Positions 1 through 59,684 of a stretch of 59,684 nt of DNA are shown here, piece after piece. How positions within the stretch are numbered: position 1 is the first letter of the stretch; every line of letters begins with the position of its first letter. This stretch comes from Candidatus Omnitrophota bacterium (lineage in GTDB: Bacteria; Omnitrophota; Gorgyraeia; Gygaellales; Profunditerraquicolaceae). The translations under genes were made by a program, and so were the position numbers. Location: NCBI GenBank assembly GCA_028717885.1, contig JAQUMX010000007.1, positions 1-59,684 of the forward strand, read 5' to 3'. The notes beneath the pieces were generated by a model. That model was given only the letters and a program-made list of their open reading frames with translations. It was not told the origin of the DNA and did not search any database.

Positions 1-893
<893 letters not shown>

Positions 894-999
894 ATTTATT
901 CGAAGTATTATGATAACGGCTCTAATGATTTTTTGTTTTTTTACCTCTTGAAATTGACCCAGATAACTTGCGTTATCAAGGCCACGCTTGGCTATCCAA

Positions 1000-1012
1000 T
1001 TATCAAAAGAAC
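1000..1012 (-). promoter_or_regulatory. boxA-like antitermination element in the rrn leader
   Basis: GTTCTTTTGATAA on the minus strand about 110 nt upstream of 16S; resembles rrn boxA. Confidence 0.5.
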
Positions 1013-1080
1013 GGTGATTAAATCTATTGTATAAGACACCCGAACCTAAAGGATGGTTCGGTGTGCCGCCTTCTGCGGCA

Positions 1081-1115
1081 AACAAAAAGACGCCCCGACA
1101 ACTGCCGGGGCGTCT
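1081..1115 (-). terminator. GC-rich hairpin plus U-run inside the rrn leader
   Basis: AGACGCCCCG-N8-CGGGGCGTCT followed by TTTTGTT on the minus strand. Confidence 0.5.
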
Positions 1116-1232
1116 AAAATTTACAAAACGCCGCTAGTCGGTTTTTTAACTGCTATCCGAATTTGTCAATGCTGTTGTATTTAATATTCACTAATTTAAA
1201 CAGCCTACCCTTTCTTTAAGGATGGGATATTA

Positions 1233-1260
1233 AATATAACAGATAATTGTTTTTTGTCAA
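1233..1260 (-). promoter_or_regulatory. sigma70-type rRNA promoter
   Basis: TTGACA(1260-1255)-16 bp-TATATT(1238-1233) with a TGn extension and an AT-rich UP-like tract at 1261-1280. A second TTGACA at 1169-1164 has a weak -10. Confidence 0.75.
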
Positions 1261-1295
1261 GTATTTTTTTAATAAAATTATAAGTGATGTAATTA

Positions 1296-1328
1296 CATAG
1301 TGTTTATCGTCTATGATAATGCACTATG
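1296..1328 (-). terminator. Imperfect hairpin just downstream of pilC
   Basis: CATAGTG..TTATC / GATAA..CACTATG inverted repeat; no clear U-run. Confidence 0.35.
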
Positions 1329-1341
1329 GGGGGGTATTACG

Positions 1342-2547
1342 CTACTTAGAAATCAGCTGCGTAATCTTAAAGATCGGCAGGAACAGTGAGATTACGATTC
1401 CGCCGATGATAATACCCAGGAAAGAGATAACCAAAGGCTCGATCATGCTGGTTAGGCCGGAAACCGCGGCATCCACCTGGTCATCGTAGAAATCGGCTAT
1501 TTTGGTAAGCATTTTTTCCAACTGCCCGGTCTGCTCTCCTACGCTGATCATCCTGGTAACCATAGGAGGAAAAACTCCGCTCTTAGCTAACGGCGCAGAG
1601 ATCCTTTCGCCTTCGCGCACCGAAGTACGGCAATCCGAGATCGCTTGCTCAACTACCTTATTCCCGGCAGTCTTGGAAACAATATCCAGGGCGCTTAATA
1701 CCGAAACGCCACTCTTAACTAACGTAGAAAATGTCCGGGAAAATTTTGCTACTGCCACTTTACGGAAAAGCGGCCCTAAAATCGGCGCTTTCAATTTCTG
1801 CCCGTCAAACTGCATCTTCCCTTTTGGAGTATTGATATATTTCTTAAAAAGAAAACCTCCTGCAACGAAAACGCCTACCACCGGCAGGAAGAAATGTTTT
1901 AAGACATCGCTGATGCCAATCAATATGCGGGTAGGCAAAGGCAGCTCTCCTCCCAACATATCAAAGATCCCTTTAAATGTAGGTACGACTTTCAGCAGCA
2001 GAACCGCAGTAATCAAAAGCGACATGGAAACTACTACTGCGGGGTAAATCAGGCTGGAGGTAACTTTTCGGGTCAATGCTGCGGTTTTTTCCAGGTAAGT
2101 TGCCAACCTATCCAAAACCTCATCCAACATACCCGAAGCTTCTCCTGCCTGCGTCATATTGATAAAAAGATCGGAGAATACCGCCGGATGCTTGGCTAAA
2201 GCATCGGAAAAACTCAAACCGGCTTCGATATCTTTACGTGCGGCAGCTACCACTGCCTGAAGGTTTTTATTTTCGATCTGTTCGCTCAAAATCCCCAATG
2301 CCTGAACCACCGGAATACCTGCATCGATCATGGTGGCTAATTGCCGGGAAAAAATTACCAGGTCATCGAGTTTAACCTTGCCTCCGGCTTTTCCTTTTGC
2401 CGCAGCTTGTTTCTTAGCCTGCTTGACTGCCAAAATAATCAATTCTTTCTTATGCAAAGACTCGGTAACTTCCGCTTCGCTGTTTACTTCCAGCGTGCCG
2501 GTTACGGTTTGGCCGTTCCTGTCTTTAGCAGTATATTGGAAGATCAT
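1342..2547 (-). CDS. pilC: Type IV pilus inner-membrane platform protein PilC (GspF family)
   Basis: FSRQLATMIDAG, AGEASGMLDEVL and GEQTGQLEKML motifs; two GspF repeats with three TM helices. Confidence 0.95.
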   Translation of the reverse strand: MIFQYTAKDRNGQTVTGTLEVNSEAEVTESLHKKELIILAVKQAKKQAAAKGKAGGKVKLDDLVIFSRQLATMIDAGIPVVQALGILSEQIENKNLQAVVAAARKDIEAGLSFSDALAKHPAVFSDLFINMTQAGEASGMLDEVLDRLATYLEKTAALTRKVTSSLIYPAVVVSMSLLITAVLLLKVVPTFKGIFDMLGGELPLPTRILIGISDVLKHFFLPVVGVFVAGGFLFKKYINTPKGKMQFDGQKLKAPILGPLFRKVAVAKFSRTFSTLVKSGVSVLSALDIVSKTAGNKVVEQAISDCRTSVREGERISAPLAKSGVFPPMVTRMISVGEQTGQLEKMLTKIADFYDDQVDAAVSGLTSMIEPLVISFLGIIIGGIVISLFLPIFKITQLISK

Positions 2548-3617
2548 ATTTTATCCACAATCCTCAAGAAACATTCCACTACTTTGGGATCAAACTGCGT
2601 TCCGTTGTGTTTTTCGATTTCCCTGACAGCCGCTTCTTTGGTTAAAGGGATTTTTCGATAAGAACGCGCCGAGGTCATCGCTTCGTACGCATCTGCCAGA
2701 TGAATGATCCTGGCGCCTAAAGAAATCTCCTCTCCTTTTAAGCCATCAGGGTATCCCGAACCGTCAAAATGTTCATGATGCTGACGGATTAATTCTATCA
2801 CGCCATGCAGAAAAGTCAACGGCTCCAAAATCTGCGCTCCAGTCAAAGGATGCCGCTTCATCAGCTCCCATTCTTCCTTGTTTAATTCCGCAGGTTTGAT
2901 CAAAATATTATCTTGGATGCCGATTTTGCCCAAATCATGCAATTCACAGGCTTCCCGGATTAGCTCGATATCCTTGGCAGAAAGATGCATCTCTTCGGAA
3001 ATAAGCGTAGCGTATTTCGCGACATTCTGCGAATGGCTGTGCGTATAATGATCCCGGGCGTCGATTGCCTGGGCGAGTGCGCGGATCGTGCGCATATAAG
3101 TAGAGCGCAGGTCTTCGTAAAGCCGGGTTAAATTTTTCGTCGAGTCTTCGATGCGTTTAGCCAAAAGCGTATTCTGTTTTTGCAGGGACAAATTCTGTTC
3201 TCTGATACTATGCTGCAGCTTACGGTGCGCCAAAGACATCGTATGCAGGTCAATCCCTTTCTTCACTAAAAAATCCAATTTCCTGTCATCGATCGGCAAA
3301 CTGATAAAATCATAGATTCCTAACTGGAGGTTAGTTTTAATCAACACCGGGTCGTCCTGCTCGATTAAAGCGATAATCACCACGTCGGGATCGACTTTGC
3401 GTAATTGCGCCACGGTTTCCGCCGCATCAAAATAAGGCATATCTAACTTAATAATTACCAAATCAAAAGCAGTGGTTTTGAAAGTTTCGATTCCTGCCGG
3501 GCCGTTATGCTCCGCAAAGAAAGAAATACTGGCTTGCCCTTGCGCAGCCATCTTTGCCTTTAAATAAGTGGTAATTTCGCTGTTATTGTTAATCAGTAAA
3601 ATTTTCGGATCTGCCAT
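2544..3617 (-). CDS. Pseudo-receiver + coiled coil + HD-GYP cyclic-dinucleotide phosphodiesterase
   Basis: HS..V, LHDLGKI, HHEHFDGSGYP, AD..RSYR. The N-terminal REC-like fold lacks the acidic pocket and the phospho-Asp. Confidence 0.9.
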   Translation of the reverse strand: MADPKILLINNNSEITTYLKAKMAAQGQASISFFAEHNGPAGIETFKTTAFDLVIIKLDMPYFDAAETVAQLRKVDPDVVIIALIEQDDPVLIKTNLQLGIYDFISLPIDDRKLDFLVKKGIDLHTMSLAHRKLQHSIREQNLSLQKQNTLLAKRIEDSTKNLTRLYEDLRSTYMRTIRALAQAIDARDHYTHSHSQNVAKYATLISEEMHLSAKDIELIREACELHDLGKIGIQDNILIKPAELNKEEWELMKRHPLTGAQILEPLTFLHGVIELIRQHHEHFDGSGYPDGLKGEEISLGARIIHLADAYEAMTSARSYRKIPLTKEAAVREIEKHNGTQFDPKVVECFLRIVDKI

Positions 3618-3641
3618 AGTTGTTCTCCCCTTAAGTTGTAA

Positions 3642-5345
3642 TTATTCCTCGGTAGTTATCCTTAAGGCTTCGTCGAGAGAAGTTAGCCCATCTTTCACCT
3701 TTAGAAAAGCATCGTCCCTTAAGGTGCGCATGCCGCGTTTTTCGATTGCGTATTTTTTGATATCGTCGATGGATTTCTTGCGCATCACCAGGTCGCGGAT
3801 CTCATCATCAATCATAATTACTTCCAGGATTGCGATTCTTCCGTAAAAACCTGTATTATTGCAATAGGAACAGCCTTGCGCGGTATAAAATTTTGTTTTT
3901 TCCTTAAAACCGATTTTCTGCAAGAAATCAGGGCTGATCTCCGTAGGTTTCCTGCATTTCAGGCAAAGTTTGCGCGCCAACCTCTGGGCGCAGAGCATAA
4001 TCAGGCTCGACGCCACTAAAAACGGCTCAACCCCCATATCGATCAGGCGCGTAACACTGGAAATAGCATCATTAGTATGCAATGTAGATAATACTACCTG
4101 GCCGGTCAATGCCGCTTTTACCGCAATATCCGCGGTTTCTGCGTCCCTGATTTCTCCGATAAGAATGACATCCGGGCTCTGGCGCAGCAAGGAACGCAGC
4201 CCCGAAGAAAAATCCAGGCCGATATCCGGCCTTGCCTGCACCTGGGTAATACCTTCGATCTGGTATTCTACCGGGTCTTCAATAGTAATGATATTTCGTT
4301 CCGGAGTATTAAGCTGGTTTAAAACTGAGTACAAAGTGGTGGATTTTCCTGATCCCGTTGGGCCTGTAACCAGGATCATGCCAAATGGCTTTGCCACCGC
4401 TTCTTTAAAAACCCTCTTTGGCTCGTCGGAAAAACCCAGCTGCTCCAATCCGATCGAAAGGTTTGATTTATCCAGCAAACGCAAAACGAACTTTTGCCCG
4501 AAAGTCGTAGGCAAAGCAGAAACGCGAAAATCCACTTCCTTGTTTTCGAACTTCACTTTAAACCTGCCATCCTGCGGCAGCCGGTTTTCCGTAATATCCA
4601 AATTAGAGATAATTTTTAACCTCGCCAACACTGCATTCTGGTTTTTCTTCGGCAGTTTCAAAATATCATGCAGAGAGCCGTCAATGCGGTACCTGACCCG
4701 CAAACAATCCTCTTCCGGCTCGATATGGATATCCGAAGCCCGCTTTTTAAGCGCCTGGGTAAGCATTAACTCTACAATCTTGATAATCGGAGGCTTTTCG
4801 CTTTCTTTAATCGCACTGGAAAGCTCGATCTCCTCGGGCTTAATTCTCTGCGTATCATCAGAACCTTGCCCTTCGCCGCTCTCATCCAGGATCTGTTGAA
4901 TATCCTTGGTATCTTGGTGATACTGGGTTTCAATCATATGCATGATTTCTGTTTCCGAGCTTAAAACCGTATCTATATTGCATCCGGTAAGTGTCTTTAA
5001 ATCATCGAGCGCAAAAATATTCAAAGGGTCCGACATTGCTACGGTCAGGGTGTTGCCGATACGCGAAAGCGGAATAATTGAATATTGCTTGGCAAGGCGC
5101 TCCGGGATAAGGCTTAAGATTTCCGGGTCGAATTTATATTTTGCCAGATGTAAAGTCGGGATAAACAGCTCCTCGGAAAGGAGCGACAAAAGCTGATCCT
5201 CGGTAATTAATTTCTGCTGGATGAGGATTTTACGCAAAGGCGCTTGCTTGGCTTTCTGCGCCTCGATAGCCTTATCCAGCTGCTCTTTGCTCAGCTGTTT
5301 ACTCTTGATCAAGATTTCGACAATACTTTCTCTTAAACTATGCAT
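3642..5345 (-). CDS. pilB: Type IV pilus assembly ATPase PilB/GspE, paralog 2
   Basis: Walker A GPTGSGKST, Walker B ILIGEIRD, STLHT, tetracysteine CLKC..CSYC. Confidence 0.92.
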   Translation of the reverse strand: MHSLRESIVEILIKSKQLSKEQLDKAIEAQKAKQAPLRKILIQQKLITEDQLLSLLSEELFIPTLHLAKYKFDPEILSLIPERLAKQYSIIPLSRIGNTLTVAMSDPLNIFALDDLKTLTGCNIDTVLSSETEIMHMIETQYHQDTKDIQQILDESGEGQGSDDTQRIKPEEIELSSAIKESEKPPIIKIVELMLTQALKKRASDIHIEPEEDCLRVRYRIDGSLHDILKLPKKNQNAVLARLKIISNLDITENRLPQDGRFKVKFENKEVDFRVSALPTTFGQKFVLRLLDKSNLSIGLEQLGFSDEPKRVFKEAVAKPFGMILVTGPTGSGKSTTLYSVLNQLNTPERNIITIEDPVEYQIEGITQVQARPDIGLDFSSGLRSLLRQSPDVILIGEIRDAETADIAVKAALTGQVVLSTLHTNDAISSVTRLIDMGVEPFLVASSLIMLCAQRLARKLCLKCRKPTEISPDFLQKIGFKEKTKFYTAQGCSYCNNTGFYGRIAILEVIMIDDEIRDLVMRKKSIDDIKKYAIEKRGMRTLRDDAFLKVKDGLTSLDEALRITTEE

Positions 5346-5348
5346 GGA

Positions 5349-7055
5349 TTATTCGTCGGGAGCGGTGACGCGCACCACTTCTTCCAAAGTAGTCAAGCCT
5401 TTCAGCGCCGCTGCCACTCCATCCTCTCTTAAAGTATGCATACCTTCCTGCCTTGCTTGCTCTTTGATCAAATGCTCCTGCGCGCGGGACAAAATAAGTT
5501 CCCTGATCTTTGGCGTTAAAACCAGCATTTCCGCAATCCCCACCCTACCGCTGTAACCGGAATTAAAACACTGCGGGCAGCCTTTGCCTTTAAAGAACTG
5601 CGTTTGTGAAATGCCTAATTTAAGGTTTTGTGCTACTTCTTTATCCAAGGTATATTTTTCTTTACAGTGGTCGCAGATTTTTCTTACCAAACGTTGCGCC
5701 ACCACACAAATCAGGGAAGAATTAATCAAAAAAGGCTCGACCCCCATGTTTACCAAACGCACGATTGCACCCTGCGCAGTAGTGGTATGTAAAGTAGATA
5801 ATACCAAATGCCCGGTTAAAGCGCTTTTAATGGCAATATCCACGGTTTCAAAATCGCGGATTTCTCCGATCATGATTACATTCGGGTCCTGCCTTAAAAT
5901 AGAGCGCAAAGCGCTGGCAAAGGTAAGGCCAATGTCAGGCTTAATCGTCACCTGATTGATCCCTTCCAGCTGGAATTCAACCGGATCCTCAACGGTAACG
6001 ATATTTTTTTCCGGGTTATCGACAAATTTCAACACCGAATAAAGCGTGGTTGTCTTTCCTGCGCCGGTTGGCCCGCAAACCAAAATCATCCCGTGAGGCA
6101 TTATGGATAATTTTTTTAATTTAGCGACAAACTCCGAATTAAAACCTAACTTCTCGATATCGAGCATTGCCTGGGTCTTATCCAGAATACGAATCGCAAC
6201 TTTCTCTCCGAAGCTTGAAGGCAAAATAGAAACGCGAAAATCGATTTCCCTGCCGAAAAGGTGCGCCTTGAACCTGCCGTCTTGCGGAAGGCGGTGCTCG
6301 GCAATATCCAAATCCGACATGACCTTGATCCTGGAAATAATCATCGGGTGCATTGCCTTGGGAGGGGCGGTCTGCTCCTGTAAAATACCGTCAAGGCGGA
6401 AACGGATCCTTAATTTCTTTTCCAAAGGCTCAATCAGGATATCGGATGATTTCTTTTTTACCCCTTCCTGCACGATCATATTGGTAATTTTGATTACCGG
6501 CGCATCCCAGCTGGAACGGCCCAATTCCTGGTCGCTGGGCAGAGTTTCCCTTTCTTCCTTAATCAATTCGATGGAAGTTGCCGCCATCTCCCGCACCAGG
6601 TTATCGATGACCCCGCCGGTAGCATCGGGATAGTACAATTCTATAGTCTGGTTAATATCCTTGCTGGAAGAAATTATCGGATTGATTTTATAACCGGTAA
6701 ATAACTGCACATGGTCAATGGCAAAAATATTCAACGGGTCAGCCATGGCAAGGGTGATAGTGTCACCCATCTTAGAGATAGGCACGATCTGATAGTGGTG
6801 GGCAATATCGATTGGAATAGTCTTTACTACTTCGGGATCGACCTTGAAGCGTTTTAAATCGATCAGAGGAAAACCTAGGCCCTGGCTCAGCGCGGAAATT
6901 AAATCCTTCTCCTCGATGAATTTCAGCTCTACGATAATATCGCTAAGCCTGCCGCCTTTTTTCTTCTGCTCCTCCAGGGCCTGATGCAACTGATCCTGGG
7001 TAAGCAGTTTATTATTGATTAGGATTTCCGTAAGGCGGTCTTTTAGTGAAAACAT
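5349..7055 (-). CDS. pilB: Type IV pilus assembly ATPase PilB/GspE, paralog 1
   Basis: Walker A GPTGAGKTT, IMIGEIRD, HLVLSTLHT, CDHC..CPQC; MshEN-like N-terminus. Confidence 0.92.
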   Translation of the reverse strand: MFSLKDRLTEILINNKLLTQDQLHQALEEQKKKGGRLSDIIVELKFIEEKDLISALSQGLGFPLIDLKRFKVDPEVVKTIPIDIAHHYQIVPISKMGDTITLAMADPLNIFAIDHVQLFTGYKINPIISSSKDINQTIELYYPDATGGVIDNLVREMAATSIELIKEERETLPSDQELGRSSWDAPVIKITNMIVQEGVKKKSSDILIEPLEKKLRIRFRLDGILQEQTAPPKAMHPMIISRIKVMSDLDIAEHRLPQDGRFKAHLFGREIDFRVSILPSSFGEKVAIRILDKTQAMLDIEKLGFNSEFVAKLKKLSIMPHGMILVCGPTGAGKTTTLYSVLKFVDNPEKNIVTVEDPVEFQLEGINQVTIKPDIGLTFASALRSILRQDPNVIMIGEIRDFETVDIAIKSALTGHLVLSTLHTTTAQGAIVRLVNMGVEPFLINSSLICVVAQRLVRKICDHCKEKYTLDKEVAQNLKLGISQTQFFKGKGCPQCFNSGYSGRVGIAEMLVLTPKIRELILSRAQEHLIKEQARQEGMHTLREDGVAAALKGLTTLEEVVRVTAPDE

Positions 7056-7060
7056 TTTTT

Positions 7061-7109
7061 CAGCTATCAGCTATCAGCTATCAGCTATCAGCTATCAGCT
7101 GAAAGCTAA
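7061..7109. repeat. Heptamer tandem repeat (CAGCTAT)x5 plus 2 variants
   Basis: cagctat x5, cagctga, aagctaa fill the gap before the pilB start. Confidence 0.97.
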
Positions 7110-7113
7110 TTCT

Positions 7114-7563
7114 TTATTCCTTCTCCTTATAATATTTCTGAATTGCTCTTTTTACGTCCGAAGAAGTTGAAACAAAGGTCTGAACAGTGCAACCGGTAGT
7201 CATCTCCACATCTTCAATTGCCTGCACATTCAGTGGGTTTGACATTGCTATCGTAAGGTTATTGCCGATTTTATCGATCGGGATCAAAAGGAATTGTTTG
7301 GCTACCCTACCGGGGATAAGGCCGATTACCTCGGGATTGATTTCATAATTGGCTAACGGCAAATAAGGAAAACCGTATTGGGCGGTGAGTGCCTGGGCAA
7401 TATCTTCTTCCTTGCAGAAGCCCAGCTCAACCAAAACTTCTCCGATCAGTCCACCTTTCTCCTTCTGGTTGGCAAGGCCCTTCTCCAACTGCTGCTCATT
7501 AATGATCCCCCATTCTAAGAGCAGCTCGCCTAATTGCTTATTGGTATTCCTTCTGATCGGCAT
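7114..7563 (-). CDS. Stand-alone MshEN / GspE N-terminal domain protein (probable c-di-GMP receptor)
   Basis: QLGELLLEWGIINEQQLEKGLANQ and LIGEVLVELGF match the tandem MshEN motif; no ATPase domain. Confidence 0.85.
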   Translation of the reverse strand: MPIRRNTNKQLGELLLEWGIINEQQLEKGLANQKEKGGLIGEVLVELGFCKEEDIAQALTAQYGFPYLPLANYEINPEVIGLIPGRVAKQFLLIPIDKIGNNLTIAMSNPLNVQAIEDVEMTTGCTVQTFVSTSSDVKRAIQKYYKEKE

Positions 7564-7579
7564 AATATTTTACCGGCGC

Positions 7580-9001
7580 TTAAACTGCAATCCGGTTTTT
7601 TCCTTGTTGTTTTGCATGGTTAGCCCGGTCTTTTGCCCGCGCGACTAATTCTTCTGCCTCGACGCCATCGAGCGGATTTTCGCTTACACCGCCGCTGCAG
7701 GTAATCTTCTTATTGTTATCCTGCTCTTCGGAAAAAACAAACTCGATCTTTTTTCTGATTTCCTCGGCAATAGTCTGCGCCTGCCTTTTATTTTTTTCCG
7801 GAAGGACAATAGCAAATTCATTGTCTCCGATCCTTCCTACGCGGTCGATTTCCGTCACAGATTCCCTGATGATTGCCGCTACTCTTTTTAAGGCCGCCTC
7901 GGTTTGCAGCGACCCGAAATTATCGTGGAATTTACGGAAGTTATCCAAATTAAGCAAAACATAGGCACAAGGCCTTTGGTAAGTAATTGCGCGCTTGATC
8001 TCTTCCTGCAGGCGGTTATGAATGAAAGTCTCGTTATAAAGCCCGGTTAAGGCATCCTTGATTTCCAGCTTTTCGATCCTATGCAACAGAAGATCGTTCT
8101 CGACGGCAATGGCGATTTGCTTGGCAAAAACATCAAGTAGCTCGATGTCGTCTTTCATAAAATTAAATTGCTCTTTGATATTGCCCACGCCCAAAAGCCC
8201 GACTAACCTGCCGCGTAAATAAATCGGCAAGGCTAAAACATTCCTTAAGCGGAATTGTTCAAGAAATAGGCTTTTCACATTTTCCGGTTGCGGATTATCT
8301 TTATCCAGGATTAGGGGCCTGCCTGTCTTAGCCAGTTTAGAAAGCATAGCTTCTTCAAATTCCGCTTCCAGCTTATAAAGATGCTGGGCATTCGGCCCGT
8401 CGGCAATCTTGGTATGAAAAACCGCTTTGTTCTCGTCCCGGAAGAGCAAAAATGCCAGGTCGGAATTTGCGATAAAGCGTGATTTCTCTACGGTAAGCTT
8501 AAGGATTTCTTCCAGTTTTGCGCTTTGCGTAATCAGGGAACTGATTTGCAGCAGGCTGGAAAGCACCAAGATGCGCTTTTGAATTTCCAGGTTGATTTCG
8601 GTAGTTTTTTCGCTGTAGTTCTTAAGCTCATCCATATTATTACGGATGCGATTAGTCAGCTGGTTTAAAGCATCACCTAAATCACCCACCTCATCTTCGC
8701 GCTCGATATCGAGTTTACGGGTAATGTCTCCGGCGGCAATCATTTTTGCTTCCGTAGATACGGAAAGGATCCGGTCAAAGACTTGCTTTATCACAAAAAA
8801 CCCCAGGAAAGCGACAAAAAAACTTATTCCCAGGGTAGCCATGACTTCGAAACGCAAGCCAAAACGCGGCAGGATATAATTTGAAACCAAGTAGACCGAA
8901 ACCAATAACGGCAATACTGCCATCAAATACAATGCCAACCTTAATTTATATTTTAAACCCCGGGACGCAAAGGAGACTCTCTTACTGCTCTGTTTTTTCA
9001 T
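7580..9001 (-). CDS. Membrane HAMP-GAF-GGDEF protein with degenerate active site
   Basis: Two TM helices, HAMP (DEVGDLGDALNQL), GAF, DALTGLYN; signature reads RIGDNEF. Confidence 0.88.
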   Translation of the reverse strand: MKKQSSKRVSFASRGLKYKLRLALYLMAVLPLLVSVYLVSNYILPRFGLRFEVMATLGISFFVAFLGFFVIKQVFDRILSVSTEAKMIAAGDITRKLDIEREDEVGDLGDALNQLTNRIRNNMDELKNYSEKTTEINLEIQKRILVLSSLLQISSLITQSAKLEEILKLTVEKSRFIANSDLAFLLFRDENKAVFHTKIADGPNAQHLYKLEAEFEEAMLSKLAKTGRPLILDKDNPQPENVKSLFLEQFRLRNVLALPIYLRGRLVGLLGVGNIKEQFNFMKDDIELLDVFAKQIAIAVENDLLLHRIEKLEIKDALTGLYNETFIHNRLQEEIKRAITYQRPCAYVLLNLDNFRKFHDNFGSLQTEAALKRVAAIIRESVTEIDRVGRIGDNEFAIVLPEKNKRQAQTIAEEIRKKIEFVFSEEQDNNKKITCSGGVSENPLDGVEAEELVARAKDRANHAKQQGKNRIAV

Positions 9002-9015
9002 CTTCTTCTCCCCTT

Positions 9016-9147
9016 AATAAGCACATGACTTACGAACACGTAAGCGCGAGTAAGTCATTGTGCGAATTAATCCCCACGCCAATTTGCGTGGGGACAAATT
9101 CAGCCACAGGCTTACGTTCACTTTGTTCCGTAAGCCTAGGCTTTATT
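9016..9147. repeat. Multi-hairpin element, copy A (H1-H2-H3)
   Basis: TGACTTAC/GTAAGTCA, TCCCCACGC/GCGTGGGGA and AGGCTTACG/CGTAAGCCT, closed by AATAA/TTATT; homologous to copies at 18446, 51691 and 57156. Confidence 0.85.
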
Positions 9148-9150
9148 CGA

Positions 9151-9179
9151 ATTATATTACTTATTTGTTTTTTATGCAA
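9151..9179 (-). promoter_or_regulatory. Probable promoter of the GGDEF-MshEN-pilB-pilB-HD-GYP-pilC operon
   Basis: TTGCAT-17 bp-TAATAT on the minus strand; predicted start near 9144. Confidence 0.55.
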
Positions 9180-10917
9180 TGCTTTTATTATAATCATTAA
9201 GCAGGGCCTCTTTACTGACGCCGGAATCGATAAAATCCCAAGCCAATAATTCATTTTTTGATTTTTCTTTTAAAAAATCCTCTGGGGCGATTCCCGCCTC
9301 TTGAAAAGCTTCCATCCAGCGCGCAAAATTAAAATGTTCCTGCCAGCCGTCAAAACGCGCCCCCTTGCGAAAAGCTGATTCGATAACCTGGCTTAACCTG
9401 CGGTCGCCTCTGGCTATTACCCCCTCCAAGAAACTCGTTTCTGCATTATGGAAACTCAATTTTATTTTTTTATTCCGGTTGAGCTTGCGCAAGTATCCCT
9501 GCTTTTCTTTGATTTGCTCTATGCCTTCCATCCCGAACCATTGAAAAGCAGTGTGCGGCTTGGGGATCAAAGCATTTACACTTATATTTACCTGGGCATT
9601 AAACCCGCTTGTTTTTTTTCTTAACTGCGAAGCGTTATTGGCAAAATCCAAAATACTGCCTAAATCATCTTTTTCTTCTTTTGGCAGGCCGATCATAAAA
9701 TATAACTTCAAATGCTGATACCCTGCCTGATAAGCCTGTTCCAGGACGCGCAAAAACTCCGGAATATCAAAATCCTTATTCAGGACTTTGCGTAATTTTT
9801 CCGACGCTGCCTCAGGAGCAAAGGTTAAGCCGGTTTTTTTTATTTTAGAAATTAAAGACGCTAACTCTCCTACCATTTCACGCGGTTTTATCGAAGGCAA
9901 AGACACGCTTACCTTTTTTCCTTCGAACAAGGAAATTAAATTCCCCAGGATTTCTTTGATTTGCGGATGATCGCTGGCAGATAAACCGACGAGAGAAATT
10001 TCTTCATAGCCGGTATTTTGGTAAAGCTTGCAGGCTAAATCAGAGACTGCTTCCGTTTTTCTGATGCGAAACGGGGAATACAATGTGCGCGCCTGGCAAA
10101 AACGGCACTGATTAGGGCAGCCGCGCATAATTTCCAGGATCAGGCGGTCATGCACGACCTGGATAAAAGGAACCAGCCAATCCAAAGGAAAATATGACTG
10201 GTTAAGGTCTTTAACAGAGCGCTTCTTAACCACTGCTTTTAAATTGGCGTACTTTGGCTTAAATTCTTTTTGCTTGCCTTCCTGATCAAAAGAAACTGTA
10301 TAGAGCGAAGGCGCATAAACTCCTTCTATGCCGCAAAATTTTAAGAGAAATTCTTCTTTAGAGATTTTTCCCGCCTTAAAATCAGCGGCGTGGATTTTAT
10401 AAAGGCCGACGATTTCCTGAAGCGCTTCTTCAGCTTCTCCAATTACAAAGATGTCGATAAATTCATGCATTGGCTCCGGATTGAGCACACACGGCCCACC
10501 GGCAATCACTAAGGGAAAACTTGCATCGCGTAATGCGCTTTTTAAAGGAATGCCTCCCAGGTCCAAAAGATTCAAAACGTTAGTATAACTTAATTCATAT
10601 CCCAAAGAAAAGCCCACAAGATCGAATTCGCGCAAAGTTTTTTTAGACTCTAAGGAAAATAACTGGAGCTTGCCGCTACGCAACAACCCCTCCATGTCGA
10701 TAGCAGGAGAAAAGAATCTTTCACAAACAACCTGCGGCATTTGATTGAGAATGCCGTAGAGGATGCGGATTCCCAAATTACTCATCCCTACTTCATACAG
10801 GTCGGGAAAACAAAGCGCGAATTTTACCTCTGCCGCGTTAAAATCCTTATGCGAAATATTCCATTCTTCGCCGATATAGCGCGCCGGCTTTAATATTTGT
10901 AAAAGATAATCATCCAT
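9172..10917 (-). CDS. Radical SAM protein with B12-binding-like N-terminus (TIGR03960-like)
   Basis: FPDLYEVGMS N-terminus, CPNQCRFC motif, typical position after rodA; ATG overlaps the rodA TGA. Confidence 0.85.
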   Translation of the reverse strand: MDDYLLQILKPARYIGEEWNISHKDFNAAEVKFALCFPDLYEVGMSNLGIRILYGILNQMPQVVCERFFSPAIDMEGLLRSGKLQLFSLESKKTLREFDLVGFSLGYELSYTNVLNLLDLGGIPLKSALRDASFPLVIAGGPCVLNPEPMHEFIDIFVIGEAEEALQEIVGLYKIHAADFKAGKISKEEFLLKFCGIEGVYAPSLYTVSFDQEGKQKEFKPKYANLKAVVKKRSVKDLNQSYFPLDWLVPFIQVVHDRLILEIMRGCPNQCRFCQARTLYSPFRIRKTEAVSDLACKLYQNTGYEEISLVGLSASDHPQIKEILGNLISLFEGKKVSVSLPSIKPREMVGELASLISKIKKTGLTFAPEAASEKLRKVLNKDFDIPEFLRVLEQAYQAGYQHLKLYFMIGLPKEEKDDLGSILDFANNASQLRKKTSGFNAQVNISVNALIPKPHTAFQWFGMEGIEQIKEKQGYLRKLNRNKKIKLSFHNAETSFLEGVIARGDRRLSQVIESAFRKGARFDGWQEHFNFARWMEAFQEAGIAPEDFLKEKSKNELLAWDFIDSGVSKEALLNDYNKSIA

Positions 10918-12020
10918 CAAAATACCGACCTTTTCTTGGCGATATTCGCCAATATTCCTAATGCAATAAAAGTAGTAAATACCGATGATCCGCCGTAACT
11001 CATTAAAGGAAGCGGAATCCCCACCACCGGAGCCAACCCCAAATTCATGGCAATGTTAATAAAGACCTGTAAGCCCAACATAAGAGAAATCCCGAAAGCA
11101 AGCAGCCTGCCAAAATAATCGTGCGTATCCAAACCGATACGTATCCCCTCCCTGACTAAAGCACAGTATAATAATATCAGCGCGGAACTTCCGATTAATC
11201 CCCATTGCTCGGCAAAAGTAGCGAAGATAAAGTCCGTGTGTGATTCCGGCAAAAAATGCAATTGGCTCTGCGTGCCGGCAAGCCAGCCTTTTCCGAAAAT
11301 ACCCCCTGAACCAATGGCAATTTTTGATTGGATTACCGTATAGCCTGCGCCCAAAGGATCGACATTGGGGTTTAAAAATACCATTAGCCGGTCTTTCTGA
11401 TAGTCGTGCAAAAAATTCCAGAACAGCGGTAGCGAAATAAGCGCTATCGCCGCCAAGATCATGACATATTTCAATTTTATCCCCGCTAAATAAAGCATCG
11501 TGAGAAAAATCAATAAAACGACTATGGCGCTGCCTAAGTCAGGCTGCTCGATAATCAGCCCCATGGGAATAGCTACAAAAATAAACGGTAGGACGAATGC
11601 GCGTAGAATCCCGAATTTCGTCATCAGCAGAGAAACATCCCCGGAAGATTTTTTGCTGAAATATTTTGCCAAAAAAATTACCATCACGATCTTTGCCAAC
11701 TCAGTGGGCTGAAAATTAAACCAGCCAAACCTTAACCAGCGCTGCGCACCCAGCCTGATAGCCCCAAGCACAAAAACCAGGAAAAGCAAAAATACCACTA
11801 GCGCGTACAATAAATAAGAAGCGTCCCAAAGCCGGCGGTAATTAAAATTCGCCAGCAGAAAAAATAAAACTAAACCCAGAACCACCCAAAGAATTTGCCT
11901 GCGGTAAACCAGTTGCCAACCCGAGGCTTCCTTCTGATAGGTGCTGCTGTAAATCGACAAAATCCCGATCAAGGCAATTGTTAGTGCAACTATAATGATC
12001 AAAAATCCGCTTGCCTTCAT
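10917..12020 (-). CDS. rodA: Rod shape-determining SEDS protein RodA
   Basis: GAQRW, FQPTELAK, QPDLG, PESHTDFIF, LPLMSYGGSS; follows PBP2. Confidence 0.96.
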   Translation of the reverse strand: MKASGFLIIIVALTIALIGILSIYSSTYQKEASGWQLVYRRQILWVVLGLVLFFLLANFNYRRLWDASYLLYALVVFLLFLVFVLGAIRLGAQRWLRFGWFNFQPTELAKIVMVIFLAKYFSKKSSGDVSLLMTKFGILRAFVLPFIFVAIPMGLIIEQPDLGSAIVVLLIFLTMLYLAGIKLKYVMILAAIALISLPLFWNFLHDYQKDRLMVFLNPNVDPLGAGYTVIQSKIAIGSGGIFGKGWLAGTQSQLHFLPESHTDFIFATFAEQWGLIGSSALILLYCALVREGIRIGLDTHDYFGRLLAFGISLMLGLQVFINIAMNLGLAPVVGIPLPLMSYGGSSVFTTFIALGILANIAKKRSVF

Positions 12021-13732
12021 TAAACCAATCCTTGCTTAGACATTTCTTCGATAATCTGTTTGGCAACCATACAAGCACCATACCCTGAGCCGCCGTTTTC
12101 CAGAAAAACACAAATGGCAAATTTAGGATGATCAAAAGGGAAAAATCCACTAAACCATCCGTGCGGTTGCCCGCGCGTCACCTGAGCTGTTCCGGTTTTA
12201 CCCGCAACCGCCACGCTAAGGCCCGCTAAAACACTCGCCGTCCCCTGAGGATCAGCCACTACTTTTAGCTCTCCTTGCCGGATAGCATTAAGAAACCGCT
12301 CTTTAATCCCCAATGATTTATTCCCTTTTTGATACGCGGTAATATCCTGCCCGGCAATTGACTTGACGATATACGGATTAACTAAAAACCCGCGGTTTGC
12401 GAATACAGAAGCCATGCGTACAATTTGAATGGGTGTTGTCAACAAATCGCCTTGGCCGATGGAAAAATTTGCCGTATCTCCATCGTACCAGATCTGGGAG
12501 CGGGATGCTTTCTTCCAGCGCGGATGCGGTACAAACCCCGAAACTTCATAAGGCAAATCAATACCTGTGGGCTTGGAGAAACCAAACTTTAAAGAGTAAT
12601 CATGGATTAAGGGAGCGCCCAGCAAAATACCGGTGTGATAAAAAAAGACGTCGCAAGAATGGGCAATAGCCTGGATCAAATCCTGCTGGTTATGCGTATC
12701 CCAACACTTAAAATAGCGATTTCCGACCAGCATGCCGCCCGGGCAGTAAAAGCTCGTGCCTAAATTGATTTTACTTGTATCGAGCGCCGCTTCAGCCACT
12801 ACTAATTTAAATACCGAACCCGGAGCATAAGCCCCGGAGATCGCGCGGTTCATCAACACTGAATGAGAATTAGCAAAAATGTCCGCCAAAGAAGAGCCGG
12901 TTTTCTTGACAAAAACTTCCGGATTATACCCCGGCGAACTGGCGAGTGCGAAAATTTCTCCGCTAGCCGGGTCCATAATCACAACACTTCCTTTTCTTTC
13001 TCCAAGGCTACTTTCGGCAATTTTCTGGATCGCTAAATCCAGGGTGAGCTGGATATCTTTTCCGTTTTTTGCCGGCTTAAACCCTAAGGTACGCACAAAT
13101 CTTCCGCGATGGTCAACCTCTACGGAAAGCGCTCCCTCTTCTTCGCGTAAATAATAATCATATTTTTCTTCCACTCCGCCGTAACCGACAATATCCTTCG
13201 GATTATAGCCGTAATCTTGCAGCTTGCTTAGGCGCCACTGGTCAATCTCGCTTAAATAACCGGCTACGTGGCAGGCAAGTTTTCCGTAAGGATAGCTCCT
13301 TACCGGCCGCTGCTGTATCACTACGCCGGGATAATCCATTTTCAATTCTTCAAGAGCGACTGCCTTCTTGATATCGATATTTTTTGCCAAGGTAACCGGA
13401 ATAAAAGGGGCAGAGTAATTCTTACGGTAGGCTTTCTTTAATTCTGCCGGACTAATCCCCAATGTCCGTGCGATAATAGAAATTGCCTGGTCCAGCTCTT
13501 CTTTCTCCTCGGCAAGGACCATCACGTCAAAGGTAAGGTAATTATCTATAATCACCTGATTGTTACGGTCGAGGATCCTTCCCCGGGCACCGGGCTGCGC
13601 AAGTAAACGGATGTGGTTCTTTCGGCTTAGTCGGCTGAATTTATCATATTGTAAAACCTGCAGGTTGAAAAGCCCGCAGAATAAAAGCAGGAAAAGAACG
13701 CCTAAAAAAAATGTCGAGATTTTTATCCTCAT
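12020..13732 (-). CDS. mrdA: Penicillin-binding protein 2
   Basis: RGRILDRN, PGSVFK (SxxK), SCD, KTGTAQ; in mre operon. Confidence 0.95.
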   Translation of the reverse strand: MRIKISTFFLGVLFLLLFCGLFNLQVLQYDKFSRLSRKNHIRLLAQPGARGRILDRNNQVIIDNYLTFDVMVLAEEKEELDQAISIIARTLGISPAELKKAYRKNYSAPFIPVTLAKNIDIKKAVALEELKMDYPGVVIQQRPVRSYPYGKLACHVAGYLSEIDQWRLSKLQDYGYNPKDIVGYGGVEEKYDYYLREEEGALSVEVDHRGRFVRTLGFKPAKNGKDIQLTLDLAIQKIAESSLGERKGSVVIMDPASGEIFALASSPGYNPEVFVKKTGSSLADIFANSHSVLMNRAISGAYAPGSVFKLVVAEAALDTSKINLGTSFYCPGGMLVGNRYFKCWDTHNQQDLIQAIAHSCDVFFYHTGILLGAPLIHDYSLKFGFSKPTGIDLPYEVSGFVPHPRWKKASRSQIWYDGDTANFSIGQGDLLTTPIQIVRMASVFANRGFLVNPYIVKSIAGQDITAYQKGNKSLGIKERFLNAIRQGELKVVADPQGTASVLAGLSVAVAGKTGTAQVTRGQPHGWFSGFFPFDHPKFAICVFLENGGSGYGACMVAKQIIEEMSKQGLV

Positions 13733-14187
13733 CGTAAAACCTTAAAAATCAGAGGCGAAACTAATGCCGTATATAATGATTCAAGAATAATGACCTTTGA
13801 ATATACCCCTAAAGTAAAATAATTCCCTGCGGAAAATTGGAAAAATTTCTTTAATAAATCAATGAGGATAACTGCCAGAAAAATCAATACGGTACGCACA
13901 AGAGTGGTTTCGATGGGGATTTTCTTTGCCAAAAAAAACGTAACCGCCGCAAGAAAAGGAAAATAAAAAATGTGCGCCGCAAAAACTTGCGCGGTAAAAG
14001 CGTCTTTCAAGAACCCAAGCACCAGGCTAAAGAGCAAAGCATGCTTTAATTCAAAAACCAGCCCCACGAAAACTGCACAAATTAGCAACAGGTCAGGCTT
14101 AACGTTAAAAATGCGGAAATAATTTAAGAGGGTAGCCTGAAACAAAGCGAGCAAAACTATTACCAGGTAAAGCGTGCGCTTCTTCAT
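13729..14187 (-). CDS. mreD: Rod shape-determining protein MreD
   Basis: Hydrophobic, KPDLLL and GFLKD motifs, between mreC and mrdA. Confidence 0.88.
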   Translation of the reverse strand: MKKRTLYLVIVLLALFQATLLNYFRIFNVKPDLLLICAVFVGLVFELKHALLFSLVLGFLKDAFTAQVFAAHIFYFPFLAAVTFFLAKKIPIETTLVRTVLIFLAVILIDLLKKFFQFSAGNYFTLGVYSKVIILESLYTALVSPLIFKVLR

Positions 14188-14957
14188 GGAATAATTACCA
14201 GTACTTCTTCGATCGCGGATAAATCCGTAGCGGGTTTAATATTTGCGTAGCGGCTTAAACCGGAAAATTCCTCTCCCACCTCTACCACCGCGCCGATCAT
14301 CAACCCCTTCGGGTAAATGTCGGTGAGGCCGCTGGTAACGATGGTATCTGAAACCTGAATATCCGCGTCTTTGGGCAAATAGCGCATCACCAAAGTATTG
14401 CCGAGGGTGCCGCAAACCAGGCCTTCCTGGCGGCTGCGCTGATTAATGGCGGAAACGCTTAAAGCCGGGTCATTGATCAGCGCCACTTTACTGGTAGATT
14501 GGGAAACTTCGACTACACGGCCAAGTAAACCTAAATAACTGATCACCGCAAACCCGCGCTTGATCCCGGAATTGCTTCCTTTATCGAGGATCAAGGTCGA
14601 AGACCAATTGTCCGCCGAGTGGCCGATGACCTGCACAGGAATTACCCGATACGCGCTTTTCTGCTTAAAAGAGAGTAATTCCTTCAAGCGCTTATTTTCT
14701 AACTTGCACTCCTGCACGCTGTTAAGCCTGTTCTTCAATAACTCTACATCCTTAGTCAGGCGTTCATTCTCGGTATAATTTTGATGATAGAGCACGATCC
14801 CTTTGATCTCGCGGCCAATGGCTGTAGCAAAGTTAAGCGGTAATTTGAGCAGGTTAAGGGTAAAAGGCTTTAAGGCGGGGATAATGCTAAAAACAAGAAG
14901 CACCAATACTGCAACAACAATGAAAATGGTTAGATTCTTTTCGGCAAGCTTAAACAC
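14184..14957 (-). CDS. mreC: Rod shape-determining protein MreC
   Basis: TM, coiled coil (ENKRLKELL), IDKGS..G, GDTIVTSG-like motif. Confidence 0.93.
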   Translation of the reverse strand: MFKLAEKNLTIFIVVAVLVLLVFSIIPALKPFTLNLLKLPLNFATAIGREIKGIVLYHQNYTENERLTKDVELLKNRLNSVQECKLENKRLKELLSFKQKSAYRVIPVQVIGHSADNWSSTLILDKGSNSGIKRGFAVISYLGLLGRVVEVSQSTSKVALINDPALSVSAINQRSRQEGLVCGTLGNTLVMRYLPKDADIQVSDTIVTSGLTDIYPKGLMIGAVVEVGEEFSGLSRYANIKPATDLSAIEEVLVIIP

Positions 14958-14982
14958 ATTCTATTCTTGAATTGTGATAGTA

Positions 14983-16065
14983 TTAATTACGTATCTCGAC
15001 TTTTGTGGGAACCGCAACGTCCCGTAAGAAACGAATCTCATCCAGGTATTTTCCGGTGCCGTTAGCTACTGCGGTCGTGGGGTCATCGGCAATATGTACA
15101 GGTAAGCCTGTTTCTTCAGAGATTAATTTATCCAATCCTTTTAAGAGCGAACCGCCCCCGGCCATGACAATGCCGTGTTCGATCAGGTCCGCAGCTAATT
15201 CCGGAGGTGTGCGCTCCAGGGAAACTTTGGTAATTTCCAGGATCGCGCGTAACGGCTCCTGCAAAGCTTCGCGGATTTCTTCGGAAGTAATGGTGACAGT
15301 TTTCGGCAAGCCGGAAATTAAATCCCTCCCCTTTACTTCCAGGGTGAGTTCTTCTTCCAAAGGATAAGCAGAGCCGATTTTAATTTTAATATCTTCGGCC
15401 GTCCTTTCTCCGACCATCAAATTATAAGTCTTTTTTAGATATTCGATAACTGCCTCGTCCATTTCATCTCCGCCAATACGGATAGATTTGGAGAATACGA
15501 TTCCTTTTAAGGAAATAACTGCGATTTCCGTAGTGCCGCCGCCGATATCGATGATCATATTCCCGATTGGCTCGGCAATTGGCAACCCTACTCCGATTGC
15601 CGCAGCTACCGGTTCTTCGATCAGAATTACATCCCTTGCGCCGGCACGTTCTGCCGATTCCCTTACTGCGCGCCGTTCAACTTCGGTAATGCCGGAAGGA
15701 ATAGCGATTACGATACGCGGGCGGATCCGGAACCTGCGCGGGCGGATCTGCTGCGCTTTTTCGATAAATTTACGCAGCATTGCTTCGGTAATTTCAAAGT
15801 CCGTAATTACGCCGTCACGCATCGGACGGATAGCAATAATATTGCCCGGGGTACGGCCGAGCATGCGCTTGGCTTCATCGCCAACGGCTAAAACCTGGGA
15901 AGTGCCGCGCCTGACTGCCACTACCGAAGGCTCACAAAGCACAATCCCCTCCCCCTTTAAATAAACCAGGGTAGTGGCTGTACCAAGGTCTATACCTATA
16001 TCATTTGAGGATAAATCCTGAAAAAAACCGATGATTTTCTTAGGAATTTCTTTCATTTTCCACAT
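14983..16065 (-). CDS. mreB: Actin-like MreB
   Basis: [30 protein letters not shown]. Confidence 0.98.
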
Positions 16066-16094
16066 GCCTTCTCCCAGCTGGGTAGGTAAAAGGG

Positions 16095-16123
16095 ATTTTA
16101 ACAGAGTTTAAACCCTATGTCAA
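16095..16123 (-). promoter_or_regulatory. mreB operon promoter
   Basis: TTGACA-17 bp-TAAAAT with TGn extension; SD GGAGAAGG before the ATG. Confidence 0.75.
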
Positions 16124-16131
16124 ATAAAAAT

Positions 16132-17463
16132 TTAGGAAATTATTGACTTAAGAGAACTTAAGAAACCCGGGAAGGATTTGCTAATACAGCCTATATCATC
16201 TAAACAGCTATTTCCCTCTGCTGCTAAGGCCGCAATAATTACACTCATGGCTGTACGATGGTCACCAAAACTTTGTAAAGCAGCGCCTTTTAACCCTTTA
16301 CCCCCCTGAATTACTATACCTTCAGAAGACTGCTTTTTAATTACCTGTATATCAGCTCCCATTTTGCTTAAATTCTTTAACATTGAATTAATACGATCGG
16401 TTTCTTTTACCCGCAACTCCCCTACTCCTTCAAAAACAGTCTTTCCTTCGGCAAAACAAGCAGCTACCATAAGGATGGGCAGCTCATCAATTAAAAAAGG
16501 AATTTCGTTTTTCTTTATAGTAGCGCCTTTTAAAATACTGGTTCTTATAATCAGGTTGCCTATCGGTTCAGAGCTTGCTGCTTTACGGCTTAGTGGCTTT
16601 ATAACCTGAATATTTGCGCCCATTCTCTTAAACACGTTGATAATACCTGCGCGCGTTGGATTCAGGCTAATATTTTTAATAGTGATTTTCGATTTTGGCA
16701 AAATTGCACCTAAAACAATAAAAAAAGCGGCGGAAGAAATATCGCCGGGCACATAAATTTTTTTAGGAGAAATCAATTTTTTTTCCCCATTGATAGTTAT
16801 TGTCTTGCCTTTAACTTTTATCTTGGCTCCAAATAATTTAAGCATCCGCTCCGTATGGTCACGGGTAGGTAATGGTTCGCTAACTCTTGTTTGACCTTTT
16901 GCATAAAGTCCTGCCAAAAGAATGGCGCTCTTTACTTGAGCAGAGGCAACAGGCATCTTATAAGCGATGCCTTTAAGATTGCCGCCTTTGACAAGAACCG
17001 GAGGATACTCTTCCGGTTCTGCGTGATGCGTTTTGCGTAATGCGTTTATCGTAGCGCCCATCATTCTAAGCGGCAGGGTAACACGGCGCATCGGGCGTCT
17101 GGAAAGCGATTTTCCCGCAAGTAATTTAGTTTGGAAATTTTGTCCGGCTAACACGCCTAATAACAACCGAAAAGTCGTCCCCGATTCACCGATAAAAATG
17201 GGACCTTTGGGTGCGCGTAAGCCATACGGCCCTTTGCCAAATACAATAACCGTGGAAGGTTTTTCGTAAAGAATTCGTAATCCCAGTTTTTTGAAGACAT
17301 TTAAAGTAGCAAGGCAATCTTTATTGGAAGGAAAATTTTCGATCTGGGTTTTACCGGAAGTTAAAGCACTGAGGATAACACTGCGGTGGGCAATCGATTT
17401 GTCGCCTGCAAAACTGACCACGCCTTTAACGCAGCAGGCGGGCTTAAAACAATAAGGCTTCAT
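16132..17463 (-). CDS. aroA: EPSP synthase
   Basis: GDKSIAHR, GESGTT, ASAQVKS, RDHTERML, LIDELP, RVKETDRI, DHRTAM. Confidence 0.97.
   Translation of the reverse strand: MKPYCFKPACCVKGVVSFAGDKSIAHRSVILSALTSGKTQIENFPSNKDCLATLNVFKKLGLRILYEKPSTVIVFGKGPYGLRAPKGPIFIGESGTTFRLLLGVLAGQNFQTKLLAGKSLSRRPMRRVTLPLRMMGATINALRKTHHAEPEEYPPVLVKGGNLKGIAYKMPVASAQVKSAILLAGLYAKGQTRVSEPLPTRDHTERMLKLFGAKIKVKGKTITINGEKKLISPKKIYVPGDISSAAFFIVLGAILPKSKITIKNISLNPTRAGIINVFKRMGANIQVIKPLSRKAASSEPIGNLIIRTSILKGATIKKNEIPFLIDELPILMVAACFAEGKTVFEGVGELRVKETDRINSMLKNLSKMGADIQVIKKQSSEGIVIQGGKGLKGAALQSFGDHRTAMSVIIAALAAEGNSCLDDIGCISKSFPGFLSSLKSIIS
17020..17047. repeat. In-frame heptamer repeat (TGCGTnn)x4 inside aroA
   Basis: tgcgtga tgcgttt tgcgtaa tgcgttt; encodes NALRKTHHA. 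Confidence 0.8.
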
Positions 17464-18362
17464 TTAGAGGTACGCACAACCTTATCGCCTTCGCTAACGA
17501 TATCTTTCATTTCAGGAACGGAAAAATCCGCAGCTGCCATAGAGTCATGAACCTTGCTCACCTGGATATTCCCTAAAGATTTATTATCGCGATACACGCT
17601 GAAGGTGTCTCCCACAGCTACCCCGTCTTTAGTCCCAAGGTTGATTACGGCAAAGCTGTAATCTTTATTAATTACCAATATCTTTCCTTCTAATGCTGCG
17701 GGAGTTGCCGGTTCTTTCTTTGCGGCGGCCTTTGCCTTCTTGGCCGCTAACTTTTCTTCTTTTTCGGCTTCTTTAGCTCTTTTCGCGGCTTCTTTGGCTT
17801 CCTTGGCAGCTTCTTTAGCGCTCTTCCTTTCCTGCTCGGGGCTGACCACGATCTTGCCCAATTCAACACCTTGCATTTTCGTTTCCAGGTCTGCGGACTT
17901 ATTCTCCAAAACCGCGATCTTATCTTCCAGTTCCCTTCTCGTAGATTCTAAATCTTTTAATTGGCCCTGGGCTTGCCGCATATCGCTTTGCGCCGCGGTC
18001 AACTTTGCTTCCAGATCAGACCTTAAAGTTTTTTGTTGTTCTAATTCGCTTCTTAACTGGCCGATCTGCGATAAAGCATCCTGTTTGGCTTTCTTTTCTT
18101 TTTCCAGGTCCCCGCTTAAAAGGTCCATCTGCGCGCGGGTTTCTTTAAGTTTATTATCCAAAGCAGCAAGCATGCGCTTTGATTCTTCGAGCCGGGTTTC
18201 GGTAATTTTTTGCTTGGTTTTTAACTCTTCCAACTCATCCTGCAGAGCCAGATTTTTAGCATGTTCTTTCTGAAAAAAGAAAAAGCCTCCACCGGCCAGG
18301 ATTAAGGCAACAACGACTAATATGGTTAAAATAATTACGGGCGCTTTTGCTTTCTCAGACAT
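17460..18362 (-). CDS. Membrane-anchored long coiled-coil protein with Ala/Lys-rich linker and C-terminal beta domain
   Basis: N-terminal TM, heptad region, AKEAAK repeats, C-terminal INLGTKDGVAVGDTFSV (FlgT-C-like). Confidence 0.7.
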   Translation of the reverse strand: MSEKAKAPVIILTILVVVALILAGGGFFFFQKEHAKNLALQDELEELKTKQKITETRLEESKRMLAALDNKLKETRAQMDLLSGDLEKEKKAKQDALSQIGQLRSELEQQKTLRSDLEAKLTAAQSDMRQAQGQLKDLESTRRELEDKIAVLENKSADLETKMQGVELGKIVVSPEQERKSAKEAAKEAKEAAKRAKEAEKEEKLAAKKAKAAAKKEPATPAALEGKILVINKDYSFAVINLGTKDGVAVGDTFSVYRDNKSLGNIQVSKVHDSMAAADFSVPEMKDIVSEGDKVVRTSK

Positions 18363-18407
18363 GAAACTCCCCTCCTTTTATCATGATTTCGACCCATTTA
18401 TCTTTTT

Positions 18408-18435
18408 ACTATAACAATAGTTAGGAAAAAATCAA
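18408..18435 (-). promoter_or_regulatory. Promoter upstream of the coiled-coil gene/aroA
   Basis: TTGATT-16 bp-TATAGT with TGn. Confidence 0.55.
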
Positions 18436-18445
18436 GTTTTATTTT

Positions 18446-18580
18446 AATGAGCGCATAACTTACGAACACTGCCTAGCGGCAGGGCAGGCGTAGTGTGAGT
18501 AAGTTATATGCGCGAATTAAATCCTTGACGCGTAAGCTTCAAATTCATATTAGTTGTCGGTTTCGCGTCAAGGATAAATC
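18446..18580. repeat. Multi-hairpin element, copy B (H1-H2)
   Basis: ATAACTTAC-GA-ACAC..GTGT-GA-GTAAGTTAT, linker GAATTAAA, TCCTTGACGCG/CGCGTCAAGGA. Confidence 0.85.
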
Positions 18581-18587
18581 GAGTTTC

Positions 18588-19493
18588 CTATTTAAATATA
18601 ATTAAGAATTCTTGCGGGGTTTCCGAAGAAAAATCGATGAATTTATGCGTAGAGGGATGGATAAAACCCAGGTATTTCGCATGCAGGGCCAGGCGCGGAA
18701 AACTGTTATCTTTGCCATATTTGGTATCGCCTAAGATCGGGTGCCCCAAAAAAGACAAATGCACCCTTAATTGGTGGGTCCTGCCCGTAAAAGGCTCTAA
18801 CTCCAGCAAACTAATATCTTTGGTGCGCTTTAAAGTACGGTAGCGGGTCTTGGCGAATTTTGCCTCTTCGCTAAAACCGACTGCCATGCTTTTTCTTTTT
18901 ACCGGATGCCGCCCTATGGGCAGTTCAATCACATCTTCGTTGAATTTTACTTCTCCTTTAACCAGCGCCACGTATTTACGCAAAATACTATGCTCGGCAA
19001 ATTGTTTTGCCAGGTTAAGGTGAGCCGAATTATTTTTTGCTATTACCAGCAGCCCGGAAGTATCTTTATCCAAACGATGCACTATTCCCGGCCTCTGCGG
19101 ATTGATATCGGAGAGTTGCGTAAAACGATGCAACAGCGCGTTCACCAAAGTATGCGTATAATTCCCCGGCGCAGGATGTACGACCAAACCTATCGGCTTA
19201 TCGATGATTGCCAAATCCTTATCTTCGTAAACAACCGCCAAAGGAATGTCTTCCGCTTCGAGAGTATTTTCTTTTTTTTCTTCGATATGAAGGTGGATTT
19301 CGTCGCCGCTTTTAATTTTGTAATGCGCTTTAAGTTTGCCTGAATGCTTTAAAGAAACCGCGCCTTGCAGGATCAATTTTTGCAGCGACTGGCGGGATAG
19401 CCCTAAATCATTCTGACGGGAGTAATCTGCGAGAAAAACATCCAGGCGCTTGCCTGCGTCTTCGGGGAGGGCTACGAGAGAATATTCCTGCAT
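18588..19493 (-). CDS. rluD: RluA/RluD family pseudouridine synthase
   Basis: S4 domain, HRLDKDTSG, TGRTHQLRVH, GD..YG. Confidence 0.95.
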   Translation of the reverse strand: MQEYSLVALPEDAGKRLDVFLADYSRQNDLGLSRQSLQKLILQGAVSLKHSGKLKAHYKIKSGDEIHLHIEEKKENTLEAEDIPLAVVYEDKDLAIIDKPIGLVVHPAPGNYTHTLVNALLHRFTQLSDINPQRPGIVHRLDKDTSGLLVIAKNNSAHLNLAKQFAEHSILRKYVALVKGEVKFNEDVIELPIGRHPVKRKSMAVGFSEEAKFAKTRYRTLKRTKDISLLELEPFTGRTHQLRVHLSFLGHPILGDTKYGKDNSFPRLALHAKYLGFIHPSTHKFIDFSSETPQEFLIIFK

Positions 19494-19502
19494 TGGCGTT
19501 TT

Positions 19503-20195
19503 TTAAGGCTTTTTGCCTCTTAATAAAAGCAGCTTTATCGAAGCCGCTAAAAATAAACCAATGCTTAAAACCTGGAAGAGCGTTAACCCATGAAAGAATA
19601 GCGGATTATCCGTGCGCCAGAATTCGACAAAAAACCTTTTTATGGAATAAAGCAGCAGGTAAGAAAAAAACACCGTGCCTTCTTTGTGCCGCCTGTCCTG
19701 TATGGCGCGCAAAATCAAAAATATTACCAGTAAAAGCGCGGAAGAAATCAGCTGTATCGGTATAACGGTCTTGCCAAAGCAACATCCGTTCAGAAAACAG
19801 CCCACCCTGCCAAATGCCTGGCCAAGGGCAATAAAAGGTGCGAGCAAATCCAAAACTTTATAGACGGGTAATTTTTTCTTTCTGATATAAAAAAGGCAGG
19901 CGAGAAAACCTAAGATCAATCCTCCGAACCAAGACAACCCTCCGTGCTGCAGAATAATGATTTCCTTAGGGTACTGCAAATAGAACCTTATGTTTTCCAG
20001 GACATAAAAAATCCTTGCCCCGATTACCCCGAAAATAAGGCCGATAAAACACAAACTCAAAATGATGTCCGGGTTCATCTTCTGCTTTCTGGCTTCTAAA
20101 CCTGCCAGACCGCTTCCGATAATAAAAGCCAAAGCAAGCATTAAGCCATACGAATAAATTGCAATTGGGCCTATACGGCAGATTTCCGGGTACAT
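19503..20195 (-). CDS. lgt: Prolipoprotein diacylglyceryl transferase
   Basis: YSYGLM, GAR, GRVGCFLNGCC, RFFVEFWR. Start moved to the ATG of MYPEI. Confidence 0.9.
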   Translation of the reverse strand: MYPEICRIGPIAIYSYGLMLALAFIIGSGLAGLEARKQKMNPDIILSLCFIGLIFGVIGARIFYVLENIRFYLQYPKEIIILQHGGLSWFGGLILGFLACLFYIRKKKLPVYKVLDLLAPFIALGQAFGRVGCFLNGCCFGKTVIPIQLISSALLLVIFLILRAIQDRRHKEGTVFFSYLLLYSIKRFFVEFWRTDNPLFFHGLTLFQVLSIGLFLAASIKLLLLRGKKP

Positions 20196-20611
20196 ATGCT
20201 CCACCCCAGTAGTATTGCGCCGACTGTTATCGCACTGTCAGCGAGGTTAAATACCGGCCAGACACGAAAATCCAGAAAGTCAATCACATAACCGAAAAAT
20301 ATCCGGTCGATTAAATTGCCCAAGCCACCGGCCAGGATTAACCCTAAGGCAAATTTAAAAAGAAACGGGTTATCTTTGCCTTTATCCTTTAGGTTCAGGT
20401 AAATCACAACCAACGCTATCAAAGACGCCAGAATAAAAAGGAATAATTTTCCTTTTAAAATCCCAAAAGCCGCGCCGCGGTTATGCACCAGAGTCAGATA
20501 AAAAACCCCTTTGATTACCGCAACCGGATGATTAAGCTGCAAAAACTTGGTAAAAAGAAACTTACTGGCTTGATCCAAAAAAAGAATGGCAATTACAATC
20601 GGAAAAATCAT
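20171..20611 (-). CDS. lspA: Signal peptidase II
   Basis: DQASK, NRGAAFG, GNLIDR..GYVIDF, FNLADSAI. Confidence 0.96.
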   Translation of the reverse strand: MIFPIVIAILFLDQASKFLFTKFLQLNHPVAVIKGVFYLTLVHNRGAAFGILKGKLFLFILASLIALVVIYLNLKDKGKDNPFLFKFALGLILAGGLGNLIDRIFFGYVIDFLDFRVWPVFNLADSAITVGAILLGWSICTRKSAV

Positions 20612-20624
20612 CAAAAAGATTTAT

Positions 20625-20646
20625 CCCCACACCAATTGGTGTGGGG
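20625..20646. repeat. Perfect 22-bp palindrome CCCCACACCAATTGGTGTGGGG (isolated H2 module)
   Basis: Near-identical to H2 of copy A (9071-9095); lies between dksA and lspA. Confidence 0.9.
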
Positions 20647-20650
20647 GGAT

Positions 20651-21034
20651 TTACCTTTTTTCTTTTTTCTCCTGGCATTTGACGCAGAAGCGGGCATTCG
20701 GCACGGCCTTGAGCCTGGTCTTGGTGATGGTGGATTTACAGCTTTCGCAGATACCGAAAGTGCCGTCATCGATTCTTTTCAAAGCATCTTCTAATTCGTA
20801 AAGCAGTTCCCTGCCTGAAGAAGCTAGTCCTAAGGAAAATTCCCGGTCATAGGTATCGGTAGCTACATCCGCCATATGATAGGTATAGCCGGAAATATCT
20901 CCGGAAGCCTCTTTTTGAGATTTTTTAAGCGTATCATCGGAAATATGCTGGATTTCATCGAGAATTTCTTCCTTGCGTTTTAAAATCATCTTTTTGAAAT
21001 CAGCGAGTTCTTTTTTATTGAATTTCTTTTTCAC
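20651..21034 (-). CDS. dksA: TraR/DksA family C4 zinc-finger regulator
   Basis: Coiled coil with HMADVATD tip, [14 protein letters not shown]...RL...P....CVKC. Confidence 0.88.
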
Positions 21035-23784
21035 TTTTGACCCCCTATGGCTTCCAGACAGTTATCGCAGATTGCAGGGTGTTCTTTATTCTTTCCTACA
21101 GCCAGAGAATAATTCCAGCAACGTACGCACTTTTCGCCTTCGGCTTTAAGCACTTCCGCCGAAAATTCTTTATTGCCTTCTTTAAGAATCTCTACCTGAG
21201 AAACCTTGAATATTTCACAAAGATCAGCTGATAAGCTCGTTAAAACTTTATACCGATCTGAATTATTTGTCAATAGTTTTATTTTCGCATCAAAGGAGCT
21301 GCCGATTTGGCCTGCTGCGCGCTTTTCTTCGAGGGCTTTAGCAATGGCCGACGCTAAGGCTAACACTTCCTCTATATTATTACAATCCGCTTCCAGGGGC
21401 TGATTCGGCCAGGATAAAAGATGTACGCTTTTTAAACCGGCTTCATTTTTAAACTTAGGCAAATTCTGCCAGATCTCTTCGCAGGTAAAGGTAAGGATGG
21501 GGCTAGCTACCCTGGTTAAAAGATTCAAGATTTCAAAAATTGCGCTTTGTGCTTTGCGCCGCTGCGCTGAATTTGCCGCATAGGTATACAACCTGCCCTT
21601 TGCCATATCCAGGTAACGCATGGAAAGGTCCTCATTACAAAAATCATAGATCGCCTTGTAGGCTTTATGAAACTCAAAATCATCGTAATATTTTTCCAAA
21701 GCGGGCAGTAAAATATTATTCGCTTTCCAAACAATCCACTGGTCAATCTTTTTTAAGTCTGCGAATTTTACCATATCGGAATCAGGATTAAAATCATAGA
21801 GGTTGCTTAAAATAAACCGCGCAGTATTCCTGATTTTGCGATAGCCTTCGCTCAAGCGTAGTAAAATTTCCTTAGAGATCCGGATATCCTCATTATAATC
21901 GCTGGAAGCTACCCACATGCGTAAGATATCCGCGCCGTAATCCTTAATAATATCAAAAGGCGAAATTACATTGCCCGTAGACTTTGACATTTTACGGCCT
22001 TCTCCGTCCATCACAAAGCCGTGTGTAAGCACATTCTTAAAAGGCGCTTTTCCGTCAATACAGATAGCGGGGATAAGCGAAGATTGGAACCAGCCGCGGT
22101 GCTGGTCAGAGCCTTCCAAATATAATTCACAAGGCACACCACCCAGCTCTCCTCTTTTCTTTAATACTGCCTGAGAGCTTACTCCGGAATCAAACCAGAC
22201 ATCCAGAATATCCGTGCCTTTGGAAAAAGTTTTTCCTTTTTTACATAACGGGCAAACCAGGCCTTCCGGAAGAAATTCCTGAATATCACGGCTAAACCAA
22301 ACATCCGTGCCTTCTCGAATAACCATTGCGCGGAATTTTTCGATTACCCGCGCATCAAAAAATTCTTCTTTGCATTCATTGCAGGATAACGCCGGCACCG
22401 GCACCCCCCAATACCTCTGACGGGAGAGGCACCAATCCGGCCTTAATTCTACCATTGCCGAAATACGCTCTTTTCCCGCAGCAGGAATCCAGCAGACATC
22501 ATTATTTATCGACTGCAATAATTTTTTCCTTAAATCTTTCTGGTCAATGATCAAAAACCATTGCTTGGTTGCCCGGAAAATGATCGGGCTCTTGCAACGC
22601 CAGCAATGCGGATAAGAATGCTGTAATTTCCCGGCAAGAAGCAATGCCCCGATAGACTTTAGTTTTTCGATGATGGCATCATTGGCAGTAAGCACGTTTA
22701 TCCCGGAGAATTCTCCGGCACTTGCATCGAATTTTCCGCGCGTATCTACCGGCATGACAATTTCCAGTTTATATTTTAAACCGGTCAGATAATCTTCGCT
22801 GCCATGCCCGGGAGCAGTATGTACCAAGCCGCTACCTTCTTCTTTGGAAACGTAATCTGCCAAAACCACTTTCCCCTTACGTAGCCCGAAAGGATGATCG
22901 TAAATCAATCCTTCCAAATCCCTGCCTTTAAGTGTTTTACCGGCGCTATAATCATTAATCCCCATTTCCGATAATACTTGTAGCCGCAGATCAGCCAGGA
23001 TCAAATTTCCCTGGCTAGTTTTCACCAAAGAATAAGAAAAATCCGGATGCACTGCTACTGCCACATTGGCAATCAATGTCCAAGGAGTGGTAGTCCAGAT
23101 TACCAAGTATGTATCTTCGGAAAAAAGGCTGTTTTTCTCGAGCTTGAATTTTACGAAGATCGAAGGCGAACTATGGTCCTCGTATTCCACTTCTGCTTCG
23201 GCAAGCGCGGTTTCGCATTTAAAGCACCAGTTTACCGGCTTTAATCCCCGTTGGATATACCCCTGATTATTCAACTCATTAAAAGAACTGATAATTGCTT
23301 CCTCATAATCATGGCTTAAGGTCAAATACGGATGCTCCCAATCGCCTAAAACGCCCAGGCGCTTAAATTGCTCCTTTTGATTGGCAACATATTTCATCGC
23401 GTAATCATGCGCTTTTTTCCTGAATTCTACCTGCGAGATCTGGTATTTGGTAATCTTAAGCTCTTTGAATAGCTGATGCTCAATCGGCAGGCCATGGCAA
23501 TCCCATCCCGGGACATAAGGAGAATTAAACCCGCGTAAGGTTTTGTACTTGATGACAATGTCTTTTAAAGTTTTATTCAAGGCATGGCCAATATGGATAT
23601 CGCCGTTAGCATAAGGCGGGCCGTCGTGCAGGACGAATTTTTCTTTGCCTTTGGAATTTTCCCGGATCAAATTATAAAGACCGATCTCCTGCCAGAATTT
23701 CAAAAATTCCGGCTCACGTTTCGGCAGGCCTGCCTTCATCGGGAATTTGGTTTGTGGTAAATTGAGCGTATTCTTATAGTCCAT
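21031..23784 (-). CDS. ileS: Isoleucyl-tRNA synthetase (type 1)
   Basis: [26 protein letters not shown]-terminal CVRCW..CDNC. Confidence 0.98.
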
Positions 23785-23853
23785 CTTCAGTCGTCAGTCT
23801 TCAGTCGTCAGTCTTCAGCAAAAGCTGAAAGCTGATAGCTGATGGCTGAAAGC
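23784..23853. repeat. Ten consecutive heptamers in two roughly inverted blocks
   Basis: (tc[t/g]tcag)x5, then caaaagc tgaaagc tgatagc tgatggc tgaaagc; fills the whole mtnP-ileS gap. Confidence 0.95.
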
Positions 23854-24711
23854 TTAAACATATTTTCCAATTATGATTTCTAAATCTTTTTTTGCTTTCG
23901 CAGGAATCATTTTCCTGTCCGTAACAATTGCATATTTCAACGCTTCGCCGCAGGAACATTTGCGGTGCGGTTGGATATTTTTAATCACGCCAGAAATAAG
24001 TTTTTTCGCGTTCTCTACATTATTCTGTAAATTCCTGATCACCATTTCTACGGTTACGCTTTCGTGGCTGGGATGCCAACAGTCATAATCCGTTACCGCC
24101 GCTAAAGTAGAATAGCAAATCTCTGCTTCTCTGGCTAATTTTGCCTCTGCCAGATTTGTCATGCCGATTATATCCATTCCCCAGCTACGGTAAAGGTTGG
24201 ATTCTGCTAAAGTGGAAAATGCCGGGCCCTCCATATTCAGGTAAGTCCCGCCTTTATGGATATTCAAGTTCAAATTTTTTCCGCAAGAATAAATTTCACC
24301 GGCCAGTTCCGGGCAGACCGGTTGGGCAAAAACAATGTGTGCTACGATGCCATGGTCGAAAAAAGTCATTTCTCTGGCATTATTGGTGCGGTCAACAAAC
24401 TGGTCCACTACAACAAAATCCATGGGTTTTAAATTTTCCTTCAGGCTTCCGCAGGCAGCTACGGAGATAATCCGCTCCACTCCCAATTTTTTCATCCCGT
24501 AAATATTAGCACGGTAATTGATTTTACTGGGAGTTATCTTATGCCCCACATCATGCCGCGGCAAGAAAACTACTTCCTTGCCTTCCAAAGTCCCAACAAT
24601 AAATTTTCCGGAGGGTTTGCCAAAAGGTGTTGTAATAGAAACTTCTTTTACCCCCTTAATCCCTTCAATTTTATACAAGCCGCTTCCGCCGATAATGCCG
24701 ATGCGCCCCAT
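23854..24711 (-). CDS. mtnP: S-methyl-5'-thioadenosine phosphorylase
   Basis: IGIIGGSG, LPRH, EGPAFST, IGMT..EA.LAREA, VTDYDCW. Confidence 0.95.
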   Translation of the reverse strand: MGRIGIIGGSGLYKIEGIKGVKEVSITTPFGKPSGKFIVGTLEGKEVVFLPRHDVGHKITPSKINYRANIYGMKKLGVERIISVAACGSLKENLKPMDFVVVDQFVDRTNNAREMTFFDHGIVAHIVFAQPVCPELAGEIYSCGKNLNLNIHKGGTYLNMEGPAFSTLAESNLYRSWGMDIIGMTNLAEAKLAREAEICYSTLAAVTDYDCWHPSHESVTVEMVIRNLQNNVENAKKLISGVIKNIQPHRKCSCGEALKYAIVTDRKMIPAKAKKDLEIIIGKYV

Positions 24712-25550
24712 TATTTACTTACCTCCTTGGATAATTCTTGACTGCGTTTTCTGGCTGCCAGGACCGCCTCTTTTAAGGATCCCCCCTGGTTAAAAACTTT
24801 AAACGCTGCTTCAGTAGTCCCGCCTTTTGAACTAACCTGCCTAATTAATTCTTCGGGAGAAATTTTTGTTCTTTTTAAAAATTCCAATGCCCCGGTAAAA
24901 GTCGCAGTTGTCAATAAGCGCGCGCTTTCCGGATCAAAACCAACCGCGCCTGCCGCTTCCTCAAAAAGTGCCAAGAATTCTGTTTTTTTCTTATCCGGCA
25001 CACTACCGGCGCTTAGAGAATTATTCTTTAAAAAATTAGCGACATACGCCGGCCCGCTTCCGGAAACTGCGGTAATCGCATCTATCAGTTCTTCATTTAC
25101 GCGTAATGTTTCTCCGGAATAGCCAAATAATTCTTCGGCTAAATCAAGATCTTCTTCGCTAGCAAATTTGCCTTTACAAATCCCGGCCATTCCTGCGCCG
25201 ACTTTAGCTGCCAAATTCGGCATTGCCCGCACAACCCTGACAACACCTAAGCTTTGCTCGATAAAAGCGGTAGTGATTCCGGCAGCAATAGAAATAAATA
25301 ACTTATCCGATGAAACTACCGGCTTAATCTGGCCAAGCAATTCCTTAAAATCCTGGGGCTTTACTGCCAGCATAACCACATCGCTATTTTTTACCAGGTC
25401 GGGGATACAGGAAAAAACTTTAATTCCGGATAATTTTTCCAGCTTTGCGCTATCCTTATCAAAACAGCTTACCGGATAATCCTGCTCGATATACCCGGCA
25501 AGAGCCGAACCCATATTCCCAAAACCGATAATTGCGATATTTTTTTTCAT
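24711..25550 (-). CDS. proC: Pyrroline-5-carboxylate reductase
   Basis: GFGNMG, AVKPQ, RAMPN, AVSGSGPAY, SKGGTT. Confidence 0.93.
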   Translation of the reverse strand: MKKNIAIIGFGNMGSALAGYIEQDYPVSCFDKDSAKLEKLSGIKVFSCIPDLVKNSDVVMLAVKPQDFKELLGQIKPVVSSDKLFISIAAGITTAFIEQSLGVVRVVRAMPNLAAKVGAGMAGICKGKFASEEDLDLAEELFGYSGETLRVNEELIDAITAVSGSGPAYVANFLKNNSLSAGSVPDKKKTEFLALFEEAAGAVGFDPESARLLTTATFTGALEFLKRTKISPEELIRQVSSKGGTTEAAFKVFNQGGSLKEAVLAARKRSQELSKEVSK

Positions 25551-25552
25551 CG

Positions 25553-26242
25553 TTAATCAAAAATCGCCCTGCCGACCCTGACCATGGTCGAGCCTTCTTC
25601 TATCGCTACTGTAAAATCATTCGTCATACCCATGGATAAAATTCGTAAAGCGTACGGCGTACTGCGTAAAGCGTTAAGAGAATCTAATAAGTCCTTTAAC
25701 TGTTTAAAATAAGGGCGCGCCGCTTCCGGGCTGCCTACTAAAGGCGCTATTGTCATCAAGCCTTGAATCCGGATATTTTTTAAAGCGCCAGCTTCTTTGA
25801 TTACCCCTATACAATCTTCCGGGGATAAACCGAGCTTAGTTTCCTCGGGGGAAGTTTTTACTTCTAACAAAATATCCTGGAGCTTGTTTATTTTTGCCGC
25901 TTGCTTGTCAATCTCCTGCGCCAGGCGCAGGCTATCCACAGAATGGATTAACTCGGCAAACTTCACAGCTTCCTTAGCTTTATTGCTTTGCAGATGGCCG
26001 ATAAGATGCCATTTAATGCGTTCGGCGTATTGCGTTTGGCGTAGGGCGTTATACTTAAGAAGCGCTTCCTGGACCCGGTTCTCGCCGATATCAGTTGCGC
26101 CTGCGTCAACCGCTTCTTTAACCTGCTCAACTGTCCGGCCCTTGCTCACCGCTATAAGAGTGATTCCCGCAGGATCGCGCTTGATTTGAGCGCAAAGCCG
26201 CGAGATTTCCCCTTTTATCCGTGAAATATTGGCCCGAACCAT
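25553..26242 (-). CDS. yggS: PLP homeostasis protein YggS/PLPBP
   Basis: AVSK, GENRVQE, WHLIGHLQSNK, GLMTIAP, LSMGMT.D..AIEEGST.VRVG. Confidence 0.97.
   Translation of the reverse strand: MVRANISRIKGEISRLCAQIKRDPAGITLIAVSKGRTVEQVKEAVDAGATDIGENRVQEALLKYNALRQTQYAERIKWHLIGHLQSNKAKEAVKFAELIHSVDSLRLAQEIDKQAAKINKLQDILLEVKTSPEETKLGLSPEDCIGVIKEAGALKNIRIQGLMTIAPLVGSPEAARPYFKQLKDLLDSLNALRSTPYALRILSMGMTNDFTVAIEEGSTMVRVGRAIFD
25644..25678. repeat. In-frame heptamer repeat (CGTAnnG)x5 inside yggS
   Basis: cgtaaag cgtacgg cgtactg cgtaaag cgttaag; encodes LNALRSTPYALR. Confidence 0.85.
26018..26052. repeat. In-frame heptamer repeat (GCGTnnn)x5 inside yggS
   Basis: gcgttcg gcgtatt gcgtttg gcgtagg gcgttat; encodes YNALRQTQYAER. 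Confidence 0.85.
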
Positions 26243-26257
26243 GATTGTAAAGTAATT

Positions 26258-26285
26258 ATTATACTCTCAAAAGGCTTAAGGTCAA
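26258..26285 (-). promoter_or_regulatory. yggS-proC-mtnP-ileS promoter
   Basis: TTGACC-16 bp-TATAAT; predicted leader about 9 nt with no SD. Confidence 0.65.
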
Positions 26286-26320
26286 TTATTAAAATCGGCA
26301 AGAAAATCTATAGGCAGGCG

Positions 26321-27577
26321 TTAAAAATATTCCTGGTAAACTTCTTTTACCCGGCTGATCGCTTTTTTCAAAGGGTTTTGCGCCGGAGTTTCCAGCCGGG
26401 CCAATTGCGGTTCGTCATCGTCATGCAGGGCGCGATAAATCATACCCAGAGAAGTCAGATACGCCAGATATTTGTGGCCGGAAAGAAAATCTTCTTTGTT
26501 GATAAAAGGGGCGATTTCCGGATGGTTTACTTTGCCTAATTTTACCGGAATGCCCATATGCCCTTCCAGCATTTCCAGAAAACCTTCCAGCAAAACAGTC
26601 CTTCCGCAAACTACAAAATTATCTATTTCGTTTAATGCAATATGTTTTTCTACCGCATGTTTAATCTTTTCGCAGATTTCTCTGGCGTGGCTGGTCGCAG
26701 TCTGGGCAGCCAGCCTTTGTTTGATCGGCTTATACACTTTATCTTTTTTAATCAGGATCTCTTTTTCCTGCGGAATGGCGTCGAAATCCCCCACGCTTGC
26801 ATATGAGCGCTTCACATCTTCGGCTAAATCAAAAGGGACTACCAGCTCACGCGCTATTGCCTGAGTAATCGCATTGCCTCCGGTACGCAAAACTTCGATA
26901 TTGCGCACAGCAGCGTCTTTTAAAAAGATGATTTCTGTAATATCGCTGCCGATATCGCAAATTACCGCCTCCCCCGTTTTAAGCCCGGGGTTTAATACTG
27001 CGTAAGCCGTAGAAATCCCGGAAAGGAACAAGTCCTTTAATTCATAGCCTGCCTGGTTAACTACGCGGCTAAAACTCTGCAGAGAAGAAACCTTTGCGCA
27101 AACCAGGTAAAGGTCAACTTCCAATTTATGGCTGTAAAGCCCCAGAGGGTTAGAAATATTGCTCTTCGAATCGATGGAATAGCTGTAAGGAATCTGATGG
27201 ATAATCTCTTCTTCAAGGCTGGAACCTAAAACCCTGGCTTGTTCGTTTACTTTTTGCAGGTCGGATAATGTGACGACTTTATTGCCTCTTTCGGCAAGCG
27301 GGATGATTGCATGCGCGTGCTTTGTGGCGATATCCTGGCCGGAGACATTCAGGTAAAGTGATTTGATTTTTATTTCGGATTTTGCTTTGAGGTTCTTTAA
27401 AAGGCGGCTTAAGGACCCGATTAATTCCACGGAATCAACTATCGAGCCTTCGGCTATGCCTTTGGAGATTTCCGTTTCAAAAATAATGTCGCTGATTACG
27501 CCCTTCTTGGTCCTGGCTAACGCTGCCACTAATTTGCTCGAACCGATATCCAACGCACAGATGTAATTATTTAGCAT
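26321..27577 (-). CDS. ftsA: Cell division protein FtsA
   Basis: ALDIGSSK, SKGI..G, CDIGSDIT, C-terminal amphipathic helix; follows ftsQ. Confidence 0.92.
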   Translation of the reverse strand: MLNNYICALDIGSSKLVAALARTKKGVISDIIFETEISKGIAEGSIVDSVELIGSLSRLLKNLKAKSEIKIKSLYLNVSGQDIATKHAHAIIPLAERGNKVVTLSDLQKVNEQARVLGSSLEEEIIHQIPYSYSIDSKSNISNPLGLYSHKLEVDLYLVCAKVSSLQSFSRVVNQAGYELKDLFLSGISTAYAVLNPGLKTGEAVICDIGSDITEIIFLKDAAVRNIEVLRTGGNAITQAIARELVVPFDLAEDVKRSYASVGDFDAIPQEKEILIKKDKVYKPIKQRLAAQTATSHAREICEKIKHAVEKHIALNEIDNFVVCGRTVLLEGFLEMLEGHMGIPVKLGKVNHPEIAPFINKEDFLSGHKYLAYLTSLGMIYRALHDDDEPQLARLETPAQNPLKKAISRVKEVYQEYF

Positions 27578-28370
27578 CCTTATATTTTATTACAGGCTCC
27601 TTAAACCTTAAATCAATATAACTGATTTGTTTGTTCTTTTCGTTATTCTGAATCAACACGCTCTGTAAAATATCGATCTTATCCTGAATAAAGTCGCTGC
27701 CGATTTTTACCTCGAAAACCGACAGGGTCTCCGTCGGCTGTGTTGCCCTAAGCTTAGGCATGAGCATAAAACTTGTTTGAGCCGGGTTAGCCAGGTCTAT
27801 CCTTTGTAATTTGTAATTCTTTAGCTGCGCCCCCTTAGTTATCTCCTGAATAATATTTAAAGCAAGGTTCAATTCCCTGGAATTATATGCCTTGCCCGAC
27901 TTAGGCCCGAAAATCTTAGTTTCTAACCCCACGATAAGCGGCAATTGCGCCTGGTCAAATTCTTGCGGCAGGTCAAATAAAACCCCGTCTTTGTCCACGC
28001 AGAAATAGCGGTATAGCTTAATCATTGCCAGCGGCTGGCGCTTAAAAAATTCCACGGAAAGCCGGTCAGGCAAAATTCTGATAATCCGGATGGATTTGTA
28101 TGTCGGGTAATACTGCTTTAAATTTTGCGCGGCTGTTTCCAGGTCAAGGTCAAAAATATTATGCCCTTTTAGATAAGAAAGATCGATATTGTCATTACCT
28201 TTAATAATTACCTGCCTTACGGTAAAACAATCGAGGTTTTTTATTGCCCGGCCCAGGAGTAAAAATCCCAGGATCAACAGCCCAAAAACGATGATTACCG
28301 CCACCAAGTTAAGCGGGAATCCGCGCCCGCTGTTTCTCGGCTGCTTAAGGCTCAACTTATGTCTTTTCAT
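27567..28370 (-). CDS. ftsQ: Cell division protein FtsQ/DivIB
   Basis: Single TM, POTRA-like region, R.LPD.L.V, C-terminal YIDLRFKEPVI. Confidence 0.85.
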   Translation of the reverse strand: MKRHKLSLKQPRNSGRGFPLNLVAVIIVFGLLILGFLLLGRAIKNLDCFTVRQVIIKGNDNIDLSYLKGHNIFDLDLETAAQNLKQYYPTYKSIRIIRILPDRLSVEFFKRQPLAMIKLYRYFCVDKDGVLFDLPQEFDQAQLPLIVGLETKIFGPKSGKAYNSRELNLALNIIQEITKGAQLKNYKLQRIDLANPAQTSFMLMPKLRATQPTETLSVFEVKIGSDFIQDKIDILQSVLIQNNEKNKQISYIDLRFKEPVIKYKDAK

Positions 28371-29292
28371 ACGCCAGCCGGATCAACTCCAGGCAAAGCT
28401 GCCCAAACTCTATGCCTGCGACCCTTGCCGCTTTTGGAAAAAGGCTGGTTTGGGTAAACCCGGGAATAGTATTTGCTTCAAGAATAAAAGGTATATTTTT
28501 TTCGTTTAAAATCAGGTCGACGCGCGAATAAGCATAACAGCCTAAAAGGCGGTGCGCTTTTAGGGCCGCAGCCTGGATTTTCTCTGCCAGCTTCTGCTCT
28601 ATTTTTGCAGGAACGATATATTCGGTCAGGCCCGAACTATACTTTGCTTCGAAATCAAAAAAACGTTTCTTCGGCACGATCTCAATCAAGGGAAGCGCGC
28701 GGTCATTCAAAATACCGACTGTTAATTCCCTGCCTTTAATATATTCCTCGACCAAAACCTTCTGGTCAAAATCAAAGGCTAAACAAATCGCCGCAGCTAA
28801 ATCTTCTTTTTTATCGACGATTGACAGGCCTATGCTCGAGCCCTGAGTAGCCGGCTTGACCACTACGGGAAAATGAAAATTCTTAAAATGCGGTAAGTCC
28901 GCTTGAACCGGCCTCTTCTGCAGGACCAGGTATTTCGGCACGTGGAGCTTATAGGCTTCAAGGATTTTTCGGGAAGCGATTTTATCCATTGCCAGGCTGC
29001 TGGCAAATTTCCCCGAACCGGTATACGGAATCCTGGCTTCATCGAGAATTGCCTGCATCTGGCCGTCTTCTCCGAAACGGCCGTGCAGGGTGAGAAAGGC
29101 GCAATTAATATTCTGCTCTTTGATTAAACGCAGGTTTTCTTGCGGGTCATCGGTTTTAATATCGATAGGGATAATATCCAGGTTAAGCTCTTTTAAAGCA
29201 TCCAAAACCGCCCTGCCGCTTTTTAGCGAGATCTCTCTTTCCGAGGAGGGCCCTCCCATCAATATGCCGACCTTACCAAACTTCACTGCCAT
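28357..29292 (-). CDS. ddl: D-alanine--D-alanine ligase
   Basis: GGPSSEREIS, LHGRFGEDG, GSSIG, LEANTIPG. Confidence 0.97.
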   Translation of the reverse strand: MAVKFGKVGILMGGPSSEREISLKSGRAVLDALKELNLDIIPIDIKTDDPQENLRLIKEQNINCAFLTLHGRFGEDGQMQAILDEARIPYTGSGKFASSLAMDKIASRKILEAYKLHVPKYLVLQKRPVQADLPHFKNFHFPVVVKPATQGSSIGLSIVDKKEDLAAAICLAFDFDQKVLVEEYIKGRELTVGILNDRALPLIEIVPKKRFFDFEAKYSSGLTEYIVPAKIEQKLAEKIQAAALKAHRLLGCYAYSRVDLILNEKNIPFILEANTIPGFTQTSLFPKAARVAGIEFGQLCLELIRLAYEKT

Positions 29293-30164
29293 ATTTTCAC
29301 TTCCGGTTGCAGATCTATCTTAAATTTCTTCTTTACTTCTTTTTTTGCCAAAGCCATCAGCCTTAAGACATCCGCGGCTTTCGCATGGCTTTGATTCAGG
29401 ATAAAGTTTGCGTGTTTCGAAGAAATACGGGCTCCGCCGCTCTGCCTGCCTTTTAACCCGCAGGCATCGATTAATTTTCCGGCGGAAGAGCCTTGCGGGT
29501 TCTTAAAAACACAGCCGCAAGACGGCTTGCCTAAATCCTGGGTAGAAACTTTTTGTTCGCGAAACTTTGCGAGCTTACGCGCAATTTCTACGCGGCTGGA
29601 TTTTTTAAGTTTAAAAATTGCATTCAAAATAATATATTTTTCCAGGCCGCTTGAGCGGTAGGTAAAATTTAAATTCTTGCCTTCTAAAACTACCCTTTTG
29701 CCATTATAATCCAAGAGGTTTATTTTTTCAACATAATCTACGATTGAATCTCCCCATGCCCCGGCATTCATAAAAAGCGCGCCCCCTACTGTCCCGGGGA
29801 TACCGCTTAAGAATTCCAGGCCCGACAATCCATGGGCTTTGGCCGCATTCACCAAACTAGCCAATGCCGCCCCTGCTCCGGCATGCAGGTACCTATCCTG
29901 AAGGGTAATTTTTTTAAAATCCGGGGAATTTAAACGAATTACCGCCGCCTTGATACCTTTATCCCCGGCTAAAATATTGCTTCCCGCACCAATGAGCAAA
30001 ACGGGGATTTTTCTCGCTTTAAAAAATACCAATGCGGATTCCAACCCTTGCATATCATAAGGCTCGAAAAATATTTTTGCTGCTCCGCCAATCTTATAAG
30101 TAGTATGGCGCTTTAGCGGTTCAGCGAGCTTAACATTTCCCTTTAAGCGCTTCTGCCAGTTCAT
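29283..30164 (-). CDS. murB: UDP-N-acetylenolpyruvoylglucosamine reductase
   Basis: GAGSNIL, IPGTVGGA..MNAGA, GCVFKNP, HANF. Confidence 0.97.
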   Translation of the reverse strand: MNWQKRLKGNVKLAEPLKRHTTYKIGGAAKIFFEPYDMQGLESALVFFKARKIPVLLIGAGSNILAGDKGIKAAVIRLNSPDFKKITLQDRYLHAGAGAALASLVNAAKAHGLSGLEFLSGIPGTVGGALFMNAGAWGDSIVDYVEKINLLDYNGKRVVLEGKNLNFTYRSSGLEKYIILNAIFKLKKSSRVEIARKLAKFREQKVSTQDLGKPSCGCVFKNPQGSSAGKLIDACGLKGRQSGGARISSKHANFILNQSHAKAADVLRLMALAKKEVKKKFKIDLQPEVKIWQ

Positions 30165-31509
30165 CGTTAATCTTAGTAATATCTCCGGCGCCTAAAGTAA
30201 TTACCAGGTCACCGGGTTTAATCTCGGTTAAGATATGGCGCACGATCTCTTCTTTCTTCAAACAGTCTACTGCCTTATCCGGCGCATAATCTTTAATTTT
30301 TTGACAGAGTAAACCACTGCTGATTCCGGCTAAGGCTGGCTCTCCAGCAGGGTAAATTTCCGTGAGCACCAATTTATCTACAAAATCGAAACTCCTGGCA
30401 AAGTCATCCGCCAAGATTTGCGTGCGGCTGTAACGGTGCGGCTGAAAAACCGCAATTAGCCGGTTGTATTTTAAATTTTGTACGGCAGCTAATGTCGCTT
30501 TAATCTCGGTAGGATGATGCGCATAATCATCGATCAAAAGGTAATTATCGTTTTTAAACTTTACCTCCAGCCTGCGCTTTGCCCCCTGATAATCAGCAAG
30601 TACTTTTTGCATGACCTTCAAATCGATTTTTAATTCCATTCCCAAAGCAATCACTGCCAGGGCGTTTGAAATATTATGCCTGCCGCCTAATGACAAAGAA
30701 AAACGAGAAACAAATTTCCCTCGATAGAAACAATCGAATTCGGAACTTAAGCCTTTTACGGCGATGTTTTCCGGATAAATATCGGCATTCCGGCTTAACC
30801 CGAAAAAGACATGCCTATTATTATAATCTTTCATGATTTTCTGCAAATGCAGGTCATCCGCGCAGGCAAAAACACAGCCATCCGGCTGACCACACTCCAG
30901 GAATTGCCGGTACGCAAGCAAAGCATTATCGAAATTCTTGTAGTAATCCAGGTGTTCGCGGTCAATATTGGTGATAATGGAATATTTAGGCTGATAATAA
31001 AGGAATGAGCCGTCGGATTCATCGGCTTCCGCCACGAAAAATTTCCCTTCCCCTAAGCAAGCGTTGGAATTGATATTCTTAAGGATCCCCCCTACCGCGG
31101 CAGTCGGAGACAGGCCTGCTTCCAGTAAAAGCAGTGCCGATAAAGAAGTTGTGGTAGTTTTACCATGGCTGCCGGTGACTGCAATCACTGTTTTCTCCCG
31201 CATCAGCTCTGCCAGCGCCTGAGCCCTTTTAATAATCGGCAGGCCCTTTTTTTTTGCCTCGATAATCTCCGGATTATCTTCTTTTACCGCAGAAGAATAA
31301 ATCACCACATCCGTTTCCTGAATATTGCTAGCCGCATGCCCGAGAAAAATCTGCGCCCCGAGCGCCTTTAAGTCGCGGACGATTTTGCTTTCCTTCAAGT
31401 CGGAACCGCTAACAGTTTTACCGCAGGATAAAAGCAACTGTGCTATCCCGCTCATGCCGATCCCGCCGATACCGATCAAATGATAGTGAATCGAATTTTT
31501 AGTTTTCAT
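30130..31509 (-). CDS. murC: UDP-N-acetylmuramate--L-alanine ligase
   Basis: GIGGIGMS, GSHGKTTT, EADESD, DDYAHHP, FQPHRYSR. Confidence 0.97.
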   Translation of the reverse strand: MKTKNSIHYHLIGIGGIGMSGIAQLLLSCGKTVSGSDLKESKIVRDLKALGAQIFLGHAASNIQETDVVIYSSAVKEDNPEIIEAKKKGLPIIKRAQALAELMREKTVIAVTGSHGKTTTTSLSALLLLEAGLSPTAAVGGILKNINSNACLGEGKFFVAEADESDGSFLYYQPKYSIITNIDREHLDYYKNFDNALLAYRQFLECGQPDGCVFACADDLHLQKIMKDYNNRHVFFGLSRNADIYPENIAVKGLSSEFDCFYRGKFVSRFSLSLGGRHNISNALAVIALGMELKIDLKVMQKVLADYQGAKRRLEVKFKNDNYLLIDDYAHHPTEIKATLAAVQNLKYNRLIAVFQPHRYSRTQILADDFARSFDFVDKLVLTEIYPAGEPALAGISSGLLCQKIKDYAPDKAVDCLKKEEIVRHILTEIKPGDLVITLGAGDITKINDELAEALKGKC

Positions 31510-32596
31510 AAGCTGCCAAAGAGATTACTTCTTCTGCCAATAATTCATTCCCATGGTTCATTGTTTTCCCCTCATAGCTGCGGCGCATTTCAGCTAATCT
31601 TTCCGGAGAACTCAACAAAGCTTCCATGGTATTCTTTAAAACTCCCGAATCAAGTTTACTCTCCTCAATAATGATTGCCAAGTTATCTTTCTCCAATACC
31701 CGGGCATTTTTCAATTGATGCTGGTAGGCGTAAGGATAAGGAATAATAATCCCCGGAAGCTTAAAAAAGATAAGCTCTGAAATACTAACCGCCCCTGCAC
31801 GGCTAACCGCTAAATCTGCCGCGCTATAAGCATAACGCATTTCTTCCAGAAAAGCAAAAACCCGGGCGAGAATTCCCGCTTTTTTATATTCTTCTTCCAA
31901 GCGAGAGAAATCTTTTTTGCCTGCCAGATGGATCACCTGAAGGTTATTTTTTTGCGGAATATCAATAACAGCCTTCAGGAATGCAGCATTGATCCTTTCG
32001 CTGGCTTGGCTGCCGCCCATTATCAGGATTGTCAATTTATCGCGGCTAAAACCAAAAAACCTCAGGGCCTCTTCTTTTTCTACGCGAAAAATCTCTTTAC
32101 GCAAAGGATTGCCGGTTAAAACTATCCGCTTTGGGCTGATTTTAAGGTAATCTCTTGTCTGCGGAAAAGAAATCGCGGTCTTGTCCGCAAAATACGCCAG
32201 GAGCCTGTTTGCCCGGCCCGGAACGACATTCTGCTCATGAATGACAGTGCTGATGCGCATTAACCAAGCTAAGCTCACGGCCGGCAGGCTTGTGAGGCTA
32301 CCGAACCCCACTACCACATCGGGATTAAAGCGCAGGAGTATTTTAGCGCAAAGCACACTTGCCCGAAGAAAATGCGCCAGCTTCGCAAAATTTTCCAGGC
32401 TCAATTTTTTACTCGGCGAGGAAACTCCCAGGTATTGCACTTGATACCCTGAATTCTCCAAATGCAACTCGAGATTCTTTTTGGGCAAAAGCAAAAATAC
32501 TTCCAGGGCCTTTGATTTTTCTTTTAACGTATCCAAAAAGCCTAAAGCGGGAAAAATATGCCCGCCGCTGGAACCTGTAACTACCAAAACTTTCAT
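31499..32596 (-). CDS. murG: Lipid II GlcNAc transferase
   Basis: GGHIFP, HEQN, GNPLR, GGSQ, SRAGA, HQ..NA. Confidence 0.95.
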   Translation of the reverse strand: MKVLVVTGSSGGHIFPALGFLDTLKEKSKALEVFLLLPKKNLELHLENSGYQVQYLGVSSPSKKLSLENFAKLAHFLRASVLCAKILLRFNPDVVVGFGSLTSLPAVSLAWLMRISTVIHEQNVVPGRANRLLAYFADKTAISFPQTRDYLKISPKRIVLTGNPLRKEIFRVEKEEALRFFGFSRDKLTILIMGGSQASERINAAFLKAVIDIPQKNNLQVIHLAGKKDFSRLEEEYKKAGILARVFAFLEEMRYAYSAADLAVSRAGAVSISELIFFKLPGIIIPYPYAYQHQLKNARVLEKDNLAIIIEESKLDSGVLKNTMEALLSSPERLAEMRRSYEGKTMNHGNELLAEEVISLAAYEN

Positions 32597-33690
32597 GGGT
32601 ATTCTCCGGTGCGCGCAATATTTAAAAGTATCCCCACGCTTACCATATCAAAAATAAACGATGAGCCTCCGTAGCTGATAAAAGGAAGCGGCAAGCCTTT
32701 GGTCGGAAGCACTCCGCAGGAAACTCCGATATTTACCATTGCCTTGAAGGTAATCATCAAGACTAGCCCTAAACTTAAAAAGTAACTGAATTTATTCGGC
32801 GCATGCTTGATAATTTTCAGGCACTGTTGAATAAACATAATGAATAATATTATTACCCCTATTGTCCCTAACAGCCCTAACTCTTCGGCAATAATCGAAA
32901 AAATGAAATCTGTGTGTGCGGCAGGAAGATAAAATAATTTCTGTTTGGAATGCCCCAGGCCTACGCCAAAAACCCCTCCGGAACCGATAGCAATCTGCGA
33001 CTGAATAATCTGAAAACCGCTTCCCTTCGGGTCTGCCCAGGGGTTTAAAAATGACAAGATACGCGACCTGCGGTAAGCAACGTGAAAAATCAACAGATAA
33101 AGCACCGGTAATGCCAACAAAACCAGCGATAATAAATAATGGAACCTGGTACCGGCAATGTAAAGCATCACCAAGACCACCATCGCTATTGACAATGTTG
33201 TCCCCAAATCCGGCTCAGCCAAAATCAATAAGGAAACCAGGCCTAATACCGCTAAAGGCGGTAAAAACCCCTTCCAAAAATTTTTGATTAATTTTCCCTT
33301 ACGGCTTAAGAAATCCGCGGTATAGATAATTACCGCCAGGCACGCTAAACCCGAAGGCTGAAAACTTAAAAACTTGAACCTAAACCATCTTCTGGCGCCG
33401 GAAACTTCGCGGCCGATACCGGGGATCAAAACCAGGAGCAACAAAATAATCGAAACGATCAAAAACGGCTTAGCATAGTGCGCTAATTTTTTATAATCAT
33501 AATTCATTACCCAGTAAGTAAGCAGGATCCCGATTAGAAAAAAGATAAAATGCCTTTTTAAGAAAAACGCACCGTCCTTATACCTTTCCCAGGCATAAAT
33601 ATTGGAGGCGCTATAAATCATCACTACACCCAGGCAAACAAGGATAAGGGTGATTGCAAACAAATTAATCCTGATATCGCGTAAGACCAT
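32593..33690 (-). CDS. ftsW: SEDS protein FtsW
   Basis: GARRW, EPDLG, LPAAHTDFIF, LPFISYGGSS; in dcw cluster. Confidence 0.96.
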   Translation of the reverse strand: MVLRDIRINLFAITLILVCLGVVMIYSASNIYAWERYKDGAFFLKRHFIFFLIGILLTYWVMNYDYKKLAHYAKPFLIVSIILLLLVLIPGIGREVSGARRWFRFKFLSFQPSGLACLAVIIYTADFLSRKGKLIKNFWKGFLPPLAVLGLVSLLILAEPDLGTTLSIAMVVLVMLYIAGTRFHYLLSLVLLALPVLYLLIFHVAYRRSRILSFLNPWADPKGSGFQIIQSQIAIGSGGVFGVGLGHSKQKLFYLPAAHTDFIFSIIAEELGLLGTIGVIILFIMFIQQCLKIIKHAPNKFSYFLSLGLVLMITFKAMVNIGVSCGVLPTKGLPLPFISYGGSSFIFDMVSVGILLNIARTGEYP

Positions 33691-34959
33691 TTATTCTTTT
33701 TTCGCCTTTAGTTCTAAAACCGCTTTTTTAAATGCCCTGCCTCTGGCTTCATAGTCGCTGAACATATCGAAGCTTGAACACATCGGAGACAATAATACCG
33801 AATCCCCCGGTTTTGCTTTATTAAATGCCAGGCCGATTGCCCCGTCCAGGGAACCGGCTTCGCTGATTAACAAGGCCCCTTTAAGCGCTGCCTTAATTTT
33901 TTCTTTTGCTTCGCCGATCAGGATGACTTCCCTGACCTTGTTTCTTGCCGAATCCAAAACCACTTTGTAATCTAAGCCCTTATCTTTTCCGCCGGCAATT
34001 AAAACCACCTGCCCGGCAATACTCTCCAATGCCCAAACCGCAGAATCAACAGTAGTAGCCTTGGAATCATTGATAAATTTTATTCCGCTGATTTCAGCTA
34101 CATATTCCATGCGGTGCTCCACACCGTTAAATTGCTTAAAGACCTTCAGGCAAGTTTCTTTTGTGACGCCTAAGATCACCCCCACTGCTACAACTGCTGC
34201 CTGATTTGGGTTAAGACCTTCAGTTTTAGAAAAATAAACAATATTCCCCCTGGCTTCTTGAGCGAGGGCTTGCGACACCGGGCAGTCGGAGTTGAGAATA
34301 AGGTAATCGTTTTTATCCTGGTTAAGGTAGATGCGTTTTTTCGCCTCCAGGTATTCCTGCATATCCTTGTACCTATCCAGGTGATTCCTGCTGAAATTTA
34401 GAATCAGGGAGATTTTTGGCTTAAAATCTCTGATATTTTCTAACTGGAAAGAACTCACCTCCAGGGAAACAAAATCCCCTTCTTTAATTTTACTGACCTC
34501 TCCGCTAAAAGGATTGCCGATATTTCCGCAGGTAAAAACTTTTTTTCCCGCTGCCTCTAAAATCTTCCCGACTAAAGTAGTAACTGTGGTTTTTCCGTTA
34601 GAGCCGGTAACGGCAATAATCGTACCGGGGCAGAGCATACTGGCAACCTCAATTTCGCTAACTACCGCAATATTCAGCTCCCGGGAAAAAATCATGGCCT
34701 CACTGGCCGGGGGCACGCCGGGAGAAACAACCACCAGGTCTCTTCCTTCGATAAAAGCGCGGCTATGTTTACCCAGCTCAATTTTAATTTCTTCGGAGAT
34801 TAGTTTAGCGCAATTGCGGCGGGTTACCTCATTGTCTTGGGCGTCGGTTACGCTGACCTTTGCCCCTAAATTATACAGCAGGTTGGCACACTCAATGCCA
34901 GACCGCGCCAGGCCGATGATAGTAATCTTTTTATTCTTGAAATATTCGGTATTACGCAT
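33691..34959 (-). CDS. murD: UDP-MurNAc-L-Ala--D-Glu ligase
   Basis: GSNGKTT, EVSSFQL, HLDRY, NDSKAT, LSPMCSSFD. Confidence 0.97.
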   Translation of the reverse strand: MRNTEYFKNKKITIIGLARSGIECANLLYNLGAKVSVTDAQDNEVTRRNCAKLISEEIKIELGKHSRAFIEGRDLVVVSPGVPPASEAMIFSRELNIAVVSEIEVASMLCPGTIIAVTGSNGKTTVTTLVGKILEAAGKKVFTCGNIGNPFSGEVSKIKEGDFVSLEVSSFQLENIRDFKPKISLILNFSRNHLDRYKDMQEYLEAKKRIYLNQDKNDYLILNSDCPVSQALAQEARGNIVYFSKTEGLNPNQAAVVAVGVILGVTKETCLKVFKQFNGVEHRMEYVAEISGIKFINDSKATTVDSAVWALESIAGQVVLIAGGKDKGLDYKVVLDSARNKVREVILIGEAKEKIKAALKGALLISEAGSLDGAIGLAFNKAKPGDSVLLSPMCSSFDMFSDYEARGRAFKKAVLELKAKKE

Positions 34960-34964
34960 GGAGC

Positions 34965-36053
34965 TTATCTAATCTTTAGTGTAACTATCGTCAACAACGC
35001 AAGGAGCGCTGCTACAATCCAGAACCTGACAATCACTTTATTTTCTTTCCAGCCTAAAAACTGAAAATGATGGTGCAAAGGAGCAATTTTAAAGATGCGT
35101 TTTTTTCGTAAGCGGAATGAACCCACCTGTAAAATTACCGAAAGCGCCTCTAAAACGAAAATCCCTCCCACAATAACCAGGAGCATTTCTTTCTTGATAA
35201 AGAGTGCCACTGCCCCCAATGCCCCGCCTAAAGCCAATGACCCCACATCCCCCATAAAAATCGTCGCCGGATGGCAATTAAACCACAAAAAGCCCAAACC
35301 CGCTCCGAGGATAGCTGAGCAAAATACGGTGAGCTCTCCGCTGCCCCTTATATAAGGTATAAGCAGGTAGTCGCTAAATTTTACGTTTCCCGAAACATAA
35401 CTTAAAATACTAAAAGCCACGGCAGCCATAATTACGCAGCCGATAGCCAAGCCATCCAAACCGTCAGTCAAATTTACCGCATTGGAGGTCCCGGTAATTA
35501 CCAGGATCACAAAAATAATATAACAAACCCCGAGTTCGATAGAAACATCTTTTAAGAAAGGAATATCCAGCCTGGTATTATAAGAAGGATGCAGAAAAAG
35601 TATCGTCCCGAGGATTAACCCCAAGATAATCTGGCTGGTAAATTTTGCCGTGGCAGTCAAGCCTTTGGAACGCTTTTTGATCTGTTTCAGGTAATCATCC
35701 ATAAAACCGGTTAAGCCCAGCCAAATAGTCACGAATGCGCTCATCAGGATAAAACGATTGGTCAAGTCAGCCCAGAGCAAGGTTGCGAATAACACCGCAC
35801 CCAAAATTAATATCCCGCCCATAGTCGGAGTATCCTGTTTTTCACGGTGCAATTCATGCAACTTGACGCTATCCTCTTTACGGATGTTCTCTCCGATTTT
35901 CAATTCCTGAAGCTTTCTGATGAGGACCGGCCCAAAAATCAAGCTAATGACGAATGCGGTTAAAGCAGCCATTGCCGCGCGAAAGGTAATGTAGCGGAAA
36001 ATATTTAAGGTAGAAAATGTTTCGTGTAAAGGATAAAGCAGGTTGTATAACAT
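34965..36053 (-). CDS. mraY: Phospho-MurNAc-pentapeptide transferase
   Basis: TPTMGG, DDYLK, NAVNLTDGLDGL, FMGD.GS, APLHHH. Confidence 0.98.
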   Translation of the reverse strand: MLYNLLYPLHETFSTLNIFRYITFRAAMAALTAFVISLIFGPVLIRKLQELKIGENIRKEDSVKLHELHREKQDTPTMGGILILGAVLFATLLWADLTNRFILMSAFVTIWLGLTGFMDDYLKQIKKRSKGLTATAKFTSQIILGLILGTILFLHPSYNTRLDIPFLKDVSIELGVCYIIFVILVITGTSNAVNLTDGLDGLAIGCVIMAAVAFSILSYVSGNVKFSDYLLIPYIRGSGELTVFCSAILGAGLGFLWFNCHPATIFMGDVGSLALGGALGAVALFIKKEMLLVIVGGIFVLEALSVILQVGSFRLRKKRIFKIAPLHHHFQFLGWKENKVIVRFWIVAALLALLTIVTLKIR

Positions 36054-36059
36054 ATGGTA

Positions 36060-37427
36060 TTAAATTTCCTTTAATACTTCTTCCATGCGCATCGAACGAG
36101 AGCCCTTGATTAAAACTACGTCTTCCCTGTTCGGGGAGAGCTTCTTAAAAAGGAATTCCCGCGCTTCTGCGCAAGAGCCGCAAGAAAAAATAAAACTGTC
36201 AGCCAGGCCGGAATCGCGCGCAGACGAAGCAGCCAGATGCGACAACTTCCCCACTGCAATAAAAGCGTCGCAAGCCTTGGCGATTTTTTCGCCGAAATTA
36301 CGGTGTAGGGAACTTTCTTCTTCGCCTAATTCCAGCATGTCGCCCATCACAAAAATTTTCCTCCCCTTAACCTTTAAATCCGCCAAGGTGTCCAGCGCCT
36401 GGCCTAAAGAGAGCGGGTTGGAATTATAGGAATCGTCGATAAAACGCACCCCCTTAAAGCTTAAAGGGTTTAACCTGCTTTTCGGCAAAGAAAATTTAGA
36501 AAGCTGCCTTGCAATCTGCTTGTAACTTAAGCCAAAAATACGCGCCACACCGATTGCCGCTAAGGCATTATAAATATTGTGCTTGCCTAAGGCCTTAAGC
36601 AGAATTTCATCTTTTTTATTGACGCGAAAACGCATGCCCTTGGAACTAAGGCTGCCCTGGCCGGCAAAAAAATCGGCATTTTTTTTAAGGCCGAAGGACA
36701 AGGTAAAATTTTTCTTGGAGCGCGCCAACAACTTACTTAAATAAGCGTCATCGGCATTAAGCACGGCTATCGCCGGATGCTCTAGATATTTCAACAAAGA
36801 AATTTTTTCCCTGAAGACGCCTTCTAAATTTCCGAAATATTTCAGGTGTGATTGGCCGATATTCGTAATGATGGCGATATTGGCACGGCAAACTTTTGCC
36901 AGGTATTCCACTTCCCCAAAATGGTTGGTGCCGATTTCTAAAACCGCAATATCATGTTTGGCATTTAGCTCCAATAAAGTCAAGGGCAAACCTATGTGAT
37001 TGTTAAAGGTGCCGGAGTTTTTCAAGACATTAAAACTCGCGGAGAGGACGCTAGCGACCATTTCCTTAGTCGTAGTCTTCCCGTTCGATCCGGTAATTGC
37101 AATTACCGGGATATCAAATTTTCTCCGGTGCAAGCCGGCAATTTCTCCTAATGCCTTCACCGTATCCTCGACTTCGATAATAGCAATCTTTTTATCTATG
37201 GGTAACGTGTACCGTGTACCGTGTACCGCGATGATACAGGATGCACCTTTCTTAACCGCATCAGCGATAAAATCATGGCCATCGAACTTTTCGCCTTTAA
37301 TGGCGATAAAAATTCCGCCTCTTTTTACTTTCCGGGAATCAATGGAAACACCCTTAAGAAGAAGGCCGTTTCTTCCGGAGACTAACCGCCCATTAGTTGC
37401 CTTGACTAATTCATTGCATTTAAACAT
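36060..37427 (-). CDS. murF: UDP-MurNAc-tripeptide--D-Ala-D-Ala ligase
   Basis: ITGSNGKTTTK, NNHIGLP, DDSYNSNP, GDMLELG, KGSR. Confidence 0.96.
   Translation of the reverse strand: MFKCNELVKATNGRLVSGRNGLLLKGVSIDSRKVKRGGIFIAIKGEKFDGHDFIADAVKKGASCIIAVHGTRYTLPIDKKIAIIEVEDTVKALGEIAGLHRRKFDIPVIAITGSNGKTTTKEMVASVLSASFNVLKNSGTFNNHIGLPLTLLELNAKHDIAVLEIGTNHFGEVEYLAKVCRANIAIITNIGQSHLKYFGNLEGVFREKISLLKYLEHPAIAVLNADDAYLSKLLARSKKNFTLSFGLKKNADFFAGQGSLSSKGMRFRVNKKDEILLKALGKHNIYNALAAIGVARIFGLSYKQIARQLSKFSLPKSRLNPLSFKGVRFIDDSYNSNPLSLGQALDTLADLKVKGRKIFVMGDMLELGEEESSLHRNFGEKIAKACDAFIAVGKLSHLAASSARDSGLADSFIFSCGSCAEAREFLFKKLSPNREDVVLIKGSRSMRMEEVLKEI
37206..37226. repeat. Perfect heptamer repeat (CGTGTAC)x3 in frame inside murF
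   Basis: 21 bp; encodes VHGTRYT. Confidence 0.85.
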
Positions 37428-38869
37428 TGCTCTGCAACCTCCCGGTCGTCAAAATGAATCGTCTGAGCCTTAAAAACCTGGTAATTCTCGTGCCCCTTGC
37501 CGGCAATCAAAACGATATCCCCTGCCTTAGCCAACTGCAGGGCCTTTTTGATTGCCTGGCCTCTTTCCGGAACAATGGAATAATTGTCTTTTACGATTCC
37601 CGCTTCTATCTCTTTGATAATCTGATTGGGGTCTTCGCAACGCGGATTATCACTTGTAATAATAGCGTAATCTGAGAGTTCTGTCACTACTTTTCCCATT
37701 TTCGGCCTTTTTGTTTTATCGCGGTCCCCTCCGCAGCCAAAAACTACGATCAGCTTTCCGGAAGCAACCTGCCGCAGGCTTGAGATGACATTTTTTAAAG
37801 CATCGTCAGTATGGGCATAATCAACATATACCGCAAAATCCTTTTTGCAATTAACCCTCTCCAACCTGCCCGGCACCGCAGAAAAATTTTCGATTACCGG
37901 CTTAAAATCTTTAAGTTTTAGGCCCTGCCTGTCTGCCCAGGCAAGGCTGGCCAGGATATTTAAAACATTGTGTTTTCCGATAAGCGGTGTTTTTAATTTA
38001 TATTTGCCTCCGGGAAAGATAAATTCAAACTCCGTTCCGCTTACATTAAGTTTTAAATCCGTAGCCATATAGTCGGATTCATTCTCTATCCCGTAAGTAA
38101 CTATTTTTCCGCCGGCTTCTGCCTTTAACCTTTTGCCGAAAGCGTCGTCATTATTGATAATTTTCAATATATCAGGATGCGCATTTTGAAAAAGTTTACG
38201 CTTGGCCTGGAAGTATTCCTCCATGGAAAGATGATAATCCAAATGGTCCTGAGTCAAGTTAGTAAAGATTGCGGATTGAAAATCTATCCCCTCAGTCCGG
38301 CCTTGCGACAAGGCATGCGAAGAAACTTCCATCACTACGTAATCAACGCCTGCCTTATGCATTTCGGAAAACAATTCCTGTAGCTCCAATGGGCCAGGCG
38401 TAGTATTTTTTGCGGGGAGCTCTTGATCTTTAAAACGATAACTTACCGTACCGATTACTCCCGGATGGAAATTGGCAGACTTTAAAATCGCTTCGATCAA
38501 GTAAGAAATCGTGGTTTTGCCGTTAGTGCCGGTAATCCCGATAAACTTCATTTCTTTGGCAGGATAACCGTAAAATACGGCAGCTAACCTTGCCAGCGCC
38601 TTGCGCGTATCAGCTACTTTAATGAAAATAATTTTCTCGGTAATCGGTTCTTGGTACGCGGCACCTTCTAGTATTACTGCCTTAGCCCCCTTATTAATCG
38701 CTTCTGCGATGTATTTATTCCCGTCCTCTTTTGCGCCTCTCACCGCCACAAAAATATCCCCCGGTTTAACGGATTGGGAATTACAACTGATTCCCGTAAT
38801 CTCAAAATCCTGCGCTAAAGCCGTGCCGGAGAAATCATCCAAAACCTTAATCAGAGATTTGATCTTCAT
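37406..38869 (-). CDS. murE: UDP-MurNAc-dipeptide--diaminopimelate ligase
   Basis: ITGTNGKTT, EVSSH, DHLDYH, DYAHT, DNPR (meso-DAP specificity motif), AGKGHE. Confidence 0.97.
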   Translation of the reverse strand: MKIKSLIKVLDDFSGTALAQDFEITGISCNSQSVKPGDIFVAVRGAKEDGNKYIAEAINKGAKAVILEGAAYQEPITEKIIFIKVADTRKALARLAAVFYGYPAKEMKFIGITGTNGKTTISYLIEAILKSANFHPGVIGTVSYRFKDQELPAKNTTPGPLELQELFSEMHKAGVDYVVMEVSSHALSQGRTEGIDFQSAIFTNLTQDHLDYHLSMEEYFQAKRKLFQNAHPDILKIINNDDAFGKRLKAEAGGKIVTYGIENESDYMATDLKLNVSGTEFEFIFPGGKYKLKTPLIGKHNVLNILASLAWADRQGLKLKDFKPVIENFSAVPGRLERVNCKKDFAVYVDYAHTDDALKNVISSLRQVASGKLIVVFGCGGDRDKTKRPKMGKVVTELSDYAIITSDNPRCEDPNQIIKEIEAGIVKDNYSIVPERGQAIKKALQLAKAGDIVLIAGKGHENYQVFKAQTIHFDDREVAEQCLNAMN

Positions 38870-40571
38870 TTACATAAACCTGTTCCCGTTGCGACTGTTT
38901 AATCCTTAAGTATTTTAAGGTATCGGCTGCGACATTCTTGAATACCGGAGCGGAAACAACACCGCCAAAATAGTACGGATGCGGCTGGTCGAGAATCACG
39001 GCAATGGCGATCTTCGGGTCCTCTGCGGGCGCAAAACCGATAAAAGAAGCGATGTATTTGGAATGTGAATAGGTGCCATTAGGCTCCAGCTTCTGGGCAG
39101 TGCCGGTTTTTCCGGCGGCGCTAAAACCGGGAACCTTGGCAAGCTTTCCTGTCCCCTTCTCTATTACGCCTACAAGGATCTTTTTTACCCTTTCCGCAGT
39201 ATCCAGCGAAATTACCTTGCGGATCATTTGAGGAGAACCTTTTCTGATCGTTACCCCTTCTTTATCGCGCACCTCTTTTACCAGGTACGGCCGCATAAGC
39301 TGGCCTCCGTTGGCAATCACAGAAATTGCGCTCGCCAGCTGCAAAGCAGTAACGCCCACTTCCTGCCCCATTGGCACGCAGACGATAGAAATCTTCGACC
39401 AGAAACGCGGTTCCCTGGTTATGCCGCCGACTTCACCCGGCAAATCAATGCCGCTCTTCGAACCAAAACCAAAAGACCTGATATAATGGTAAAGCGAATT
39501 AGCTCCCAGGAGCTGCGCTACTTTAGAAGTGCCGATGTTGCTTGATTGTTCGATTACCTCCCGAAAAGTCAGCGTTCCGTGCGCCTGATGATCATGCAAA
39601 ACATGGCTGTAAAATTTATAAGCGCCGTTCTCGCAGAAAAACTTATCCTGCTCATCCACTTTGCCTTCTTGCAGCGCTCCGGAAGCTGTGACAATTTTAA
39701 ATACTGACCCCGGCTCAAAGATATCGGTGATAGCGCGGTTACGCCTTTGCTCCAGATTAGCCTTGGTATATTCATTTAAATCAAAGTTGGGACGATTGGC
39801 AAGAGCAAGCACTGCCCCGGTGTGCGGATCAAGCACCACGATACTTGCCGCCAAAGCATTGTTCTTACGATATGCTTTGTCTAATTCGCGTTCCGCGATA
39901 TATTGAATTACTTCATCGATGGTCAGCACCACATCATAGCCGTCTTTCGGAGCAACCATCCTATCCTGCAGGTCGAGTTTTTTCTGCCTGGCATCGCGCA
40001 ATAATTGCGCCCAGCCGGCTTCACCCTTAAGGAATTTATCGTACATTAGCTCGATCCCATCAAGCCCGGAATTATCCAACCCGGCAAACCCAAGCACGTG
40101 GCCGGCAAGATAGCCGTTATGATATGAACGCCTGGTTTCCTTTAAGAAACCAATCCCTTTTAAGTTCAATCTTTTTAACGCTTCGCTTTGTTCGGCATTG
40201 ATTTTGCGCGCTAACCAGACAAAGGCCTTATTGCGGCTAAGCCTATCGCGCAAAAACGGATGGTCAAGATTTAATACGGGGGCAACCTGACGGATGATCG
40301 CCTCTTTTTCGTTATCGCGCAATTCGTTAGGAGTGGCAAAAACCGAATCTACTGCCAGGTTAATTGCCTGAGGCTTCAGGTTCGTATCAAAGATTGTGCC
40401 CCGGCGGGGCTCTAATTCCACGAAAAGATTATGCTGCCTCTTGGCAATTGCGGAAAGGTAGCTGGAGCGGAAAAACTGGATAAAAAGCAGGCGCGCAATA
40501 CAGAAGAGAAAAAAAAGGAAAAAGAATAGGAATACCGCTTTGATCCTGCGGCGATAATTGCTTATATACAC
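38847..40571 (-). CDS. ftsI: Division transpeptidase PBP3
   Basis: RGTIFD, EPGSVFK, SSN, KTGTAQK. Confidence 0.93.
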   Translation of the reverse strand: MYISNYRRRIKAVFLFFFLFFLFCIARLLFIQFFRSSYLSAIAKRQHNLFVELEPRRGTIFDTNLKPQAINLAVDSVFATPNELRDNEKEAIIRQVAPVLNLDHPFLRDRLSRNKAFVWLARKINAEQSEALKRLNLKGIGFLKETRRSYHNGYLAGHVLGFAGLDNSGLDGIELMYDKFLKGEAGWAQLLRDARQKKLDLQDRMVAPKDGYDVVLTIDEVIQYIAERELDKAYRKNNALAASIVVLDPHTGAVLALANRPNFDLNEYTKANLEQRRNRAITDIFEPGSVFKIVTASGALQEGKVDEQDKFFCENGAYKFYSHVLHDHQAHGTLTFREVIEQSSNIGTSKVAQLLGANSLYHYIRSFGFGSKSGIDLPGEVGGITREPRFWSKISIVCVPMGQEVGVTALQLASAISVIANGGQLMRPYLVKEVRDKEGVTIRKGSPQMIRKVISLDTAERVKKILVGVIEKGTGKLAKVPGFSAAGKTGTAQKLEPNGTYSHSKYIASFIGFAPAEDPKIAIAVILDQPHPYYFGGVVSAPVFKNVAADTLKYLRIKQSQREQVYVNEDQISD

Positions 40572-40610
40572 GGAGATCAGCCAGTCTGGTTAACTTGCTG
40601 CTTATAATTT

Positions 40611-40979
40611 TTAAGGATTGATGGTTTTTGCCTGCGCTTCGCGCTTGATGCTAAAAATGCGCGCGATCAGGTTCTCTTTTTTCGGCGCACGCGTATTGAC
40701 TTTCAGGTTCTCCAGGGGGTAAGCTAATTTCACCAGCTGATAGTTCGCCGGGATTTCATAATCCTGGTTCTGTGAGAGCCTTGAACCGATGCGCACCAAA
40801 GAGGCATTTGCTTCTATATTGTATCTTAGAAGGGTATTCTTATCAAGCAATTCCTGGAACATTGCCTGCCTCTTCTGGGCCATATACGCGAGCCGGAAAA
40901 TTTCTGATTGCTGATAGACGTAAAGCACGGAAAAGAATGTGGTAAAAATACAGAAATTGATAAATTTGGAAAGCTTCAT
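40611..40979 (-). CDS. ftsL: FtsL-like protein
   Basis: TM plus leucine heptad; between rsmH and ftsI. Confidence 0.7.
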   Translation of the reverse strand: MKLSKFINFCIFTTFFSVLYVYQQSEIFRLAYMAQKRQAMFQELLDKNTLLRYNIEANASLVRIGSRLSQNQDYEIPANYQLVKLAYPLENLKVNTRAPKKENLIARIFSIKREAQAKTINP

Positions 40980-40981
40980 GC

Positions 40982-41878
40982 TTAGGCCCTTTCTCCAACG
41001 CGCAATTTGCTGCTGCGGCTCGAAGGATTGTTCTTTATCTCCTCGTCCGTAGGCACCAGCGGTTTGGGTGTAATAATTTTAATTAAGCCATCCGAGGCAA
41101 ATTTACGGAAACTGAATTTTACGATCCTATCTTCCAGCGAATGAAAAGAGATTACGCAGATCCTCGCCTTATGATTAAGGAAACTAATCGTTTTGTCCAA
41201 TGCTGCCTGTAAAGTTTCTAGTTCGCGGTTAACGGCAATACGTATTGCCTGAAAAGTGCGGGTCGCAGGATGGATACGGTAATAGCGGAACTTATAAGGA
41301 AGGGCTTTGATCACGACTTCGGATAATTCACGAGTAGTGCTAATAGCATGCTTCTGCCTTTCCCGGACCAAATACCTGGCAATGCGGTTCGACCATCTCT
41401 CCTCGCCGAAATTACGCAAAAGAGTAGAAATTTCTTCTTCGTTGAGGTTATTCACCAGGTCATAGGCGGAAATATAACTATTCTGGTCTAAACGCATGTC
41501 CAAAGGCCCCTCGCTCTGAAAACTAAAACCGCGCTGCGGGTCTTCCAGCTGCACGGAAGAAATCCCCAAATCGAAAATAATCCCGTCGATTTTTTTTACT
41601 TTCAAATCGCCGAGAATTTTATCGATCTGCGCGAAATTCCCGTAAACTAACTCCGTAGAATCCTTAAATTTACTCAGCCTCTCCCCGGCAATTTTCAATG
41701 CGTCCTGGTCACGGTCAATGCCGATAAGCCTTCCTCCCGGAGTAATTTTCTCCAGTATTGCCAGGCTATGGCCTGCCGTGCCTAAAGTAGCGTCGACAAT
41801 TACTTTGCCAGGAGCTAAATTCAAATGATCTATAACTTCCCCCAGCATTACGGGGAGATGGTATTTCGCTTGGATCAT
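40982..41878 (-). CDS. rsmH: 16S rRNA m4C1402 methyltransferase
   Basis: HLPVML, DATLGTAGHS, DLGISS.Q, FQAIRIAVN, SFHSLEDR. Confidence 0.97.
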   Translation of the reverse strand: MIQAKYHLPVMLGEVIDHLNLAPGKVIVDATLGTAGHSLAILEKITPGGRLIGIDRDQDALKIAGERLSKFKDSTELVYGNFAQIDKILGDLKVKKIDGIIFDLGISSVQLEDPQRGFSFQSEGPLDMRLDQNSYISAYDLVNNLNEEEISTLLRNFGEERWSNRIARYLVRERQKHAISTTRELSEVVIKALPYKFRYYRIHPATRTFQAIRIAVNRELETLQAALDKTISFLNHKARICVISFHSLEDRIVKFSFRKFASDGLIKIITPKPLVPTDEEIKNNPSSRSSKLRVGERA

Positions 41879-42315
41879 CAGACATCCATTAATTTTTCGG
41901 CAATCTCTTCAAATGATGACCGGGAATTGCCGTAAAATTCTTTCCATTTATCCTGGGACCAAATCTCTATCCTATTAGAAACGCCGACGACCATCACGTC
42001 TCTTTTGATCTCGGCAAAATCTTTCAGGTACTGCGGCAAAAGGATCCTGCCCTGGCGGTCAGGCGCAAGCTCCACAGCTCCGGAAAAATATAATCGGTTA
42101 AAAACACGCGCCTGTTGCTTGGTAAAGGGAATAGATTTAAATTTTACTTCCTGGGCCTTCCATTCTTCTTCTGCAAACATGAAAAGGCATTTGTCTAAAC
42201 CGCGGGTAGCAAAGAATTTTTCTACGAAATTACCTTTGGCAACTTCGCGGAACTTAGCAGGCAAAATCAACCTACCCTTACGGTCTATAGAATGTTGGTA
42301 CTCACCGTAAAACAT
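41878..42315 (-). CDS. mraZ: Division/cell wall cluster repressor MraZ
   Basis: MFYGEY.H.ID.KGR, D.QGRI..P, EIW. Start set at ATG 42315 rather than GTG 42330. Confidence 0.96.
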   Translation of the reverse strand: MFYGEYQHSIDRKGRLILPAKFREVAKGNFVEKFFATRGLDKCLFMFAEEEWKAQEVKFKSIPFTKQQARVFNRLYFSGAVELAPDRQGRILLPQYLKDFAEIKRDVMVVGVSNRIEIWSQDKWKEFYGNSRSSFEEIAEKLMDV

Positions 42316-42340
42316 ACCACTCCCCTCCACTTTATTCCAC
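42316..42340 (-). promoter_or_regulatory. MraZ operator: three GTGG(A/T) boxes at 10-bp period
   Basis: GTGGA-ATAAA-GTGGA-GGGGA-GTGGT immediately before the ATG. Confidence 0.85.
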
Positions 42341-42351
42341 TGTGTATGCCA

Positions 42352-42380
42352 AGTATAGGAAGAATCTTAATTTTTGTCAA
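42352..42380 (-). promoter_or_regulatory. dcw (mraZ) promoter
   Basis: TTGACA-17 bp-TATACT. Confidence 0.85.
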
Positions 42381-42458
42381 GATAAATATTTTCCTAACTT
42401 GAATAAATACAATAAATAGTGGTTTTTGCTTAAAAAATGGGCATATCTTGTGGTATGC

Positions 42459-43385
42459 TTAAGGGTGGGAAAATCTGGTTTTAGCGGTTTTTAAATCTTT
42501 TTTTACCTGGTTAATTAAAGCGGCGGTATTGCCGAATTTCCGTGCTTGCCTTAGCTTTTTAAAAAAAAGCAGTTCCAAATCTTTTCCGTAAAGATTCCCC
42601 TTAAAATCAAAAATATGTACTTCGATATGCGTGTCCCTTTCTAATTTTGTTTCTATGCGCTGTTGAATAAAGGTTGGCTTCGGGCCAATGTAGCAAACCG
42701 CGTTAAATTTTTTCTTTTTAAGCGCAGTCCTGACTAAATACACTCCCGCCGGAGGCAAAACTTCATGATGCGGATCCAGGTTTGCCGTAGGAAACCCAAA
42801 TTTTCTCGCTAAAGAAGTGCCATGGATTACCGTCCCCAAAACGCTTACCGGGCGCAGCAGCAATTTTTCTGCGGTTTTTAAATTTCCTTTTCTGATTAAT
42901 TCGCGTAAAAATGTGCTGCTAACGGGCTTGCCACGATAATACATTATTCGGTATGTTTTTAACCCGTAGGAATAAATTTGCGAAAACTTTTTTAAAAGCT
43001 TAACACCTCCTGCGGCGTAACGGCCGAAACGAAAATTTTCTCCGACAAAAATATATTTTGCGCCGATTTTTTTTACTAAGATTTTGCTGATGAAATCTTG
43101 CGCGGATAGTTGGGAAAACTTGCGGTCGAACCTAATCACTATTGCTGCATCTGCGCCTAATCCTGCGATTAAATTCAGGCGGTGATTCAGGGAATAAAGG
43201 CTCTTTGCCTGGCGCGGGTGCGGCCAAAAAGTAACTACCAGGCTCGTGCCTTTAATTAGGCGCGCCCTCTTTACCGCGTCCCCAATAATCTTGCGGTGCG
43301 CCAGATGCACGCCGTCAAATATCCCCAGCGCTACTACTGGCCGGGTAAATTTTTTAATCTTGCTAATGCCGTTAATAATTTGCAT
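42459..43385 (-). CDS. ribF: Bifunctional riboflavin kinase/FAD synthetase
   Basis: GIFDGVHLAH, GENFRFG, SST..R, GFPTANL, EVHIFDF. Confidence 0.96.
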   Translation of the reverse strand: MQIINGISKIKKFTRPVVALGIFDGVHLAHRKIIGDAVKRARLIKGTSLVVTFWPHPRQAKSLYSLNHRLNLIAGLGADAAIVIRFDRKFSQLSAQDFISKILVKKIGAKYIFVGENFRFGRYAAGGVKLLKKFSQIYSYGLKTYRIMYYRGKPVSSTFLRELIRKGNLKTAEKLLLRPVSVLGTVIHGTSLARKFGFPTANLDPHHEVLPPAGVYLVRTALKKKKFNAVCYIGPKPTFIQQRIETKLERDTHIEVHIFDFKGNLYGKDLELLFFKKLRQARKFGNTAALINQVKKDLKTAKTRFSHP

Positions 43386-43402
43386 AATCTCTCTATTCTT
43401 TT

Positions 43403-43567
43403 TGTTGTGTGCATTTGCTCGCGCACTGAAAATTTTTGCCGTGCACTACGGTTTACGCCTCACTCTCGCGCAGTAGGCTAACGCAGGTCGCGAGCTCTCG
43501 TTCGGCGTATATCCTTGTGCACTTTTGCCAAAAATTTTCTTATGTGCGCTCCCAAACGCCCACAACA
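43403..43567. repeat. 165-nt nested imperfect inverted repeat (rod hairpin)
   Basis: TGTTGTG/CACAACA, GCGCAC/GTGCGC, GAAAATTTTTG/CAAAAATTTTC, GTGCAC/GTGCAC, TACGCC/GGCGTA, CTCGCG/CGCGAG, nested in order. Confidence 0.9.
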
Positions 43568-43611
43568 GCGACTTTGAGCGAGAAGCCACGACAGATTCAT
43601 TTAGATACTTT

Positions 43612-44589
43612 TCAAATAGCGGCGACTGCGGCTTTGACTTTGCTCAAGACTTTGCTGCGGACAACAGGCAATCGGCCGTGAATGGTGGCACCTGCCGCGG
43701 TTTTATGCCCGCCTCCGCCAAATATGCGCGCAATCTTATTCACATCCACCCTGCCGTGCGAACGGAAATTTACCCTGATCTCGTTTTTTGCGCCTAAATT
43801 TTCCTTAAACAAACAGACAACCTCTACGCCTTCGATTGCCCTGCCGAAACTCAAGATATGCTCGGAAAGGTCAAAGGATATTTTCTTCCCTGCCCATAAT
43901 TTCCGCTCTAACTCGAACCAAACAACCCTGCCCGCAAACGCGCGTTTTATTCCCGGCAGTATGTTGCCTAATAATTTCATATCCGAGAAGGGAATAGTTT
44001 CATAGATTTGACGGTAAATGGCATTGACCTTTAAACCGCATTCCATGAGCTCTGCGGCTGCGCGGTGTGTTGCGCCGGAAGTATTCGAATAATGAAATGA
44101 ACCCGTGTCTGTAAGTATCCCGACATACAAAGCAAGCGCGCTGTTTTTTTCGAAAGGAACGCCCATTTTCTTATAAAGCTTATAAACCATTTCCGATGCC
44201 GAAGAAGTATCGGGCTCTACCCAGTTTACATCTGCGAATATTTCATTACTGATATGATGGTCGATATTAATAACGGCCTTGCCTTTTAAATCGATCTTCC
44301 CGACTTCCCCTGCCCGCCTTAAGTCCGAACAATCCAATATTACCAAACAATCGAAATCAATTTTTGTTTTCCCTCTTCTGAACCTTTTGATAATCTTACC
44401 TTCCGGTAAAAACTCGTAACCATAGGGAATAGTATCGTCGTCTACGATAACGGCGCGCTTTCCGATGGCTTTAAGTAAATAGTAAAGCCCGATCTGGGAA
44501 CCCAACGCATCTCCCTCCAGGTTAACGTGGCTGGTAATCAAAAAGTTATTTTCTTTTTTTAGGCTTGCGATTACTTTTTTTAGACTCAT
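43612..44589 (-). CDS. nrnA: DHH/DHHA1 nanoRNase / pAp phosphatase
   Basis: H...GDALGS, DC, IDHH, DTGSF, GGGHKTAAG. Confidence 0.92.
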   Translation of the reverse strand: MSLKKVIASLKKENNFLITSHVNLEGDALGSQIGLYYLLKAIGKRAVIVDDDTIPYGYEFLPEGKIIKRFRRGKTKIDFDCLVILDCSDLRRAGEVGKIDLKGKAVINIDHHISNEIFADVNWVEPDTSSASEMVYKLYKKMGVPFEKNSALALYVGILTDTGSFHYSNTSGATHRAAAELMECGLKVNAIYRQIYETIPFSDMKLLGNILPGIKRAFAGRVVWFELERKLWAGKKISFDLSEHILSFGRAIEGVEVVCLFKENLGAKNEIRVNFRSHGRVDVNKIARIFGGGGHKTAAGATIHGRLPVVRSKVLSKVKAAVAAI

Positions 44590-44938
44590 CTCTCTCCTTA
44601 TCTAGTTCTTTTATTTCATCCAGGACCTTCTGGATATGCACGCTATATTCGCTGGACCTGTCTTCCCTGAAGGATAACTCCGGGACAAAGCGCAGCTGGA
44701 TCCGTTCGGCAATTAATTTGCGGATAAACCCTAAGCCGGAATCCAGCGCTTTTTTGGTTTTTGCGTAATCCTCGTCATTACCCAAGACGCTAAAAAAAAT
44801 CTTAGCGTAGCGCAAGTCAGCGGTAACCTCTACATTGGTAATCGTCACAAAACCTAACCTCGGGTCCTTTAACTCCCCCTGCAGGATAATGCTCACTTCT
44901 TTCCTGATTGCTTCCGCTACCTTTTCGTTTCTTGCCAT
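44546..44938 (-). CDS. rbfA: Ribosome-binding factor A
   Basis: KDPRL.FVTIT.V, DLRYAKI, LR..PEL.F..D.S. Confidence 0.96.
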   Translation of the reverse strand: MARNEKVAEAIRKEVSIILQGELKDPRLGFVTITNVEVTADLRYAKIFFSVLGNDEDYAKTKKALDSGLGFIRKLIAERIQLRFVPELSFREDRSSEYSVHIQKVLDEIKELDKERDESKKSNRKPKKRK

Positions 44939-44945
44939 TTTATCT

Positions 44946-46274
44946 TTAACTTCCTTTCTTGGTTAATTTCGTAATCAAGGCAATCTCTTCTTCCTTGGTC
45001 TTTACCTTGCCGTTTAACCTGGCCTTTAGGAGAGAATCGAATATTTTTTTATAATGCGGCCCGGGCTCAATCCCCAACTTGCGCAGGTCTTCCCCCTTTG
45101 TGTGCGGCCGCAAGCCATTAAACTCTTTGAAAAAAACCTGAATATTTTTTTGCAAGCAGATATTTCTGTATTTAGCCTTCAGCGCAATCAGGACTTCGTA
45201 ACTTAATGGCTCAAGGGCCTGAAAGATCTGCGATGGCTTAATATTCTTGCCGCATAAATTCTTGATTATGCGCGGGCTTAAATCTTTAAAACTTAAAATT
45301 CTTTTCTTCACTCCCGAAGGAAAAGCAAACCTCCGGCAAAAATCTCTTACCTGTGCCAATTTCAAAACATCCAACATGCCTATTAGATAAACCAACCAGC
45401 TCTCCAGCTGCCGGCGATGGGCATACTGGCGCTCAAACCAGCTAATTTCCCGGCTGATGCCCTTAAGCAGCTCCAACTGCTTATCGGATAAGGTTAAACG
45501 AGGGTGCATAAAAGTAAAACCGGACAGTTTTCTTACCCTGTTAACCTGGCGCACCGGATCATACTCTTTTAAAACCAGGACCAGCTCATCGCGCAATCTT
45601 TGCGGCTCGACACTATTTAATGCTTTTTCCCTGCAGCTTTTTTGCAAAAGCTTAAGCGTATGCGGCTCGATCCTGAAATTAAAGCGCTGTTCAAAACGGA
45701 TTGCCCGCAAAATACGCGTCGGGTCGTCAACAAAACTTAAATCGTGCAAAACGCGGATCTTTTTATGCGCTAAATCTGCCTTGCCGTTAAAAATATCGAC
45801 CAGCTTGCCGTAATTTTTTCCCGAGATAGATATTGCCATAGCGTTAATCGTAAAATCCCTGCGAAAGGCGTCGTCTTCCAGGCAACCGGGAGTTACTTCG
45901 GGCAGAGATGCCGGGTGCGGGTAAATTTCTTTTCTCGCGGTAGCAATATCGATCTTTCGAATACTCTCAAGATCGATGGTGAGCAAGGGCGAACCATCGA
46001 TTTTTAATTTATGCGCCAAGGCCAAGGTAGCAGTGCCAAACCTCCGGTGGCGGGTGATCTTGGCGTTGAATTTTTCGCCTAATTTTTCTGCGAAAGCTAT
46101 GCCATCCCCCTCAATTACGATATCCAAATCGAAATTATCCACTCCCAAAATCAAATCCCGGACAAAACCGCCCACCAGATAAGCAGGCATATCCATCTCG
46201 GCAGCAAGCTTTCCGATTAAATGCAATATTTCCTGAAGGTCTTTAGGCAATTTTTCCAAATATTCTTTCATCAA
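44946..46274 (-). CDS. cca: CCA-adding enzyme / poly(A) polymerase family nucleotidyltransferase
   Basis: VGGFVRD, DLD, FGT, DIATAR.E, RRDFTINAMA, DDPTRILRAIRF. Confidence 0.9.
   Translation of the reverse strand: MMKEYLEKLPKDLQEILHLIGKLAAEMDMPAYLVGGFVRDLILGVDNFDLDIVIEGDGIAFAEKLGEKFNAKITRHRRFGTATLALAHKLKIDGSPLLTIDLESIRKIDIATARKEIYPHPASLPEVTPGCLEDDAFRRDFTINAMAISISGKNYGKLVDIFNGKADLAHKKIRVLHDLSFVDDPTRILRAIRFEQRFNFRIEPHTLKLLQKSCREKALNSVEPQRLRDELVLVLKEYDPVRQVNRVRKLSGFTFMHPRLTLSDKQLELLKGISREISWFERQYAHRRQLESWLVYLIGMLDVLKLAQVRDFCRRFAFPSGVKKRILSFKDLSPRIIKNLCGKNIKPSQIFQALEPLSYEVLIALKAKYRNICLQKNIQVFFKEFNGLRPHTKGEDLRKLGIEPGPHYKKIFDSLLKARLNGKVKTKEEEIALITKLTKKGS
45948..46001. repeat. Back-to-back hairpin doublet inserted in frame in cca
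   Basis: Three ATCGAT at exact 24-nt spacing (45948, 45972, 45996); two hairpins share the middle copy; adds GSPLLTID-LESIRKID. Confidence 0.85.
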
Positions 46275-46289
46275 AATTTTTCCTTCTAC

Positions 46290-47177
46290 TTAAGGCCTGG
46301 GATGATACATCCGATGTATTGCCTTGAGCCGCTCCTTATTTACATGCGTGTAAATTTGGGTCGTGGAAATATTCGCATGCCCCAGCATTTCCTGAACCGA
46401 ACGTAAATCTGCCCCTCTTTCCAAAAGATGGGTTGCAAAAGAATGCCTCAACAAATGCGGCTTGATCGCTTTTTTGATCCCGGCGCTCCTGGCGTATTTT
46501 TTGATTAACTTCCAGAATGATTGCCGGGAAATTTTCCCGCCCATGCGGTTTAAAAAAAGGAATTCGCTTGTCTTTTTGCCTAACAGCTTAGGCCGGCTTG
46601 CTTCCAAGTAGCGTTTAATCGAAGCAATTGCCTTTTTTCCCAGCGGGATTACCCGCTCCTTATTGCCTTTGCCGATGCAGCGCAAAAAACCGATCTCTAA
46701 ATTTACATTATCCTGCCTTAAGTTTACTGCTTCCGAAACGCGCATTCCCGAAGCATATAGAGTTTCCAGGATTGCTTTGTCCCGGAGCCCCTGGATATGG
46801 CGGCTATCGGGCTGGTTAAGCAACATTTCCACTTCGCCTACGGAAAGCGATTCGGGAATCCGTTTCCAGAGCTTAGGAGTTTCTACCAGGCTGGTAGGAT
46901 CCGTGTTCAGAATTCTTTCCCTGACGCAAAAACGGTAAAATGATTTTATCGCTGCCAAACGCCGGGCAATGGAATTTGCTCCGATGCCTTTATTTTTTTG
47001 AAAAAGCATGAAATCGGTGACATTGTTCCTATTCGTCTGCGATAAAGCATTAATGGATTTTCCGGTAATATAATCGAAGTAGGCATTCAGGTCCTGGCGA
47101 TAGGAAGAAATCGTATTATTCGCTAACCCTCGCTCTACCGAAAGATAATCTAAAAAAGTATTAATAAATTCTTTCAT
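46290..47177 (-). CDS. xerD: Tyrosine recombinase XerD
   Basis: SVERGL..NT, G.R..E, GKGNKER, HLLRHSFATHLL, LGHA..STTQIYTH. Confidence 0.92.
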   Translation of the reverse strand: MKEFINTFLDYLSVERGLANNTISSYRQDLNAYFDYITGKSINALSQTNRNNVTDFMLFQKNKGIGANSIARRLAAIKSFYRFCVRERILNTDPTSLVETPKLWKRIPESLSVGEVEMLLNQPDSRHIQGLRDKAILETLYASGMRVSEAVNLRQDNVNLEIGFLRCIGKGNKERVIPLGKKAIASIKRYLEASRPKLLGKKTSEFLFLNRMGGKISRQSFWKLIKKYARSAGIKKAIKPHLLRHSFATHLLERGADLRSVQEMLGHANISTTQIYTHVNKERLKAIHRMYHPRP

Positions 47178-47800
47178 CTTTCGCGCAAGAACTGGTTGTG
47201 TTTTTTCTCCAGGCCGATAGTAGAATCCGGGCCGTGCCCAGGATAAATAATCGTTGTATCGGCAAACCCAAGCAGCCGCGCCTTAATCGCATCAATGAGC
47301 TGTTCGTGGCTGCCCCCGGGAAAATCGGTCCTGCCGACACTACGGTAAAACAAGGTGTCTCCGGTAAATATAATGTTATTCTCCGGGCGGAGCAAATGCA
47401 GGCTGATGCCTCCCGGAGTATGCCCTGGGGTATGGATTACTTCCAGCTCGATGCCTTCAAATTGGATCTTTTGCCCGTCTTCCAAAGGGTTAATTTCCGC
47501 AGCCACGGCAAATGAATTCCCCAGAAAAGTGGAAAAATTCCTGCTGGCATCCCTTAACAGTTCCACATCGTCTTTGTGCACAAAAATCGGCACCCCAAAT
47601 TTTTCATCGCAGCCGATATGGTCGTAATGGCCGTGGGTATTGACTACCATTGCCGGCTTAAGCCCATGCTTGTTTAAGGCGCGGCGAATCTTCTGTTCGT
47701 CAGCTCCTGGATCTATGATGATTGCCGCAGAATTTTCTTTAGCCGCCAAAATATAACAATTAGTTTCCAAAGGCCCGACGGAAATAGTTTCTAAAATCAT
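47174..47800 (-). CDS. MBL-fold hydrolase (glyoxalase II-like)
   Basis: THGHYDHIG, TPGHTPG, GDTLF, PGHG. Confidence 0.92.
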   Translation of the reverse strand: MILETISVGPLETNCYILAAKENSAAIIIDPGADEQKIRRALNKHGLKPAMVVNTHGHYDHIGCDEKFGVPIFVHKDDVELLRDASRNFSTFLGNSFAVAAEINPLEDGQKIQFEGIELEVIHTPGHTPGGISLHLLRPENNIIFTGDTLFYRSVGRTDFPGGSHEQLIDAIKARLLGFADTTIIYPGHGPDSTIGLEKKHNQFLRER

Positions 47801-48291
47801 GCGATATGCCCTTTTACTTTATCATAAGAAAACTCGCGCTTGATGCGCATCTTCAGCCGGTCAGCAGTGCCGCGATTGATAAAAGCATTGGTTCCGTATG
47901 TATCCAGCTTCACCGCATCCTGCAGGTCTTTTAGCTGGGCGACAAGGACATCTAGCTGTTTTTGTTTTTCACCGCCAAGCATATTCCTTAAGTAAATCAG
48001 GTTTTTCATCGCCTGGTCAGCACAGCTTACCTGTTTTTTATGGTTTGTCGAACGGGCCAATGCCTCGACCAACTCATCCTGCCAGCTTTGCCAATATAAA
48101 AAGTACTGGCGGTAAAGCTGCTCTTTAGACATTGTCTGTTTATATTCCTGAGGCTCGAGCACCATTTCTTCCCGGGGAAGATTCTCCTTTTTTTTCTTCC
48201 GGGTGAATTTACGCACAAAAGCATCGCATCCGGAAAGAAGCACGGCAAATGACAAAATCCATACCAGCAAACATAAATTCTTCCTGCTCAT
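47797..48291 (-). CDS. Hypothetical lipoprotein
   Basis: Signal peptide with lipobox LSG-C; tightly coupled to its neighbours. Confidence 0.75.
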   Translation of the reverse strand: MSRKNLCLLVWILSFAVLLSGCDAFVRKFTRKKKKENLPREEMVLEPQEYKQTMSKEQLYRQYFLYWQSWQDELVEALARSTNHKKQVSCADQAMKNLIYLRNMLGGEKQKQLDVLVAQLKDLQDAVKLDTYGTNAFINRGTADRLKMRIKREFSYDKVKGHIA

Positions 48292-48330
48292 TTTATCATC
48301 TCCTTTCCCACCAAATTATCTAATTATCGG

Positions 48331-48342
48331 GCGGGATCCCGC
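48331..48342. repeat. 12-bp perfect palindrome GCGGGATCCCGC
   Basis: Intergenic, directly after the ligA stop. Confidence 0.55.
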
Positions 48343-48349
48343 AAGCTAT

Positions 48350-50344
<1,995 letters not shown>

Positions 50345-51073
50345 TTATCTCCCTTTAAGCAGGCGTTCGCCAAAAAAAAGCGGCAAATCCTCCTGATAAA
50401 TTTTTTTGCGCGTTTCCTTGCTATCGTAAGGAACCCTTTTTAGCTCAAAGGTTTTTTTCTCGGAATCGAATATGCCGTAACTGGGTGTGGGGTTAGCGTC
50501 GCGCGGCTGGCCGACGCTTCCCACGTTTATAATATATTTATTGCCGCGCTTAATTCCTATAAGGCTCTCTTTGCTATACCTTAAGTTTTGATTTTCTTCT
50601 TGGATAAAAGTGCCGGGGAAATGGGTGTGCCCCACAAAACAAATTTCTTTATTCATCAACGCAAGGGTACGTTGTGCGATATATTCGTCGTTCATGTAGT
50701 TGAAATCACCCGGGTCGTTTAATGACCCGTGTACGAGGATAAAATCTTCTTCTTCGTAAAGTAATTTCAAGGACCTAAGAAAGGTACTTGCGCTATGGGA
50801 AATATTCTTCTCTGTCCACAGGATAGCTTGAGCCGCTTCGGGATTAAAAAAATCCAAAGAGAACAAGCCTACGCTTGCCCAGTCATGGTTTCCGGCAACC
50901 GTAACCTCTGCCAGTTCCTTTATCCTTTCCACACATTCATTCGGGTTAGCGGCATACCCTACCACATCACCGATACAGAGATATTTGTCTATAGATTCTT
51001 TTTGGTAAGCCTGGATCACGGCATCTAGCGCTTCCAGATTGGAATGAATATCGGAAAAAATACCGTAGCGCAT
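50345..51073 (-). CDS. Calcineurin-like metallophosphoesterase
   Basis: SDIHSN, GDVVGY, GNHD, HG, GHTH, NVGSVGQPRD. Confidence 0.92.
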   Translation of the reverse strand: MRYGIFSDIHSNLEALDAVIQAYQKESIDKYLCIGDVVGYAANPNECVERIKELAEVTVAGNHDWASVGLFSLDFFNPEAAQAILWTEKNISHSASTFLRSLKLLYEEEDFILVHGSLNDPGDFNYMNDEYIAQRTLALMNKEICFVGHTHFPGTFIQEENQNLRYSKESLIGIKRGNKYIINVGSVGQPRDANPTPSYGIFDSEKKTFELKRVPYDSKETRKKIYQEDLPLFFGERLLKGR

Positions 51074-51346
51074 TTAGAATTTGATTTCAAAATCCTGCAG
51101 GTATTCGTCGACTTCCAGCCACTTTATTTCAAAATCTTTGATATAAGGAGAGAAATGATCGTGAATTTTTTTTAAATATTCCTTAAGCACTGCTTCTTCT
51201 GCCTGGGCAATGACCTCAACCTTGCCGTCCTTTAAATTCTGCACCCAGCCGCTTATATCCATTGCTTTAGCGAGGTGCTCGGCAGTAAAACGAAAACCCA
51301 CCCCCTGAACATTACCTCTATAAAAAACACGGATACGTTTCTTCAT
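51074..51346 (-). CDS. acyP: Acylphosphatase
   Basis: GNVQGVGFR, GWVQN..DG.VE. Confidence 0.94.
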   Translation of the reverse strand: MKKRIRVFYRGNVQGVGFRFTAEHLAKAMDISGWVQNLKDGKVEVIAQAEEAVLKEYLKKIHDHFSPYIKDFEIKWLEVDEYLQDFEIKF

Positions 51347-51388
51347 ATATTAAATTTCTCCCCAGAAAAAAGCTAACAAACGGACATG

Positions 51389-51592
51389 CTAGGAAGAGTA
51401 ATAGTCGCTATAGCAGACGCTGCAGTACTGCTGATCCCAAGCTTTTTGTTGACAGGCGTCGTTTTGAATATCGGGAGAGTTGCCGCCCTGATAACTCTTA
51501 CAGGTATTCAATACCTTTTCAGGGCCATCTTCCTTTCTGGTTAAAACCGTGATTATCGGACTGCCCCATTTTCTTTTTTGCTGTTTTGGCAT
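51389..51592 (-). CDS. Cys-rich small peptide P1 (putative RiPP precursor)
   Basis: KRKWGSPIITVLTR...EKVLNTCK, 4 Cys; SD GAGGGA 7 nt upstream; paralogous to the two ORFs at 51868 and 52104. Confidence 0.75.
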   Translation of the reverse strand: MPKQQKRKWGSPIITVLTRKEDGPEKVLNTCKSYQGGNSPDIQNDACQQKAWDQQYCSVCYSDYYSS

Positions 51593-51618
51593 CATCACAT
51601 CCCTCTAAAATGAATTAG

Positions 51619-51693
51619 TCGGGGCGAGTGGACTTGAACCACCGACCTCAGCGTCCCGAACGCTGCGCTCTAGCCAAACTGAGCCACGCCCCG
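51619..51693 (-). tRNA. tRNA-Pro (anticodon CGG), CCA not encoded
   Basis: CGGGGCG/CGCCCCG acceptor stem, D-loop AGTTTGGCTA, CAGCG-TTCGGGA-CGCTG, TTCAAGT T-loop; 3' flank is A-CTA. Confidence 0.97.
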
Positions 51694-51778
51694 TTTTGCA
51701 ATCATTTTTCTTCAGGCAAACGGATAAATTCGGCCAATAACTTACGTCGTTTTAAACTCCGTAAGTTATGGCCTGATT
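51691..51778 (-). repeat. Multi-hairpin element, copy D (H1-H2), in the tRNA-Pro leader
   Basis: GGCC-ATAACTTACG..CGTAAGTTAT-TGGCC, GAATTTA, CCGTTTGC/GCAAAACGG; the last arm overlaps the tRNA 5' end. Confidence 0.75.
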
Positions 51779-51779
51779 T

Positions 51780-51808
51780 ATTATATCAAAAATCGTGAAA
51801 ATTCGCAA
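51780..51808 (-). promoter_or_regulatory. tRNA-Pro promoter
   Basis: TTGCGA-17 bp-TATAAT. Confidence 0.7.
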
Positions 51809-51867
51809 TAAATTATGGCAGGAGGAAGTTTACATAATCTTATTATGGGTGGGAATAAAAGAAAGGA

Positions 51868-52080
51868 TTAACTAGCTCTCATCTCCATGCATACCCAACT
51901 TGGGCAATATCCGCGTTCACTCCATGAAGTACAGTTGCTTGCATCCAAGTTCGGTCCTGCTACATAAGTAGTAATATTCCCCTTGCACGTTGATAATATT
52001 CTTTCTGCTTCCTTGCCAAAGGGGCGCAATAATCTGATTAATTTTGGGGTATTCCAGTTTTTCTGCTTTTTTTCAGGCAT
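51868..52080 (-). CDS. Cys-rich small peptide P2 (putative RiPP precursor)
   Basis: QKNWNTPKLIRLLR...ERILSTCK, 4 Cys, ends C-x5-S. Confidence 0.78.
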   Translation of the reverse strand: MPEKKQKNWNTPKLIRLLRPFGKEAERILSTCKGNITTYVAGPNLDASNCTSWSERGYCPSWVCMEMRAS

Positions 52081-52103
52081 TTTTTGATATCCTGCAGCCT
52101 AAA

Positions 52104-52382
52104 TCAACTATAAGATAACGCAGCGCAAGCCCATGATACAGGCTGATCTACTGGGGGCGGACAATTCCAACCACCTCCTCCAGGAGGAGATCCTCCAGGA
52201 ACAATACAAGGCACAGTCAAGTATTTTACCACAGTACAGCCCCCATAAGTGCTAAAATCTCCGGGGCCATTGACGCCATCAGCCTTACAAAAATCCAATA
52301 CCCCGCCCGCAGAACTATCCCTAACTAAGATAAATATTTGCGGCTTCTGCCATTTTTTTCTTTGAACGTTTTTGATACTCAC
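52104..52382 (-). CDS. Cys-rich small peptide P3 (putative RiPP precursor)
   Basis: RKKWQKPQIFILVR...GGVLDFCK, 5 Cys, Pro/Gly-rich insert, ends C-x5-S. Confidence 0.78.
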   Translation of the reverse strand: MSIKNVQRKKWQKPQIFILVRDSSAGGVLDFCKADGVNGPGDFSTYGGCTVVKYLTVPCIVPGGSPPGGGGWNCPPPVDQPVSWACAALSYS

Positions 52383-52388
52383 AAACTT

Positions 52389-52416
52389 ATCATAATACTT
52401 GCAAAAATATTGTCAA
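52389..52416 (-). promoter_or_regulatory. Promoter of peptides P3-P2, probably leaderless
   Basis: TTGACA-16 bp-TATGAT; the -10 ends 7 nt before the GTG at 52382. Confidence 0.65.
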
Positions 52417-52423
52417 GCTGATT

Positions 52424-53002
52424 CTAAAACGGCTGGTTCCTTTTAGCGAGGATATCGAATTCCAAATTCACTTTATCGGAAGGCATTTTTGCTTTAAGGT
52501 TGGTGTTTTCCAGGGTATGCGGAATAATACAAACCGTAAAGGTATCGGCTTTTTTTTCAGCTATGGTCAGGCTTATGCCATCTATGGCAATTGCCCCTTT
52601 AGAAAGGCAATATTTAGCAAATTCCGAAGGGATCGCAATCTCAAAACAAGGATTATTCTGCCGGAAGGTTTTTTTACGGATCACCCCGACGCAATCGATG
52701 TGCCCGTAAACAAAATGCCCGGATAACCTATCGCCGATTTTTAAGCTGCGCTCAAGATTAACCTTATCTGCTGTTTTTAGCGCGGCTAGATTAGTTACTT
52801 TGAAAGTTCGCGGCATCACTTCGAAACTTAAAATATTTTTCGCTATCTTTACTACGGTAAGACAAACGCCATTTAAAGCAATACTATCCCCGATTTTAGT
52901 GCCATCCAATACTTTCTTTGCAGCAATCTCCAAAAGCACAATATTGGGCCGCCGCGAAATACCTTTTACAACTCCCAACTCTTCGATTATGCCGGTGAAC
53001 AT
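52424..53002 (-). CDS. ribE: Riboflavin synthase (alpha type)
   Basis: MFTGIIEE start, GDSIALNGVCLTV, VNLERS, GHFVYGH, VNLEFD. Confidence 0.97.
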   Translation of the reverse strand: MFTGIIEELGVVKGISRRPNIVLLEIAAKKVLDGTKIGDSIALNGVCLTVVKIAKNILSFEVMPRTFKVTNLAALKTADKVNLERSLKIGDRLSGHFVYGHIDCVGVIRKKTFRQNNPCFEIAIPSEFAKYCLSKGAIAIDGISLTIAEKKADTFTVCIIPHTLENTNLKAKMPSDKVNLEFDILAKRNQPF

Positions 53003-53003
53003 A

Positions 53004-54095
53004 TTATTTAACAAACCCCTCAATCAGAAAATCTTCGCCGAAATGTCGGAATGAAACATCTTTAAGCTTAATTGCATTATCGATGCGCGAAATCCCTTTC
53101 CCCATTACCGAAGAAATCGCATTTTTCCCTCCGATAATCTTCGGGCTAATAAAGAAAAGCACCTTATCCACTAGCCCTTCATCGAATAGTGCCCCGACCA
53201 AAGTCCCTCCTCCTTCAACAAGGATATTGGAGATCTCCAGCTGCGCCAGCTTCTTCATCATATTTTTTAAATTTACCTGCCCGGCCTTTTCTTTAACTTC
53301 CATAATTTTTGATTTTTGTGCCAGGATTTTCCGGTTTTCCGTTTCCTGCCCCGGGCGCGAAGGCAAAGTAGCGATAATTACCCGGCTATCCAAAGAAAAA
53401 ATATTCGCTTTTTGCGGAGTGCTTAATTGGCTATCCACCACGACTTTTATGGGTTGCCTGCGGGAAAACCAGGCGTTTAGCCGCGGGTTATCGCGTAAAA
53501 CCGTATTAATTCCCACCATGACCGCATCATAATCCTTACGGATTTTATGGGCAAAAGAACGCGATTTATCGGAAGTAATCCACTTAGAATCGCCGTTTTC
53601 CGTGGCAATCTTGCCGTCTAATGATTGCGCGATCTTTACCGTGACAAAAGGCATGCCCTTGGTAATATATTTAATAAAAGGCTGATTGATCTTTTTCAGG
53701 CGGTCTTCCAGGACACCGACTTCGACTTTAATTTTATTTTGCTTGAGCAAGTTGATGCCTTTACCGTTATTACGCGGATTCGGGTCAACCATGCCGACGA
53801 TAACTTGTTTGATCCCGCTTTTAATAATCCTGTCCACGCACGGCGGCGTACGGCCAAAATGCGCACAAGGCTCCAAGGTCACATAGAGTGTTGCATTCTT
53901 TGCATTATTGCCGGCTTCATCTAAAGCGATAACCTCTGCGTGTGCCAGGCCGGCTTTTTCATGATACCCCTTGCCGATAATTTTATTATTTTTTACTACC
54001 ACTGCCCCTACAAGCGGATTCGGAGAAGTTTCCCCTTTTGCCTTTAAAGCAAGCTTTATTGCCAGGCCCATATAATAATCGTGATCCTTTAGCAT
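53004..54095 (-). CDS. ribD: Bifunctional pyrimidine deaminase/reductase
   Basis: PNPLVG, HAE, LEPCAH.GRTPPC, SLDGKIA, LVEGG. Confidence 0.97.
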   Translation of the reverse strand: MLKDHDYYMGLAIKLALKAKGETSPNPLVGAVVVKNNKIIGKGYHEKAGLAHAEVIALDEAGNNAKNATLYVTLEPCAHFGRTPPCVDRIIKSGIKQVIVGMVDPNPRNNGKGINLLKQNKIKVEVGVLEDRLKKINQPFIKYITKGMPFVTVKIAQSLDGKIATENGDSKWITSDKSRSFAHKIRKDYDAVMVGINTVLRDNPRLNAWFSRRQPIKVVVDSQLSTPQKANIFSLDSRVIIATLPSRPGQETENRKILAQKSKIMEVKEKAGQVNLKNMMKKLAQLEISNILVEGGGTLVGALFDEGLVDKVLFFISPKIIGGKNAISSVMGKGISRIDNAIKLKDVSFRHFGEDFLIEGFVK

Positions 54096-54904
54096 TTTGC
54101 TTCCTTTAATTTTTCCACCAACTCATAAGGAATCTTGATTGAGCCAATCCGGACCTCCGGCTTGGCCTTGCCGTGGCAGTCAGAGCCTCCTGTAGCCACC
54201 AAATGATATTCTTTTGTAAGGTTTAAATAATAGTTACGCATCGATTGCGTATGCTCCGGGTAATAAACCTCTAACCCCATTATTCCCGCTTTAATATAAT
54301 CGAGGATAAGGCTATCATTATGGACACTGTAGGGATGCGCCAAAACAGGTATACCTCCTGCTGACTTAATCAAACCGATTGCCTGCTGCACGGAAAGCCT
54401 AAAACCCAATACATAAGCCGGGCATTTATCTCCGATATATTTATGAAAAGCTTCGAAAATACTGGAAACGATTTTTTCCTTTAGCATTGCCCTGGCTACA
54501 TGCAGCCTCCCTACTGTGCCGCCTCCGGAAATCTCAAATACCGATTCCGCATTCAAATCAATACCTATATTTTTAAGTTTCTCGGTAATTTTGTAAATCC
54601 GTTGGATACGGTTTTCCTTTAAGGAAGCCAATTGTTTAAGCAATGCGCTATTCCTATAATCAAGACAATAGCCTAAAACATGCACTTCCTGATTATCTTG
54701 CTCGGCAGTCAGCTCAATCCCCGGGACAACTTCCAAATCCACTGCCTTAGCAGCTTCTACGGCAGGGATAATTCCGCCTACGGTATCATGATCGACTACG
54801 GCAATAGTAGAAAGCCCCACACGGTGCGCTTCTTGAATCAGCTGGGAAGGAGTATAGGTACTGTCAGAGTAGGTAGTGTGCAGATGCAGGTCAGCATATC
54901 TCAT
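54089..54904 (-). CDS. PHP-domain phosphoesterase (TrpH/YciV-like)
   Basis: DLHLHTTYSD, DHD, GIELT, HVLGY, LAHP, GGSDCHG. Confidence 0.92.
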   Translation of the reverse strand: MRYADLHLHTTYSDSTYTPSQLIQEAHRVGLSTIAVVDHDTVGGIIPAVEAAKAVDLEVVPGIELTAEQDNQEVHVLGYCLDYRNSALLKQLASLKENRIQRIYKITEKLKNIGIDLNAESVFEISGGGTVGRLHVARAMLKEKIVSSIFEAFHKYIGDKCPAYVLGFRLSVQQAIGLIKSAGGIPVLAHPYSVHNDSLILDYIKAGIMGLEVYYPEHTQSMRNYYLNLTKEYHLVATGGSDCHGKAKPEVRIGSIKIPYELVEKLKEAKC

Positions 54905-54978
54905 CCTTCGCTCGTTTCATGTTTAGTTAATTTCTTTCGCTCAGGATGACCCTGAGCAGATTTTTGCGAATGGGTCAT
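54901..54978. repeat. Back-to-back hairpin doublet filling the nusB-PHP gap
   Basis: Minus strand TCATCCT-GA-GC..GC-GA-AGGATGA abuts plus strand TGACCCT-GA-GC..GC-GA-ATGGGTCA. Confidence 0.8.
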
Positions 54979-55395
54979 CTATTTTTTTATTTCTATCTTT
55001 ATCTTGTCCAATATACCATTCACGAATTTTCCCGCTTCTTTGCCGGAAAATTTCTTTGCCAGCTCCACCGCTTCGTTAATCGTTACTTTAGGCGGAATAT
55101 CGGGCCGGAAAGCCAGCTCAAAAACCCCCAGGCGCAGGATATTCCTGTCTACAAACGCCATGCGTTCTAATTGCCAATTAGTGGCGAATTGGGTGATTTT
55201 TTCATCGATCGCTGCCAGGTTATCTACCGTGCCCTTTACCAAATCAGCGCTAAATAGTTTCACCTCTTCCTCTATTTCTTCATCCGCTTTTGCCTGCCAG
55301 AATTTTTTTAAGACCTCTTCGCAGCCTTCATGGCAGATATCGATCTGGTAGAGGATTTGTAAAGCGAATTCCCGGGCAAGCGTGCGTTTTTTCAT
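54979..55395 (-). CDS. nusB: Transcription antitermination factor NusB
   Basis: R..ARE.ALQ.LY, W..ER...[22 protein letters not shown]. Confidence 0.97.
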
Positions 55396-55850
55396 ATTTT
55401 TTCGACTAAGTTCGCCATTTCAATTGCCGAAAGCGCGGCATCCCTGCCTTTATTACCGTCTTTTGTGCCGGCGCGCTCGATTGCCTGCTCGATAGTATCA
55501 GCAGTAATCACGCCAAAAATTACCGGTACGCCCGTATCCAAAGAAACCTTGGCAACCCCCTTGGAAACTTCCGCGGCAATATAATCAAAGTGAGGAGTAG
55601 CGCCTCTAATCACTGTGCCCAAACAAATTAAAGCATCGTATTTTGCCTTAGCTAATTTCAAAGCAATTGCAGGAATTTCGAAGGCGCCCGGAACCCAGGC
55701 AACGGTAATATCCTTATCGTCAATACCATGCCTAACTAACGTATCCTGGCAGCCTGAAACTAGGTCCTTGGTAATAAAATCATTGAAACGCGACGCAACA
55801 ATACCGATTTTTTTCCCTTTAGCGATCAGATCACCCTGAATAACCTTCAT
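55392..55850 (-). CDS. ribH: 6,7-dimethyl-8-ribityllumazine synthase
   Basis: [40 protein letters not shown]. Confidence 0.98.
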
Positions 55851-55868
55851 TATGCTGCTCCTTTCGTT

Positions 55869-57077
55869 TTATAATTCCAATTGGTGGCCGAGTTTTTCTT
55901 TTTTGGTTTTAAGGTAATGATAATTTTTCGGATTCGGCTGGGTTTCCAAAGGCACTCGCTCCACTACTTTTAAACCATAGCCTTCAAGACCAACGATCTT
56001 CCTTGGATTATTGGTGAGCAAACGGATATTTTTCAATCCCAAGTCAGCTAAAATCTGCGCGCCGATCCCATAATCGCGTAAATCCGCCTTATGCCCCAAG
56101 GCCTCGTTAGCTTCTACGGTATCCATCCCCTGGTCCTGCAAACTATAGGCGCGGATTTTATCAACCAGCCCGATACCACGCCCTTCCTGGTTCATATAAA
56201 GCACCACGCCTTTTTTTGCGCTACCGATAGCCTGCATGGCTTTTTCCAGCTGCCTTCCGCAGTCACAACGCAAAGAACCAAAAACGTCTCCGGTCAAACA
56301 CTCGGAATGCACGCGTACCAGCGTCGGTTGATTATCCAAATCGCCGATAGTAAGCGCGGTGTGCGCCTTATTATTAGTGAGGTCCCGGTAAACATGCAAA
56401 GTAAAATTCCCGGAATCAGTAGGAAGATTGGCTTGGGCGACTTTTTCAATTAATTTTTCCGAACGCCTGCGGAATTCTATCAGGTTGGCAATCGAACAAA
56501 TCTTTAAACCGTGGCTGCGGGAAAATCCCAATAATTCCGGCAGGCGGCTCATTGTTCCGTCGTCATTCATAATCTCGCAGATCACTCCCGCAGGATACAA
56601 ACCGGCAAGCTTCATTAAATCAATAGCTGCTTCAGTGTGCCCGCTACGCACCAAAACACCGCCGCGGCGCGCCTTGAGCGGAAAAATATGCCCCGGCCTG
56701 ATTAAATCCTCCGGCTTACTTTGCGGATTAATCAGGACTTCAATGGTTCTTGCCCGGTCAAAAGCAGAAATTCCGGTAGTAATACCCTTGGCTGCGTCAG
56801 TTGACATCATCCAGGCGGTAGCAAAGGGGTCCTCTTGGTTAATTTTAAGTTTATCCTTAAGCATTGGCTCTAAACTTAAATTTTTAAGGCGCTCTTCCTC
56901 CATCGGAACGCAAATCAGGCCCCTGCCATATTTAGCCATAAAATTGATCTCCTGCGGCTTAAGAAAGGCGGCGCTCATCACCAGGTCGCCTTCGTTTTCG
57001 CGGTCTTCATCATCAACCACAATCACCATCTTGCCGTTCTTCAGATCATCTAGGATTTCCGGAATAGAATTAAACAC
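55869..57077 (-). CDS. ribBA: DHBP synthase / GTP cyclohydrolase II
   Basis: DDEDRENEGD, GHIFPL, RVHSECLTGDVFGSLRCDCG, QEGRGIG, LLTNNP. Confidence 0.98.
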   Translation of the reverse strand: MFNSIPEILDDLKNGKMVIVVDDEDRENEGDLVMSAAFLKPQEINFMAKYGRGLICVPMEEERLKNLSLEPMLKDKLKINQEDPFATAWMMSTDAAKGITTGISAFDRARTIEVLINPQSKPEDLIRPGHIFPLKARRGGVLVRSGHTEAAIDLMKLAGLYPAGVICEIMNDDGTMSRLPELLGFSRSHGLKICSIANLIEFRRRSEKLIEKVAQANLPTDSGNFTLHVYRDLTNNKAHTALTIGDLDNQPTLVRVHSECLTGDVFGSLRCDCGRQLEKAMQAIGSAKKGVVLYMNQEGRGIGLVDKIRAYSLQDQGMDTVEANEALGHKADLRDYGIGAQILADLGLKNIRLLTNNPRKIVGLEGYGLKVVERVPLETQPNPKNYHYLKTKKEKLGHQLEL

Positions 57078-57088
57078 TAAAAACCTCC

Positions 57089-57122
57089 AAAAAAGAAAAA
57101 ACCCGAAGAAAAATCTTCGGGC
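57089..57122 (-). terminator. Riboswitch expression-platform terminator
   Basis: CCCGAAGA-N4-TCTTCGGG plus TTTTTTCTTTTTT; its 5' arm is complementary to the aptamer 5' P1 strand (AATCTTCGGG). Confidence 0.9.
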
Positions 57123-57131
57123 AAATAACCG

Positions 57132-57502
57132 TTAACCTTCTCCCATCTGGACTTTAATGAGCACTTGACTTATGGAGTCTTCAGACGACATAAGTCAATG
57201 AGCGAATTAAATCCTTAACATTTACCTTAATTTTTGAATTTAGGTAGATGTCAAGGATCAAATTCAGGCAACAATTTATGTTCACTTTGTTCCGTAAATT
57301 GTGCCTTCATTTGACCATCGGCTCTGGAATCTCACCAGCTCATGTCCGCCACGAACCGTGGCGGACTCGCGGGCTTTACACACGGCCATATGGCACCCCG
57401 CCATATTGGATTGGCGGGTGCGCCGCTTACTGCGGCGATTGGTCGGTGTGCGCATCTAGCGCGACCGCCGGTCGAGGAATTTCACCTCTCCCCGAAGATT
57501 AA
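57132..57502 (-). ncRNA. FMN riboswitch aptamer, expanded to about 370 nt by insertions
   Basis: TCTTCGGGG..GGTGAAATTCC..GACCGGCGGT, AAAGCCCGCGAG, CTGGTGAGATTCCAGAGCCGATGGT, AAGTCCAGATGGGAGAAG in order; P1 TTAATCTTC/GAAGGTTAA; upstream of ribBA. Confidence 0.93.
57156..57311. repeat. Multi-hairpin element, copy C (H1-H2-H3), inside the riboswitch P6 loop
   Basis: TGACTTATG/CATAAGTCA, GAATTAAA-TCCTT../..AAGGA-..AATTC, H3 loop TTCACTTTGTTC identical to copy A. Confidence 0.88.
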
Positions 57503-57510
57503 TTGTGTTA

Positions 57511-57538
57511 ATTATAACACAAAGGAAATGCTTGTCAA
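57511..57538 (-). promoter_or_regulatory. rib operon promoter
   Basis: TTGACA-16 bp-TATAAT with TGn; predicted start near 57504, 2 nt before P1. Confidence 0.88.
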
Positions 57539-57560
57539 GCGAATTAGGAGCAACTATAAT
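57532..57560 (+). promoter_or_regulatory. Divergent cinA-thpR promoter
   Basis: TTGTCA-17 bp-TATAAT; the -10 ends 7 nt before ATG 57567. Confidence 0.7.
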
Positions 57561-57566
57561 AGCCTT

Positions 57567-58037
57567 ATGCCGCAAGATATTGTAAAACAAATACATAAGC
57601 TTCTGATGGAAAAACGCTCTACCCTGGCAAGCGCAGAATCCTGCACTGGCGGATTCTTGGCAAAACTGCTTACTGACTTGCCGGGAAGTTCAAAATATTT
57701 CCTGCTGGGAGTAGTTAGTTACAGCAACCGGTCAAAAACGAAAATTTTAAAAGTTCCGGCAAAGCTAATTACAAAATACGGCGCAGCTTCCCGGGAAGTA
57801 GCGTTAAAGATGGCTATTGGTGCGCAAAAATTAGCCAAAAGCGATTTCGCCGTTGCTATTACCGGCATTGCCGGCCCAACCGGCGGCTCAATTGCCAAAC
57901 CAATTGGCACAGTCTTCATCGCAGTTTGCGCTAAAAGGAAAAAAACCTGCAAAAAATTTAAATTTACCGGCAATCGGGAGAGGATCCGAAGGTTAAGCGC
58001 ACTTAAAAGCCTAGAAATGCTAAAAGGCCAGATATGA
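57567..58037 (+). CDS. cinA: CinA C-terminal domain / NMN deamidase (PncC-like)
   Basis: AESCTGG, SYSN..K, MA.G, AITGIAGP.GG, GTVFIA. Real start is MPQDIV; the longer ORF runs through the riboswitch. Confidence 0.9.
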   Translation: MPQDIVKQIHKLLMEKRSTLASAESCTGGFLAKLLTDLPGSSKYFLLGVVSYSNRSKTKILKVPAKLITKYGAASREVALKMAIGAQKLAKSDFAVAITGIAGPTGGSIAKPIGTVFIAVCAKRKKTCKKFKFTGNRERIRRLSALKSLEMLKGQI

Positions 58038-58603
58038 GGACTTTTATCGCTATTGAATTACCCAAGGAAATCAAGCTCGAGCTGGCTAAATTGCAGGAAT
58101 ATTTAAAACAAAGCGGCGCGGATGTCAAATGGGTCGCACCAGAAAATATCCATCTTACTTTAAAATTCTTAGGCGAGCGCGACGATAAAAAAATCAAAGA
58201 AATCGAACTGATTGCCGAAGAAATAGCTAAAAATCATGCCGGTTTTGAAATCAGCCTTTCTTCTCTGGGCACTTTTCCCGGTACCAATTATCCGCGTGTA
58301 GTCTGGATCGGAATTACTCAAGGCGCCGAACAAACCGAAAAAATTGCCGCAGAATTAGAAGAAAGAATCGCTAAAATCGGCATCCCCAAAGAAGAACGCG
58401 GATTTTCTGCGCATATTACAATCGGCAGGGTAAAATCGAATTTAAACAAAGAAAAGCTGATTCAAGAATTAAGCTCTACGCAGTTAATGGCAGGAAAAAA
58501 TTTGAAATTTAAGGCCGGCCAGATTACCCTCTTCAAAAGCACGCTCACCCCTAGGGGCCCGATTTACGAAATCTTAAAGACGGCAAATCTTACCAACAGC
58601 TGA
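58034..58603 (+). CDS. thpR: RNA 2',3'-cyclic phosphodiesterase
   Basis: MRTFIAI, HLTLKFLG, PRVVW, HITIGR, LFKS.L. Confidence 0.94.
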   Translation: MRTFIAIELPKEIKLELAKLQEYLKQSGADVKWVAPENIHLTLKFLGERDDKKIKEIELIAEEIAKNHAGFEISLSSLGTFPGTNYPRVVWIGITQGAEQTEKIAAELEERIAKIGIPKEERGFSAHITIGRVKSNLNKEKLIQELSSTQLMAGKNLKFKAGQITLFKSTLTPRGPIYEILKTANLTNS

Positions 58604-59031
58604 AGCACCAGGTTAGCCAAAAGCGCGGCAACCACATCATCCCCCATCACTCCGATTGCGCCTTTAGTATGCTGAAAACTGGAAACTGGAAATGGTTTCA
58701 GGGTATCGAAGAGGCGAAAAAGAAAAAACCCGATTAAGATTAACCGCAAGTCAAAAGGCACTAAAAATAAGGTGATCAACATCCCCACCACTTCATCGAT
58801 CACCACATATTTAGGGTCTTTTTTCCGAAATACCCTTTCTGCCTCTTTGCTGGCCCATAAACCTATGATCAATAAAACAAGGGTAAACAAGAAATAGAAC
58901 AACGGGTTATTTTTGATGAAGAAATATACCACGAGGCCGGCAAAGCTGCCGAAGGTACCCGGCATAAGCGGCAGGTAACCCACATAAAAAAACGTAGAAA
59001 TCAATTTTACCAACCGGGAATGCCCAGGCAT
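58564..59031 (-). CDS. pgpA: Phosphatidylglycerophosphatase A
   Basis: G..P..PGTFGS, KDP..VVIDEVVG, FRLFDTLKP, GVMGDD. Confidence 0.94.
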   Translation of the reverse strand: MPGHSRLVKLISTFFYVGYLPLMPGTFGSFAGLVVYFFIKNNPLFYFLFTLVLLIIGLWASKEAERVFRKKDPKYVVIDEVVGMLITLFLVPFDLRLILIGFFLFRLFDTLKPFPVSSFQHTKGAIGVMGDDVVAALLANLVLQLLVRFAVFKIS

Positions 59032-59037
59032 TATATT

Positions 59038-59622
59038 TTAAAATTTGGCGATAATCTTGCGGTTTTCCCAAAGATAAGAAAGCCCGGAATAAAGTGTCAC
59101 CCCCACCGTAAAAAGCATAAGCAGATAAACACTCCATTTAAAGAGATTGTCCCAGTCGGGATTCCAGGTGTAGAACCTGACCATAAGTTCCTTAAAAACG
59201 ATGAAACCTAAGATCAGGAAAATCACCGACATCTGGGAAACAGTCTTATGTTTGCCTGCGCGGCTGGCGGAGAGGACTTTTCCTTTATTGAGCGCAAAAA
59301 GCCTTAAAGAAGTAATCAGGATTTCGCGCGAAACTATCACCATGAACATCCAGACATTGATGATTTGCAGCTGTAAAAATGCCGCAAAAGCGGAAAGCAC
59401 CAGGATCTTATCGGCAATCGGGTCCATCAGCTTGCCGAAATCGGTGATCATGTTCATGCGTTTAGCAATCAGGCCGTCAAAGAAATCGGATAAGGCGGCA
59501 ACGGTAAAAACTATCAGGCTGATTACTTTTGTCCACCAGACTTTTTCCCACCACAATAAAAACCACAAAAAGACAATCGTCAAAAAAATCCTCGACATAG
59601 TAATTTTATTGGCAGTATTCAT
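59038..59622 (-). CDS. pgsA: CDP-diacylglycerol--glycerol-3-phosphate phosphatidyltransferase
   Basis: N.ANKIT..R, D..DG..A.......FG..MDP.ADK, GK.KT. Confidence 0.96.
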   Translation of the reverse strand: MNTANKITMSRIFLTIVFLWFLLWWEKVWWTKVISLIVFTVAALSDFFDGLIAKRMNMITDFGKLMDPIADKILVLSAFAAFLQLQIINVWMFMVIVSREILITSLRLFALNKGKVLSASRAGKHKTVSQMSVIFLILGFIVFKELMVRFYTWNPDWDNLFKWSVYLLMLFTVGVTLYSGLSYLWENRKIIAKF

Positions 59623-59684
59623 CGTGTCTTCCTTCCTTCTCCACTGCTGTACCGACGAGATCGTATTCCAGGGTATCGGTAATC
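59606..59684 (-). CDS. rimO: 3' end of a gene entering from outside the window, probably the RimO TRAM domain
   Basis: Frame reads ITDTLEYDLVG..., typical of the RimO C-terminus; rimO-pgsA adjacency is common. Confidence 0.6.
   Translation of the reverse strand, partial: ITDTLEYDLVGTAVEKEGRHDEYCQ

Follow-up and report, generated by a model that had tools for sequence, protein, structure and literature searches.

The window analysed here, a stretch of 59,684 nucleotides from a Candidatus Omnitrophota bacterium, carries on its minus strand (9001-1342) a string of six genes. Judged from open reading frames and Pfam matches, they encode, in order, a pseudo-cyclase, a free MshEN protein, PilB1, PilB2, a pseudo-receiver fused to HD-GYP, and PilC. 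The string and its flanks comprise the following features:

9172-14187, minus strand: upstream neighbours radical-SAM (Radical_SAM_N2), RodA, PBP2 and MreD (Pfam)
9151-9179, minus strand: putative sigma-70-type promoter, TTGCAT-17-TATAAT (sequence read)
9002-9171, minus strand: spacer or 5' leader with three strong hairpins (MFE -68.7 kcal/mol for 170 nt)
7580-9001, minus strand: HAMP-GAF-GGDEF protein, putative membrane-anchored pseudo-diguanylate cyclase (Pfam; GGDEF 109.9 bits)
7114-7563, minus strand: free MshEN or PilB-N1-type protein of 149 aa, MshEN only (Pfam PF05157, 70.6 bits against a curated cut-off of 23.1)
5349-7055, minus strand: PilB1 extension ATPase, MshEN + T2SSE (Pfam PF00437, 455 bits)
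3642-5345, minus strand: PilB2 extension ATPase paralogue, MshEN + T2SSE (Pfam PF00437, 451 bits)
2544-3617, minus strand: pseudo-receiver fused to HD-GYP, Response_reg + HD_5/HD (Pfam)
1342-2547, minus strand: PilC platform protein with two T2SSF repeats (ORF and Pfam)
1-893, minus strand: 5' part of a 16S rRNA gene at the contig end (RF00177, 775 bits)

Read 5' to 3', the genes are separated by 16, 58, 3 and 24 bp, with 4 bp common to the end of the HD-GYP gene and the start of PilC; PilB2 begins 3 bp past the PilB1 stop in the same frame. Gene order, gene identities and gaps of at most 58 bp were as the sequence-only reading had described them. Its statement that the window is devoid of pilin, PilT and PilMNOPQ genes also held: on this contig (C7) a regular expression found no pilin motif, the T2SSE matches were the two PilBs only, leaving no PilT, and there were no matches for secretin or PilM.

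The promoter proposed at 9179-9151 is present as a sequence. Its -35 hexamer, which shares bases with the stop codon of the radical-SAM gene before it, has only 3/6 matches, and for this reason the site fell below the listing of the promoter scan; promoter-like sites were not enriched either (19 found, 16.9 expected). With such a weak -35 and no enrichment, transcription of the six pilus genes as a single unit can be called only plausible. The downstream limit of the operon is marked by the 16S rRNA gene and a strong promoter-like site near it (1260-1233). The third hairpin of the leader is a dispersed repeat with blastn copies on contigs C43 (two), C59 and C12. A search of 9002-9171 against Rfam gave no match near any gathering score, and a known riboswitch was ruled out on these grounds.

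N1 domains of the free MshEN, PilB1 and PilB2

The MshEN motif was scored as 24 residues, [RKPN]hGxxhhxx[GAS]hhxxxxhxxxhxx[Q..], occurring twice with a 5-residue spacer between the copies. The free MshEN fits this pattern with QLGELLLEWGIINEQQLEKGLANQ (residues 10-33) and LIGEVLVELGFCKEEDIAQALTAQ (residues 39-62), joined by KEKGG. The deviations are the first residues of the motifs, Q and L, and Cys50 at a hydrophobic position; in general these first residues are Q/K and L, not Arg. An AF2 model (pLDDT 88.9) has helix 1 starting at residue 7 and, together with Foldseek, assigns to the protein a four-helix bundle followed by an alpha/beta C-terminal subdomain. Among the structures retrieved were MshEN 5HTL (E 7.6e-12) and 8PDK (E 1.4e-9). 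By sequence, the protein matched the N1 domain of Myxococcus xanthus PilB with 8e-28, and its best match in the PDB was Thermus PilF, in three stretches.

The arrangement proved to be conserved, so that lack of conservation, one of the refuting conditions named with the sequence-only reading, did not apply. A free MshEN was found in 195 of 301 Omnitrophota genomes, and a free MshEN of about 150 aa in 49 of 61 relatives. The 49 loci across Omnitrophota share MshEN-PilB1-PilB2-PilC as a constant core, and in all of them (49/49) the free MshEN lies directly upstream of PilB1-PilB2. In these loci the position-3 Gly of the free MshEN is retained in 49/49 for motif 1 and in 48/49 for motif 2, its position-24 Gln in 47/49 and 48/49, respectively; the turn Gly at position 10 is kept in 33/49 and 34/49 only.

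The N1 domains of the two ATPases are different. Neither PilB1 motif (RLT.., RLS..) has Gly at position 3, and the Gln of the second motif lies out of register; the PilB2 motifs are degenerate (SIV.., PLR..). Among the orthologues, Gly was found in 0/49 (motif 1) and 6/49 (motif 2) of PilB1 and in 0/48 and 4/48 of PilB2, and the motif-2 Gln in 0/49 and 7/48, respectively, so that neither domain has the Gly3/Gln24 combination expected of a c-di-GMP-binding MshEN. The ATPase parts carry Walker A, Asp box, Walker B, His box and a tetracysteine Zn motif. These are conserved in the 49 PilB1 and 48 PilB2 orthologues; PilB1 has its ATPase motifs and Zn-binding cysteines intact, and PilB2 has Gln in place of the initial His of its His box. 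Mean pairwise identity of the four-helix part is 56% for the free MshEN, 42% for PilB1 and 34% for PilB2 (60-62% for the ATPase cores), so that this part is under tighter constraint in the free protein than in the ATPases.

Since all three N1 domains share one fold, the Gly and Gln residues are not needed for folding, and their strict retention solely in the free copy argues for selection on ligand binding. The free MshEN is thus a candidate c-di-GMP receptor. Alone among the three N1 domains in keeping the c-di-GMP-contacting residues, it would sense the nucleotide in trans, a prediction that had been made before and that this comparison supports well.

Eighteen good genomes gave no match to the free MshEN. 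Five of them have a diverged free MshEN before a PilB1-like gene, 11 have no PilB1 orthologue, and one has no PilB match at the threshold used. The remaining genome (G257) is the sole one with PilB1-PilB2 and no free MshEN; the motifs of its PilB1 and PilB2 are not restored, which counts against the trans-sensing reading.

A proposed pilus motor with a detached sensor

In four genomes of other families (G208, G293, G202 and G265) pilMNOPQ-DUF2344-rng follows directly after pilC; in the present genome the same genes lie on another contig, C16. Two features were located there by genome search:

C16, 5371-9484: pilMNOPQ
C16, 14949-15422: pilA

PilT-like genes are present on C6 and C11. The components expected of a type IVa pilus machine (PilMNOPQ, PilT and a major pilin) are thus all in the genome and linked to the motor, and the position of pilMNOPQ in the other families identifies the locus, from gene content and order, as a type IVa pilus motor module. 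C16 also encodes two canonical GGDEF/GGEEF proteins beside pilA and pilMNOPQ. With four further HD-GYP proteins and nine PilZ matches, the genome is equipped to make and to read c-di-GMP.

The balance of these observations tips slightly towards a cytoplasmic type IVa pilus motor (PilB1, PilB2 and PilC) whose c-di-GMP input resides on the separate 149-aa MshEN. PilB1 and PilB2 would be two co-translated extension ATPases acting with PilC as platform. c-di-GMP, whose sources could include the two canonical C16 cyclases, would bind to the free MshEN, and the loaded protein would dock on the N1 tier of PilB1/PilB2, or on PilM/PilC, and there license or tune pilus extension. What would be new is a c-di-GMP sensor split from the ATPase as a protein of its own; control of pilus ATPases by MshEN is already known. 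In the literature no published description of a pilus-motor layout with a detached MshEN was found. A bolder version, which we regard as doubtful, is a three-part extension motor in which PilB1 and PilB2, blind to c-di-GMP, are obligate partners, perhaps in a mixed hexamer, the dissociable free MshEN is the sensing tier, and its ligand state decides whether an ATPase, or which of the two, engages the single PilC. If true, both an MshEN that acts in trans and a PilB motor with two obligate paralogues would be seen for the first time.

The free MshEN could also act as an inhibitor, mimicking the PilB N1 domain under c-di-GMP control, competing with PilB1/PilB2 for docking on PilM/PilC and so inhibiting extension. 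The protein is a complete N1 domain with intact motifs, including the C-terminal subdomain that bears the partner contacts in homologues, and Foldseek retrieved the PilB(N)-PilZ complex 7LKO and, weakly, EpsE-N/EpsL (2BH1) and GspE-GspL (4PHT). However, the sequences give no hint of whether regulation is positive or negative, and the strict co-inheritance of the protein and the motor suits an activator as well as an inhibitor; we consider a competitor of this kind rather unlikely.

A second alternative is that the free MshEN is a nucleotide-blind structural subunit of the motor, comparable to PilZ, and that the conservation of its motifs reflects protein contacts. There is a precedent in PilZ of Xanthomonas and Pseudomonas, which attaches to the PilB N1 domain and does not itself bind c-di-GMP (PMC11656802). 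Moreover, a near-consensus motif can fail to bind: GSPII-A of PilF does not bind c-di-GMP even with the consensus restored, for which the N-cap and subdomain contacts are responsible, and a good MshEN motif is therefore insufficient for binding (PMC12002112). GSPII-A (9G1W, TM 0.87) is the best structural match of our AF2 model, a resemblance that counts against c-di-GMP binding by the free MshEN, although no T/S/D...E/Q/D capping box is conserved among the orthologues of the latter. On the other hand, the conserved positions are exactly the c-di-GMP contacts of 5HTL and of PilF GSPII-B (Gly3 backbone, Leu clusters, Gln24), and neighbouring slots of the locus repeatedly hold c-di-GMP enzymes (see below). 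Taking these together, a nucleotide-blind adaptor seems improbable.

The trans-sensing motor can be set beside several known systems. MshEN of Vibrio cholerae (5HTL), PilB of M. xanthus and PilB2 of Clostridium perfringens are c-di-GMP binders of the same domain and fold, likewise with two 24-residue motifs, a 5-residue spacer and a type IV pilus extension ATPase as output; in these the sensor is the ATPase's own N-terminus, whereas the candidate sensor here is a polypeptide of its own, and the ATPase N1 domains lack the Gly/Gln contacts. PilF of Thermus thermophilus has three tandem GSPII domains, of which A is non-binding and B and C bind, and so, like the present locus, supplies more than one N1/GSPII module to a motor; the motif of the binder GSPII-B, of K/L type and without Arg, corresponds to the Q/K and L found in the free MshEN. 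In PilF, however, the modules are fused in one ATPase chain, and here they are distributed over the products of three genes, two of which encode paralogous ATPases. In the PilB-PilZ-FimX system of Xanthomonas citri and Pseudomonas aeruginosa a separate c-di-GMP sensor acts in trans on the PilB N1 domain, as is predicted here from the genes, and degenerate c-di-GMP domains and an unphosphorylatable REC are shared features (PMC11656802). The sensor there is a degenerate EAL and the adaptor PilZ, whereas our candidate sensor is an N1 copy in a cluster without EAL or PilZ.

Variable components of the locus

The pseudo-cyclase has two transmembrane helices by hydropathy (residues ~20-42 and ~51-73, with a loop of ~8 residues), followed by HAMP, GAF and GGDEF. 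Its GGDEF signature is GDNEF, with NLDNF for DxDxF and HD for ND, i.e. without the residues of an active diguanylate cyclase. At the I-site, scored as RxxD five residues upstream of the signature, it has TEID and thus lacks the hallmark of a c-di-GMP receptor. Among the aligned orthologues the signature is degenerate and hypervariable from genome to genome, and most have no Arg at the I-site position. The GGDEF domain is, to judge from these residues, dead, as had been anticipated.

The receiver of the HD-GYP protein does not have the residues of a phosphorylatable domain (NN for the acidic pair, K as phospho-acceptor, L for the conserved Thr/Ser and L for the conserved K). In 14 of 14 orthologues the acceptor is K, A, Q, R or E, in agreement with the earlier view that the receiver is unphosphorylatable. 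The catalytic motifs, HDLGK and HHEHFDGSGYP, are intact here and kept in 11 of the 14 (two are altered in HHE..D and one in GYP), and the domain is probably an active cyclic-dinucleotide phosphodiesterase. The description of the operon as built largely from degenerate c-di-GMP modules was thus appropriate for the GGDEF and REC domains and not for the free MshEN and the HD-GYP catalytic domain, which look intact.

The slot between PilB2 and PilC is occupied, depending on the lineage, by HD-GYP, a second free MshEN or an active REC-GGDEF, and these contents argue for a tie between the PilB1-PilB2-PilC locus and c-di-GMP. The pseudo-cyclase was found in 34/49 loci and HD-GYP in 15/45. From such frequencies both would be optional modulators and not required parts of the mechanism. 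The pseudo-REC-HD-GYP may serve as a lineage-specific local phosphodiesterase that resets the signal, and the membrane HAMP-GAF pseudo-cyclase as a lineage-variable input or docking protein; the core mechanism would need neither.

These counts bear on the scaffold originally proposed, with three integral parts: the pseudo-cyclase as anchor of a complex, the free MshEN as sensor in trans, and HD-GYP as a sink that holds down the nucleotide concentration locally. The three genes do lie in one tight string here and in most genomes of the same taxonomic order, and complexes of HD-GYP, GGDEF and adaptor proteins control pilus motors in Xanthomonas campestris (PMC3749722). However, an anchor missing from 15/49 loci and a sink missing from 30/45 can hardly be required, and the pseudo-cyclase has not conserved the DxD on which the HD-GYP::GGDEF contact depends in Xanthomonas. 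An obligatory scaffold is therefore quite improbable, and the interpretation from which it came is, as a whole, partly supported.

That the free MshEN merely neighbours PilB1-PilB2 and serves another target, such as the other PilB/GspE systems on C4 and C17 or the neighbouring cell-wall elongation genes, is highly improbable: the genome does have these further PilB-PilC clusters, and radical-SAM, RodA, PBP2 and MreD are kept upstream of the pilus genes across Omnitrophota, but the C17 PilB has canonical RLG motifs of its own, and genomes that have lost the free MshEN together with PilB1-PilB2 still hold the C17-type PilB-PilC pair.

Two further systems resemble the variable part of the locus. 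RpfG of X. campestris, like the present pair, combines REC-HD-GYP with GGDEF proteins; with a PilZ adaptor they act on PilT/PilU through contacts independent of cyclase activity (PMC3749722). RpfG is phosphorylated by RpfC and its GGDEF partners are active cyclases with DxD, whereas the Omnitrophota receiver has no Asp and the GGDEF domain appears dead. In Escherichia coli, NfrB (glycosyltransferase + MshEN) is locally controlled by DgcJ, an MshEN receptor with a dedicated enzyme encoded nearby (PMC8669469); there MshEN is fused to a polysaccharide synthase, which is the output, and here it is free and the output would be a pilus motor.

Layout of the pilus gene cluster

The genome bin comprises 1.47 Mb in 66 contigs and is 88% complete; the window is its contig C7. 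Six closely packed genes run on the minus strand from 9001 down to 1342, spaced by 16, 58, 3 and 24 bp and, at the last junction, overlapping by 4 bp. The genes (domains according to Pfam) and the features downstream of pilC are:

7580-9001, minus strand: HAMP + GAF + GGDEF protein
7114-7563, minus strand: free MshEN, 149 aa, MshEN domain only
5349-7055, minus strand: PilB1, MshEN + T2SSE ATPase
3642-5345, minus strand: PilB2, MshEN + T2SSE ATPase
2544-3617, minus strand: Response_reg + HD-GYP protein
1342-2547, minus strand: PilC, T2SSF
1260-1233: strong, near-consensus promoter-like site with TG extension, ahead of the 16S rRNA gene
1-893, minus strand: 5' part of the 16S rRNA gene, start of an rRNA operon

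The rRNA leader contains a 12-bp GC-rich stem at 1115-1088. Upstream of the cluster lie genes for a radical-SAM protein, RodA, PBP2 and MreD (9172-14187, Pfam), and across the phylum (in the window and in loci L013-L070 of relatives) the order MreD-PBP2-RodA-(radical-SAM) immediately precedes the genes of the pilus motor. Judged by gene order, this motor and cell-wall elongation are in a conserved link.

A promoter, TTGCAT-17-TATAAT at 9179-9151, had been proposed from the sequence alone. These hexamers are present, but the site was absent from the list produced by the promoter scan, and in the window the promoter and terminator scans gave no excess over shuffled sequence. A single transcript for the six genes, likewise proposed, is plausible. 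The 170-nt stretch that separates the radical-SAM gene from the pilus genes (9002-9171) can form three strong hairpins (-68.7 kcal/mol). Instead of being a 5' leader, it could act on the genes upstream, terminating or stabilising their transcript. The third hairpin is repeated on contigs C43 (two copies), C59 and C12 of the same genome, a dispersed distribution like that of REP-type elements. A c-di-GMP riboswitch in this segment was rejected, as an Rfam search returned nothing near any threshold and no hairpin fits an Rfam family.

In four relatives belonging to other families pilMNOPQ-DUF2344-rng directly follows pilC. Here the rRNA operon occupies that place, and the genome's own pilMNOPQ-DUF2344-rng, together with pilA and minor pilins, is on contig C16; thus the pilus locus is split in this genome. 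PilT-like genes are on contigs C6 and C11. Two canonical cyclases are encoded on C16, and a search for PilZ gave nine hits in the genome. Contig C4 (1-25000) carries a type II secretion-like cluster (PilB/GspE, GspF, pseudopilins), which adjoins an open frame that exceeds 4100 aa and runs off the contig end.

Ligand-contacting residues and catalytic motifs

MshEN and PilZ are the only two widespread bacterial c-di-GMP receptor domains (PMC12448109). The MshEN site consists of two 24-residue motifs, where ligand contacts are made by the Gly3 backbone and the Gln24 side chain, with Leu clusters stacking against the bases (PMC5013675). The N-terminal (N1) domains of free MshEN, PilB1 and PilB2 were aligned from 49 loci sampled across the phylum (48 for PilB2).

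Retention of the ligand-contacting residues in the aligned N1 domains

Free MshEN: Gly3, motif 1 49/49, motif 2 48/49; Gln24, motif 1 47/49, motif 2 48/49
PilB1: Gly3, motif 1 0/49, motif 2 6/49; Gln24, motif 1 42/49, motif 2 0/49
PilB2: Gly3, motif 1 0/48, motif 2 4/48; Gln24, motif 1 37/48, motif 2 7/48

Since one fold is common to the three N1 domains, Gly3 and Gln24 are dispensable for folding; that only the free copy keeps them strictly points to selection for ligand binding. Mean pairwise identity in the four-helix part is 56% for free MshEN, 42% for PilB1 and 34% for PilB2 (60-62% in the ATPase cores); by this measure the four-helix part is under more constraint in the free protein than in the two ATPases.

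The first motif residue of free MshEN is Q/K and L, not Arg. This is no obstacle to binding, because GSPII-B of Thermus thermophilus PilF, a binder with a KD of 6 nM, has Lys and Leu in these places (PMC11731258). The AF2 model of free MshEN (pLDDT 88.9) matches PilF GSPII-A, MshEN (5HTL) and PilF GSPII-B. As a caveat, PilF GSPII-A has a near-consensus motif and yet does not bind (PMC12002112). An N-cap box blocking the site, as in GSPII-A, was considered and rejected, as it shows no conservation among the free MshEN orthologues.

The description of the operon as built largely from degenerate c-di-GMP modules, made in the sequence-only reading, applies to the GGDEF domain, the receiver and the MshEN motifs of PilB1 and PilB2, but not to the HD-GYP domain and free MshEN, whose motifs are intact. 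The GGDEF domain has the signature GDNEF and, where RxxD is expected, TEID; its metal and substrate residues are missing. In aligned orthologues the signature varies by genome (GDDEF, DDNEF, NSNSF, ADYQF and others), and on these grounds the HAMP-GAF-GGDEF protein is classed as an old pseudo-cyclase. The receiver is unphosphorylatable, as had been proposed: the acidic pair, the phospho-acceptor Asp and the conserved Lys are all missing, and the acceptor position, K here, is K, A, Q, R or E in 14 of 14 orthologues. The attached HD-GYP domain retains HDLGK and HHEHFDGSGYP, motifs kept in 11 of the 14, and is probably active. Walker A, Walker B, the Asp box and the zinc cysteines are all retained in both PilBs. 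The His box reads GH..STLHT in PilB1 and GQ..STLHT in PilB2, the first His being replaced by Gln in nearly all 48 PilB2 orthologues, and the two ATPases may differ in catalytic properties.

Conservation of the module and its variable slots

Of 61 relatives, 49 have an orthologue of free MshEN of about 150 aa. In the sample of Omnitrophota genomes it is present in 195 of 301, among them 178 of the 247 of high quality, and a large protein database contains 4559 stand-alone homologues. The expectation that the arrangement is conserved was borne out: the order MshEN-PilB1-PilB2-(variable)-PilC occurs in all 49 loci, usually after PBP2-RodA-(radical-SAM). PilB1 and PilB2 each form one clade, and their genes mostly overlap or are separated by about 10 bp or less.

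Eighteen good genomes gave no free MshEN match. Five of them have a more diverged free MshEN before a PilB1-like gene, 11 are without any PilB1 orthologue and one has no PilB match at the threshold; only G257, of the same family, has PilB1-PilB2 but no free MshEN. Its locus (L031, on G257:C39) reads PBP2-RodA-radical-SAM-PilB1-PilB2-HD-GYP, with both the pseudo-cyclase and free MshEN missing, and is the sole exception found to the co-occurrence of free MshEN with PilB1-PilB2. Restored PilB motifs in the absence of free MshEN were not seen in G257, where they are still degenerate; the other genomes are without the whole module. An apparent PilB1-PilB2 fusion, a 1173-aa frame in L077 (G008:C19), is an artefact of a stretch of N where the two genes join, so it lends no Rosetta-stone support to mixed hexamers.

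The pseudo-cyclase and the HD-GYP protein had been regarded as integral parts of a signalling scaffold. Both proved optional. In the slot upstream of MshEN, 34 of 49 loci carry the pseudo-cyclase and 11 a PilT-like ATPase. In the PilB2-PilC slot, 15 of 45 loci carry the pseudo-REC-HD-GYP protein, 6 a second free MshEN (one also with a canonical REC-GGDEF cyclase) and 24 none of the query-set proteins. That the accessory genes come recurrently from the c-di-GMP toolkit ties the module to this nucleotide. An HD-GYP::GGDEF contact of the Xanthomonas type, made via a DxD motif, was discarded, as DxD is not kept in the pseudo-cyclase.

The PilT-like ATPase (354-385 aa) lies between the pseudo-cyclase and free MshEN in L045, L050, L055-L058, L060-L062, L068 and L069, loci that represent many other families; the ancestral locus probably included a retraction motor too. 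The second free MshEN (about 150 aa; L051, L052, L065-L067 and L018) takes the slot filled by HD-GYP here, is 38-42% identical to the first and has the Gly and Gln positions intact. In L065 it stands beside the canonical REC-GGDEF protein and a 1415-aa GGDEF-AAA-HEAT protein.

Proposed mechanism and related proteins

Comparison shows a division of labour at the level of motifs, which are borne by the free N1 domain, whereas the two PilBs co-inherited with it are motif-less. In the mechanism that we propose, c-di-GMP would bind free MshEN, and the loaded protein would act on the N1 tier of PilB1/PilB2 or on PilM/PilC. HD-GYP would reset the signal locally, and the pseudo-cyclase could give membrane-linked input or docking.

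To our knowledge, MshEN has to date been known as a fused, cis-acting module, and a full-text literature search found no account of a free MshEN with motif-less PilBs or of the Omnitrophota layout. The closest systems are MshE/PilB, where sensing is cis-acting, PilF, where three GSPII domains are fused, PilB-PilZ-FimX and RpfG-GGDEF-PilZ. Pili are thought to be important for attachment in Omnitrophota, an uncultured phylum of mostly tiny, probably host-dependent cells. If a separate MshEN with two site-less PilB paralogues is indeed a phylum-wide design, the sensing tier of the motor can be a detached, exchangeable subunit, and the phylum would offer a natural experiment separating ligand-binding from folding residues. 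Size or solubility makes all the proteins suitable for binding and interaction assays in recombinant form, so the hypothesis can be tested without cultivation.

Two larger MshEN proteins were noticed in relatives. An 881-aa frame (L079, 1229-3874, G021:C9) combines MshEN, a weak PilZ match, POTRA and ShlB, a cytoplasmic/outer-membrane mixture that may reflect a wrong start. The other, of 1122 aa (L078, 1966-5334, G063:C34), has a long region that is probably coiled-coil.

Follow-up and report, generated by a model that had tools for sequence, protein, structure and literature searches.

A pilus-type motor operon of an Omnitrophota bacterium with two PilB-like ATPases and a separate candidate c-di-GMP receptor

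Gene content of the motor operon

The window, meaning the whole 59,684-nucleotide stretch of DNA analysed here, comes from an uncultured Omnitrophota bacterium with a genome of 1.47 Mb. On its minus strand lies a compact operon of six genes, which encode, in order of reading, a sensor with a dead GGDEF domain, the free MshEN protein, the ATPases PilB1 and PilB2, a pseudo-REC-HD-GYP protein and PilC; a terminator comes last. The features are as follows.

7580 to 9001, minus strand: HAMP-GAF-GGDEF membrane protein (Pfam: HAMP, GAF, GGDEF)
7114 to 7563, minus strand: free MshEN protein, 149 aa, predicted c-di-GMP receptor (PF05157, NF053729, AF2 model, Foldseek)
7378 to 7536, minus strand: 53-residue c-di-GMP motif of the free MshEN protein, residues 10–62 (motif reading and orthologue alignment)
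7060 to 7100, strand not assigned: heptamer tandem repeat in the spacer between the free MshEN and PilB1 genes (sequence reading)
5349 to 7055, minus strand: PilB1, PilB/GspE-type extension ATPase, 568 aa (T2SSE 455 bits, TIGR02538 630 bits)
6879 to 7037, minus strand: degenerate MshEN_N motif of PilB1, residues 7–59 (motif reading and orthologues)
3642 to 5345, minus strand: PilB2, paralogue of PilB1, 567 aa (domain models, motifs, tree)
5169 to 5327, minus strand: degenerate MshEN_N motif of PilB2, residues 7–59 (motif reading and orthologues)
2544 to 3617, minus strand: REC-HD-GYP protein (Pfam: HD_5, HD, Response_reg)
1342 to 2547, minus strand: PilC platform protein, 401 aa (T2SSF 226 bits; PilC NCBIfam models 427–441 bits)
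1088 to 1115, minus strand: hairpin resembling an intrinsic terminator (stem of 12 bp with 9 G-C pairs, and a T run)

From the GGDEF gene to PilC the intergenic gaps are 16, 58, 3, 24 and −4 bp, the last being a 4-bp overlap between the HD-GYP gene and the only PilC gene of the operon. Because the gaps are short and a terminator-like hairpin occurs only after PilC, we assign the six genes to one transcription unit. The hairpin ends the operon, and the 16S rRNA gene (1–893, minus strand) follows with its promoter.

Two of the operon's proteins belong to families of c-di-GMP enzymes. The GGDEF domain carries a GDNEF signature along with NLDNFRKFHDNFGS, has TEID in place of the RxxD I-site, and its metal and GTP ligands are altered; none of the 23 cassette orthologues read has an intact GG(D/E)EF signature. 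Judged by these residues, the HAMP-GAF-GGDEF protein is catalytically dead as a diguanylate cyclase. The HD-GYP protein has the motifs ELHDLGKIG and HHEHFDGSGYP (HD kept in 16/16 orthologues, GYP in 15/16) and is a probable c-di-GMP phosphodiesterase, while the phospho-acceptor column of its receiver domain is variable, with no conserved Asp across orthologues. The genome as a whole encodes two canonical GGDEF/GGEEF cyclases, five HD-GYP proteins and nine PilZ proteins. Together with the intact motifs of the operon's HD-GYP protein, this gene content indicates that c-di-GMP is relevant here.

The spacer from the free MshEN gene to the PilB1 ATG is filled by a perfect heptamer repeat (AGCTGAT in the minus-strand reading, 5.9 copies), with no obvious Shine-Dalgarno sequence in it before the ATG. 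The same spacer is heptamer-filled in relatives too, each with its own word.

Catalytic cores and paralogy of the two ATPases

PilB1 and PilB2 both contain Walker A, the Asp box, Walker B with the catalytic Glu, the second His-box His, the Arg fingers and the Cys4 zinc motif. These motifs are conserved in 38 PilB1 and 39 PilB2 orthologues, with the exception of the first His-box His of PilB2: the His box reads TGH...LHT in PilB1 and TGQ in PilB2, and across PilB2 orthologues the position is Q in 27/39 and H in 9/39. Motif reading thus bears out the initial annotation, which had described Walker A/B and Cys4 as kept in both ATPases and the first His as replaced by Q in PilB2. PilB2 also has Ser in place of D390. 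PilB1 and PilB2 reach 630.4 and 658.3 bits with TIGR02538, the type IV-A PilB equivalog (cut-off 675.65), and 613 and 598 bits with the GspE model (cut-off 630); since both proteins fall below both cut-offs, they are best called PilB-like. We also considered whether either is a TfpB-type second extension motor, and rejected it at NF053534 scores of 445 (PilB1) and 469 bits (PilB2), below 850.

The two ATPases are 45% identical. In the tree they form sister clades with mirrored topology, which points to a single ancient duplication and so answers the question, raised with the first reading of this locus, of whether the duplication was ancient or recent. That reading had also proposed that the two ATPases might drive different pili; in a fuller version, each would power its own filament and the free MshEN protein would serve just one of them. 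Organisms with several PilB homologues often run separate machines, and at least three clusters for type IV filaments are present in this genome. However, PilB1 and PilB2 are sister paralogues encoded 3 bp apart and always co-inherited, and one PilC stands for both, whereas the genome's other two complete PilB/GspE-type ATPases (C17 and C4) each have their own PilC/GspF plus pilins. Given the shared PilC, PilB1 and PilB2 probably do not drive different pili, and we regard the two-filament proposal as the least credible of those considered here. They may form a heterohexamer, as was likewise suggested.

c-di-GMP motifs of the free MshEN protein and of the ATPases

[quoted passage not shown] It scores 70.6 bits with PF05157 (cut-off 23.1) and 64.3 bits with NF053729, the NCBIfam model of the 53-residue c-di-GMP motif (cut-off 38 bits). 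Its AF2 model has a pLDDT of 89.2, and the top Foldseek matches are the GSPII-A domain of PilF (9G1W, TM 0.84) and MshE with c-di-GMP (5HTL, TM 0.72). It shares the two-subdomain fold of V. cholerae MshE (5HTL) and T. thermophilus PilF GSPII-B (8PDK/8PKZ) at TM 0.64–0.72 and, like them, has the 24 + 5 + 24 layout with Gly3, a Leu cluster and a terminal Gln. Motif I (residues 10–33, QLGELLLEWGIINEQQLEKGLANQ) opens with QLGELLLEWG at residues 10–19, motif II (residues 39–62, LIGEVLVELGFCKEEDIAQALTAQ) with LIGEVLVELG at residues 39–48, and the canonical 5-residue spacer, KEKGG, separates them. L11, L26, L30 and Q33 keep the Leu2, Leu17, Leu21 and terminal Gln positions of motif I, and I40, I55, L59 and Q62 occupy positions 2, 17, 21 and the terminal Gln position of motif II; each cluster residue and terminal Gln is conserved in at least 19 of the 21 same-order orthologues.

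Position 1 is Arg in neither motif (Q10 and L39); among orthologues it is Q, K, R or L in motif I and Leu in 21/21 in motif II. The description of this protein as an intact MshEN thus stands for its glycines, glutamines and spacer but has to be qualified at position 1. A non-Arg residue at motif I position 1 and Leu at motif II position 1 are features shared with PilF GSPII-B, and since that domain (K167/L196) binds c-di-GMP with a KD of 6 nM, a residue other than Arg there does not preclude very tight binding. Introducing Arg into GSPII-B weakened binding 25-fold and 4-fold (PMC11731258), and replacing Arg9 of MshE shifted its affinity by under 5-fold.

Across 28 phylum-wide orthologues with a mean identity of 41%, the only invariant columns of the free MshEN protein are G12, L15, G41, Q62 and P110. 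The bundle is 69.6% identical within the order and 51.5% phylum-wide, on par with the ATPase cores. The protein seems to hold the operon's only canonical c-di-GMP site, with the ligand-contact residues the most conserved in it, a view that the alignments support, and it is a plausible c-di-GMP binder. It might instead be a structural leftover, detached by fission of an (MshEN)2-T2SSE gene, that does not signal and only adds one more N-terminal layer to the motor, as the three GSPII domains do in Thermus PilF. Its gene immediately precedes PilB1, ATPases with several MshEN domains are known from Omnitrophota and from other groups, and PilF GSPII-A is its best structural match. But the residues that never vary in it coincide exactly with the ligand contacts, and a protein of purely structural function would not be expected to show this; a predicted HD-GYP phosphodiesterase gene sits inside the operon, and no orthologue in which the free protein is fused to PilB1 occurs among the 46 cassettes read. 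We consider this origin and role highly improbable. In some loci the free MshEN gene overlaps PilB1, and an apparent PilB1–PilB2 fusion in one cassette proved to be a masked run of N.

In the ATPases the same region is altered. Residues 7–18 are RLTEILINNKLL in PilB1 and SIVEILIKSKQL in PilB2, and the two motifs follow the patterns RLT..K / RLS..K and SIV..K / PLR..K, respectively. Every motif glycine is absent from both, position 3 of motifs I and II being T9 and S38 in PilB1 and V9 and R38 in PilB2; in motif II of PilB1 the terminal Gln is shifted by one residue. Among same-order orthologues, Gly occupies position 3 of both motifs in 21/21 free MshEN proteins, 0/20 PilB1 and 0/21 PilB2, and I or V stands at the G11 position in 17/21 PilB2 orthologues. 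At 20 loci sampled from the rest of the phylum, in other classes and orders, the motif I Gly is absent from both ATPases everywhere and the motif II Gly is found in only three ATPases (PilB1 of L036 and L037, PilB2 of L051). With such counts, we take it that the division of Gly between the free protein and the ATPases is not due to chance. The initial annotation's statements that both PilB1 glycines are lost and that PilB2 is the more eroded hold. With NF053729 the N-termini score 57.4 bits (PilB1) and 35.6 bits (PilB2, just below the cut-off). As PilB1 lies above the cut-off, the HMM alone would not call it eroded; that call depends on the specific residues. Conservation is lower in the bundle than in the ATPase core for both PilB1 (54.7% versus 66.6%) and PilB2 (45.3% versus 70.4%), and phylum-wide the ATPase bundles are at 36% and 35%.

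Published mutants suggest what these replacements would do. In V. cholerae MshE, G11L gave no detectable binding, G40I bound 72-fold more weakly and Q61A 12-fold more weakly (PMC5013675 supplement). P. aeruginosa PilB, whose motifs (GLS..N / KLS..K) those of PilB1 (RLT / RLS) resemble, is listed as an experimental non-binder. The N-termini of PilB1 and PilB2 are therefore probable non-binders of c-di-GMP, as far as motif comparison goes. Weak or altered binding by PilB1 is possible, because the position-3 changes assayed were to Leu and Ile only and PilB1 has Thr/Ser there while keeping Arg1, Leu2 and the first Gln.

It is conceivable, then, that a motif with altered specificity still lets PilB1, and perhaps also PilB2, detect c-di-GMP or a similar nucleotide in cis. 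The free MshEN protein would then be an additional receptor that signals separately, for example through the dead-GGDEF sensor, and not the sensor that serves the motors. PilB1 exceeds the NF053729 cut-off and keeps R1 (18/20), L2 and Q24 (19/20). The substituted residues are conserved in turn (T/I at position 3, K at position 10 in 16/20, S32 in 19/20), a pattern that looks less like decay than like constraint. MshEN is also a weak binder of cGAMP. One genome (G237) has PilB1, PilB2 and the HD-GYP protein but neither the free MshEN nor the GGDEF gene, which indicates that the ATPases can persist without the free protein. On the other side, the guanine pocket leaves no room for a side chain at position 3, as the MshE mutants illustrate, and the tested non-binder P. 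aeruginosa PilB has Ser at both positions. The bundles are moreover the least conserved folded part of both ATPases, and in another genome (G260) the bundle is gone from both and the whole MshEN domain from PilB1, with the free MshEN retained. On balance we think sensing in cis unlikely, and favour a receptor separate from the motors.

Distribution of the cassette and a model for control in trans

The order free MshEN, PilB1, PilB2 is found in 45 of the 46 complete Omnitrophota cassettes read, and extends to PilC at every locus in two sets, one from the organism's own family and order (20/20) and one from the phylum's other classes and orders (20/20). A free MshEN orthologue was found in 191 of 301 sampled genomes of the phylum. 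Among 20 genomes scored as lacking it, 12 also lack a PilB2 orthologue, four have a more diverged free MshEN together with the tandem, G237 has the tandem without it, and three could not be classified. This distribution supports co-inheritance of the three genes across the phylum.

A separate MshEN protein next to ATPases without the ligand-contact glycines suggests that a detachable subunit probably does the sensing, and a sensor split in this way is well supported by comparison of motif states, conservation and co-inheritance. That sensing had moved to this subunit, as first proposed, goes further than the N-domain tree, in which the free MshEN proteins cluster with N-domains of ATPase paralogues outside this operon and not with those of PilB1 and PilB2.

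Our preferred reading, which we hold at about even confidence, is a motor operon of a type IV pilus-like machine that takes its c-di-GMP input from a small, separate subunit acting in trans. We infer ligand binding, its loss from the ATPases and each protein-protein contact in what follows. The free MshEN protein would bind one c-di-GMP in its four-helix bundle, as in MshE and PilF GSPII-B, and PilB1 and PilB2 would be active ATPases whose own bundles no longer bind nucleotide. In its ligand-loaded or ligand-free form, the MshEN protein would act on the PilB1/PilB2 pair or on its docking to the single PilC, and so set whether, or by which motor, the pilus extends. The HD-GYP enzyme would lower local c-di-GMP, and the HAMP-GAF membrane protein with the dead GGDEF domain may pass in an outside signal through protein contact. 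The free MshEN protein could also act on a target other than PilB1/PilB2.

In a further variant the free protein is a decoy or brake, its T2SSE_N1 half competing for docking to the platform (a PilM/GspL-like partner or PilC) and c-di-GMP tuning the competition, with the ATPases untouched. The N1 subdomain is complete and as conserved as the bundle (69.6%), the N1 domains of GspE bind GspL, the ND0–ND1 region of X. citri PilB binds PilZ, and in A. baylyi the small protein CpiA inhibits one of the two extension motors. However, no PilM/GspL-like gene appears within the operon (gene list and Pfam), and the current data fit direct action on the ATPases equally well. Such a brake, which is a form of control in trans and not its true opposite, strikes us as unlikely, slightly more so than sensing in cis.

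We found no published description of a detached MshEN protein with twin PilB ATPases in the literature. As a trans-acting system, the arrangement would be a variant form of c-di-GMP control of PilB. In the PilB–PilZ–FimX system of X. citri and the FimX–PilB system of P. aeruginosa, there is no c-di-GMP motif in the PilB ND0, the nucleotide being detected in trans by a second protein that targets the N-domain of PilB, and one component likewise contains a degenerate GGDEF domain. The receptor there is the FimX EAL domain with a non-binding PilZ adaptor, whereas the Omnitrophota candidate is a paralogue of the ATPase's own N-domain, in an operon with two ATPases and without an EAL or PilZ gene. 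MshE and GSPII-B, for their part, are fused to the ATPase that they regulate, unlike the free MshEN protein, which is a separate gene product beside ATPases with degenerate copies. A. baylyi also has two extension-type ATPases, PilB and TfpB, on one pilus, and CpiA regulates by binding one of them, but these motors are phylogenetically distant and non-adjacent, in contrast to the tandem sister paralogues here, and CpiA neither adopts an MshEN fold nor has a known ligand. P. aeruginosa PA3740 resembles the free MshEN protein in lacking an ATPase; it combines an MshEN domain with a canonical motif and a diverged T2SSE_N1, and is involved in swarming motility, the paper naming no molecular target or ATPase partner. 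The Omnitrophota protein differs from it in its normal N1 half and its fixed synteny with two PilB genes.

A six-gene pilus operon and the motifs of its three N-domains

The source genome is a metagenome-assembled Omnitrophota genome of 1.47 Mb and 88% completeness, from a phylum of ultra-small, uncultured bacteria. Six closely packed genes run along the minus strand from 9001 to 1342, with intergenic gaps of 16, 58, 3, 24 and -4 bp in gene order. Their products were assigned with Pfam and NCBIfam:

7580-9001, minus strand: membrane HAMP-GAF-GGDEF protein
7114-7563, minus strand: free MshEN, 149 aa, MshEN domain only
5349-7055, minus strand: PilB1, 568 aa
3642-5345, minus strand: PilB2, 567 aa
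2544-3617, minus strand: REC-HD-GYP protein
1342-2547, minus strand: PilC

The sole convincing operon terminator (1088-1115) follows PilC. Just downstream of this terminator lies a near-consensus promoter (1233-1260; TTGACA, 16 nt spacer, TATATT, extended TG). Rfam detects no c-di-GMP riboswitch in window positions 1-11000, its sole match being a partial 16S rRNA gene at the window edge (1-893, minus strand). Between the free MshEN gene and the ATG of PilB1, the spacer is occupied by a perfect heptamer tandem repeat (7060-7100, 5.9 copies), in which no Shine-Dalgarno sequence is visible. Relatives have their own heptamer words in the same spacer, often in inverted blocks (loci L013, L017, L018, L021 and L027). 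The relative amounts of free MshEN and PilB1 could depend on the repeat.

The published MshEN motif, RLGxx(L/V/I)(L/V/I)xxG(L/V/I)(L/V/I)xxxxLxxxLxxQ, occurs as two copies separated by 5 residues. In the free protein the copies are QLGELLLEWGIINEQQLEKGLANQ and LIGEVLVELGFCKEEDIAQALTAQ, with KEKGG between them; both Gly3, both Gly10 and both Gln residues are therefore kept, without Arg1 in either motif. PilB1 reads RLTEILINNKLL...Q and RLSDIIVELKFI, and PilB2 reads SIVEILIKSKQL...Q and PLRKILIQQKLI. The residues quoted for the three proteins in the initial annotation are exact on re-reading, and the glycine loss it described holds, with all four motif glycines absent from both ATPases. Walker A, Walker B and Cys4 are retained in PilB1 and PilB2 as it had stated, as are the Asp box, the Arg fingers and the second His-box His; the first His-box His is indeed replaced by Q in PilB2 (TGQ, versus TGH in PilB1).

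Published substitutions indicate what these differences may mean for binding. In V. cholerae MshEN, the guanine is hydrogen-bonded by the backbone amides of Gly3 and the following residue. There, G11L makes binding undetectable, and G40I and Q61A weaken it 72-fold and 12-fold (PMC5013675); L10A and Q32A weaken it 36-fold and 9-fold, and substitution of Arg9 shifts affinity less than 5-fold. In Thermus PilF GSPII-B the two position-1 residues are Lys and Leu; the domain binds c-di-GMP at 6 nM, and changing these residues to Arg weakens binding 25-fold (K167R) and 4-fold (L196R) (PMC11731258). P. aeruginosa PilB, which reads GLS..N / KLS..K, is on the list of experimentally tested non-binders. 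By analogy, the Q/L position-1 variant of the free protein is compatible with tight c-di-GMP binding, and probably neither PilB1, with T and S at position 3, nor PilB2, with V and R there, binds the nucleotide. The NCBIfam motif model NF053729, with a cut-off of 38 bits, scores the free protein at 64.3 bits, PilB1 at 57.4 and PilB2 at 35.6. PilB1 thus lies above the cut-off, as it might if it still sensed in cis in a residual or re-specified form, and the case against its binding therefore rests on the specific residues and not on the HMM score; given those residues, we consider sensing by PilB1 unlikely.

The AF2 model of the free protein is confident, with a pLDDT of 89.2 and a pTM of 0.79. 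Its Foldseek matches in the PDB include PilF GSPII-A (TM 0.84), c-di-GMP-bound MshE (0.72), X. citri PilB-N in its PilZ complex (0.68) and c-di-GMP-bound PilF GSPII-B (0.64). Of the features that define a c-di-GMP-binding MshEN, the free protein has all those tested except Arg1.

Conservation of the cassette across the phylum

The comparison covers 46 complete related cassettes and, in addition, locus L058, which has a single PilB2-like gene only. In the same family and order, the arrangement rSAM, GGDEF, free MshEN, PilB1, PilB2, (HD-GYP), PilC is found at 20/20 loci. In other classes and orders, free MshEN, PilB1 and PilB2 are again present at 20/20 loci, with PilC wherever the contig extends that far. 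The flanks in other orders include a second free MshEN between PilB2 and PilC, in the place of HD-GYP (L048:7100-7561 (+) and L049:5006-5464 (-)), and a 355-aa PilT-like ATPase just upstream of free MshEN (L039:9832-10896 (-), L042:1935-3002 (+) and L051:9762-10829 (-)).

At a threshold of E <= 1e-36, a free MshEN orthologue is present in 191 of the 301 sampled phylum genomes (177/247 high-quality ones), and the cassette is therefore probably central to pilus use in the Omnitrophota. Among 20 high-quality genomes scored negative, 12 also lack a PilB2 orthologue, and four carry the tandem and a free MshEN of greater divergence in which both motifs keep Gly3. Another (G237) has PilB1-PilB2-HD-GYP without free MshEN and without the GGDEF gene. 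Of the remaining three, left unclassified, one has its cassette truncated at a contig end, another has a lone PilB2-like gene, and the third gave no match at all. The G237 locus (L056, G237:C39, 2709-9374; same family), with rSAM, PilB1, PilB2 and HD-GYP, stands alone among the complete cassettes read in lacking the free protein. In another genome of the same family (L057, G260:C6, 3795-7125), the MshEN domain is missing entirely from PilB1 (412 aa), as is the four-helix bundle from PilB2 (542 aa); free MshEN is intact there.

Motif residues in 21 same-order orthologues
Protein: Gly3 motif I; Gly3 motif II; other positions
Free MshEN: 21/21; 21/21; Q24 21/21, Q53 20/21
PilB1: 0/20; 0/20; position 3 is T/I and S
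PilB2: 0/21; 0/21; position 3 is I/V and R

[quoted passage not shown]
Region: same order; phylum-wide
Free MshEN bundle: 69.6%; 51.5%
PilB1 bundle: 54.7%; 36.0%
PilB1 ATPase core: 66.6%; 59.9%
PilB2 bundle: 45.3%; 34.7%
PilB2 ATPase core: 70.4%; 62.4%

In a phylum-wide alignment of 28 free proteins, with a mean column identity of 41%, the sole invariant columns are G12, L15, G41, Q62 and P110. These columns and the regional identities indicate that selection keeps the free protein's ligand site intact and is relaxed on the bundles of the two ATPases. With the ligand site under selection, we regard a purely structural fission product as very unlikely. The free protein might instead be a decoy for platform docking, which we consider rather improbable. 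The best reading, to which we give an even chance, is that free MshEN is a detachable c-di-GMP receptor, acting in trans on a twin-motor pilus machine, partly in line with the proposal of the initial annotation that sensing has moved from the two ATPases to a separate subunit.

The named stand-alone MshEN representatives that we looked up are all from Omnitrophota or an unclassified 'bacterium', and the closest known MshEN protein without an ATPase is PA3740. In an N-domain tree the free protein groups with the N-domains of ATPase paralogues outside the operon, which may just reflect common motif retention.

Duplication of the motor and sharing of one PilC

PilB1 shares 45% identity with PilB2; against the other full-length ATPases of the genome, either protein reaches 41-44%. 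We placed them in a tree of 99 sequences (IQ-TREE quick search, LG+G4, PilT outgroup) restricted to this phylum. PilB1 and PilB2 are each monophyletic (SH-aLRT 99 for both) and their clades are sisters (97), with all other Omnitrophota PilB/GspE paralogues outside; the internal topologies of the two clades are mirror images. On the choice between ancient and recent duplication, the sister clades and mirrored topology point to one duplication before the divergence of the sampled classes, followed by co-divergence.

The suggestion that the two ATPases drive different pili fared less well. PilB1 and PilB2 share a single PilC, whereas the two other complete ATPases of the genome, on contigs C17 and C4, each adjoin a PilC/GspF and pilin genes of their own. 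The shared PilC speaks against two separate pili, which we consider highly unlikely. In cis, the C17 ATPase carries RLG..G / RLG..G, a fully canonical motif. Beyond this operon, the genome contains at least two type IV filament clusters. The first (C17, 22000-31000) has a secretin-like gene, a canonical-MshEN PilB, PilC and five pilin-like genes; the second (C4, 1-20389) combines an ATPase and GspF with pseudopilins and a PilM-like gene, and also contains an open frame of 4120 aa or more, which continues past the contig end.

Derived changes distinguish the clades: D390S plus H416Q (27/39) in PilB2 and D436N in PilB1. D390 and D436 are acidic positions that hardly vary among the other Omnitrophota paralogues compared (15-16 of 16). 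In the PilB of Geobacter, subunits couple their ATP hydrolysis through a contact between chains, and the His box is located there. The clade-specific changes and this location are a hint of, but not evidence for, a mixed PilB1/PilB2 ring, the other arrangement first suggested. Together with the mirrored sister clades, they also fit a more specific scheme that we hold to be doubtful, in which PilB1 and PilB2 would be obligately mixed or strictly alternating on the single PilC, and c-di-GMP-loaded free MshEN, an exchangeable third subunit, would select the paralogue or ring state. If so, the second-messenger level would toggle one pilus machine between two motor modes. A 1173-aa PilB1-PilB2 fusion (L014, G008:C19, 3522-7043), considered as Rosetta-stone support for a heteromer, was rejected, since a masked stretch of N had produced it.

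Comparison with known systems and the c-di-GMP context

Control of pilus extension by c-di-GMP is known in two forms, with the sensor fused to the motor (MshE, PilF, Myxococcus PilB) or with an unrelated trans receptor (FimX/PilZ). The cassette differs from both, as the motor's own sensor domain is here a protein in its own right, very strongly conserved and encoded next to two seemingly ligand-blind sister motors. It resembles PilB-PilZ-FimX in its proposed sensing in trans and in a degenerate PilB N-domain, and A. baylyi PilB/TfpB/CpiA in its pair of extension motors and its putative small regulator; it belongs to neither family. The predicted twin motors would add an independent second example of one machine with two extension motors. 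We found no published account of the cassette in the literature on Omnitrophota with PilB, MshEN or type IV pili. The effect of the MshEN/N1 tier on the PilB hexamer is regarded by the field as poorly understood; the cassette is a natural system for probing it, and its parts are small, soluble and amenable to work in E. coli.

The operon GGDEF domain reads GDNEF, has no RxxD I-site and, judged by these motifs, is catalytically dead. It is degenerate in 23/23 cassette orthologues read across the phylum, and the HAMP-GAF-GGDEF protein is therefore a conserved non-enzymatic signalling part of the cassette. The HD-GYP protein retains the HD motif in 16/16 orthologues and the GYP motif in 15/16. 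Its receiver domain has NN at the usual acidic pair, and the phospho-acceptor column is not conserved among the 16 orthologues, which suggests a pseudo-receiver. Genome-wide there are two canonical cyclases, five HD-GYP proteins, nine PilZ proteins and six MshEN domains, a complement from which we infer that c-di-GMP is in use. Relatives also encode MshEN-PilZ fusions of ~295 aa, absent from this genome (L072:611-1489 (-) and L074:158-1048 (+)), with motif I intact, Gly replaced by Ser in motif II, and two c-di-GMP modules per protein.

What the first reader, a model, noticed from the sequence alone, without database searches (positions are those of the whole stretch)
9016..57311. Modular, covarying multi-hairpin repeat family (copies at 9016, 18446, 51691, 57156; lone module at 20625)
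Seen: the shared layout is AAT(A/G)A-GC..T(G/A)ACTTA(C/T)..(G/A)TAAGT(C/T)A..GC [H1], GAATT(A/T)A-TCC..GGA..AA(T)TC [H2], optional H3 with loop TTCACTTTGTTC, then T(T/C)ATT. Stems covary (TGACTTAC/GTAAGTCA, TAACTTAC/GTAAGTTA, TGACTTAT/ATAAGTCA), while loops and H2 interiors are unrelated and appear swapped. Copies occur in both orientations and in four contexts: operon leader, intergenic, tRNA leader, riboswitch loop. Inference: structure rather than sequence is maintained, which fits a non-autonomous ssDNA/RNA-structured mobile element (REP/MITE-like) or an unnamed RNA motif that exchanges modules. No cognate transposase is in the window.
Basis: partly seen in the sequence, partly recalled or inferred. 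Interest (0 to 1): 0.75.

Follow-up and report, generated by a model that had tools for sequence, protein, structure and literature searches.

The report
Omnitrophota gene-boundary hairpin repeat family
The four copies belong to an apparently undescribed family of hairpin-forming DNA repeats, found in about 60% of Candidatus Omnitrophota genomes sampled, that comes and goes between close relatives and sits between one gene's stop codon and the next gene's ribosome-binding site, always facing the same way.

Summary

**Structure**
- The basic unit is a ~62-nt hairpin module (P0-GA/GA-P1-bulge-P2-GA/GA-P3-loop).
- Covariation is almost purely Watson-Crick: 97-99% paired in 148 modules, with 13 of 16 pairs changed on both sides.
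A full element is therefore module A + central hairpin H2 + inverted module B or C. Solo, tandem and lone-H2 forms also occur.

**Distribution**
- The genome holds about 20 elements.
- 177 of 301 Omnitrophota genomes sampled hold matches.
- There is no match in Rfam 15, phage or plasmid records, IMG/VR or the searched literature.

**Mobility**
- Orthologous sites are filled or empty, even within one genus.
- One genome has six ~95%-identical copies.
- One window copy splits the P6 loop of the FMN riboswitch, which is uninterrupted at that loop in the ten relatives read.

**Placement is polar**
- The B end overlaps the upstream stop codon.
- The A end lies flush against the SD or AUG (63 vs 9).
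- Orientation follows the gene, not replication.

**Unresolved**
- No transposase was identified. Y1/RAYT genes are not adjacent and associate only weakly.

**Best reading**
This is a REP/REPIN-like non-autonomous element recognised as folded DNA and co-transcribed in mRNAs. An RNA-level role remains open.

The parts
9013..9150 (+). Full element: A module (9013-9074, +), central hairpin H2 (about 9063-9101) and inverted C-type module (9091-9150, -). It fills the spacer between the radical-SAM gene (stop at 9172) and the GGDEF gene (start at 9001). On the mRNA (minus) strand the SD is flush with the A end: GTGCTTATTAAG|GGGAG.
   Evidence: R1 scores 73.1 bits (+) and 42 bits (-). Three-hairpin fold with z = -8 to -11. 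Flanking genes.
18443..18580 (+). Solo element: A module (18443-18524) carrying a 20-nt extra apical hairpin, plus a CCTTGAC-type H2 (18521-18575). It lies 12 nt downstream (in mRNA sense) of the pseudouridine synthase stop (18588-18590). It lies 80 nt upstream of the next gene's start (18362), and a promoter-like TTGATT-16-TATAGT sits in between.
   Evidence: R1 67.2 bits. Fold z = -6 to -7.7. Sequence; ORFs.
51695..51781 (-). Solo B-like module (51722-51781, -) plus a weak downstream hairpin, in sense orientation in the leader of tRNA-Pro(CGG) (51618-51693, -). A TTGCGA-17-TATAAT promoter (51780-51808, -) overlaps the module's outer arm.
   Evidence: R1 67.1 bits. tRNA. Sequence. Fold z = -5.3.
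57153..57314 (+). Full element: A module (57153-57214, +), H2 (about 57203-57266) and inverted C-type module (57255-57314, -). It is inserted in the P6 loop of the FMN riboswitch.
   Evidence: R1 71 and 47.9 bits. RF00050 alignment is split at P6. Empty P6 loops in relatives read GATGGTAAAGTCC and similar.
57129..57503 (-). FMN riboswitch (RFN) upstream of ribBA (55869-57077, -), interrupted by the element. Its promoter TTGACA-17-TATAAT lies at 57508-57536 (-). Its terminator CCCGAAG..CTTCGGG plus T-run lies at about 57089-57121 (-).
   Evidence: RF00050 scores 34-39 bits here, against 52-117 bits in 37 relatives. ribBA domains. Sequence.
20621..20650 (.). Lone H2-type hairpin (ATCCCCACACCAATTGGTGTGGGGGGAT) between the dksA-like gene and lspA. 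It carries the same CCAATTGG-loop hairpin as the central hairpin of three full elements.
   Evidence: gene families.

Best explanation
The copies belong to a family of non-autonomous, mobile, hairpin-forming repeats found in about 60% of the Candidatus Omnitrophota genomes sampled. The family resembles REP/REPIN elements.

**Anatomy (shown)**
- The unit is a ~62-nt module that folds into one long hairpin.
- Reading inward: basal helix P0, tandem G.A/A.G loop, 4-bp P1, a 1-2-nt bulge, 9-bp P2 with an invariant AACTTA/TAAGTT core, a second G.A tandem, a short P3, and a GNA/GNNA loop.
- A full element is an A-type module, a variable central hairpin (H2), and an inverted B- or C-type module.
- Solo A+H2 or B+H2 units, tandem arrays and lone H2 hairpins also occur.

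**Mobility (shown)**
- The family is gained and lost on within-genus timescales and amplifies within genomes.

**Placement (shown)**
- Elements sit exactly at gene boundaries in one polarity relative to the genes.
- The B/C end overlaps the upstream gene's stop codon.
- The A end lies flush against the next gene's Shine-Dalgarno sequence or start codon.
- Elements therefore lie within operons or 5' leaders, so they should be co-transcribed. This was not measured.

**Mechanism (inferred)**
- The modules are recognised as folded single-stranded DNA by an unidentified enzyme acting in trans.
- The fixed polarity comes from target choice near stop/SD sequences, from selection on the mRNA, or from both.

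**Not known**
- The enzyme, the exact junction rule (target duplication or not), and any benefit to the host.
For: **Family and structure**
- The genome gives 18 nhmmer hits and 28-32 CM hits. The 'H3' hairpins hit the same model on the opposite strand.
- Covariation is strong.
- P0 covaries between subtypes: TTAAAT/ATTTAT, CTCAAT/ATTGAT, ATAAGT/ACTTAT, TCAAAT/ATTTGA.

**DNA-level signature**
- In helices P0-P2 of 226 modules only about 1.5% of pairs are wobble-like. There are 15 G.T and 32 A.C pairs, against about 3960 Watson-Crick pairs.
- The G.A tandems and the G..A loops lie on each module's own forward strand, whichever way it is transcribed. GAA occurs 23 times and GATA 16 times, and 75 of 152 loops begin with G and end with A.
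- A modules are almost always antisense to the mRNA, yet they keep these features.

**Spread**
- Matches occur in 31 of 41 relatives, with 1-70 copies each.
- Matches occur in 177 of 301 Omnitrophota genomes and 129 of 207 genera.
- A scan of GTDB genomes hit almost only Omnitrophota records.

**Mobility**
- The P6 loop of the FMN riboswitch is filled only here. The ten relatives whose P6 could be read have no such element there (nine short loops of 4-5 nt, one ~36-nt unrelated hairpin), and 34 of 41 riboswitches score above the Rfam threshold.
- The groES-groEL spacer is filled in G000 and in degenerate form in G037, and in a further genome outside that sample (L066). It is empty in about 14 of the 17 genera where the spacer could be read.
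- The rpsJ stop codon carries five structurally different insertions among about 25 readable genera.
- Within genus g24 the rpsP junction is empty in 6 genomes and filled in 2, each with a different subtype.
- Within that genus copy number ranges from 0 to 14 or more.
- In G166 six loci carry a ~95%-identical unit of 92-95 nt with sharp boundaries.

**Polarity**
- All 9 full elements in G000 have the same orientation.
- The A end faces a gene start in 63 cases and a stop in 9. The B end overlaps the stop codon at module positions 2-4 in 10 of 11 cases.
- The SD starts 0-1 nt after the module, or the AUG follows within 0-3 nt.
- Orientation follows the gene even for minority-strand genes: 2 cases in G000 and 5 elsewhere.
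Against: - No transposase or recombinase is linked to the family.
- Y1_Tnp genes lie more than 1.5 kb from any module at 12 loci. They associate only weakly with presence of the element: odds ratio 2.6, p = 0.0013, not corrected for phylogeny. 25 element-bearing genomes lack them.
- No autonomous parent was seen. No inverted module pair encloses 0.7-3 kb, and there are no phage, plasmid or IMG/VR matches.
- No clear target-site duplication could be defined, because P0 uses the terminal bases.
- Such strong sequence conservation across a phylum is unusual for a selfish MITE. So are the strict polarity and the flush position against translation signals. Both fit a host function.
- In A modules A.C mismatches outnumber G.T mismatches (27 vs 10). 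These would be G.U pairs on the mRNA strand, so this could mean selection on the RNA.
Confidence: 0.6

Rival explanations
1. The element is primarily a host-selected RNA element that marks gene boundaries. Transcribed within operons and leaders, its hairpins would do one or more of three things. They could be cut by an RNase such as RNase III at the base of the A hairpin, giving mRNAs that start at the SD or at the AUG. They could protect mRNA ends. They could insulate the ribosome-binding site from upstream sequence. Copies would then spread because they are useful.
For: - Polarity is strict and follows the gene rather than replication.
- The module ends 0-1 nt before the SD, or 0-3 nt before an AUG that has no SD.
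- Elements are enriched before highly expressed genes. 13 of 72 downstream genes are ribosomal or translation genes. Ten of these were confirmed by Pfam and three were recognised from their N-terminal sequence. GroEL, trigger factor, ClpP, enolase and SpoVG also appear, identified from N-termini only.
- The sequence is conserved across the phylum.
- A.C mismatches outnumber G.T mismatches in A modules, which would be G.U on the mRNA strand.
Against: - Position is not conserved between genera or within a genus.
- G.U pairs are almost absent, at about 1%.
- The conserved G.A tandems and G..A loops of A modules lie on the strand that is not in the mRNA.
- The mRNA would carry two different hairpin versions: GA-type for B/C and UC-type for A.
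- Some copies are sense-oriented A modules (C43, the G010 rpsJ site). One lies inside a riboswitch loop, where a gene-boundary role makes no sense.
Confidence: 0.25
2. Copies spread without a dedicated transposase. Spread would occur by short-homology recombination or template switching, anchored on sequences that every gene boundary shares: the TAA-containing stop region and the AAAGGAGG ribosome-binding site. The native spacer would be replaced by a copy of the element.
For: - In G166 the amplified unit runs to and includes AAAGGAG.
- Junctions show 5-6 nt of identity between the element end and host sequence. At rpsJ the P0 arm is made of the last S10 codons: ATTAAA|TGAGGAC in G000 and ATTAAG|TGAGGCC in L244.
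- Chimeric junctions with tRNA D-arm sequence GCTCAAT..GAGCAC occur in C43 and L018.
- This would explain the polarity and the lack of a TSD or transposase.
Against: - Five to eight nucleotides of homology is very short for efficient recombination.
- About a third of the A ends next to a gene start abut an AUG with no SD.
- Insertion in the FMN P6 loop has neither anchor.
- It does not explain why hairpin pairing and the G.A tandems are conserved.
Confidence: 0.1
3. The modules are double-stranded DNA binding sites, either operators or nucleoid/gyrase sites for a dimeric protein, or promoter elements. They would not be folded nucleic acid.
For: - The AACTTA/TAAGTT core is invariant and palindromic.
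- TTGACA-like motifs occur in many H2 stems.
Against: - Most stem positions vary freely while staying complementary. This is expected for base pairing, not for protein read-out of duplex DNA.
- Apical length varies from 15 to 60 nt, so no fixed half-site or -35/-10 spacing exists.
- Promoter-like hexamers are not consistently placed, by my own inspection.
Confidence: 0.05

Closest known systems
REP / BIME / REPIN elements (Enterobacteria, Pseudomonas) mobilised by RAYT (Y1 HUH) transposases
   Same: - Intergenic imperfect palindromes with compensatory changes.
- They occur as singlets, inverted doublets around a spacer (REPIN-like) and clusters.
- They number tens per genome, are co-transcribed with operons, and have no coding capacity.
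   Different: - The module is about twice as long (62 nt) and has two tandem G.A loops.
- There is no GTAG head.
- No RAYT gene is flanked by it. The RAYT-like gene of this genome is flanked by another palindrome, GGGGACGTTCCCC.
- One consensus is conserved across a whole phylum instead of a genus.
- Polarity is strict and placement is flush against stop codon and SD/AUG, rather than at 3' ends of operons.
Transcribed MITEs: ERIC/IRU (Enterobacteria, Yersinia), Correia/NEMIS (Neisseria), BOX and RUP (Streptococcus pneumoniae)
   Same: - Elements of 100-200 bp with terminal inverted repeats that fold into long hairpins in mRNA.
- BOX has a modular build (boxA-B-C).
- Insertion occurs in transcribed intergenic regions, with known orientation-dependent effects on mRNA processing or stability. 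This rests on my knowledge of the literature and was not tested here.
   Different: - Those families are limited to a genus or species.
- They have a TA target duplication (ERIC, Correia, RUP) or known IS relatives.
- Each terminal repeat is not itself a conserved, covarying hairpin.
- They show no reported flush placement against stop codon and SD.
IS200/IS605-family ends and their non-autonomous derivatives (PATEs)
   Same: - Recognition of folded single-stranded DNA hairpins with unpaired bases.
- No target duplication.
- Target or cleavage sequence is read by pairing with an internal guide. This would resemble the P0 helix, formed between flanking host-like bases and the internal GAATTAA/GAACTTA segment.
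   Different: - IS200/IS605 ends are not inverted repeats of each other.
- Their orientation is tied to the replication strand, whereas this family follows the gene.
- No TnpA gene is linked to the modules.
Integron attC sites
   Same: Structure rather than sequence is conserved. They are recombined as folded single strands, with unpaired bases that mark the strand. They lie at gene ends.
   Different: - There is no RYYYAAC...GTTRRRY core.
- The modules are not in cassette arrays next to an integrase.
- The flanking genes are core housekeeping genes.

Membership tests
REP/REPIN (RAYT-associated) | Repeated intergenic imperfect palindrome occurring as singlets, inverted doublets and clusters | tested here: met
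   Solo, inverted-pair and tandem forms were all found. There are about 20 elements in G000 and up to 70 module hits per genome in relatives.
REP/REPIN (RAYT-associated) | Conserved GTAG-type head next to a 20-40-nt palindrome | tested here: not met
   The module is 62 nt and begins T(T/A)(T/A)AATGAG. No GTAG is present.
REP/REPIN (RAYT-associated) | Cognate RAYT (Y1_Tnp) gene flanked by the repeats and co-occurring with them | tested here: not met
   No R1 hit lies within 1.5 kb of 12 Y1 genes. G000's two Y1 genes have no module nearby, and the gene on C21 is flanked by GGGGACGTTCCCC. Co-occurrence is weak: odds ratio 2.6, and 25 genomes have modules but no Y1 gene.
DDE-type MITE | Terminal inverted repeats | tested here: met
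   The A module and the inverted B/C module match one model on opposite strands. The outer ends pair in the DNA fold of 9013-9150.
DDE-type MITE | Target-site duplication of fixed length | tested here: inconclusive
   TAA...TAA direct repeats flank several full elements. However, these bases are part of the covarying P0 helix. Same-genus empty sites are too diverged to fix the junction.
DDE-type MITE | Autonomous IS with the same ends | tested here: not met
   No inverted module pair encloses 0.7-3 kb in G000 or in the 118 loci. There are no matches in phages, plasmids or IMG/VR. DDE families themselves were not searched.
IS200/IS605-derived element | Orientation tied to the replication strand (lagging-strand template) | tested here: not met
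   Modules next to minority-strand genes keep their orientation relative to the gene: rpsT and cspA in G000, and 5 of 67 elsewhere.
Cis-regulatory structured RNA (Rfam-type motif) | Match to a described family | tested here: not met
   Rfam 15 gathering and E-value scans found only rRNA, tRNA and the split FMN riboswitch.
Cis-regulatory structured RNA (Rfam-type motif) | Conserved position before orthologous genes | tested here: not met
   groES-groEL is filled in G000 and, in degenerate form, G037, out of 17 genera whose spacer could be read. rpsJ-rplC is filled in 5 of about 25 readable genera. The rpsP junction is filled in 2 of 10 genomes of one genus.
Cis-regulatory structured RNA (Rfam-type motif) | Fixed orientation relative to the regulated gene, and covariation that includes G.U pairs | tested here: inconclusive
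   Orientation is fixed. Wobble pairs are about 1% or fewer, which is atypical for RNA.
Integron attC | RYYYAAC / GTTRRRY core sites, and cassette arrays beside intI | tested here: not met
   No such cores are seen in the alignments. The neighbours are housekeeping genes. intI itself was not searched.

The most novel reading that the evidence does not exclude
The element may be a guide-directed, strand-specific insertion system. It would differ from IS200/IS605, whose orientation follows the replication strand.

The proposal rests on the basal helix P0. This helix forms between 5-6 host-like bases at the insertion point (often the last sense codons and stop codon, or the A-rich stretch before SD/AUG) and an internal segment of the module (GAATTAA, GAATTTA, GAACTTA or GAATTGA). 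Under this reading each subtype would choose its target by base pairing, which would make the element a programmable single-strand DNA inserter.

Its products would in turn be used by the cell as standard intercistronic cassettes. These cassettes would set where mRNAs are cut and where ribosomes start, and would include genes whose AUG follows the hairpin with no SD.
Probability: 0.12. Interest if true: 0.85.

Novelty: new variant of a known kind. Interest (0 to 1): 0.62.

Why it matters
**An unrecorded feature of an uncultured phylum.** Omnitrophota are uncultured, mostly ultra-small bacteria with compact genomes. This is a structured repeat conserved across the phylum. It occupies many of their short intergenic spacers, including those in ribosomal-protein operons, groESL and a riboswitch. 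I found no record of it in Rfam or in the searched literature.

**Consequences if it is only selfish DNA.** It is a very widely conserved REP-like family. It points to an unknown enzyme that acts on folded DNA.

**Consequences if it also works in RNA.** It would be a general gene-boundary signal for mRNA processing or translation start in this phylum.

**Practical uses**
- The covariance model can mark these repeats in MAG annotation.
- It can prevent false 'novel riboswitch/leader' calls.
- It can explain assembly breaks and riboswitch models that fall below threshold.

Tried and rejected
**Promoter reading.** I looked for -35/-10 hexamers in H2 (TTGACA) and around TAAGTT in both orientations. 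Spacing is inconsistent and apical length varies, so I rejected this.

**RAYT/Y1 partner.** Rejected as a linked gene, for three reasons:
- the genes are not adjacent to modules;
- the genome's own RAYT-like gene has a different flanking palindrome;
- the co-occurrence is only weak.

**Simple 3-bp TAA duplication, as in IS5/Harbinger.** This was attractive at groES and rpsJ. However, the bases belong to the covarying P0 helix, and subtypes with TCA/TGA or no TAA exist. It stays unresolved.

**A 5-11-nt duplication around solo units in G166.** It shows only at the fusA and rpsP copies and not at the others.

**Replication-strand insertion bias.** Rejected.

**K-turn.** The tandem G.A loops are symmetric with no 3-nt bulge, so they are not a K-turn. 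This is my reading.

**Resemblance of GCGCATAA to the XerC arm of dif.** These positions vary freely, so I judged it coincidence.

**Searches that gave nothing**
- Exact-protein look-up of RibBA for near-identical strains.
- Literature searches for Omnitrophota repeats or RNA motifs found nothing relevant.

**Not attempted.** DDE transposase, GIY-YIG and tyrosine-recombinase families were not searched across genomes.

Full report
**1. What is there**

The four copies are at 9013-9150 (+), 18443-18580 (+), 51695-51781 (-) and 57153-57314 (+). A lone GC-rich hairpin lies at 20621-20650.

The window is contig C7 of a 1.47-Mb, 66-contig assembly with 43.7% G+C. A profile built from the first hairpin plus its junction finds 18 copies in this genome. 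A covariance model R1 (61 positions, 16 pairs) finds 28-32.

The key result is that every 'H3' hairpin matches R1 on the opposite strand. A full element is therefore module + central hairpin H2 + inverted module. Shorter copies are a single module plus H2.

**2. Anatomy of the module**

Alignment of 17 modules from this genome and 150 from other genomes shows one long hairpin:
- P0, 5-6 bp (TTTAAT/ATTAAA);
- a tandem G.A/A.G loop;
- P1 (GCAC/GTGC);
- a 1-2-nt bulge on the 3' side;
- P2 (ATAACTTAC/GTAAGTTAT), with AACTTA/TAAGTT invariant;
- a second tandem (G)GA/GA(C);
- a short P3;
- a small loop.

Pairing and covariation:
- In this genome 92% of cells are paired and 10 of 17 pairs change on both sides.
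- In 148 distinct modules helices 1-2 are 97.5-98.8% paired and 13 of 16 pairs change on both sides. No shuffle reaches the covariation score, and slid controls collapse to 16-33% paired.
- P0 also covaries between subtypes: TTAAAT/ATTTAT, CTCAAT/ATTGAT, ATAAGT/ACTTAT, TCAAAT/ATTTGA.

Pairing is almost purely Watson-Crick. In 226 parsed modules G.T plus A.C pairs are about 1.5% of P0-P2 pairs.

Of the 152 apical loops that could be defined, 125 are 3-4 nt long. About half of the 152 begin with G and end with A, for example GAA (23) and GATA (16). Many are not GNRA.

Three end subtypes recur:
- A: GAGCRC...GYGCGAATT
- B: TAAGTGAGGNC...GNCCGAACTTA
- C: TCAAATGAAGNC...GNCTGAATTTGA

Full elements pair an A module with an inverted B or C module.

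All window copies fold as predicted on both strands, as RNA or DNA, with z-scores of -5 to -11.

**3. Not a known family**

- Rfam 15 reports only 16S rRNA and tRNA-Pro at gathering thresholds.
- E-value scans over three copies give only noise, plus the split FMN riboswitch.
- There are no matches in phage or plasmid records or in IMG/VR.
- Four literature searches found no description.
- Earlier notes of this scan describe the same family in other Omnitrophota genomes. I treated those as leads only.

**4. Who has it**

Nearly all are labelled Candidatus Omnitrophota.
- R1 finds the module in 31 of 41 relatives, each but two a different genus, with 1-70 matches.
- It finds the module in 177 of 301 genomes sampled across the phylum and in 129 of 207 genera, including other classes.
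- Within one genus (g24) counts run from 0 to at least 14.

**5. It moves**

(a) *FMN riboswitch.* The riboswitch before ribBA is present once in 38 of 41 relatives and is above the Rfam threshold in 34. Only in this genome is it split.
- Nine of the ten relatives whose P6 loop could be read have short loops such as GATGGTAAAGTCC or GATGGTAAAAGTCC. The tenth (L145) carries an unrelated ~36-nt hairpin in the loop.
- This genome has GATGG[TCAAATGAAGGCAC...162 nt...GTGCTCATTAAA]GTCC.

(b) *groES-groEL.* The spacer holds a full element here, a degenerate one in G037, and one in another genome (L066). In about 14 of the 17 genera whose spacer could be read it is a plain TAA-SD-ATG spacer. G022 and G010 carry unrelated repeats there.

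(c) *The rpsJ stop codon.* Five of about 25 readable genera carry an element, and the five differ in structure: solo B, three full elements, and a solo A in sense orientation. The native stop stays in register. Genomes with an identical S10 protein carry a different B subtype or unrelated hairpins.

(d) *Within genus g24.* The junction before rpsP is empty in six genomes (xxx TAA GAAAGGAG N6-8 ATG). It is filled in G166 with a solo A+H2 and in G308 with two tandem copies of another subtype.

(e) *Amplification in G166.* This genome has six loci with a ~95%-identical unit of 92-95 nt. Similarity starts at (AGA)TCCCGCC and ends at CTCATTTAAAGGAG. The loci lie before fusA, rpmE, rplS, rpsP and two other genes.

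**6. Placement is polar and exact**

- In this genome all 9 full elements read, in mRNA sense: stop codon, B/C module, H2, A module (reverse complement), SD, AUG.
- Over 150 modules from other genomes, the outer end of A modules faces a divergent gene start 63 times and a stop 9 times.
- The outer end of B modules overlaps the upstream stop codon, with TAA at module positions 2-4 in 10 of 11 cases.
- At A ends two classes appear. In about 27 cases the AUG follows CUCAUUAAA within 0-3 nt with no SD. In most of the roughly 40 SD-bearing cases the SD begins 0-1 nt after the module, sometimes using its last bases.
- These genomes have about 96% local gene-strand bias and a GC skew of about 0.1. 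Even so, modules next to minority-strand genes keep their orientation relative to the gene (rpsT and cspA here; 5 of 67 elsewhere). Polarity therefore follows the gene, not the replication fork.
- Downstream genes are rich in highly expressed functions. 13 of 72 are ribosomal or translation genes. Ten were confirmed by Pfam and three recognised from their N-termini. GroEL, trigger factor, ClpP, enolase, PFK and SpoVG also appear, identified from N-termini by my own reading.

**7. The enzyme is unknown**

- Y1_Tnp (RAYT/IS200-type) domains are common: 30 of 41 relatives and 239 of 301 in the phylum.
- No module lies within 1.5 kb of 12 such genes.
- The RAYT-like gene of this genome (C21:918-1574) is flanked by GGGGACGTTCCCC, a separate 9-copy repeat.
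- Co-occurrence is weak. The counts are 152 genomes with both, 25 with modules only, 87 with Y1 only and 37 with neither. The odds ratio is 2.6 and p = 0.0013, with no phylogenetic correction.
- No module pair encloses a gene-sized segment.

**8. How it most likely works**

Shown:
- a folded, covarying module family;
- gain and loss at orthologous sites, and recent amplification;
- fixed polarity and flush placement at stop and SD/AUG.

Inferred:
- *Recognition of folded single-stranded DNA.* Pairing is Watson-Crick only. The two ends are inverted copies. Each module keeps its G.A tandems and G..A loops on its own forward strand, even though A modules are almost always antisense to the mRNA.
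- *Transcription as part of mRNAs.* This follows from position inside operons and 5' leaders and was not measured.
- *Origin of the polarity.* It may come from target choice or from selection.

The junction rule is unresolved. TAA...TAA direct repeats flank several full elements, but they lie inside P0. At rpsJ the outer P0 arm is made of the last S10 codons, ATTAAA|TGAGGAC here and ATTAAG|TGAGGCC in L244. The internal partner differs to match in G000 (GAATTTA). In L244 the contig ends before the partner can be read. This fits either target choice by pairing or homology with the element, or short-homology recombination.

**9. Rivals**

- *An RNA-level gene-boundary function (0.25).* It explains the polarity, the flush SD/AUG placement, the enrichment before highly expressed genes, and the excess of A.C over G.T mismatches in A modules (27 vs 10). 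It is weakened by non-conserved positions, near-absence of wobble pairs, and conserved features on the untranscribed strand.
- *Transposase-free spread by short homology at stop/SD (0.1).*
- *A duplex-DNA protein site or promoter (0.05).*

The first two do not exclude the main reading.

**10. Limits**

- Gene calls outside the window come from my own ORF script.
- Counts from the genome search over more than 40 genomes use strict filters and capped candidate numbers, so copy numbers are lower bounds.
- The locus set was selected with an A-type pattern, so B and C modules are under-sampled.

Noticed in passing
G000 contig C21:878-1620 (not in the window); other copies at C10:3116, C13:26701, C21:11887, C22:8442, C23:15147, C25:13325, C40:795, C44:1961: A second, unrelated repeat, GGGGACGTTCCCCAA(A/G)G(G/T)NCCACCC, has 9 copies. 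One copy and its inverted partner flank a RAYT-like Y1 gene (HUH motif HLHLL). This looks like a classical REP/RAYT pair.
   Followed up: partly
window 57385-57470 (-): The FMN riboswitch also carries an ~88-nt expansion of the P3 loop with two GC-rich hairpins (CGCCGCAGTAAGCGGCG and CCCGCCAATCCAATATGGCGGG). It is unrelated to the module family. Riboswitch length in relatives varies from 113 to 250 nt.
   Followed up: partly
G000 contig C43:5330-5540; also locus L018:4830-5010 (another genome): An A module plus H2 is joined to the first 16-17 nt of tRNA-Arg(TCT) (GCGCCTGTAGCTCAAT|TTTAATGAGCAC), upstream of the intact tRNA. In G000 the 104-nt unit is duplicated in tandem. The tRNA D-arm (GCTCAAT..GAGCAC) resembles the module's left arm, which suggests a short-homology junction. 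L009 shows a similar partial copy of a tRNA 3' end.
   Followed up: partly
Phylum sample: Y1_Tnp-domain ORFs of 160-340 aa are present in 79% of the Omnitrophota genomes sampled, at 1-11 copies per genome. That is unusually common for genomes of 1-2.5 Mb.
   Followed up: partly
G000 all contigs; loci L013-L130: Gene-strand bias is extreme, at about 96% of coding sequence on one strand locally, with GC skew near 0.1.
   Followed up: no
L230 (G312), L232 (G285), L152 (G022), L171 (G010), L241, L243: The same stop/SD junctions (rpsP, groEL, rplC) hold other, unrelated hairpin-rich or repeated inserts in other genomes. Examples are GTGTAAGTTTTTAAG x2, GTGTCAAAGT repeats and GGGGACTGTCCCC palindromes. 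These junctions appear to be general hot spots for structured insertions.
   Followed up: no
window 51780-51808 (-) and 57508-57536 (-): Near-consensus sigma-70-type promoters are present: TTGCGA-17-TATAAT before tRNA-Pro and TTGACA-17-TATAAT before the FMN riboswitch. The first overlaps the outer arm of the module, so that arm may not be transcribed.
   Followed up: no
L083:3540-3670 (another genome): An A module directly abuts the 3' end of a tRNA gene, which takes the place where the central hairpin H2 normally stands.
   Followed up: no

Follow-up and report, generated by a model that had tools for sequence, protein, structure and literature searches.

The heptanucleotide arrays inside the housekeeping genes aroA and yggS of an uncultured Candidatus Omnitrophota bacterium (GCA_028717885.1) appear, from comparative sequence data, to be inherited fillings of tolerant loops, which relatives fill with heptamers of their own, and not fresh insertions. 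The three arrays probably belong to a dispersed cassette family (~28-35 nt, 4-5 units) typical of this Omnitrophota lineage, and we consider it rather likely that such cassettes homogenise themselves, exchange between loci and last only in tolerant surface loops.

Results

Within the window, i.e., the whole analysed stretch of 59,684 nucleotides, both host genes lie on the minus strand. The translation of aroA (16132..17463) gives an EPSP synthase of 443 aa (PDB 3rmt, E = 9e-109) that hosts one array, and that of yggS (25553..26242) gives the 229-aa PLP homeostasis protein YggS/PLPBP (PDB 7ygf, E = 1e-40), which hosts two; the AF2 models reach pLDDT 91.4 overall and 93.7, respectively. The existence of three heptamer arrays in these genes, as proposed in the original prediction, was confirmed on the plus strand. 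Their family unit is NNNACGC on the coding strand, in 4-5 tandem heptamers.

The aroA array (17021..17055, minus strand) reads GCGTGAT GCGTTTT GCGTAAT GCGTTTA TCGTAGC on the plus strand and GCTACGA TAAACGC ATTACGC AAAACGC ATCACGC on the sense strand, which is translated as (AT)INALRKTHHA at residues ~139-150, within the context ..INALRKTHHAEPE.. of AroA. This AroA-145 slot is the tip of the beta-hairpin 138-146/149-159, where pLDDT goes down to 81, and relative to the PDB homologues 3rmt and 1rf4 (Bacillus and Streptococcus enzymes) the hairpin has 6 extra aa. The array-bearing stretches of YggS are ..YNALRQTQYAERI.. and ..LNALRSTPYALRI.. in translation. The YggS-70 slot array (26018..26052, minus strand) consists of GCGTTCG GCGTATT GCGTTTG GCGTAGG GCGTTAT on the plus strand, i.e., ATAACGC CCTACGC CAAACGC AATACGC CGAACGC in sense, giving the peptide YNALRQTQYAER (residues ~65-76) at the end of helix 57-67, through a loop and a short helix 71-74, with strand 77-80 directly after. 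The YggS-195 slot array (25643..25677, minus strand) has TCGTAAA GCGTACG GCGTACT GCGTAAA GCGTTAA on the plus strand and TTAACGC TTTACGC AGTACGC CGTACGC TTTACGA in sense; its peptide LNALRSTPYALR (residues ~190-201) covers the end of helix 172-192 and loop 193-200, strand 201-204 comes next, and hydrophobic residues occupy i and i+7 (..L......L..L).

The original prediction had read meaning into the same phase and the shared NALR peptide of the arrays, which are both an arithmetic consequence of the unit length. Since 7 = 1 mod 3, the units step through all three codon phases and thus any frame of at least three units yields one and the same cyclic peptide, x-T-x-[NHDY]-A-x-R, and as three units equal 21 nt or 7 residues, the peptide period is 7 in any frame. 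Among the frame, phase and strand features, the strand bias alone carries information. A check for such a bias, proposed together with the prediction, was positive, with ACGC on the sense strand in 10 of the 12 family arrays and in 9 of the 10 intragenic ones; GCGTAAN gives TAA, so avoidance of stop codons could explain it.

The genome of this bacterium (G000; 1.47 Mb) contains 7753 GCGT/ACGC cores. Over the whole genome, 11 runs of at least three cores at 7-nt spacing were seen vs. 0.054 expected and six runs of at least four cores vs. ~0 expected, and 10 fuzzy four-unit arrays were observed compared with none in ten Markov-3 simulations. The excess is specific to period 7, with 23 strict arrays (28-40 nt long) at lag 7, whereas lags 5-12 gave 0-4 and simulations 0-2, and the same preference is present in the TRF output. 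The ACGC family totals 12 arrays, three of them in the window, which together with the 23 strict heptamer arrays amounts to a low load in 1.47 Mb and not the high genome-wide load that was anticipated. The proposal of a repeat family itself is supported, and the family also has intergenic copies. There is no excess of 2-unit ACGC runs, the 11 runs have 3-5 exact units, and the register table displays an invariant 4-nt core with near-random 3-nt spacers. Genes hosting arrays encode essential enzymes, i.e., AroA, YggS, IleS, PrmC, IspG, PurL, ValS and a Mur ligase. By sequence and by TRF period (7/14), the arrays are head-to-tail direct repeats of the 7-nt unit, and RNA folds of the three coding arrays (-1.6, -6.0 and -1.6 kcal/mol; z = +1.7, +0.2 and +2.1 vs. 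shuffled) leave them unstructured, so they are not palindromic in the manner of the Rickettsia elements to which they had been likened.

In Omnitrophota, slot length is conserved, and the modal length, shared by 97/120 and 106/120 homologues for YggS and by 95/120 for AroA, is also the length seen here. Orthologues with no visible periodicity have slot segments that are equally long, the outcome named in the prediction as refuting the creation of new protein segments by insertion or expansion. The expected ~7-aa indels were borne out in part: +/-7-aa length variants occur but are rare among distant homologues, and the Omnitrophota slots exceed those of other phyla (YggS-70 by ~5 aa over their median, YggS-195 by about 1-2 aa), yet within Omnitrophota the modal length prevails. 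In 30 orthologue CDS per gene, all strict lag-7 arrays lie in fixed slots, at aa ~70 and ~195 of YggS (9 arrays) and at aa ~145 and ~291 of AroA (5 arrays), compared with 0-1 at other lags. The units in these slots vary by genus (GGTCTAC, TTACCAA, CAGCTKT, GCCAGCC, GATTTMG, TATGCGA and others) and the slot peptides are wholly different between genera; in most coding slots the content changes at constant length, and all orthologues keep the reading frame open. At the amino-acid level, identity at lag 7 across 120 homologues is 0.24 and 0.38 for the two slots of YggS vs. a background of 0.086, and the hot bins of AroA are 140, 290 and 320 (120 homologues), whereas 48 YggS genes from outside Omnitrophota gave no lag-7 signal. 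The surface location that had been predicted was verified in AlphaFold models, in which the arrays form surface helix-end/loop or beta-hairpin-tip segments.

The nearest relative compared is 75% identical, and it has arrays of the same core at two of the three sites (29/36 nt identical at AroA-145 and 31/36 nt at YggS-70), which means that those arrays were inherited and are not fresh insertions. In the two inherited arrays, 13/15 synonymous third positions are conserved vs. ~57% gene-wide (codon alignment, hand count, P ~ 0.016). At YggS-195 the relative carries (TTACRAC)x4 at equal length, a concerted change in which one unit position (C vs. A) is altered in all five units. Units are otherwise genome-specific: three copies of GGTCTAC occur in 61 sequence windows of one genome (G007), with its slots in YggS and AroA among them, and in about none of 39 others, and the ACGC and CTGA families are patchily distributed among genomes. 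Similarity between loci follows the genome, with shared 6-mers between slots at 0.89 within one genome vs. 0.33 between genomes, and within one protein the pair of YggS slots has 49 3-mers in common vs. 20.3 +/- 5.6 in 2000 permutations, with 49 never reached. Nine array pairs of the studied genome are identical at 19/21 positions or more over three units vs. 1.5 expected (P ~ 0.0005), and 6/12 arrays end in NNNACG[AT] (P ~ 0.00025). Unit order and the polar terminal unit TTACGA are common to unlinked arrays, including the oppositely oriented recG array, and a conserved 21-nt GC-rich palindrome, CCTGCCTGCCGGCAGGCAGG, is found inside arrays at the same slots in four genomes.

The window holds further heptamer arrays. 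A weak third-gene example by TRF lies inside ileS (21540..21559, minus strand; ~2.9 units of GCGCAAA in sense), and the ileS of the closest relative has CCAGGCG CCAGGCG CAAAACG near a position matched by coordinate arithmetic only, unaligned. TRF and the lag-7 scan detected a separate family, (GTACCGT)x3.9 at 37202..37228 (minus strand), in frame in the Mur ligase gene (36060-37427). The whole mtnP-ileS intercistronic spacer (23785..23853, minus strand) is made up of two arrays, in sense (GCTNTCA)x4, TTTT and (ACTGAMG)x5, directly abutting the ileS ATG (fold -22.8 kcal/mol, z = -2.2); in the closest relative TAA and ATG are 1 nt apart, so that the two genomes differ here by a clean block of 68 nt. 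Another intercistronic spacer (7056..7113, minus strand; fold -24.1 kcal/mol, z = -4.4), with (AGCTGAT)x6, ends 3 nt 5' of the start codon of a 568-aa ORF, before which no Shine-Dalgarno sequence is present. By inspection, ~7/12 intergenic arrays stop 0-3 nt short of a start codon with no Shine-Dalgarno sequence. Both spacer arrays are start-proximal, whereas the three arrays of aroA and yggS sit inside the ORFs.

Discussion

We propose that heptamer cassettes fill a few fixed tolerant slots (helix ends, alpha-to-beta loops and one beta-hairpin tip) and would be translated there as ordinary loop. The aroA and yggS arrays would be old, their 7-nt periodicity being maintained by continual re-homogenisation: within an array by replication slippage or transient misalignment, presumably tolerated if length-neutral or in 21-nt steps, and between loci by ectopic exchange. 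Exchange and slippage together would let each genome acquire its own unit families. Purifying selection may spare the arrays, which we take to be neutral for the proteins, only in tolerant loops and mostly in the orientation whose A/T-rich spacers make no stops. The slippage and conversion steps are the interpretive part of this scheme. Plain slippage does not explain the same unit at dozens of unlinked loci or the narrow, non-geometric size class; an invariant core with near-random spacers would not be expected from the decay of once-perfect repeats; the 68-nt mtnP-ileS double array, all-or-none relative to the closest relative, looks like an insertion; and, for ectopic conversion, tracts of 30 nt are about as short as homologous recombination allows.

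A dedicated, lineage-specific process that writes or copies ~30-35-nt one-heptamer cassettes into existing slots and intercistronic spacers is in our view possible but rather unlikely. Its agent could be an enzyme like those of mobile elements, a repair or synthesis activity that uses a template, or a system of the REP/RAYT type, working with a 7-nt register, a length ruler and polarity, and the arrays studied here would be cassettes kept where loops tolerate them. In its full form, itself doubtful, an active Omnitrophota process would copy heptamer cassettes and the 21-nt GC palindrome between loci with polarity, overwriting slots in essential genes and building intercistronic leaders devoid of Shine-Dalgarno sequences, and the aroA/yggS arrays would be its products and not passive microsatellites. 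Genome-specific units at dozens of loci, the narrow size class, the unit order and terminal TTACGA shared by unlinked arrays including recG, the palindrome as a second cargo in the same slots of four genomes, the mtnP-ileS double array absent in the closest relative and coding slots that mostly change content at fixed length are all consistent with such a process. However, no candidate enzyme was identified, the arrays have neither target-site duplications nor terminal inverted repeats, stable inheritance of two of the three arrays since the split from the 75%-identical relative indicates that the process would be slow here, and a dispersed repeat family evolving in concert in the ordinary way could give the same patterns. 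The recent insertion or expansion of a GCGT-heptamer element in aroA and yggS, with ~7-aa new segments and a tandem resemblance to Rickettsia elements, is very improbable: the longer AroA hairpin, the ~5-aa surplus of YggS-70 over other phyla and the rare +/-7-aa variants would fit it, but slot length is modal in ~100/120 homologues, non-periodic ones included, two of the three sites carry the same arrays in the closest relative, YggS-195 is only 1-2 aa above other phyla, and the arrays form no hairpins.

The arrays might also be cis-elements, i.e., periodic mRNA or ssDNA binding sites for an oligomeric protein with their main role in intercistronic leaders, the coding copies being secondary or by-products. 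TRAP and HutP (UAG-N4 repeats) are known periodic-binding designs, and S1/Csp binding has been proposed for TAACTGA repeats. An invariant core with degenerate spacers resembles protein-binding repeat arrays, the coding ACGC arrays fold less than their shuffled versions, so that single strands would be accessible, ACGC is on the sense strand in most arrays, and the conservation of synonymous third positions points the same way. The same applies to the intergenic arrays that stop just before starts without a Shine-Dalgarno sequence, as TAACTGA repeats do (PMC4679880). We nevertheless find this reading quite improbable, because unrelated units in orthologous slots of different genera and several families per genome would demand repeated re-specification of the binding protein, the slots are set by protein structure and not by mRNA position, and the sense bias is explicable by stop avoidance. 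Finally, an origin of the periodicity by chance or by selection on the protein for a heptad-like peptide, without a DNA-level process, was rejected and has a practically negligible probability. The i/i+7 hydrophobic residue of YggS-195 would fit helix packing on the barrel, but the similarity is at lag 7 nt and not just at lag 21 nt, 11 runs were seen where 0.05 were expected, the 48 YggS genes of the same fold from other phyla are free of the signal, and the peptides wholly differ between genera.

The self-homogenising cassettes that we favour have likenesses among known repeats. In-frame repeat DNA at tolerant surface positions of housekeeping genes is a feature shared with Rickettsia palindromic elements, which are palindromic, ~100-150 bp long and stand out as clear insertions; ours are ~30-nt direct repeats with no hairpin potential and mostly no length change vs. 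orthologues, and the 21-nt GC palindrome in the slots of relatives is more like those elements. As relayed in PMC4679880 and PMC4692102, heptanucleotide SSRs are the most abundant class of long SSRs in prokaryotes and polymerase slippage was proposed for them (Mrazek 2007). Those LSSRs (Mrazek, Guo and Shah 2007) and the cyanobacterial STRR heptamers (Calothrix PCC 7601, cited in PMC4692102) are 7-nt tandem direct repeats like ours, and they have in common with our arrays an excess specific to period 7, multiple unit families in a genome and a patchy phylogenetic distribution. The described cases are mainly intergenic and often long (up to tens of copies), whereas here 4-5 units stand in frame in essential enzymes, at loop positions that are kept across genera with a genome-specific unit. 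We found no literature linking Omnitrophota to heptanucleotide repeats.

TAACTGA repeats of marine Beggiatoaceae, cyanobacteria and Bacteroidetes (MacGregor 2015, PMC4679880) resemble the intergenic arrays here in ending 0-3 nt before starts without a Shine-Dalgarno sequence and in having stops in all frames, and the unit CTGATAG is one base from TAACTGA (cyclically CTGATAA). They occur occasionally inside ORFs, mostly at protein ends (PMC4679880); the arrays of aroA and yggS differ in the ACGC core, the mid-enzyme position and the orthologous slots in relatives, and there are several families here compared with essentially one in Beggiatoa. In the NeuO poly-psi VNTR of E. coli K1 (AAGACTC; PMC3046976), three copies of an in-frame heptanucleotide encode the heptad RLKTQDS, as in NALRxTx. 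That array is perfect and highly variable, has 2-93 copies and is a phase-variation switch at the 5' end of a prophage gene that tunes enzyme activity, whereas ours are imperfect, fixed in size and inside essential genes; with imperfect spacers and essential hosts they are not a perfect-tract phase-variable locus, and we saw no sign of on/off switching in them. Lineage-specific heptamer SSRs are likewise known from Xanthomonas and Nostoc (GGGAATC and GGGGAYT; Rehm 2015, PMC4692102). As here, a given locus differs in repeat length and sequence from one related species to another, and inverted pairs occur that could fold into hairpins, but the Xanthomonas and Nostoc repeats are G-rich, quadruplex-forming and nearly all intergenic, whereas our arrays have no such G-richness and many of them lie in coding sequence.

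Heptamer repetition is a poorly understood habit of Omnitrophota, to which the aroA and yggS arrays belong. The comparative outcome is the more interesting one, i.e., that the same loop positions are occupied by differing units between genera.

Heptamer arrays in the window and the genome

The GCGT-heptamer arrays that the original prediction had located in aroA (one) and yggS (two) are present and lie far above chance. The aroA gene for EPSP synthase (16132-17463, minus strand; PDB 3rmt, E = 9e-109) contains, at 17021-17055, the array in the slot AroA-145 (slots, i.e., tolerant loop positions, are named after residue numbers), with the plus strand reading GCGTGAT GCGTTTT GCGTAAT GCGTTTA TCGTAGC. 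The yggS gene for a YggS/PLPBP protein (25553-26242, minus strand; PDB 7ygf, E = 1e-40) contains YggS-195 at 25643-25677 (plus strand TCGTAAA GCGTACG GCGTACT GCGTAAA GCGTTAA) and YggS-70 at 26018-26052 (GCGTTCG GCGTATT GCGTTTG GCGTAGG GCGTTAT), and the AroA and YggS translations include INALRKTHHAEPE, YNALRQTQYAERI and LNALRSTPYALRI.

In the whole assembly (1.47 Mb, 66 contigs, 43.7% G+C; the window is contig C7), whose relatives are Candidatus Omnitrophota MAGs, there are 7753 GCGT/ACGC cores. At least three cores spaced by 7 nt form 11 runs against 0.054 expected, runs of at least four cores number six, and ten fuzzy four-unit arrays were observed compared to none in ten Markov-3 simulations. 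Two-unit runs show no excess in this genome (16 seen, ~20 expected), thus the ACGC arrays are a separate class of 3-5 units and not a geometric tail. An unbiased lag-autocorrelation scan detected 23 arrays at lag 7, compared to 0-4 at the other lags from 5 to 12 and to 0-2 in simulated sequence, and TRF likewise found an excess of periods 7, 14 and 21. The predicted high genome-wide load is nevertheless wrong, since the genome has only 12 ACGC arrays, three of them inside the window. ACGC is only one of the several families present, further units including TCAGCTN/AGCTGAN, GTACNNN and GTATTGA, and the host genes, called beyond the window as longest-ORF approximations, include hypD, prmC, ispG, an lpxL-like gene, purL, lnt, valS, recG and genes for a PLP decarboxylase and a Mur ligase.

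As 7 = 1 mod 3, each unit is shifted by one codon phase relative to the one before, so that all three phases occur and any frame of at least three NNNACGC units yields one cyclic heptapeptide, x-T-x-[N/H/D/Y]-A-x-R. The threefold NALR, previously taken as the same peptide in the same phase, is therefore arithmetic and no evidence for the survival of a particular frame. Of frame and strand, only strand carries information: ACGC is on the sense strand in 10 of the 12 arrays, nine of these being among the 10 intragenic ones. Purifying selection suffices for this bias, because the reverse orientation with A/T-rich spacers (GCGTAAN) would make TAA codons. For annotators and aligners, this means that the likeness of peptides in unrelated proteins, e.g., NALR, can be pure repeat arithmetic.

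Slots in YggS and AroA

The YggS and AroA genes compared come from 40 genomes within the family and order of the bacterium studied here. Under a strict criterion (at least 17/21 matches; 30 genes of each), all nine lag-7 arrays of YggS fall at residues ~70 or ~195 and all five of AroA at ~145 or ~291, while other lags in the range 4-12 give 0-1 arrays. The units vary by genus (GGTCTAC x4, TTACCAA x5, CAGCTKT x5, GCCAGCC x4; also GATTTMG, TATGCGA, NGGCTCA, GGCGCAC and others), and slot DNA self-similarity in all relatives is 0.39-0.48 at lag 7 versus 0.26-0.30 at lags 6 or 8. Among 120 database homologues of each protein, lag-7 amino acid identity in the two YggS slots reaches 0.24 and 0.38 over a background of 0.086, and the only hot bins of AroA are residues 140, 290 and 320. 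In 48 YggS genes of other phyla there was neither a lag-7 array nor a lag-7 excess in the slots, so the periodicity is not a consequence of the protein fold.

The expected location in surface loops agrees with AlphaFold models built from these alignments (pLDDT 93.7 for YggS and 91.4 for AroA), which place the arrays in helix-end and loop segments and at a β-hairpin tip. YggS-70 is predicted to run from the end of helix 57-67 through a loop and the short helix 71-74 to just before strand 77-80, and YggS-195 from the end of helix 172-192 through an eight-residue loop (193-200) to just before strand 201-204. The two slots are modelled as α-to-β connections of the barrel, on the face that in TIM-like barrels generally lies opposite the catalytic one. 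AroA-145 is at the tip of the β-hairpin 138-146/149-159 (local pLDDT 81), and model confidence in AroA is lowest at its second slot, residues 291-300 (62).

The slots are longer than in 7ygf by only 2 and 1 residues in YggS, and longer than in 3rmt and 1rf4 by 6 residues in AroA; the YggS slots have 13 aa compared to medians of 8 and 11 in the 48 genes of other phyla. The modal length is held in 97/120 and 106/120 YggS and 95/120 AroA homologues from Omnitrophota, and orthologues without visible periodicity have equally long slots, which contradicts the claim that the repeats were inserted at these sites. The array segments are old slots that were probably extended early in the phylum, not fresh insertions. 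The anticipated indels of about 7 aa were found only as rare variants clustered around ±7 aa (two YggS-195 slots of 18 aa and one of 32 aa, mode 25; nine AroA-145 slots of 29-31 aa and two of 38 aa, mode 23-24); 21-nt steps do occur at the slots.

The closest relative found, GCA_028688215.1, has a 16-kb contig syntenic with the window (ftsA-yggS-proC-mtnP-ileS-...-aroA-mreB). The best homologues in the search for close strains are 75, 70 and 69% identical for YggS and 71% for AroA, the 75% and 71% being those of this relative. It shares the ACGC arrays of YggS-70 (31/36 nt identical) and AroA-145 (29/36 nt), so both predate the split. Synonymous third positions in these two inherited arrays are conserved at 13 of 15 sites versus ~57% gene-wide by our own count on the codon alignment of the two genomes (P ~ 0.016). 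YggS-195 of the relative is filled with (TTACRAC)x4 of equal length, and one position in the unit-by-unit alignment is C in 5/5 of our units and A in 5/5 of the relative's, a concerted change with length unaltered.

Unit 2 of both inherited arrays changed from CGC in the window to GGC in the relative's genes (5006-5695 and 13614-14945 of its contig), giving LR to LG in YggS and LR to RG in AroA; this parallel in two unlinked genes may have arisen by chance or by exchange between loci. The ileS gene contains a weak array of GCGCAAA-type units (21540-21559), and a related array lies at 9616-9646 of the relative's contig, about the matching position by coordinate arithmetic only, which suggests one more slot in the window.

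Genome-specific units and similarity between loci

GGTCTAC x3 (at most two mismatches) occurs in 61 windows of one relative (G007), the YggS and AroA slots of that genome among them, in none of 39 other genomes and at a single locus in G013. ACGC-N3 x4 is confined to the genome studied here (G000), G001, G014, G035 (23), G037 and G039 (52). G015 has 78 windows of CTGA-N3 x4, and every other genome has few or none. Slots share 0.89 6-mers within one genome versus 0.33 between genomes, and at least three in 10.6% versus 3.1% of slot pairs. In permutation tests uncorrected for phylogenetic relatedness, 49 3-mers are common to both YggS slots of the same protein, compared to 20.3 ± 5.6 after permutation (0/2000 reached 49). 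Nine pairs of ACGC arrays in G000 match in at least 19/21 positions over three consecutive units versus 1.5 expected with units shuffled (P ~ 0.0005), and YggS-195 matches the recG array, reversed relative to its gene, in 20/21. The ending unit NNNACG[AT] is common to 6/12 ACGC arrays with boundaries set by us from the fuzzy core scan (P ~ 0.00025). Given this similarity, arrays at unlinked loci are not independent products of slippage, and sequence passes between them.

The six arrays with this ending, (W)TTACG[AT], are those in hypD, yggS-195, recG, the PLP decarboxylase gene and at C13:5831 and C13:28477, and TTACGA-type units, read as the peptide ELRxTxYELR, are the commonest content of YggS-195 in the 120 homologues.

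Intergenic elements and other repeats

Heptamers of the same families also occupy the spacers between cistrons. The spacer between mtnP and ileS (23785-23853) contains nothing but two partly complementary arrays, (GCTNTCA)x4-TTTT-(ACTGAMG)x5, and abuts the ileS ATG without a Shine-Dalgarno sequence; its predicted fold has -22.8 kcal/mol (z = -2.2). The same junction in the relative (7397-7399 of its contig) is TAA-C-ATG, which makes the 68-nt block an all-or-none difference and a clean gain or loss. A second intercistronic spacer (7056-7113; z = -4.4) is (AGCTGAT)x6, with the ATG 3 nt beyond the array end and again without Shine-Dalgarno. At its left end, TTAGCTTTCAGC overlaps the stop codon of the preceding gene, and this left end is common to five intercistronic elements in G000, others being at C12:25409-25464, C14:30852-30932 and C16:31315-31379. 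In these elements TCAGC-type heptamers are followed by GCTGA-type ones, and they end 0-3 nt before a start codon without Shine-Dalgarno. The CTGATAG unit is one base apart from TAACTGA (cyclic CTGATAA), a repeat that in Beggiatoaceae, according to MacGregor, lies directly before start codons (PMC4679880). Unlike these elements, the coding ACGC arrays have less structure than their shuffled versions, and for them RNA folds rule out a hairpin resembling Rickettsia palindromic elements (RPE).

Different genera share a conserved GC-rich palindrome of ~21 nt, CCTGCCTGCCGGCAGGCAGG. Relatives (loci L003 and L096 (G010), L011 (G012) and L100 (G014)) have it in frame within the heptamer arrays of the same YggS/AroA slots, where it reads PACRQA, LPAGRQ or CLPAGR. 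In G000 there are some five or six copies, most of them intergenic (C1:17955, C14:31168, C40:4571, C43:381, C48:3606; partial copy in the window at 18469-18489). The heptamers as serial 7-bp target-site duplications left by this palindrome are ruled out by L003 and L096, in which its deletion in silico yields a perfect array and a flanking duplication is absent.

The 225-nt spacer upstream of an RluD-like gene (18363-18587) holds ~150 nt of nested GC-rich hairpins (ATCCTTGACGCG...CGCGTCAAGGAT, and GCGCATAACTTAC...GTAAGTTATGCGC around a CTGCC..GGCAG stem), and that of the closest relative has 69 nt without them. A period-21 repeat (17765-17826; three copies, 73% matches) inside a 300-aa ORF (17460-18362) encodes the Lys/Glu/Ala-rich low-complexity stretch AKEAAKEAKEAAKRAKEAEKEE.

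Discussion

The best-supported reading, which we consider somewhat probable, is that the arrays are self-homogenising heptanucleotide cassettes. Ongoing homogenisation is required because the periodicity outlasts divergence with synonymous sites near saturation, and because the C/A difference at YggS-195 is concerted. In essential genes only length-neutral or 21-nt events would be viable, with transient one-unit misalignment and realignment, three-unit slippage and ectopic conversion between arrays as economical candidates, and selection would restrict the arrays to tolerant slots and the stop-codon-avoiding orientation. A dedicated copying activity behind the cassettes is a less likely candidate, although it better fits several observations: array sizes confined to a narrow class, random spacers around an invariant core, the polar array end, genome-specific units at many loci, the insertion-like difference at mtnP-ileS and the palindrome conserved in the same slots of relatives.

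By analogy with TRAP, HutP and the S1 idea for TAACTGA, the arrays might instead be periodic protein-binding sites, which we regard as improbable. Recent insertion, as originally proposed, is very improbable given the inherited arrays and the equally long non-periodic slots. Protein-level selection for NALR or the heptad is ruled out by peptides unrelated across genera and by the YggS genes of other phyla, and together with chance retains a negligible probability. A phase-variation switch is also ruled out, the arrays being imperfect, their host genes essential and every orthologue in frame.

Knowledge of bacterial heptanucleotide repeats dates back to about 1990 (STRR). They are a known, unexplained class and, as shown in 2007, the commonest of long SSRs (Mrazek, as summarised in PMC4679880 and PMC4692102); the documented cases include STRR and the GGGAATC repeats of Xanthomonas (PMC4692102). 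In NeuO, three heptamers are likewise translated in frame into one heptad, but they sit at the 5' end of the gene as a phase switch (PMC3046976). Our literature search found no paper joining Omnitrophota with heptanucleotide repeats and none that describes essential enzymes with conserved slots for in-frame heptamers. This lineage puts heptamers inside essential, well-understood enzymes at positions alignable across more than 100 genomes. It is a comparative system in which unit turnover rates and length-neutral homogenisation are measurable at orthologous slots, between-locus exchange is readable from them, and passive slippage is testable against a dedicated activity. The arrays also illustrate that DNA-level repeat dynamics can keep rewriting the surface loops of core proteins with loop length unaltered.
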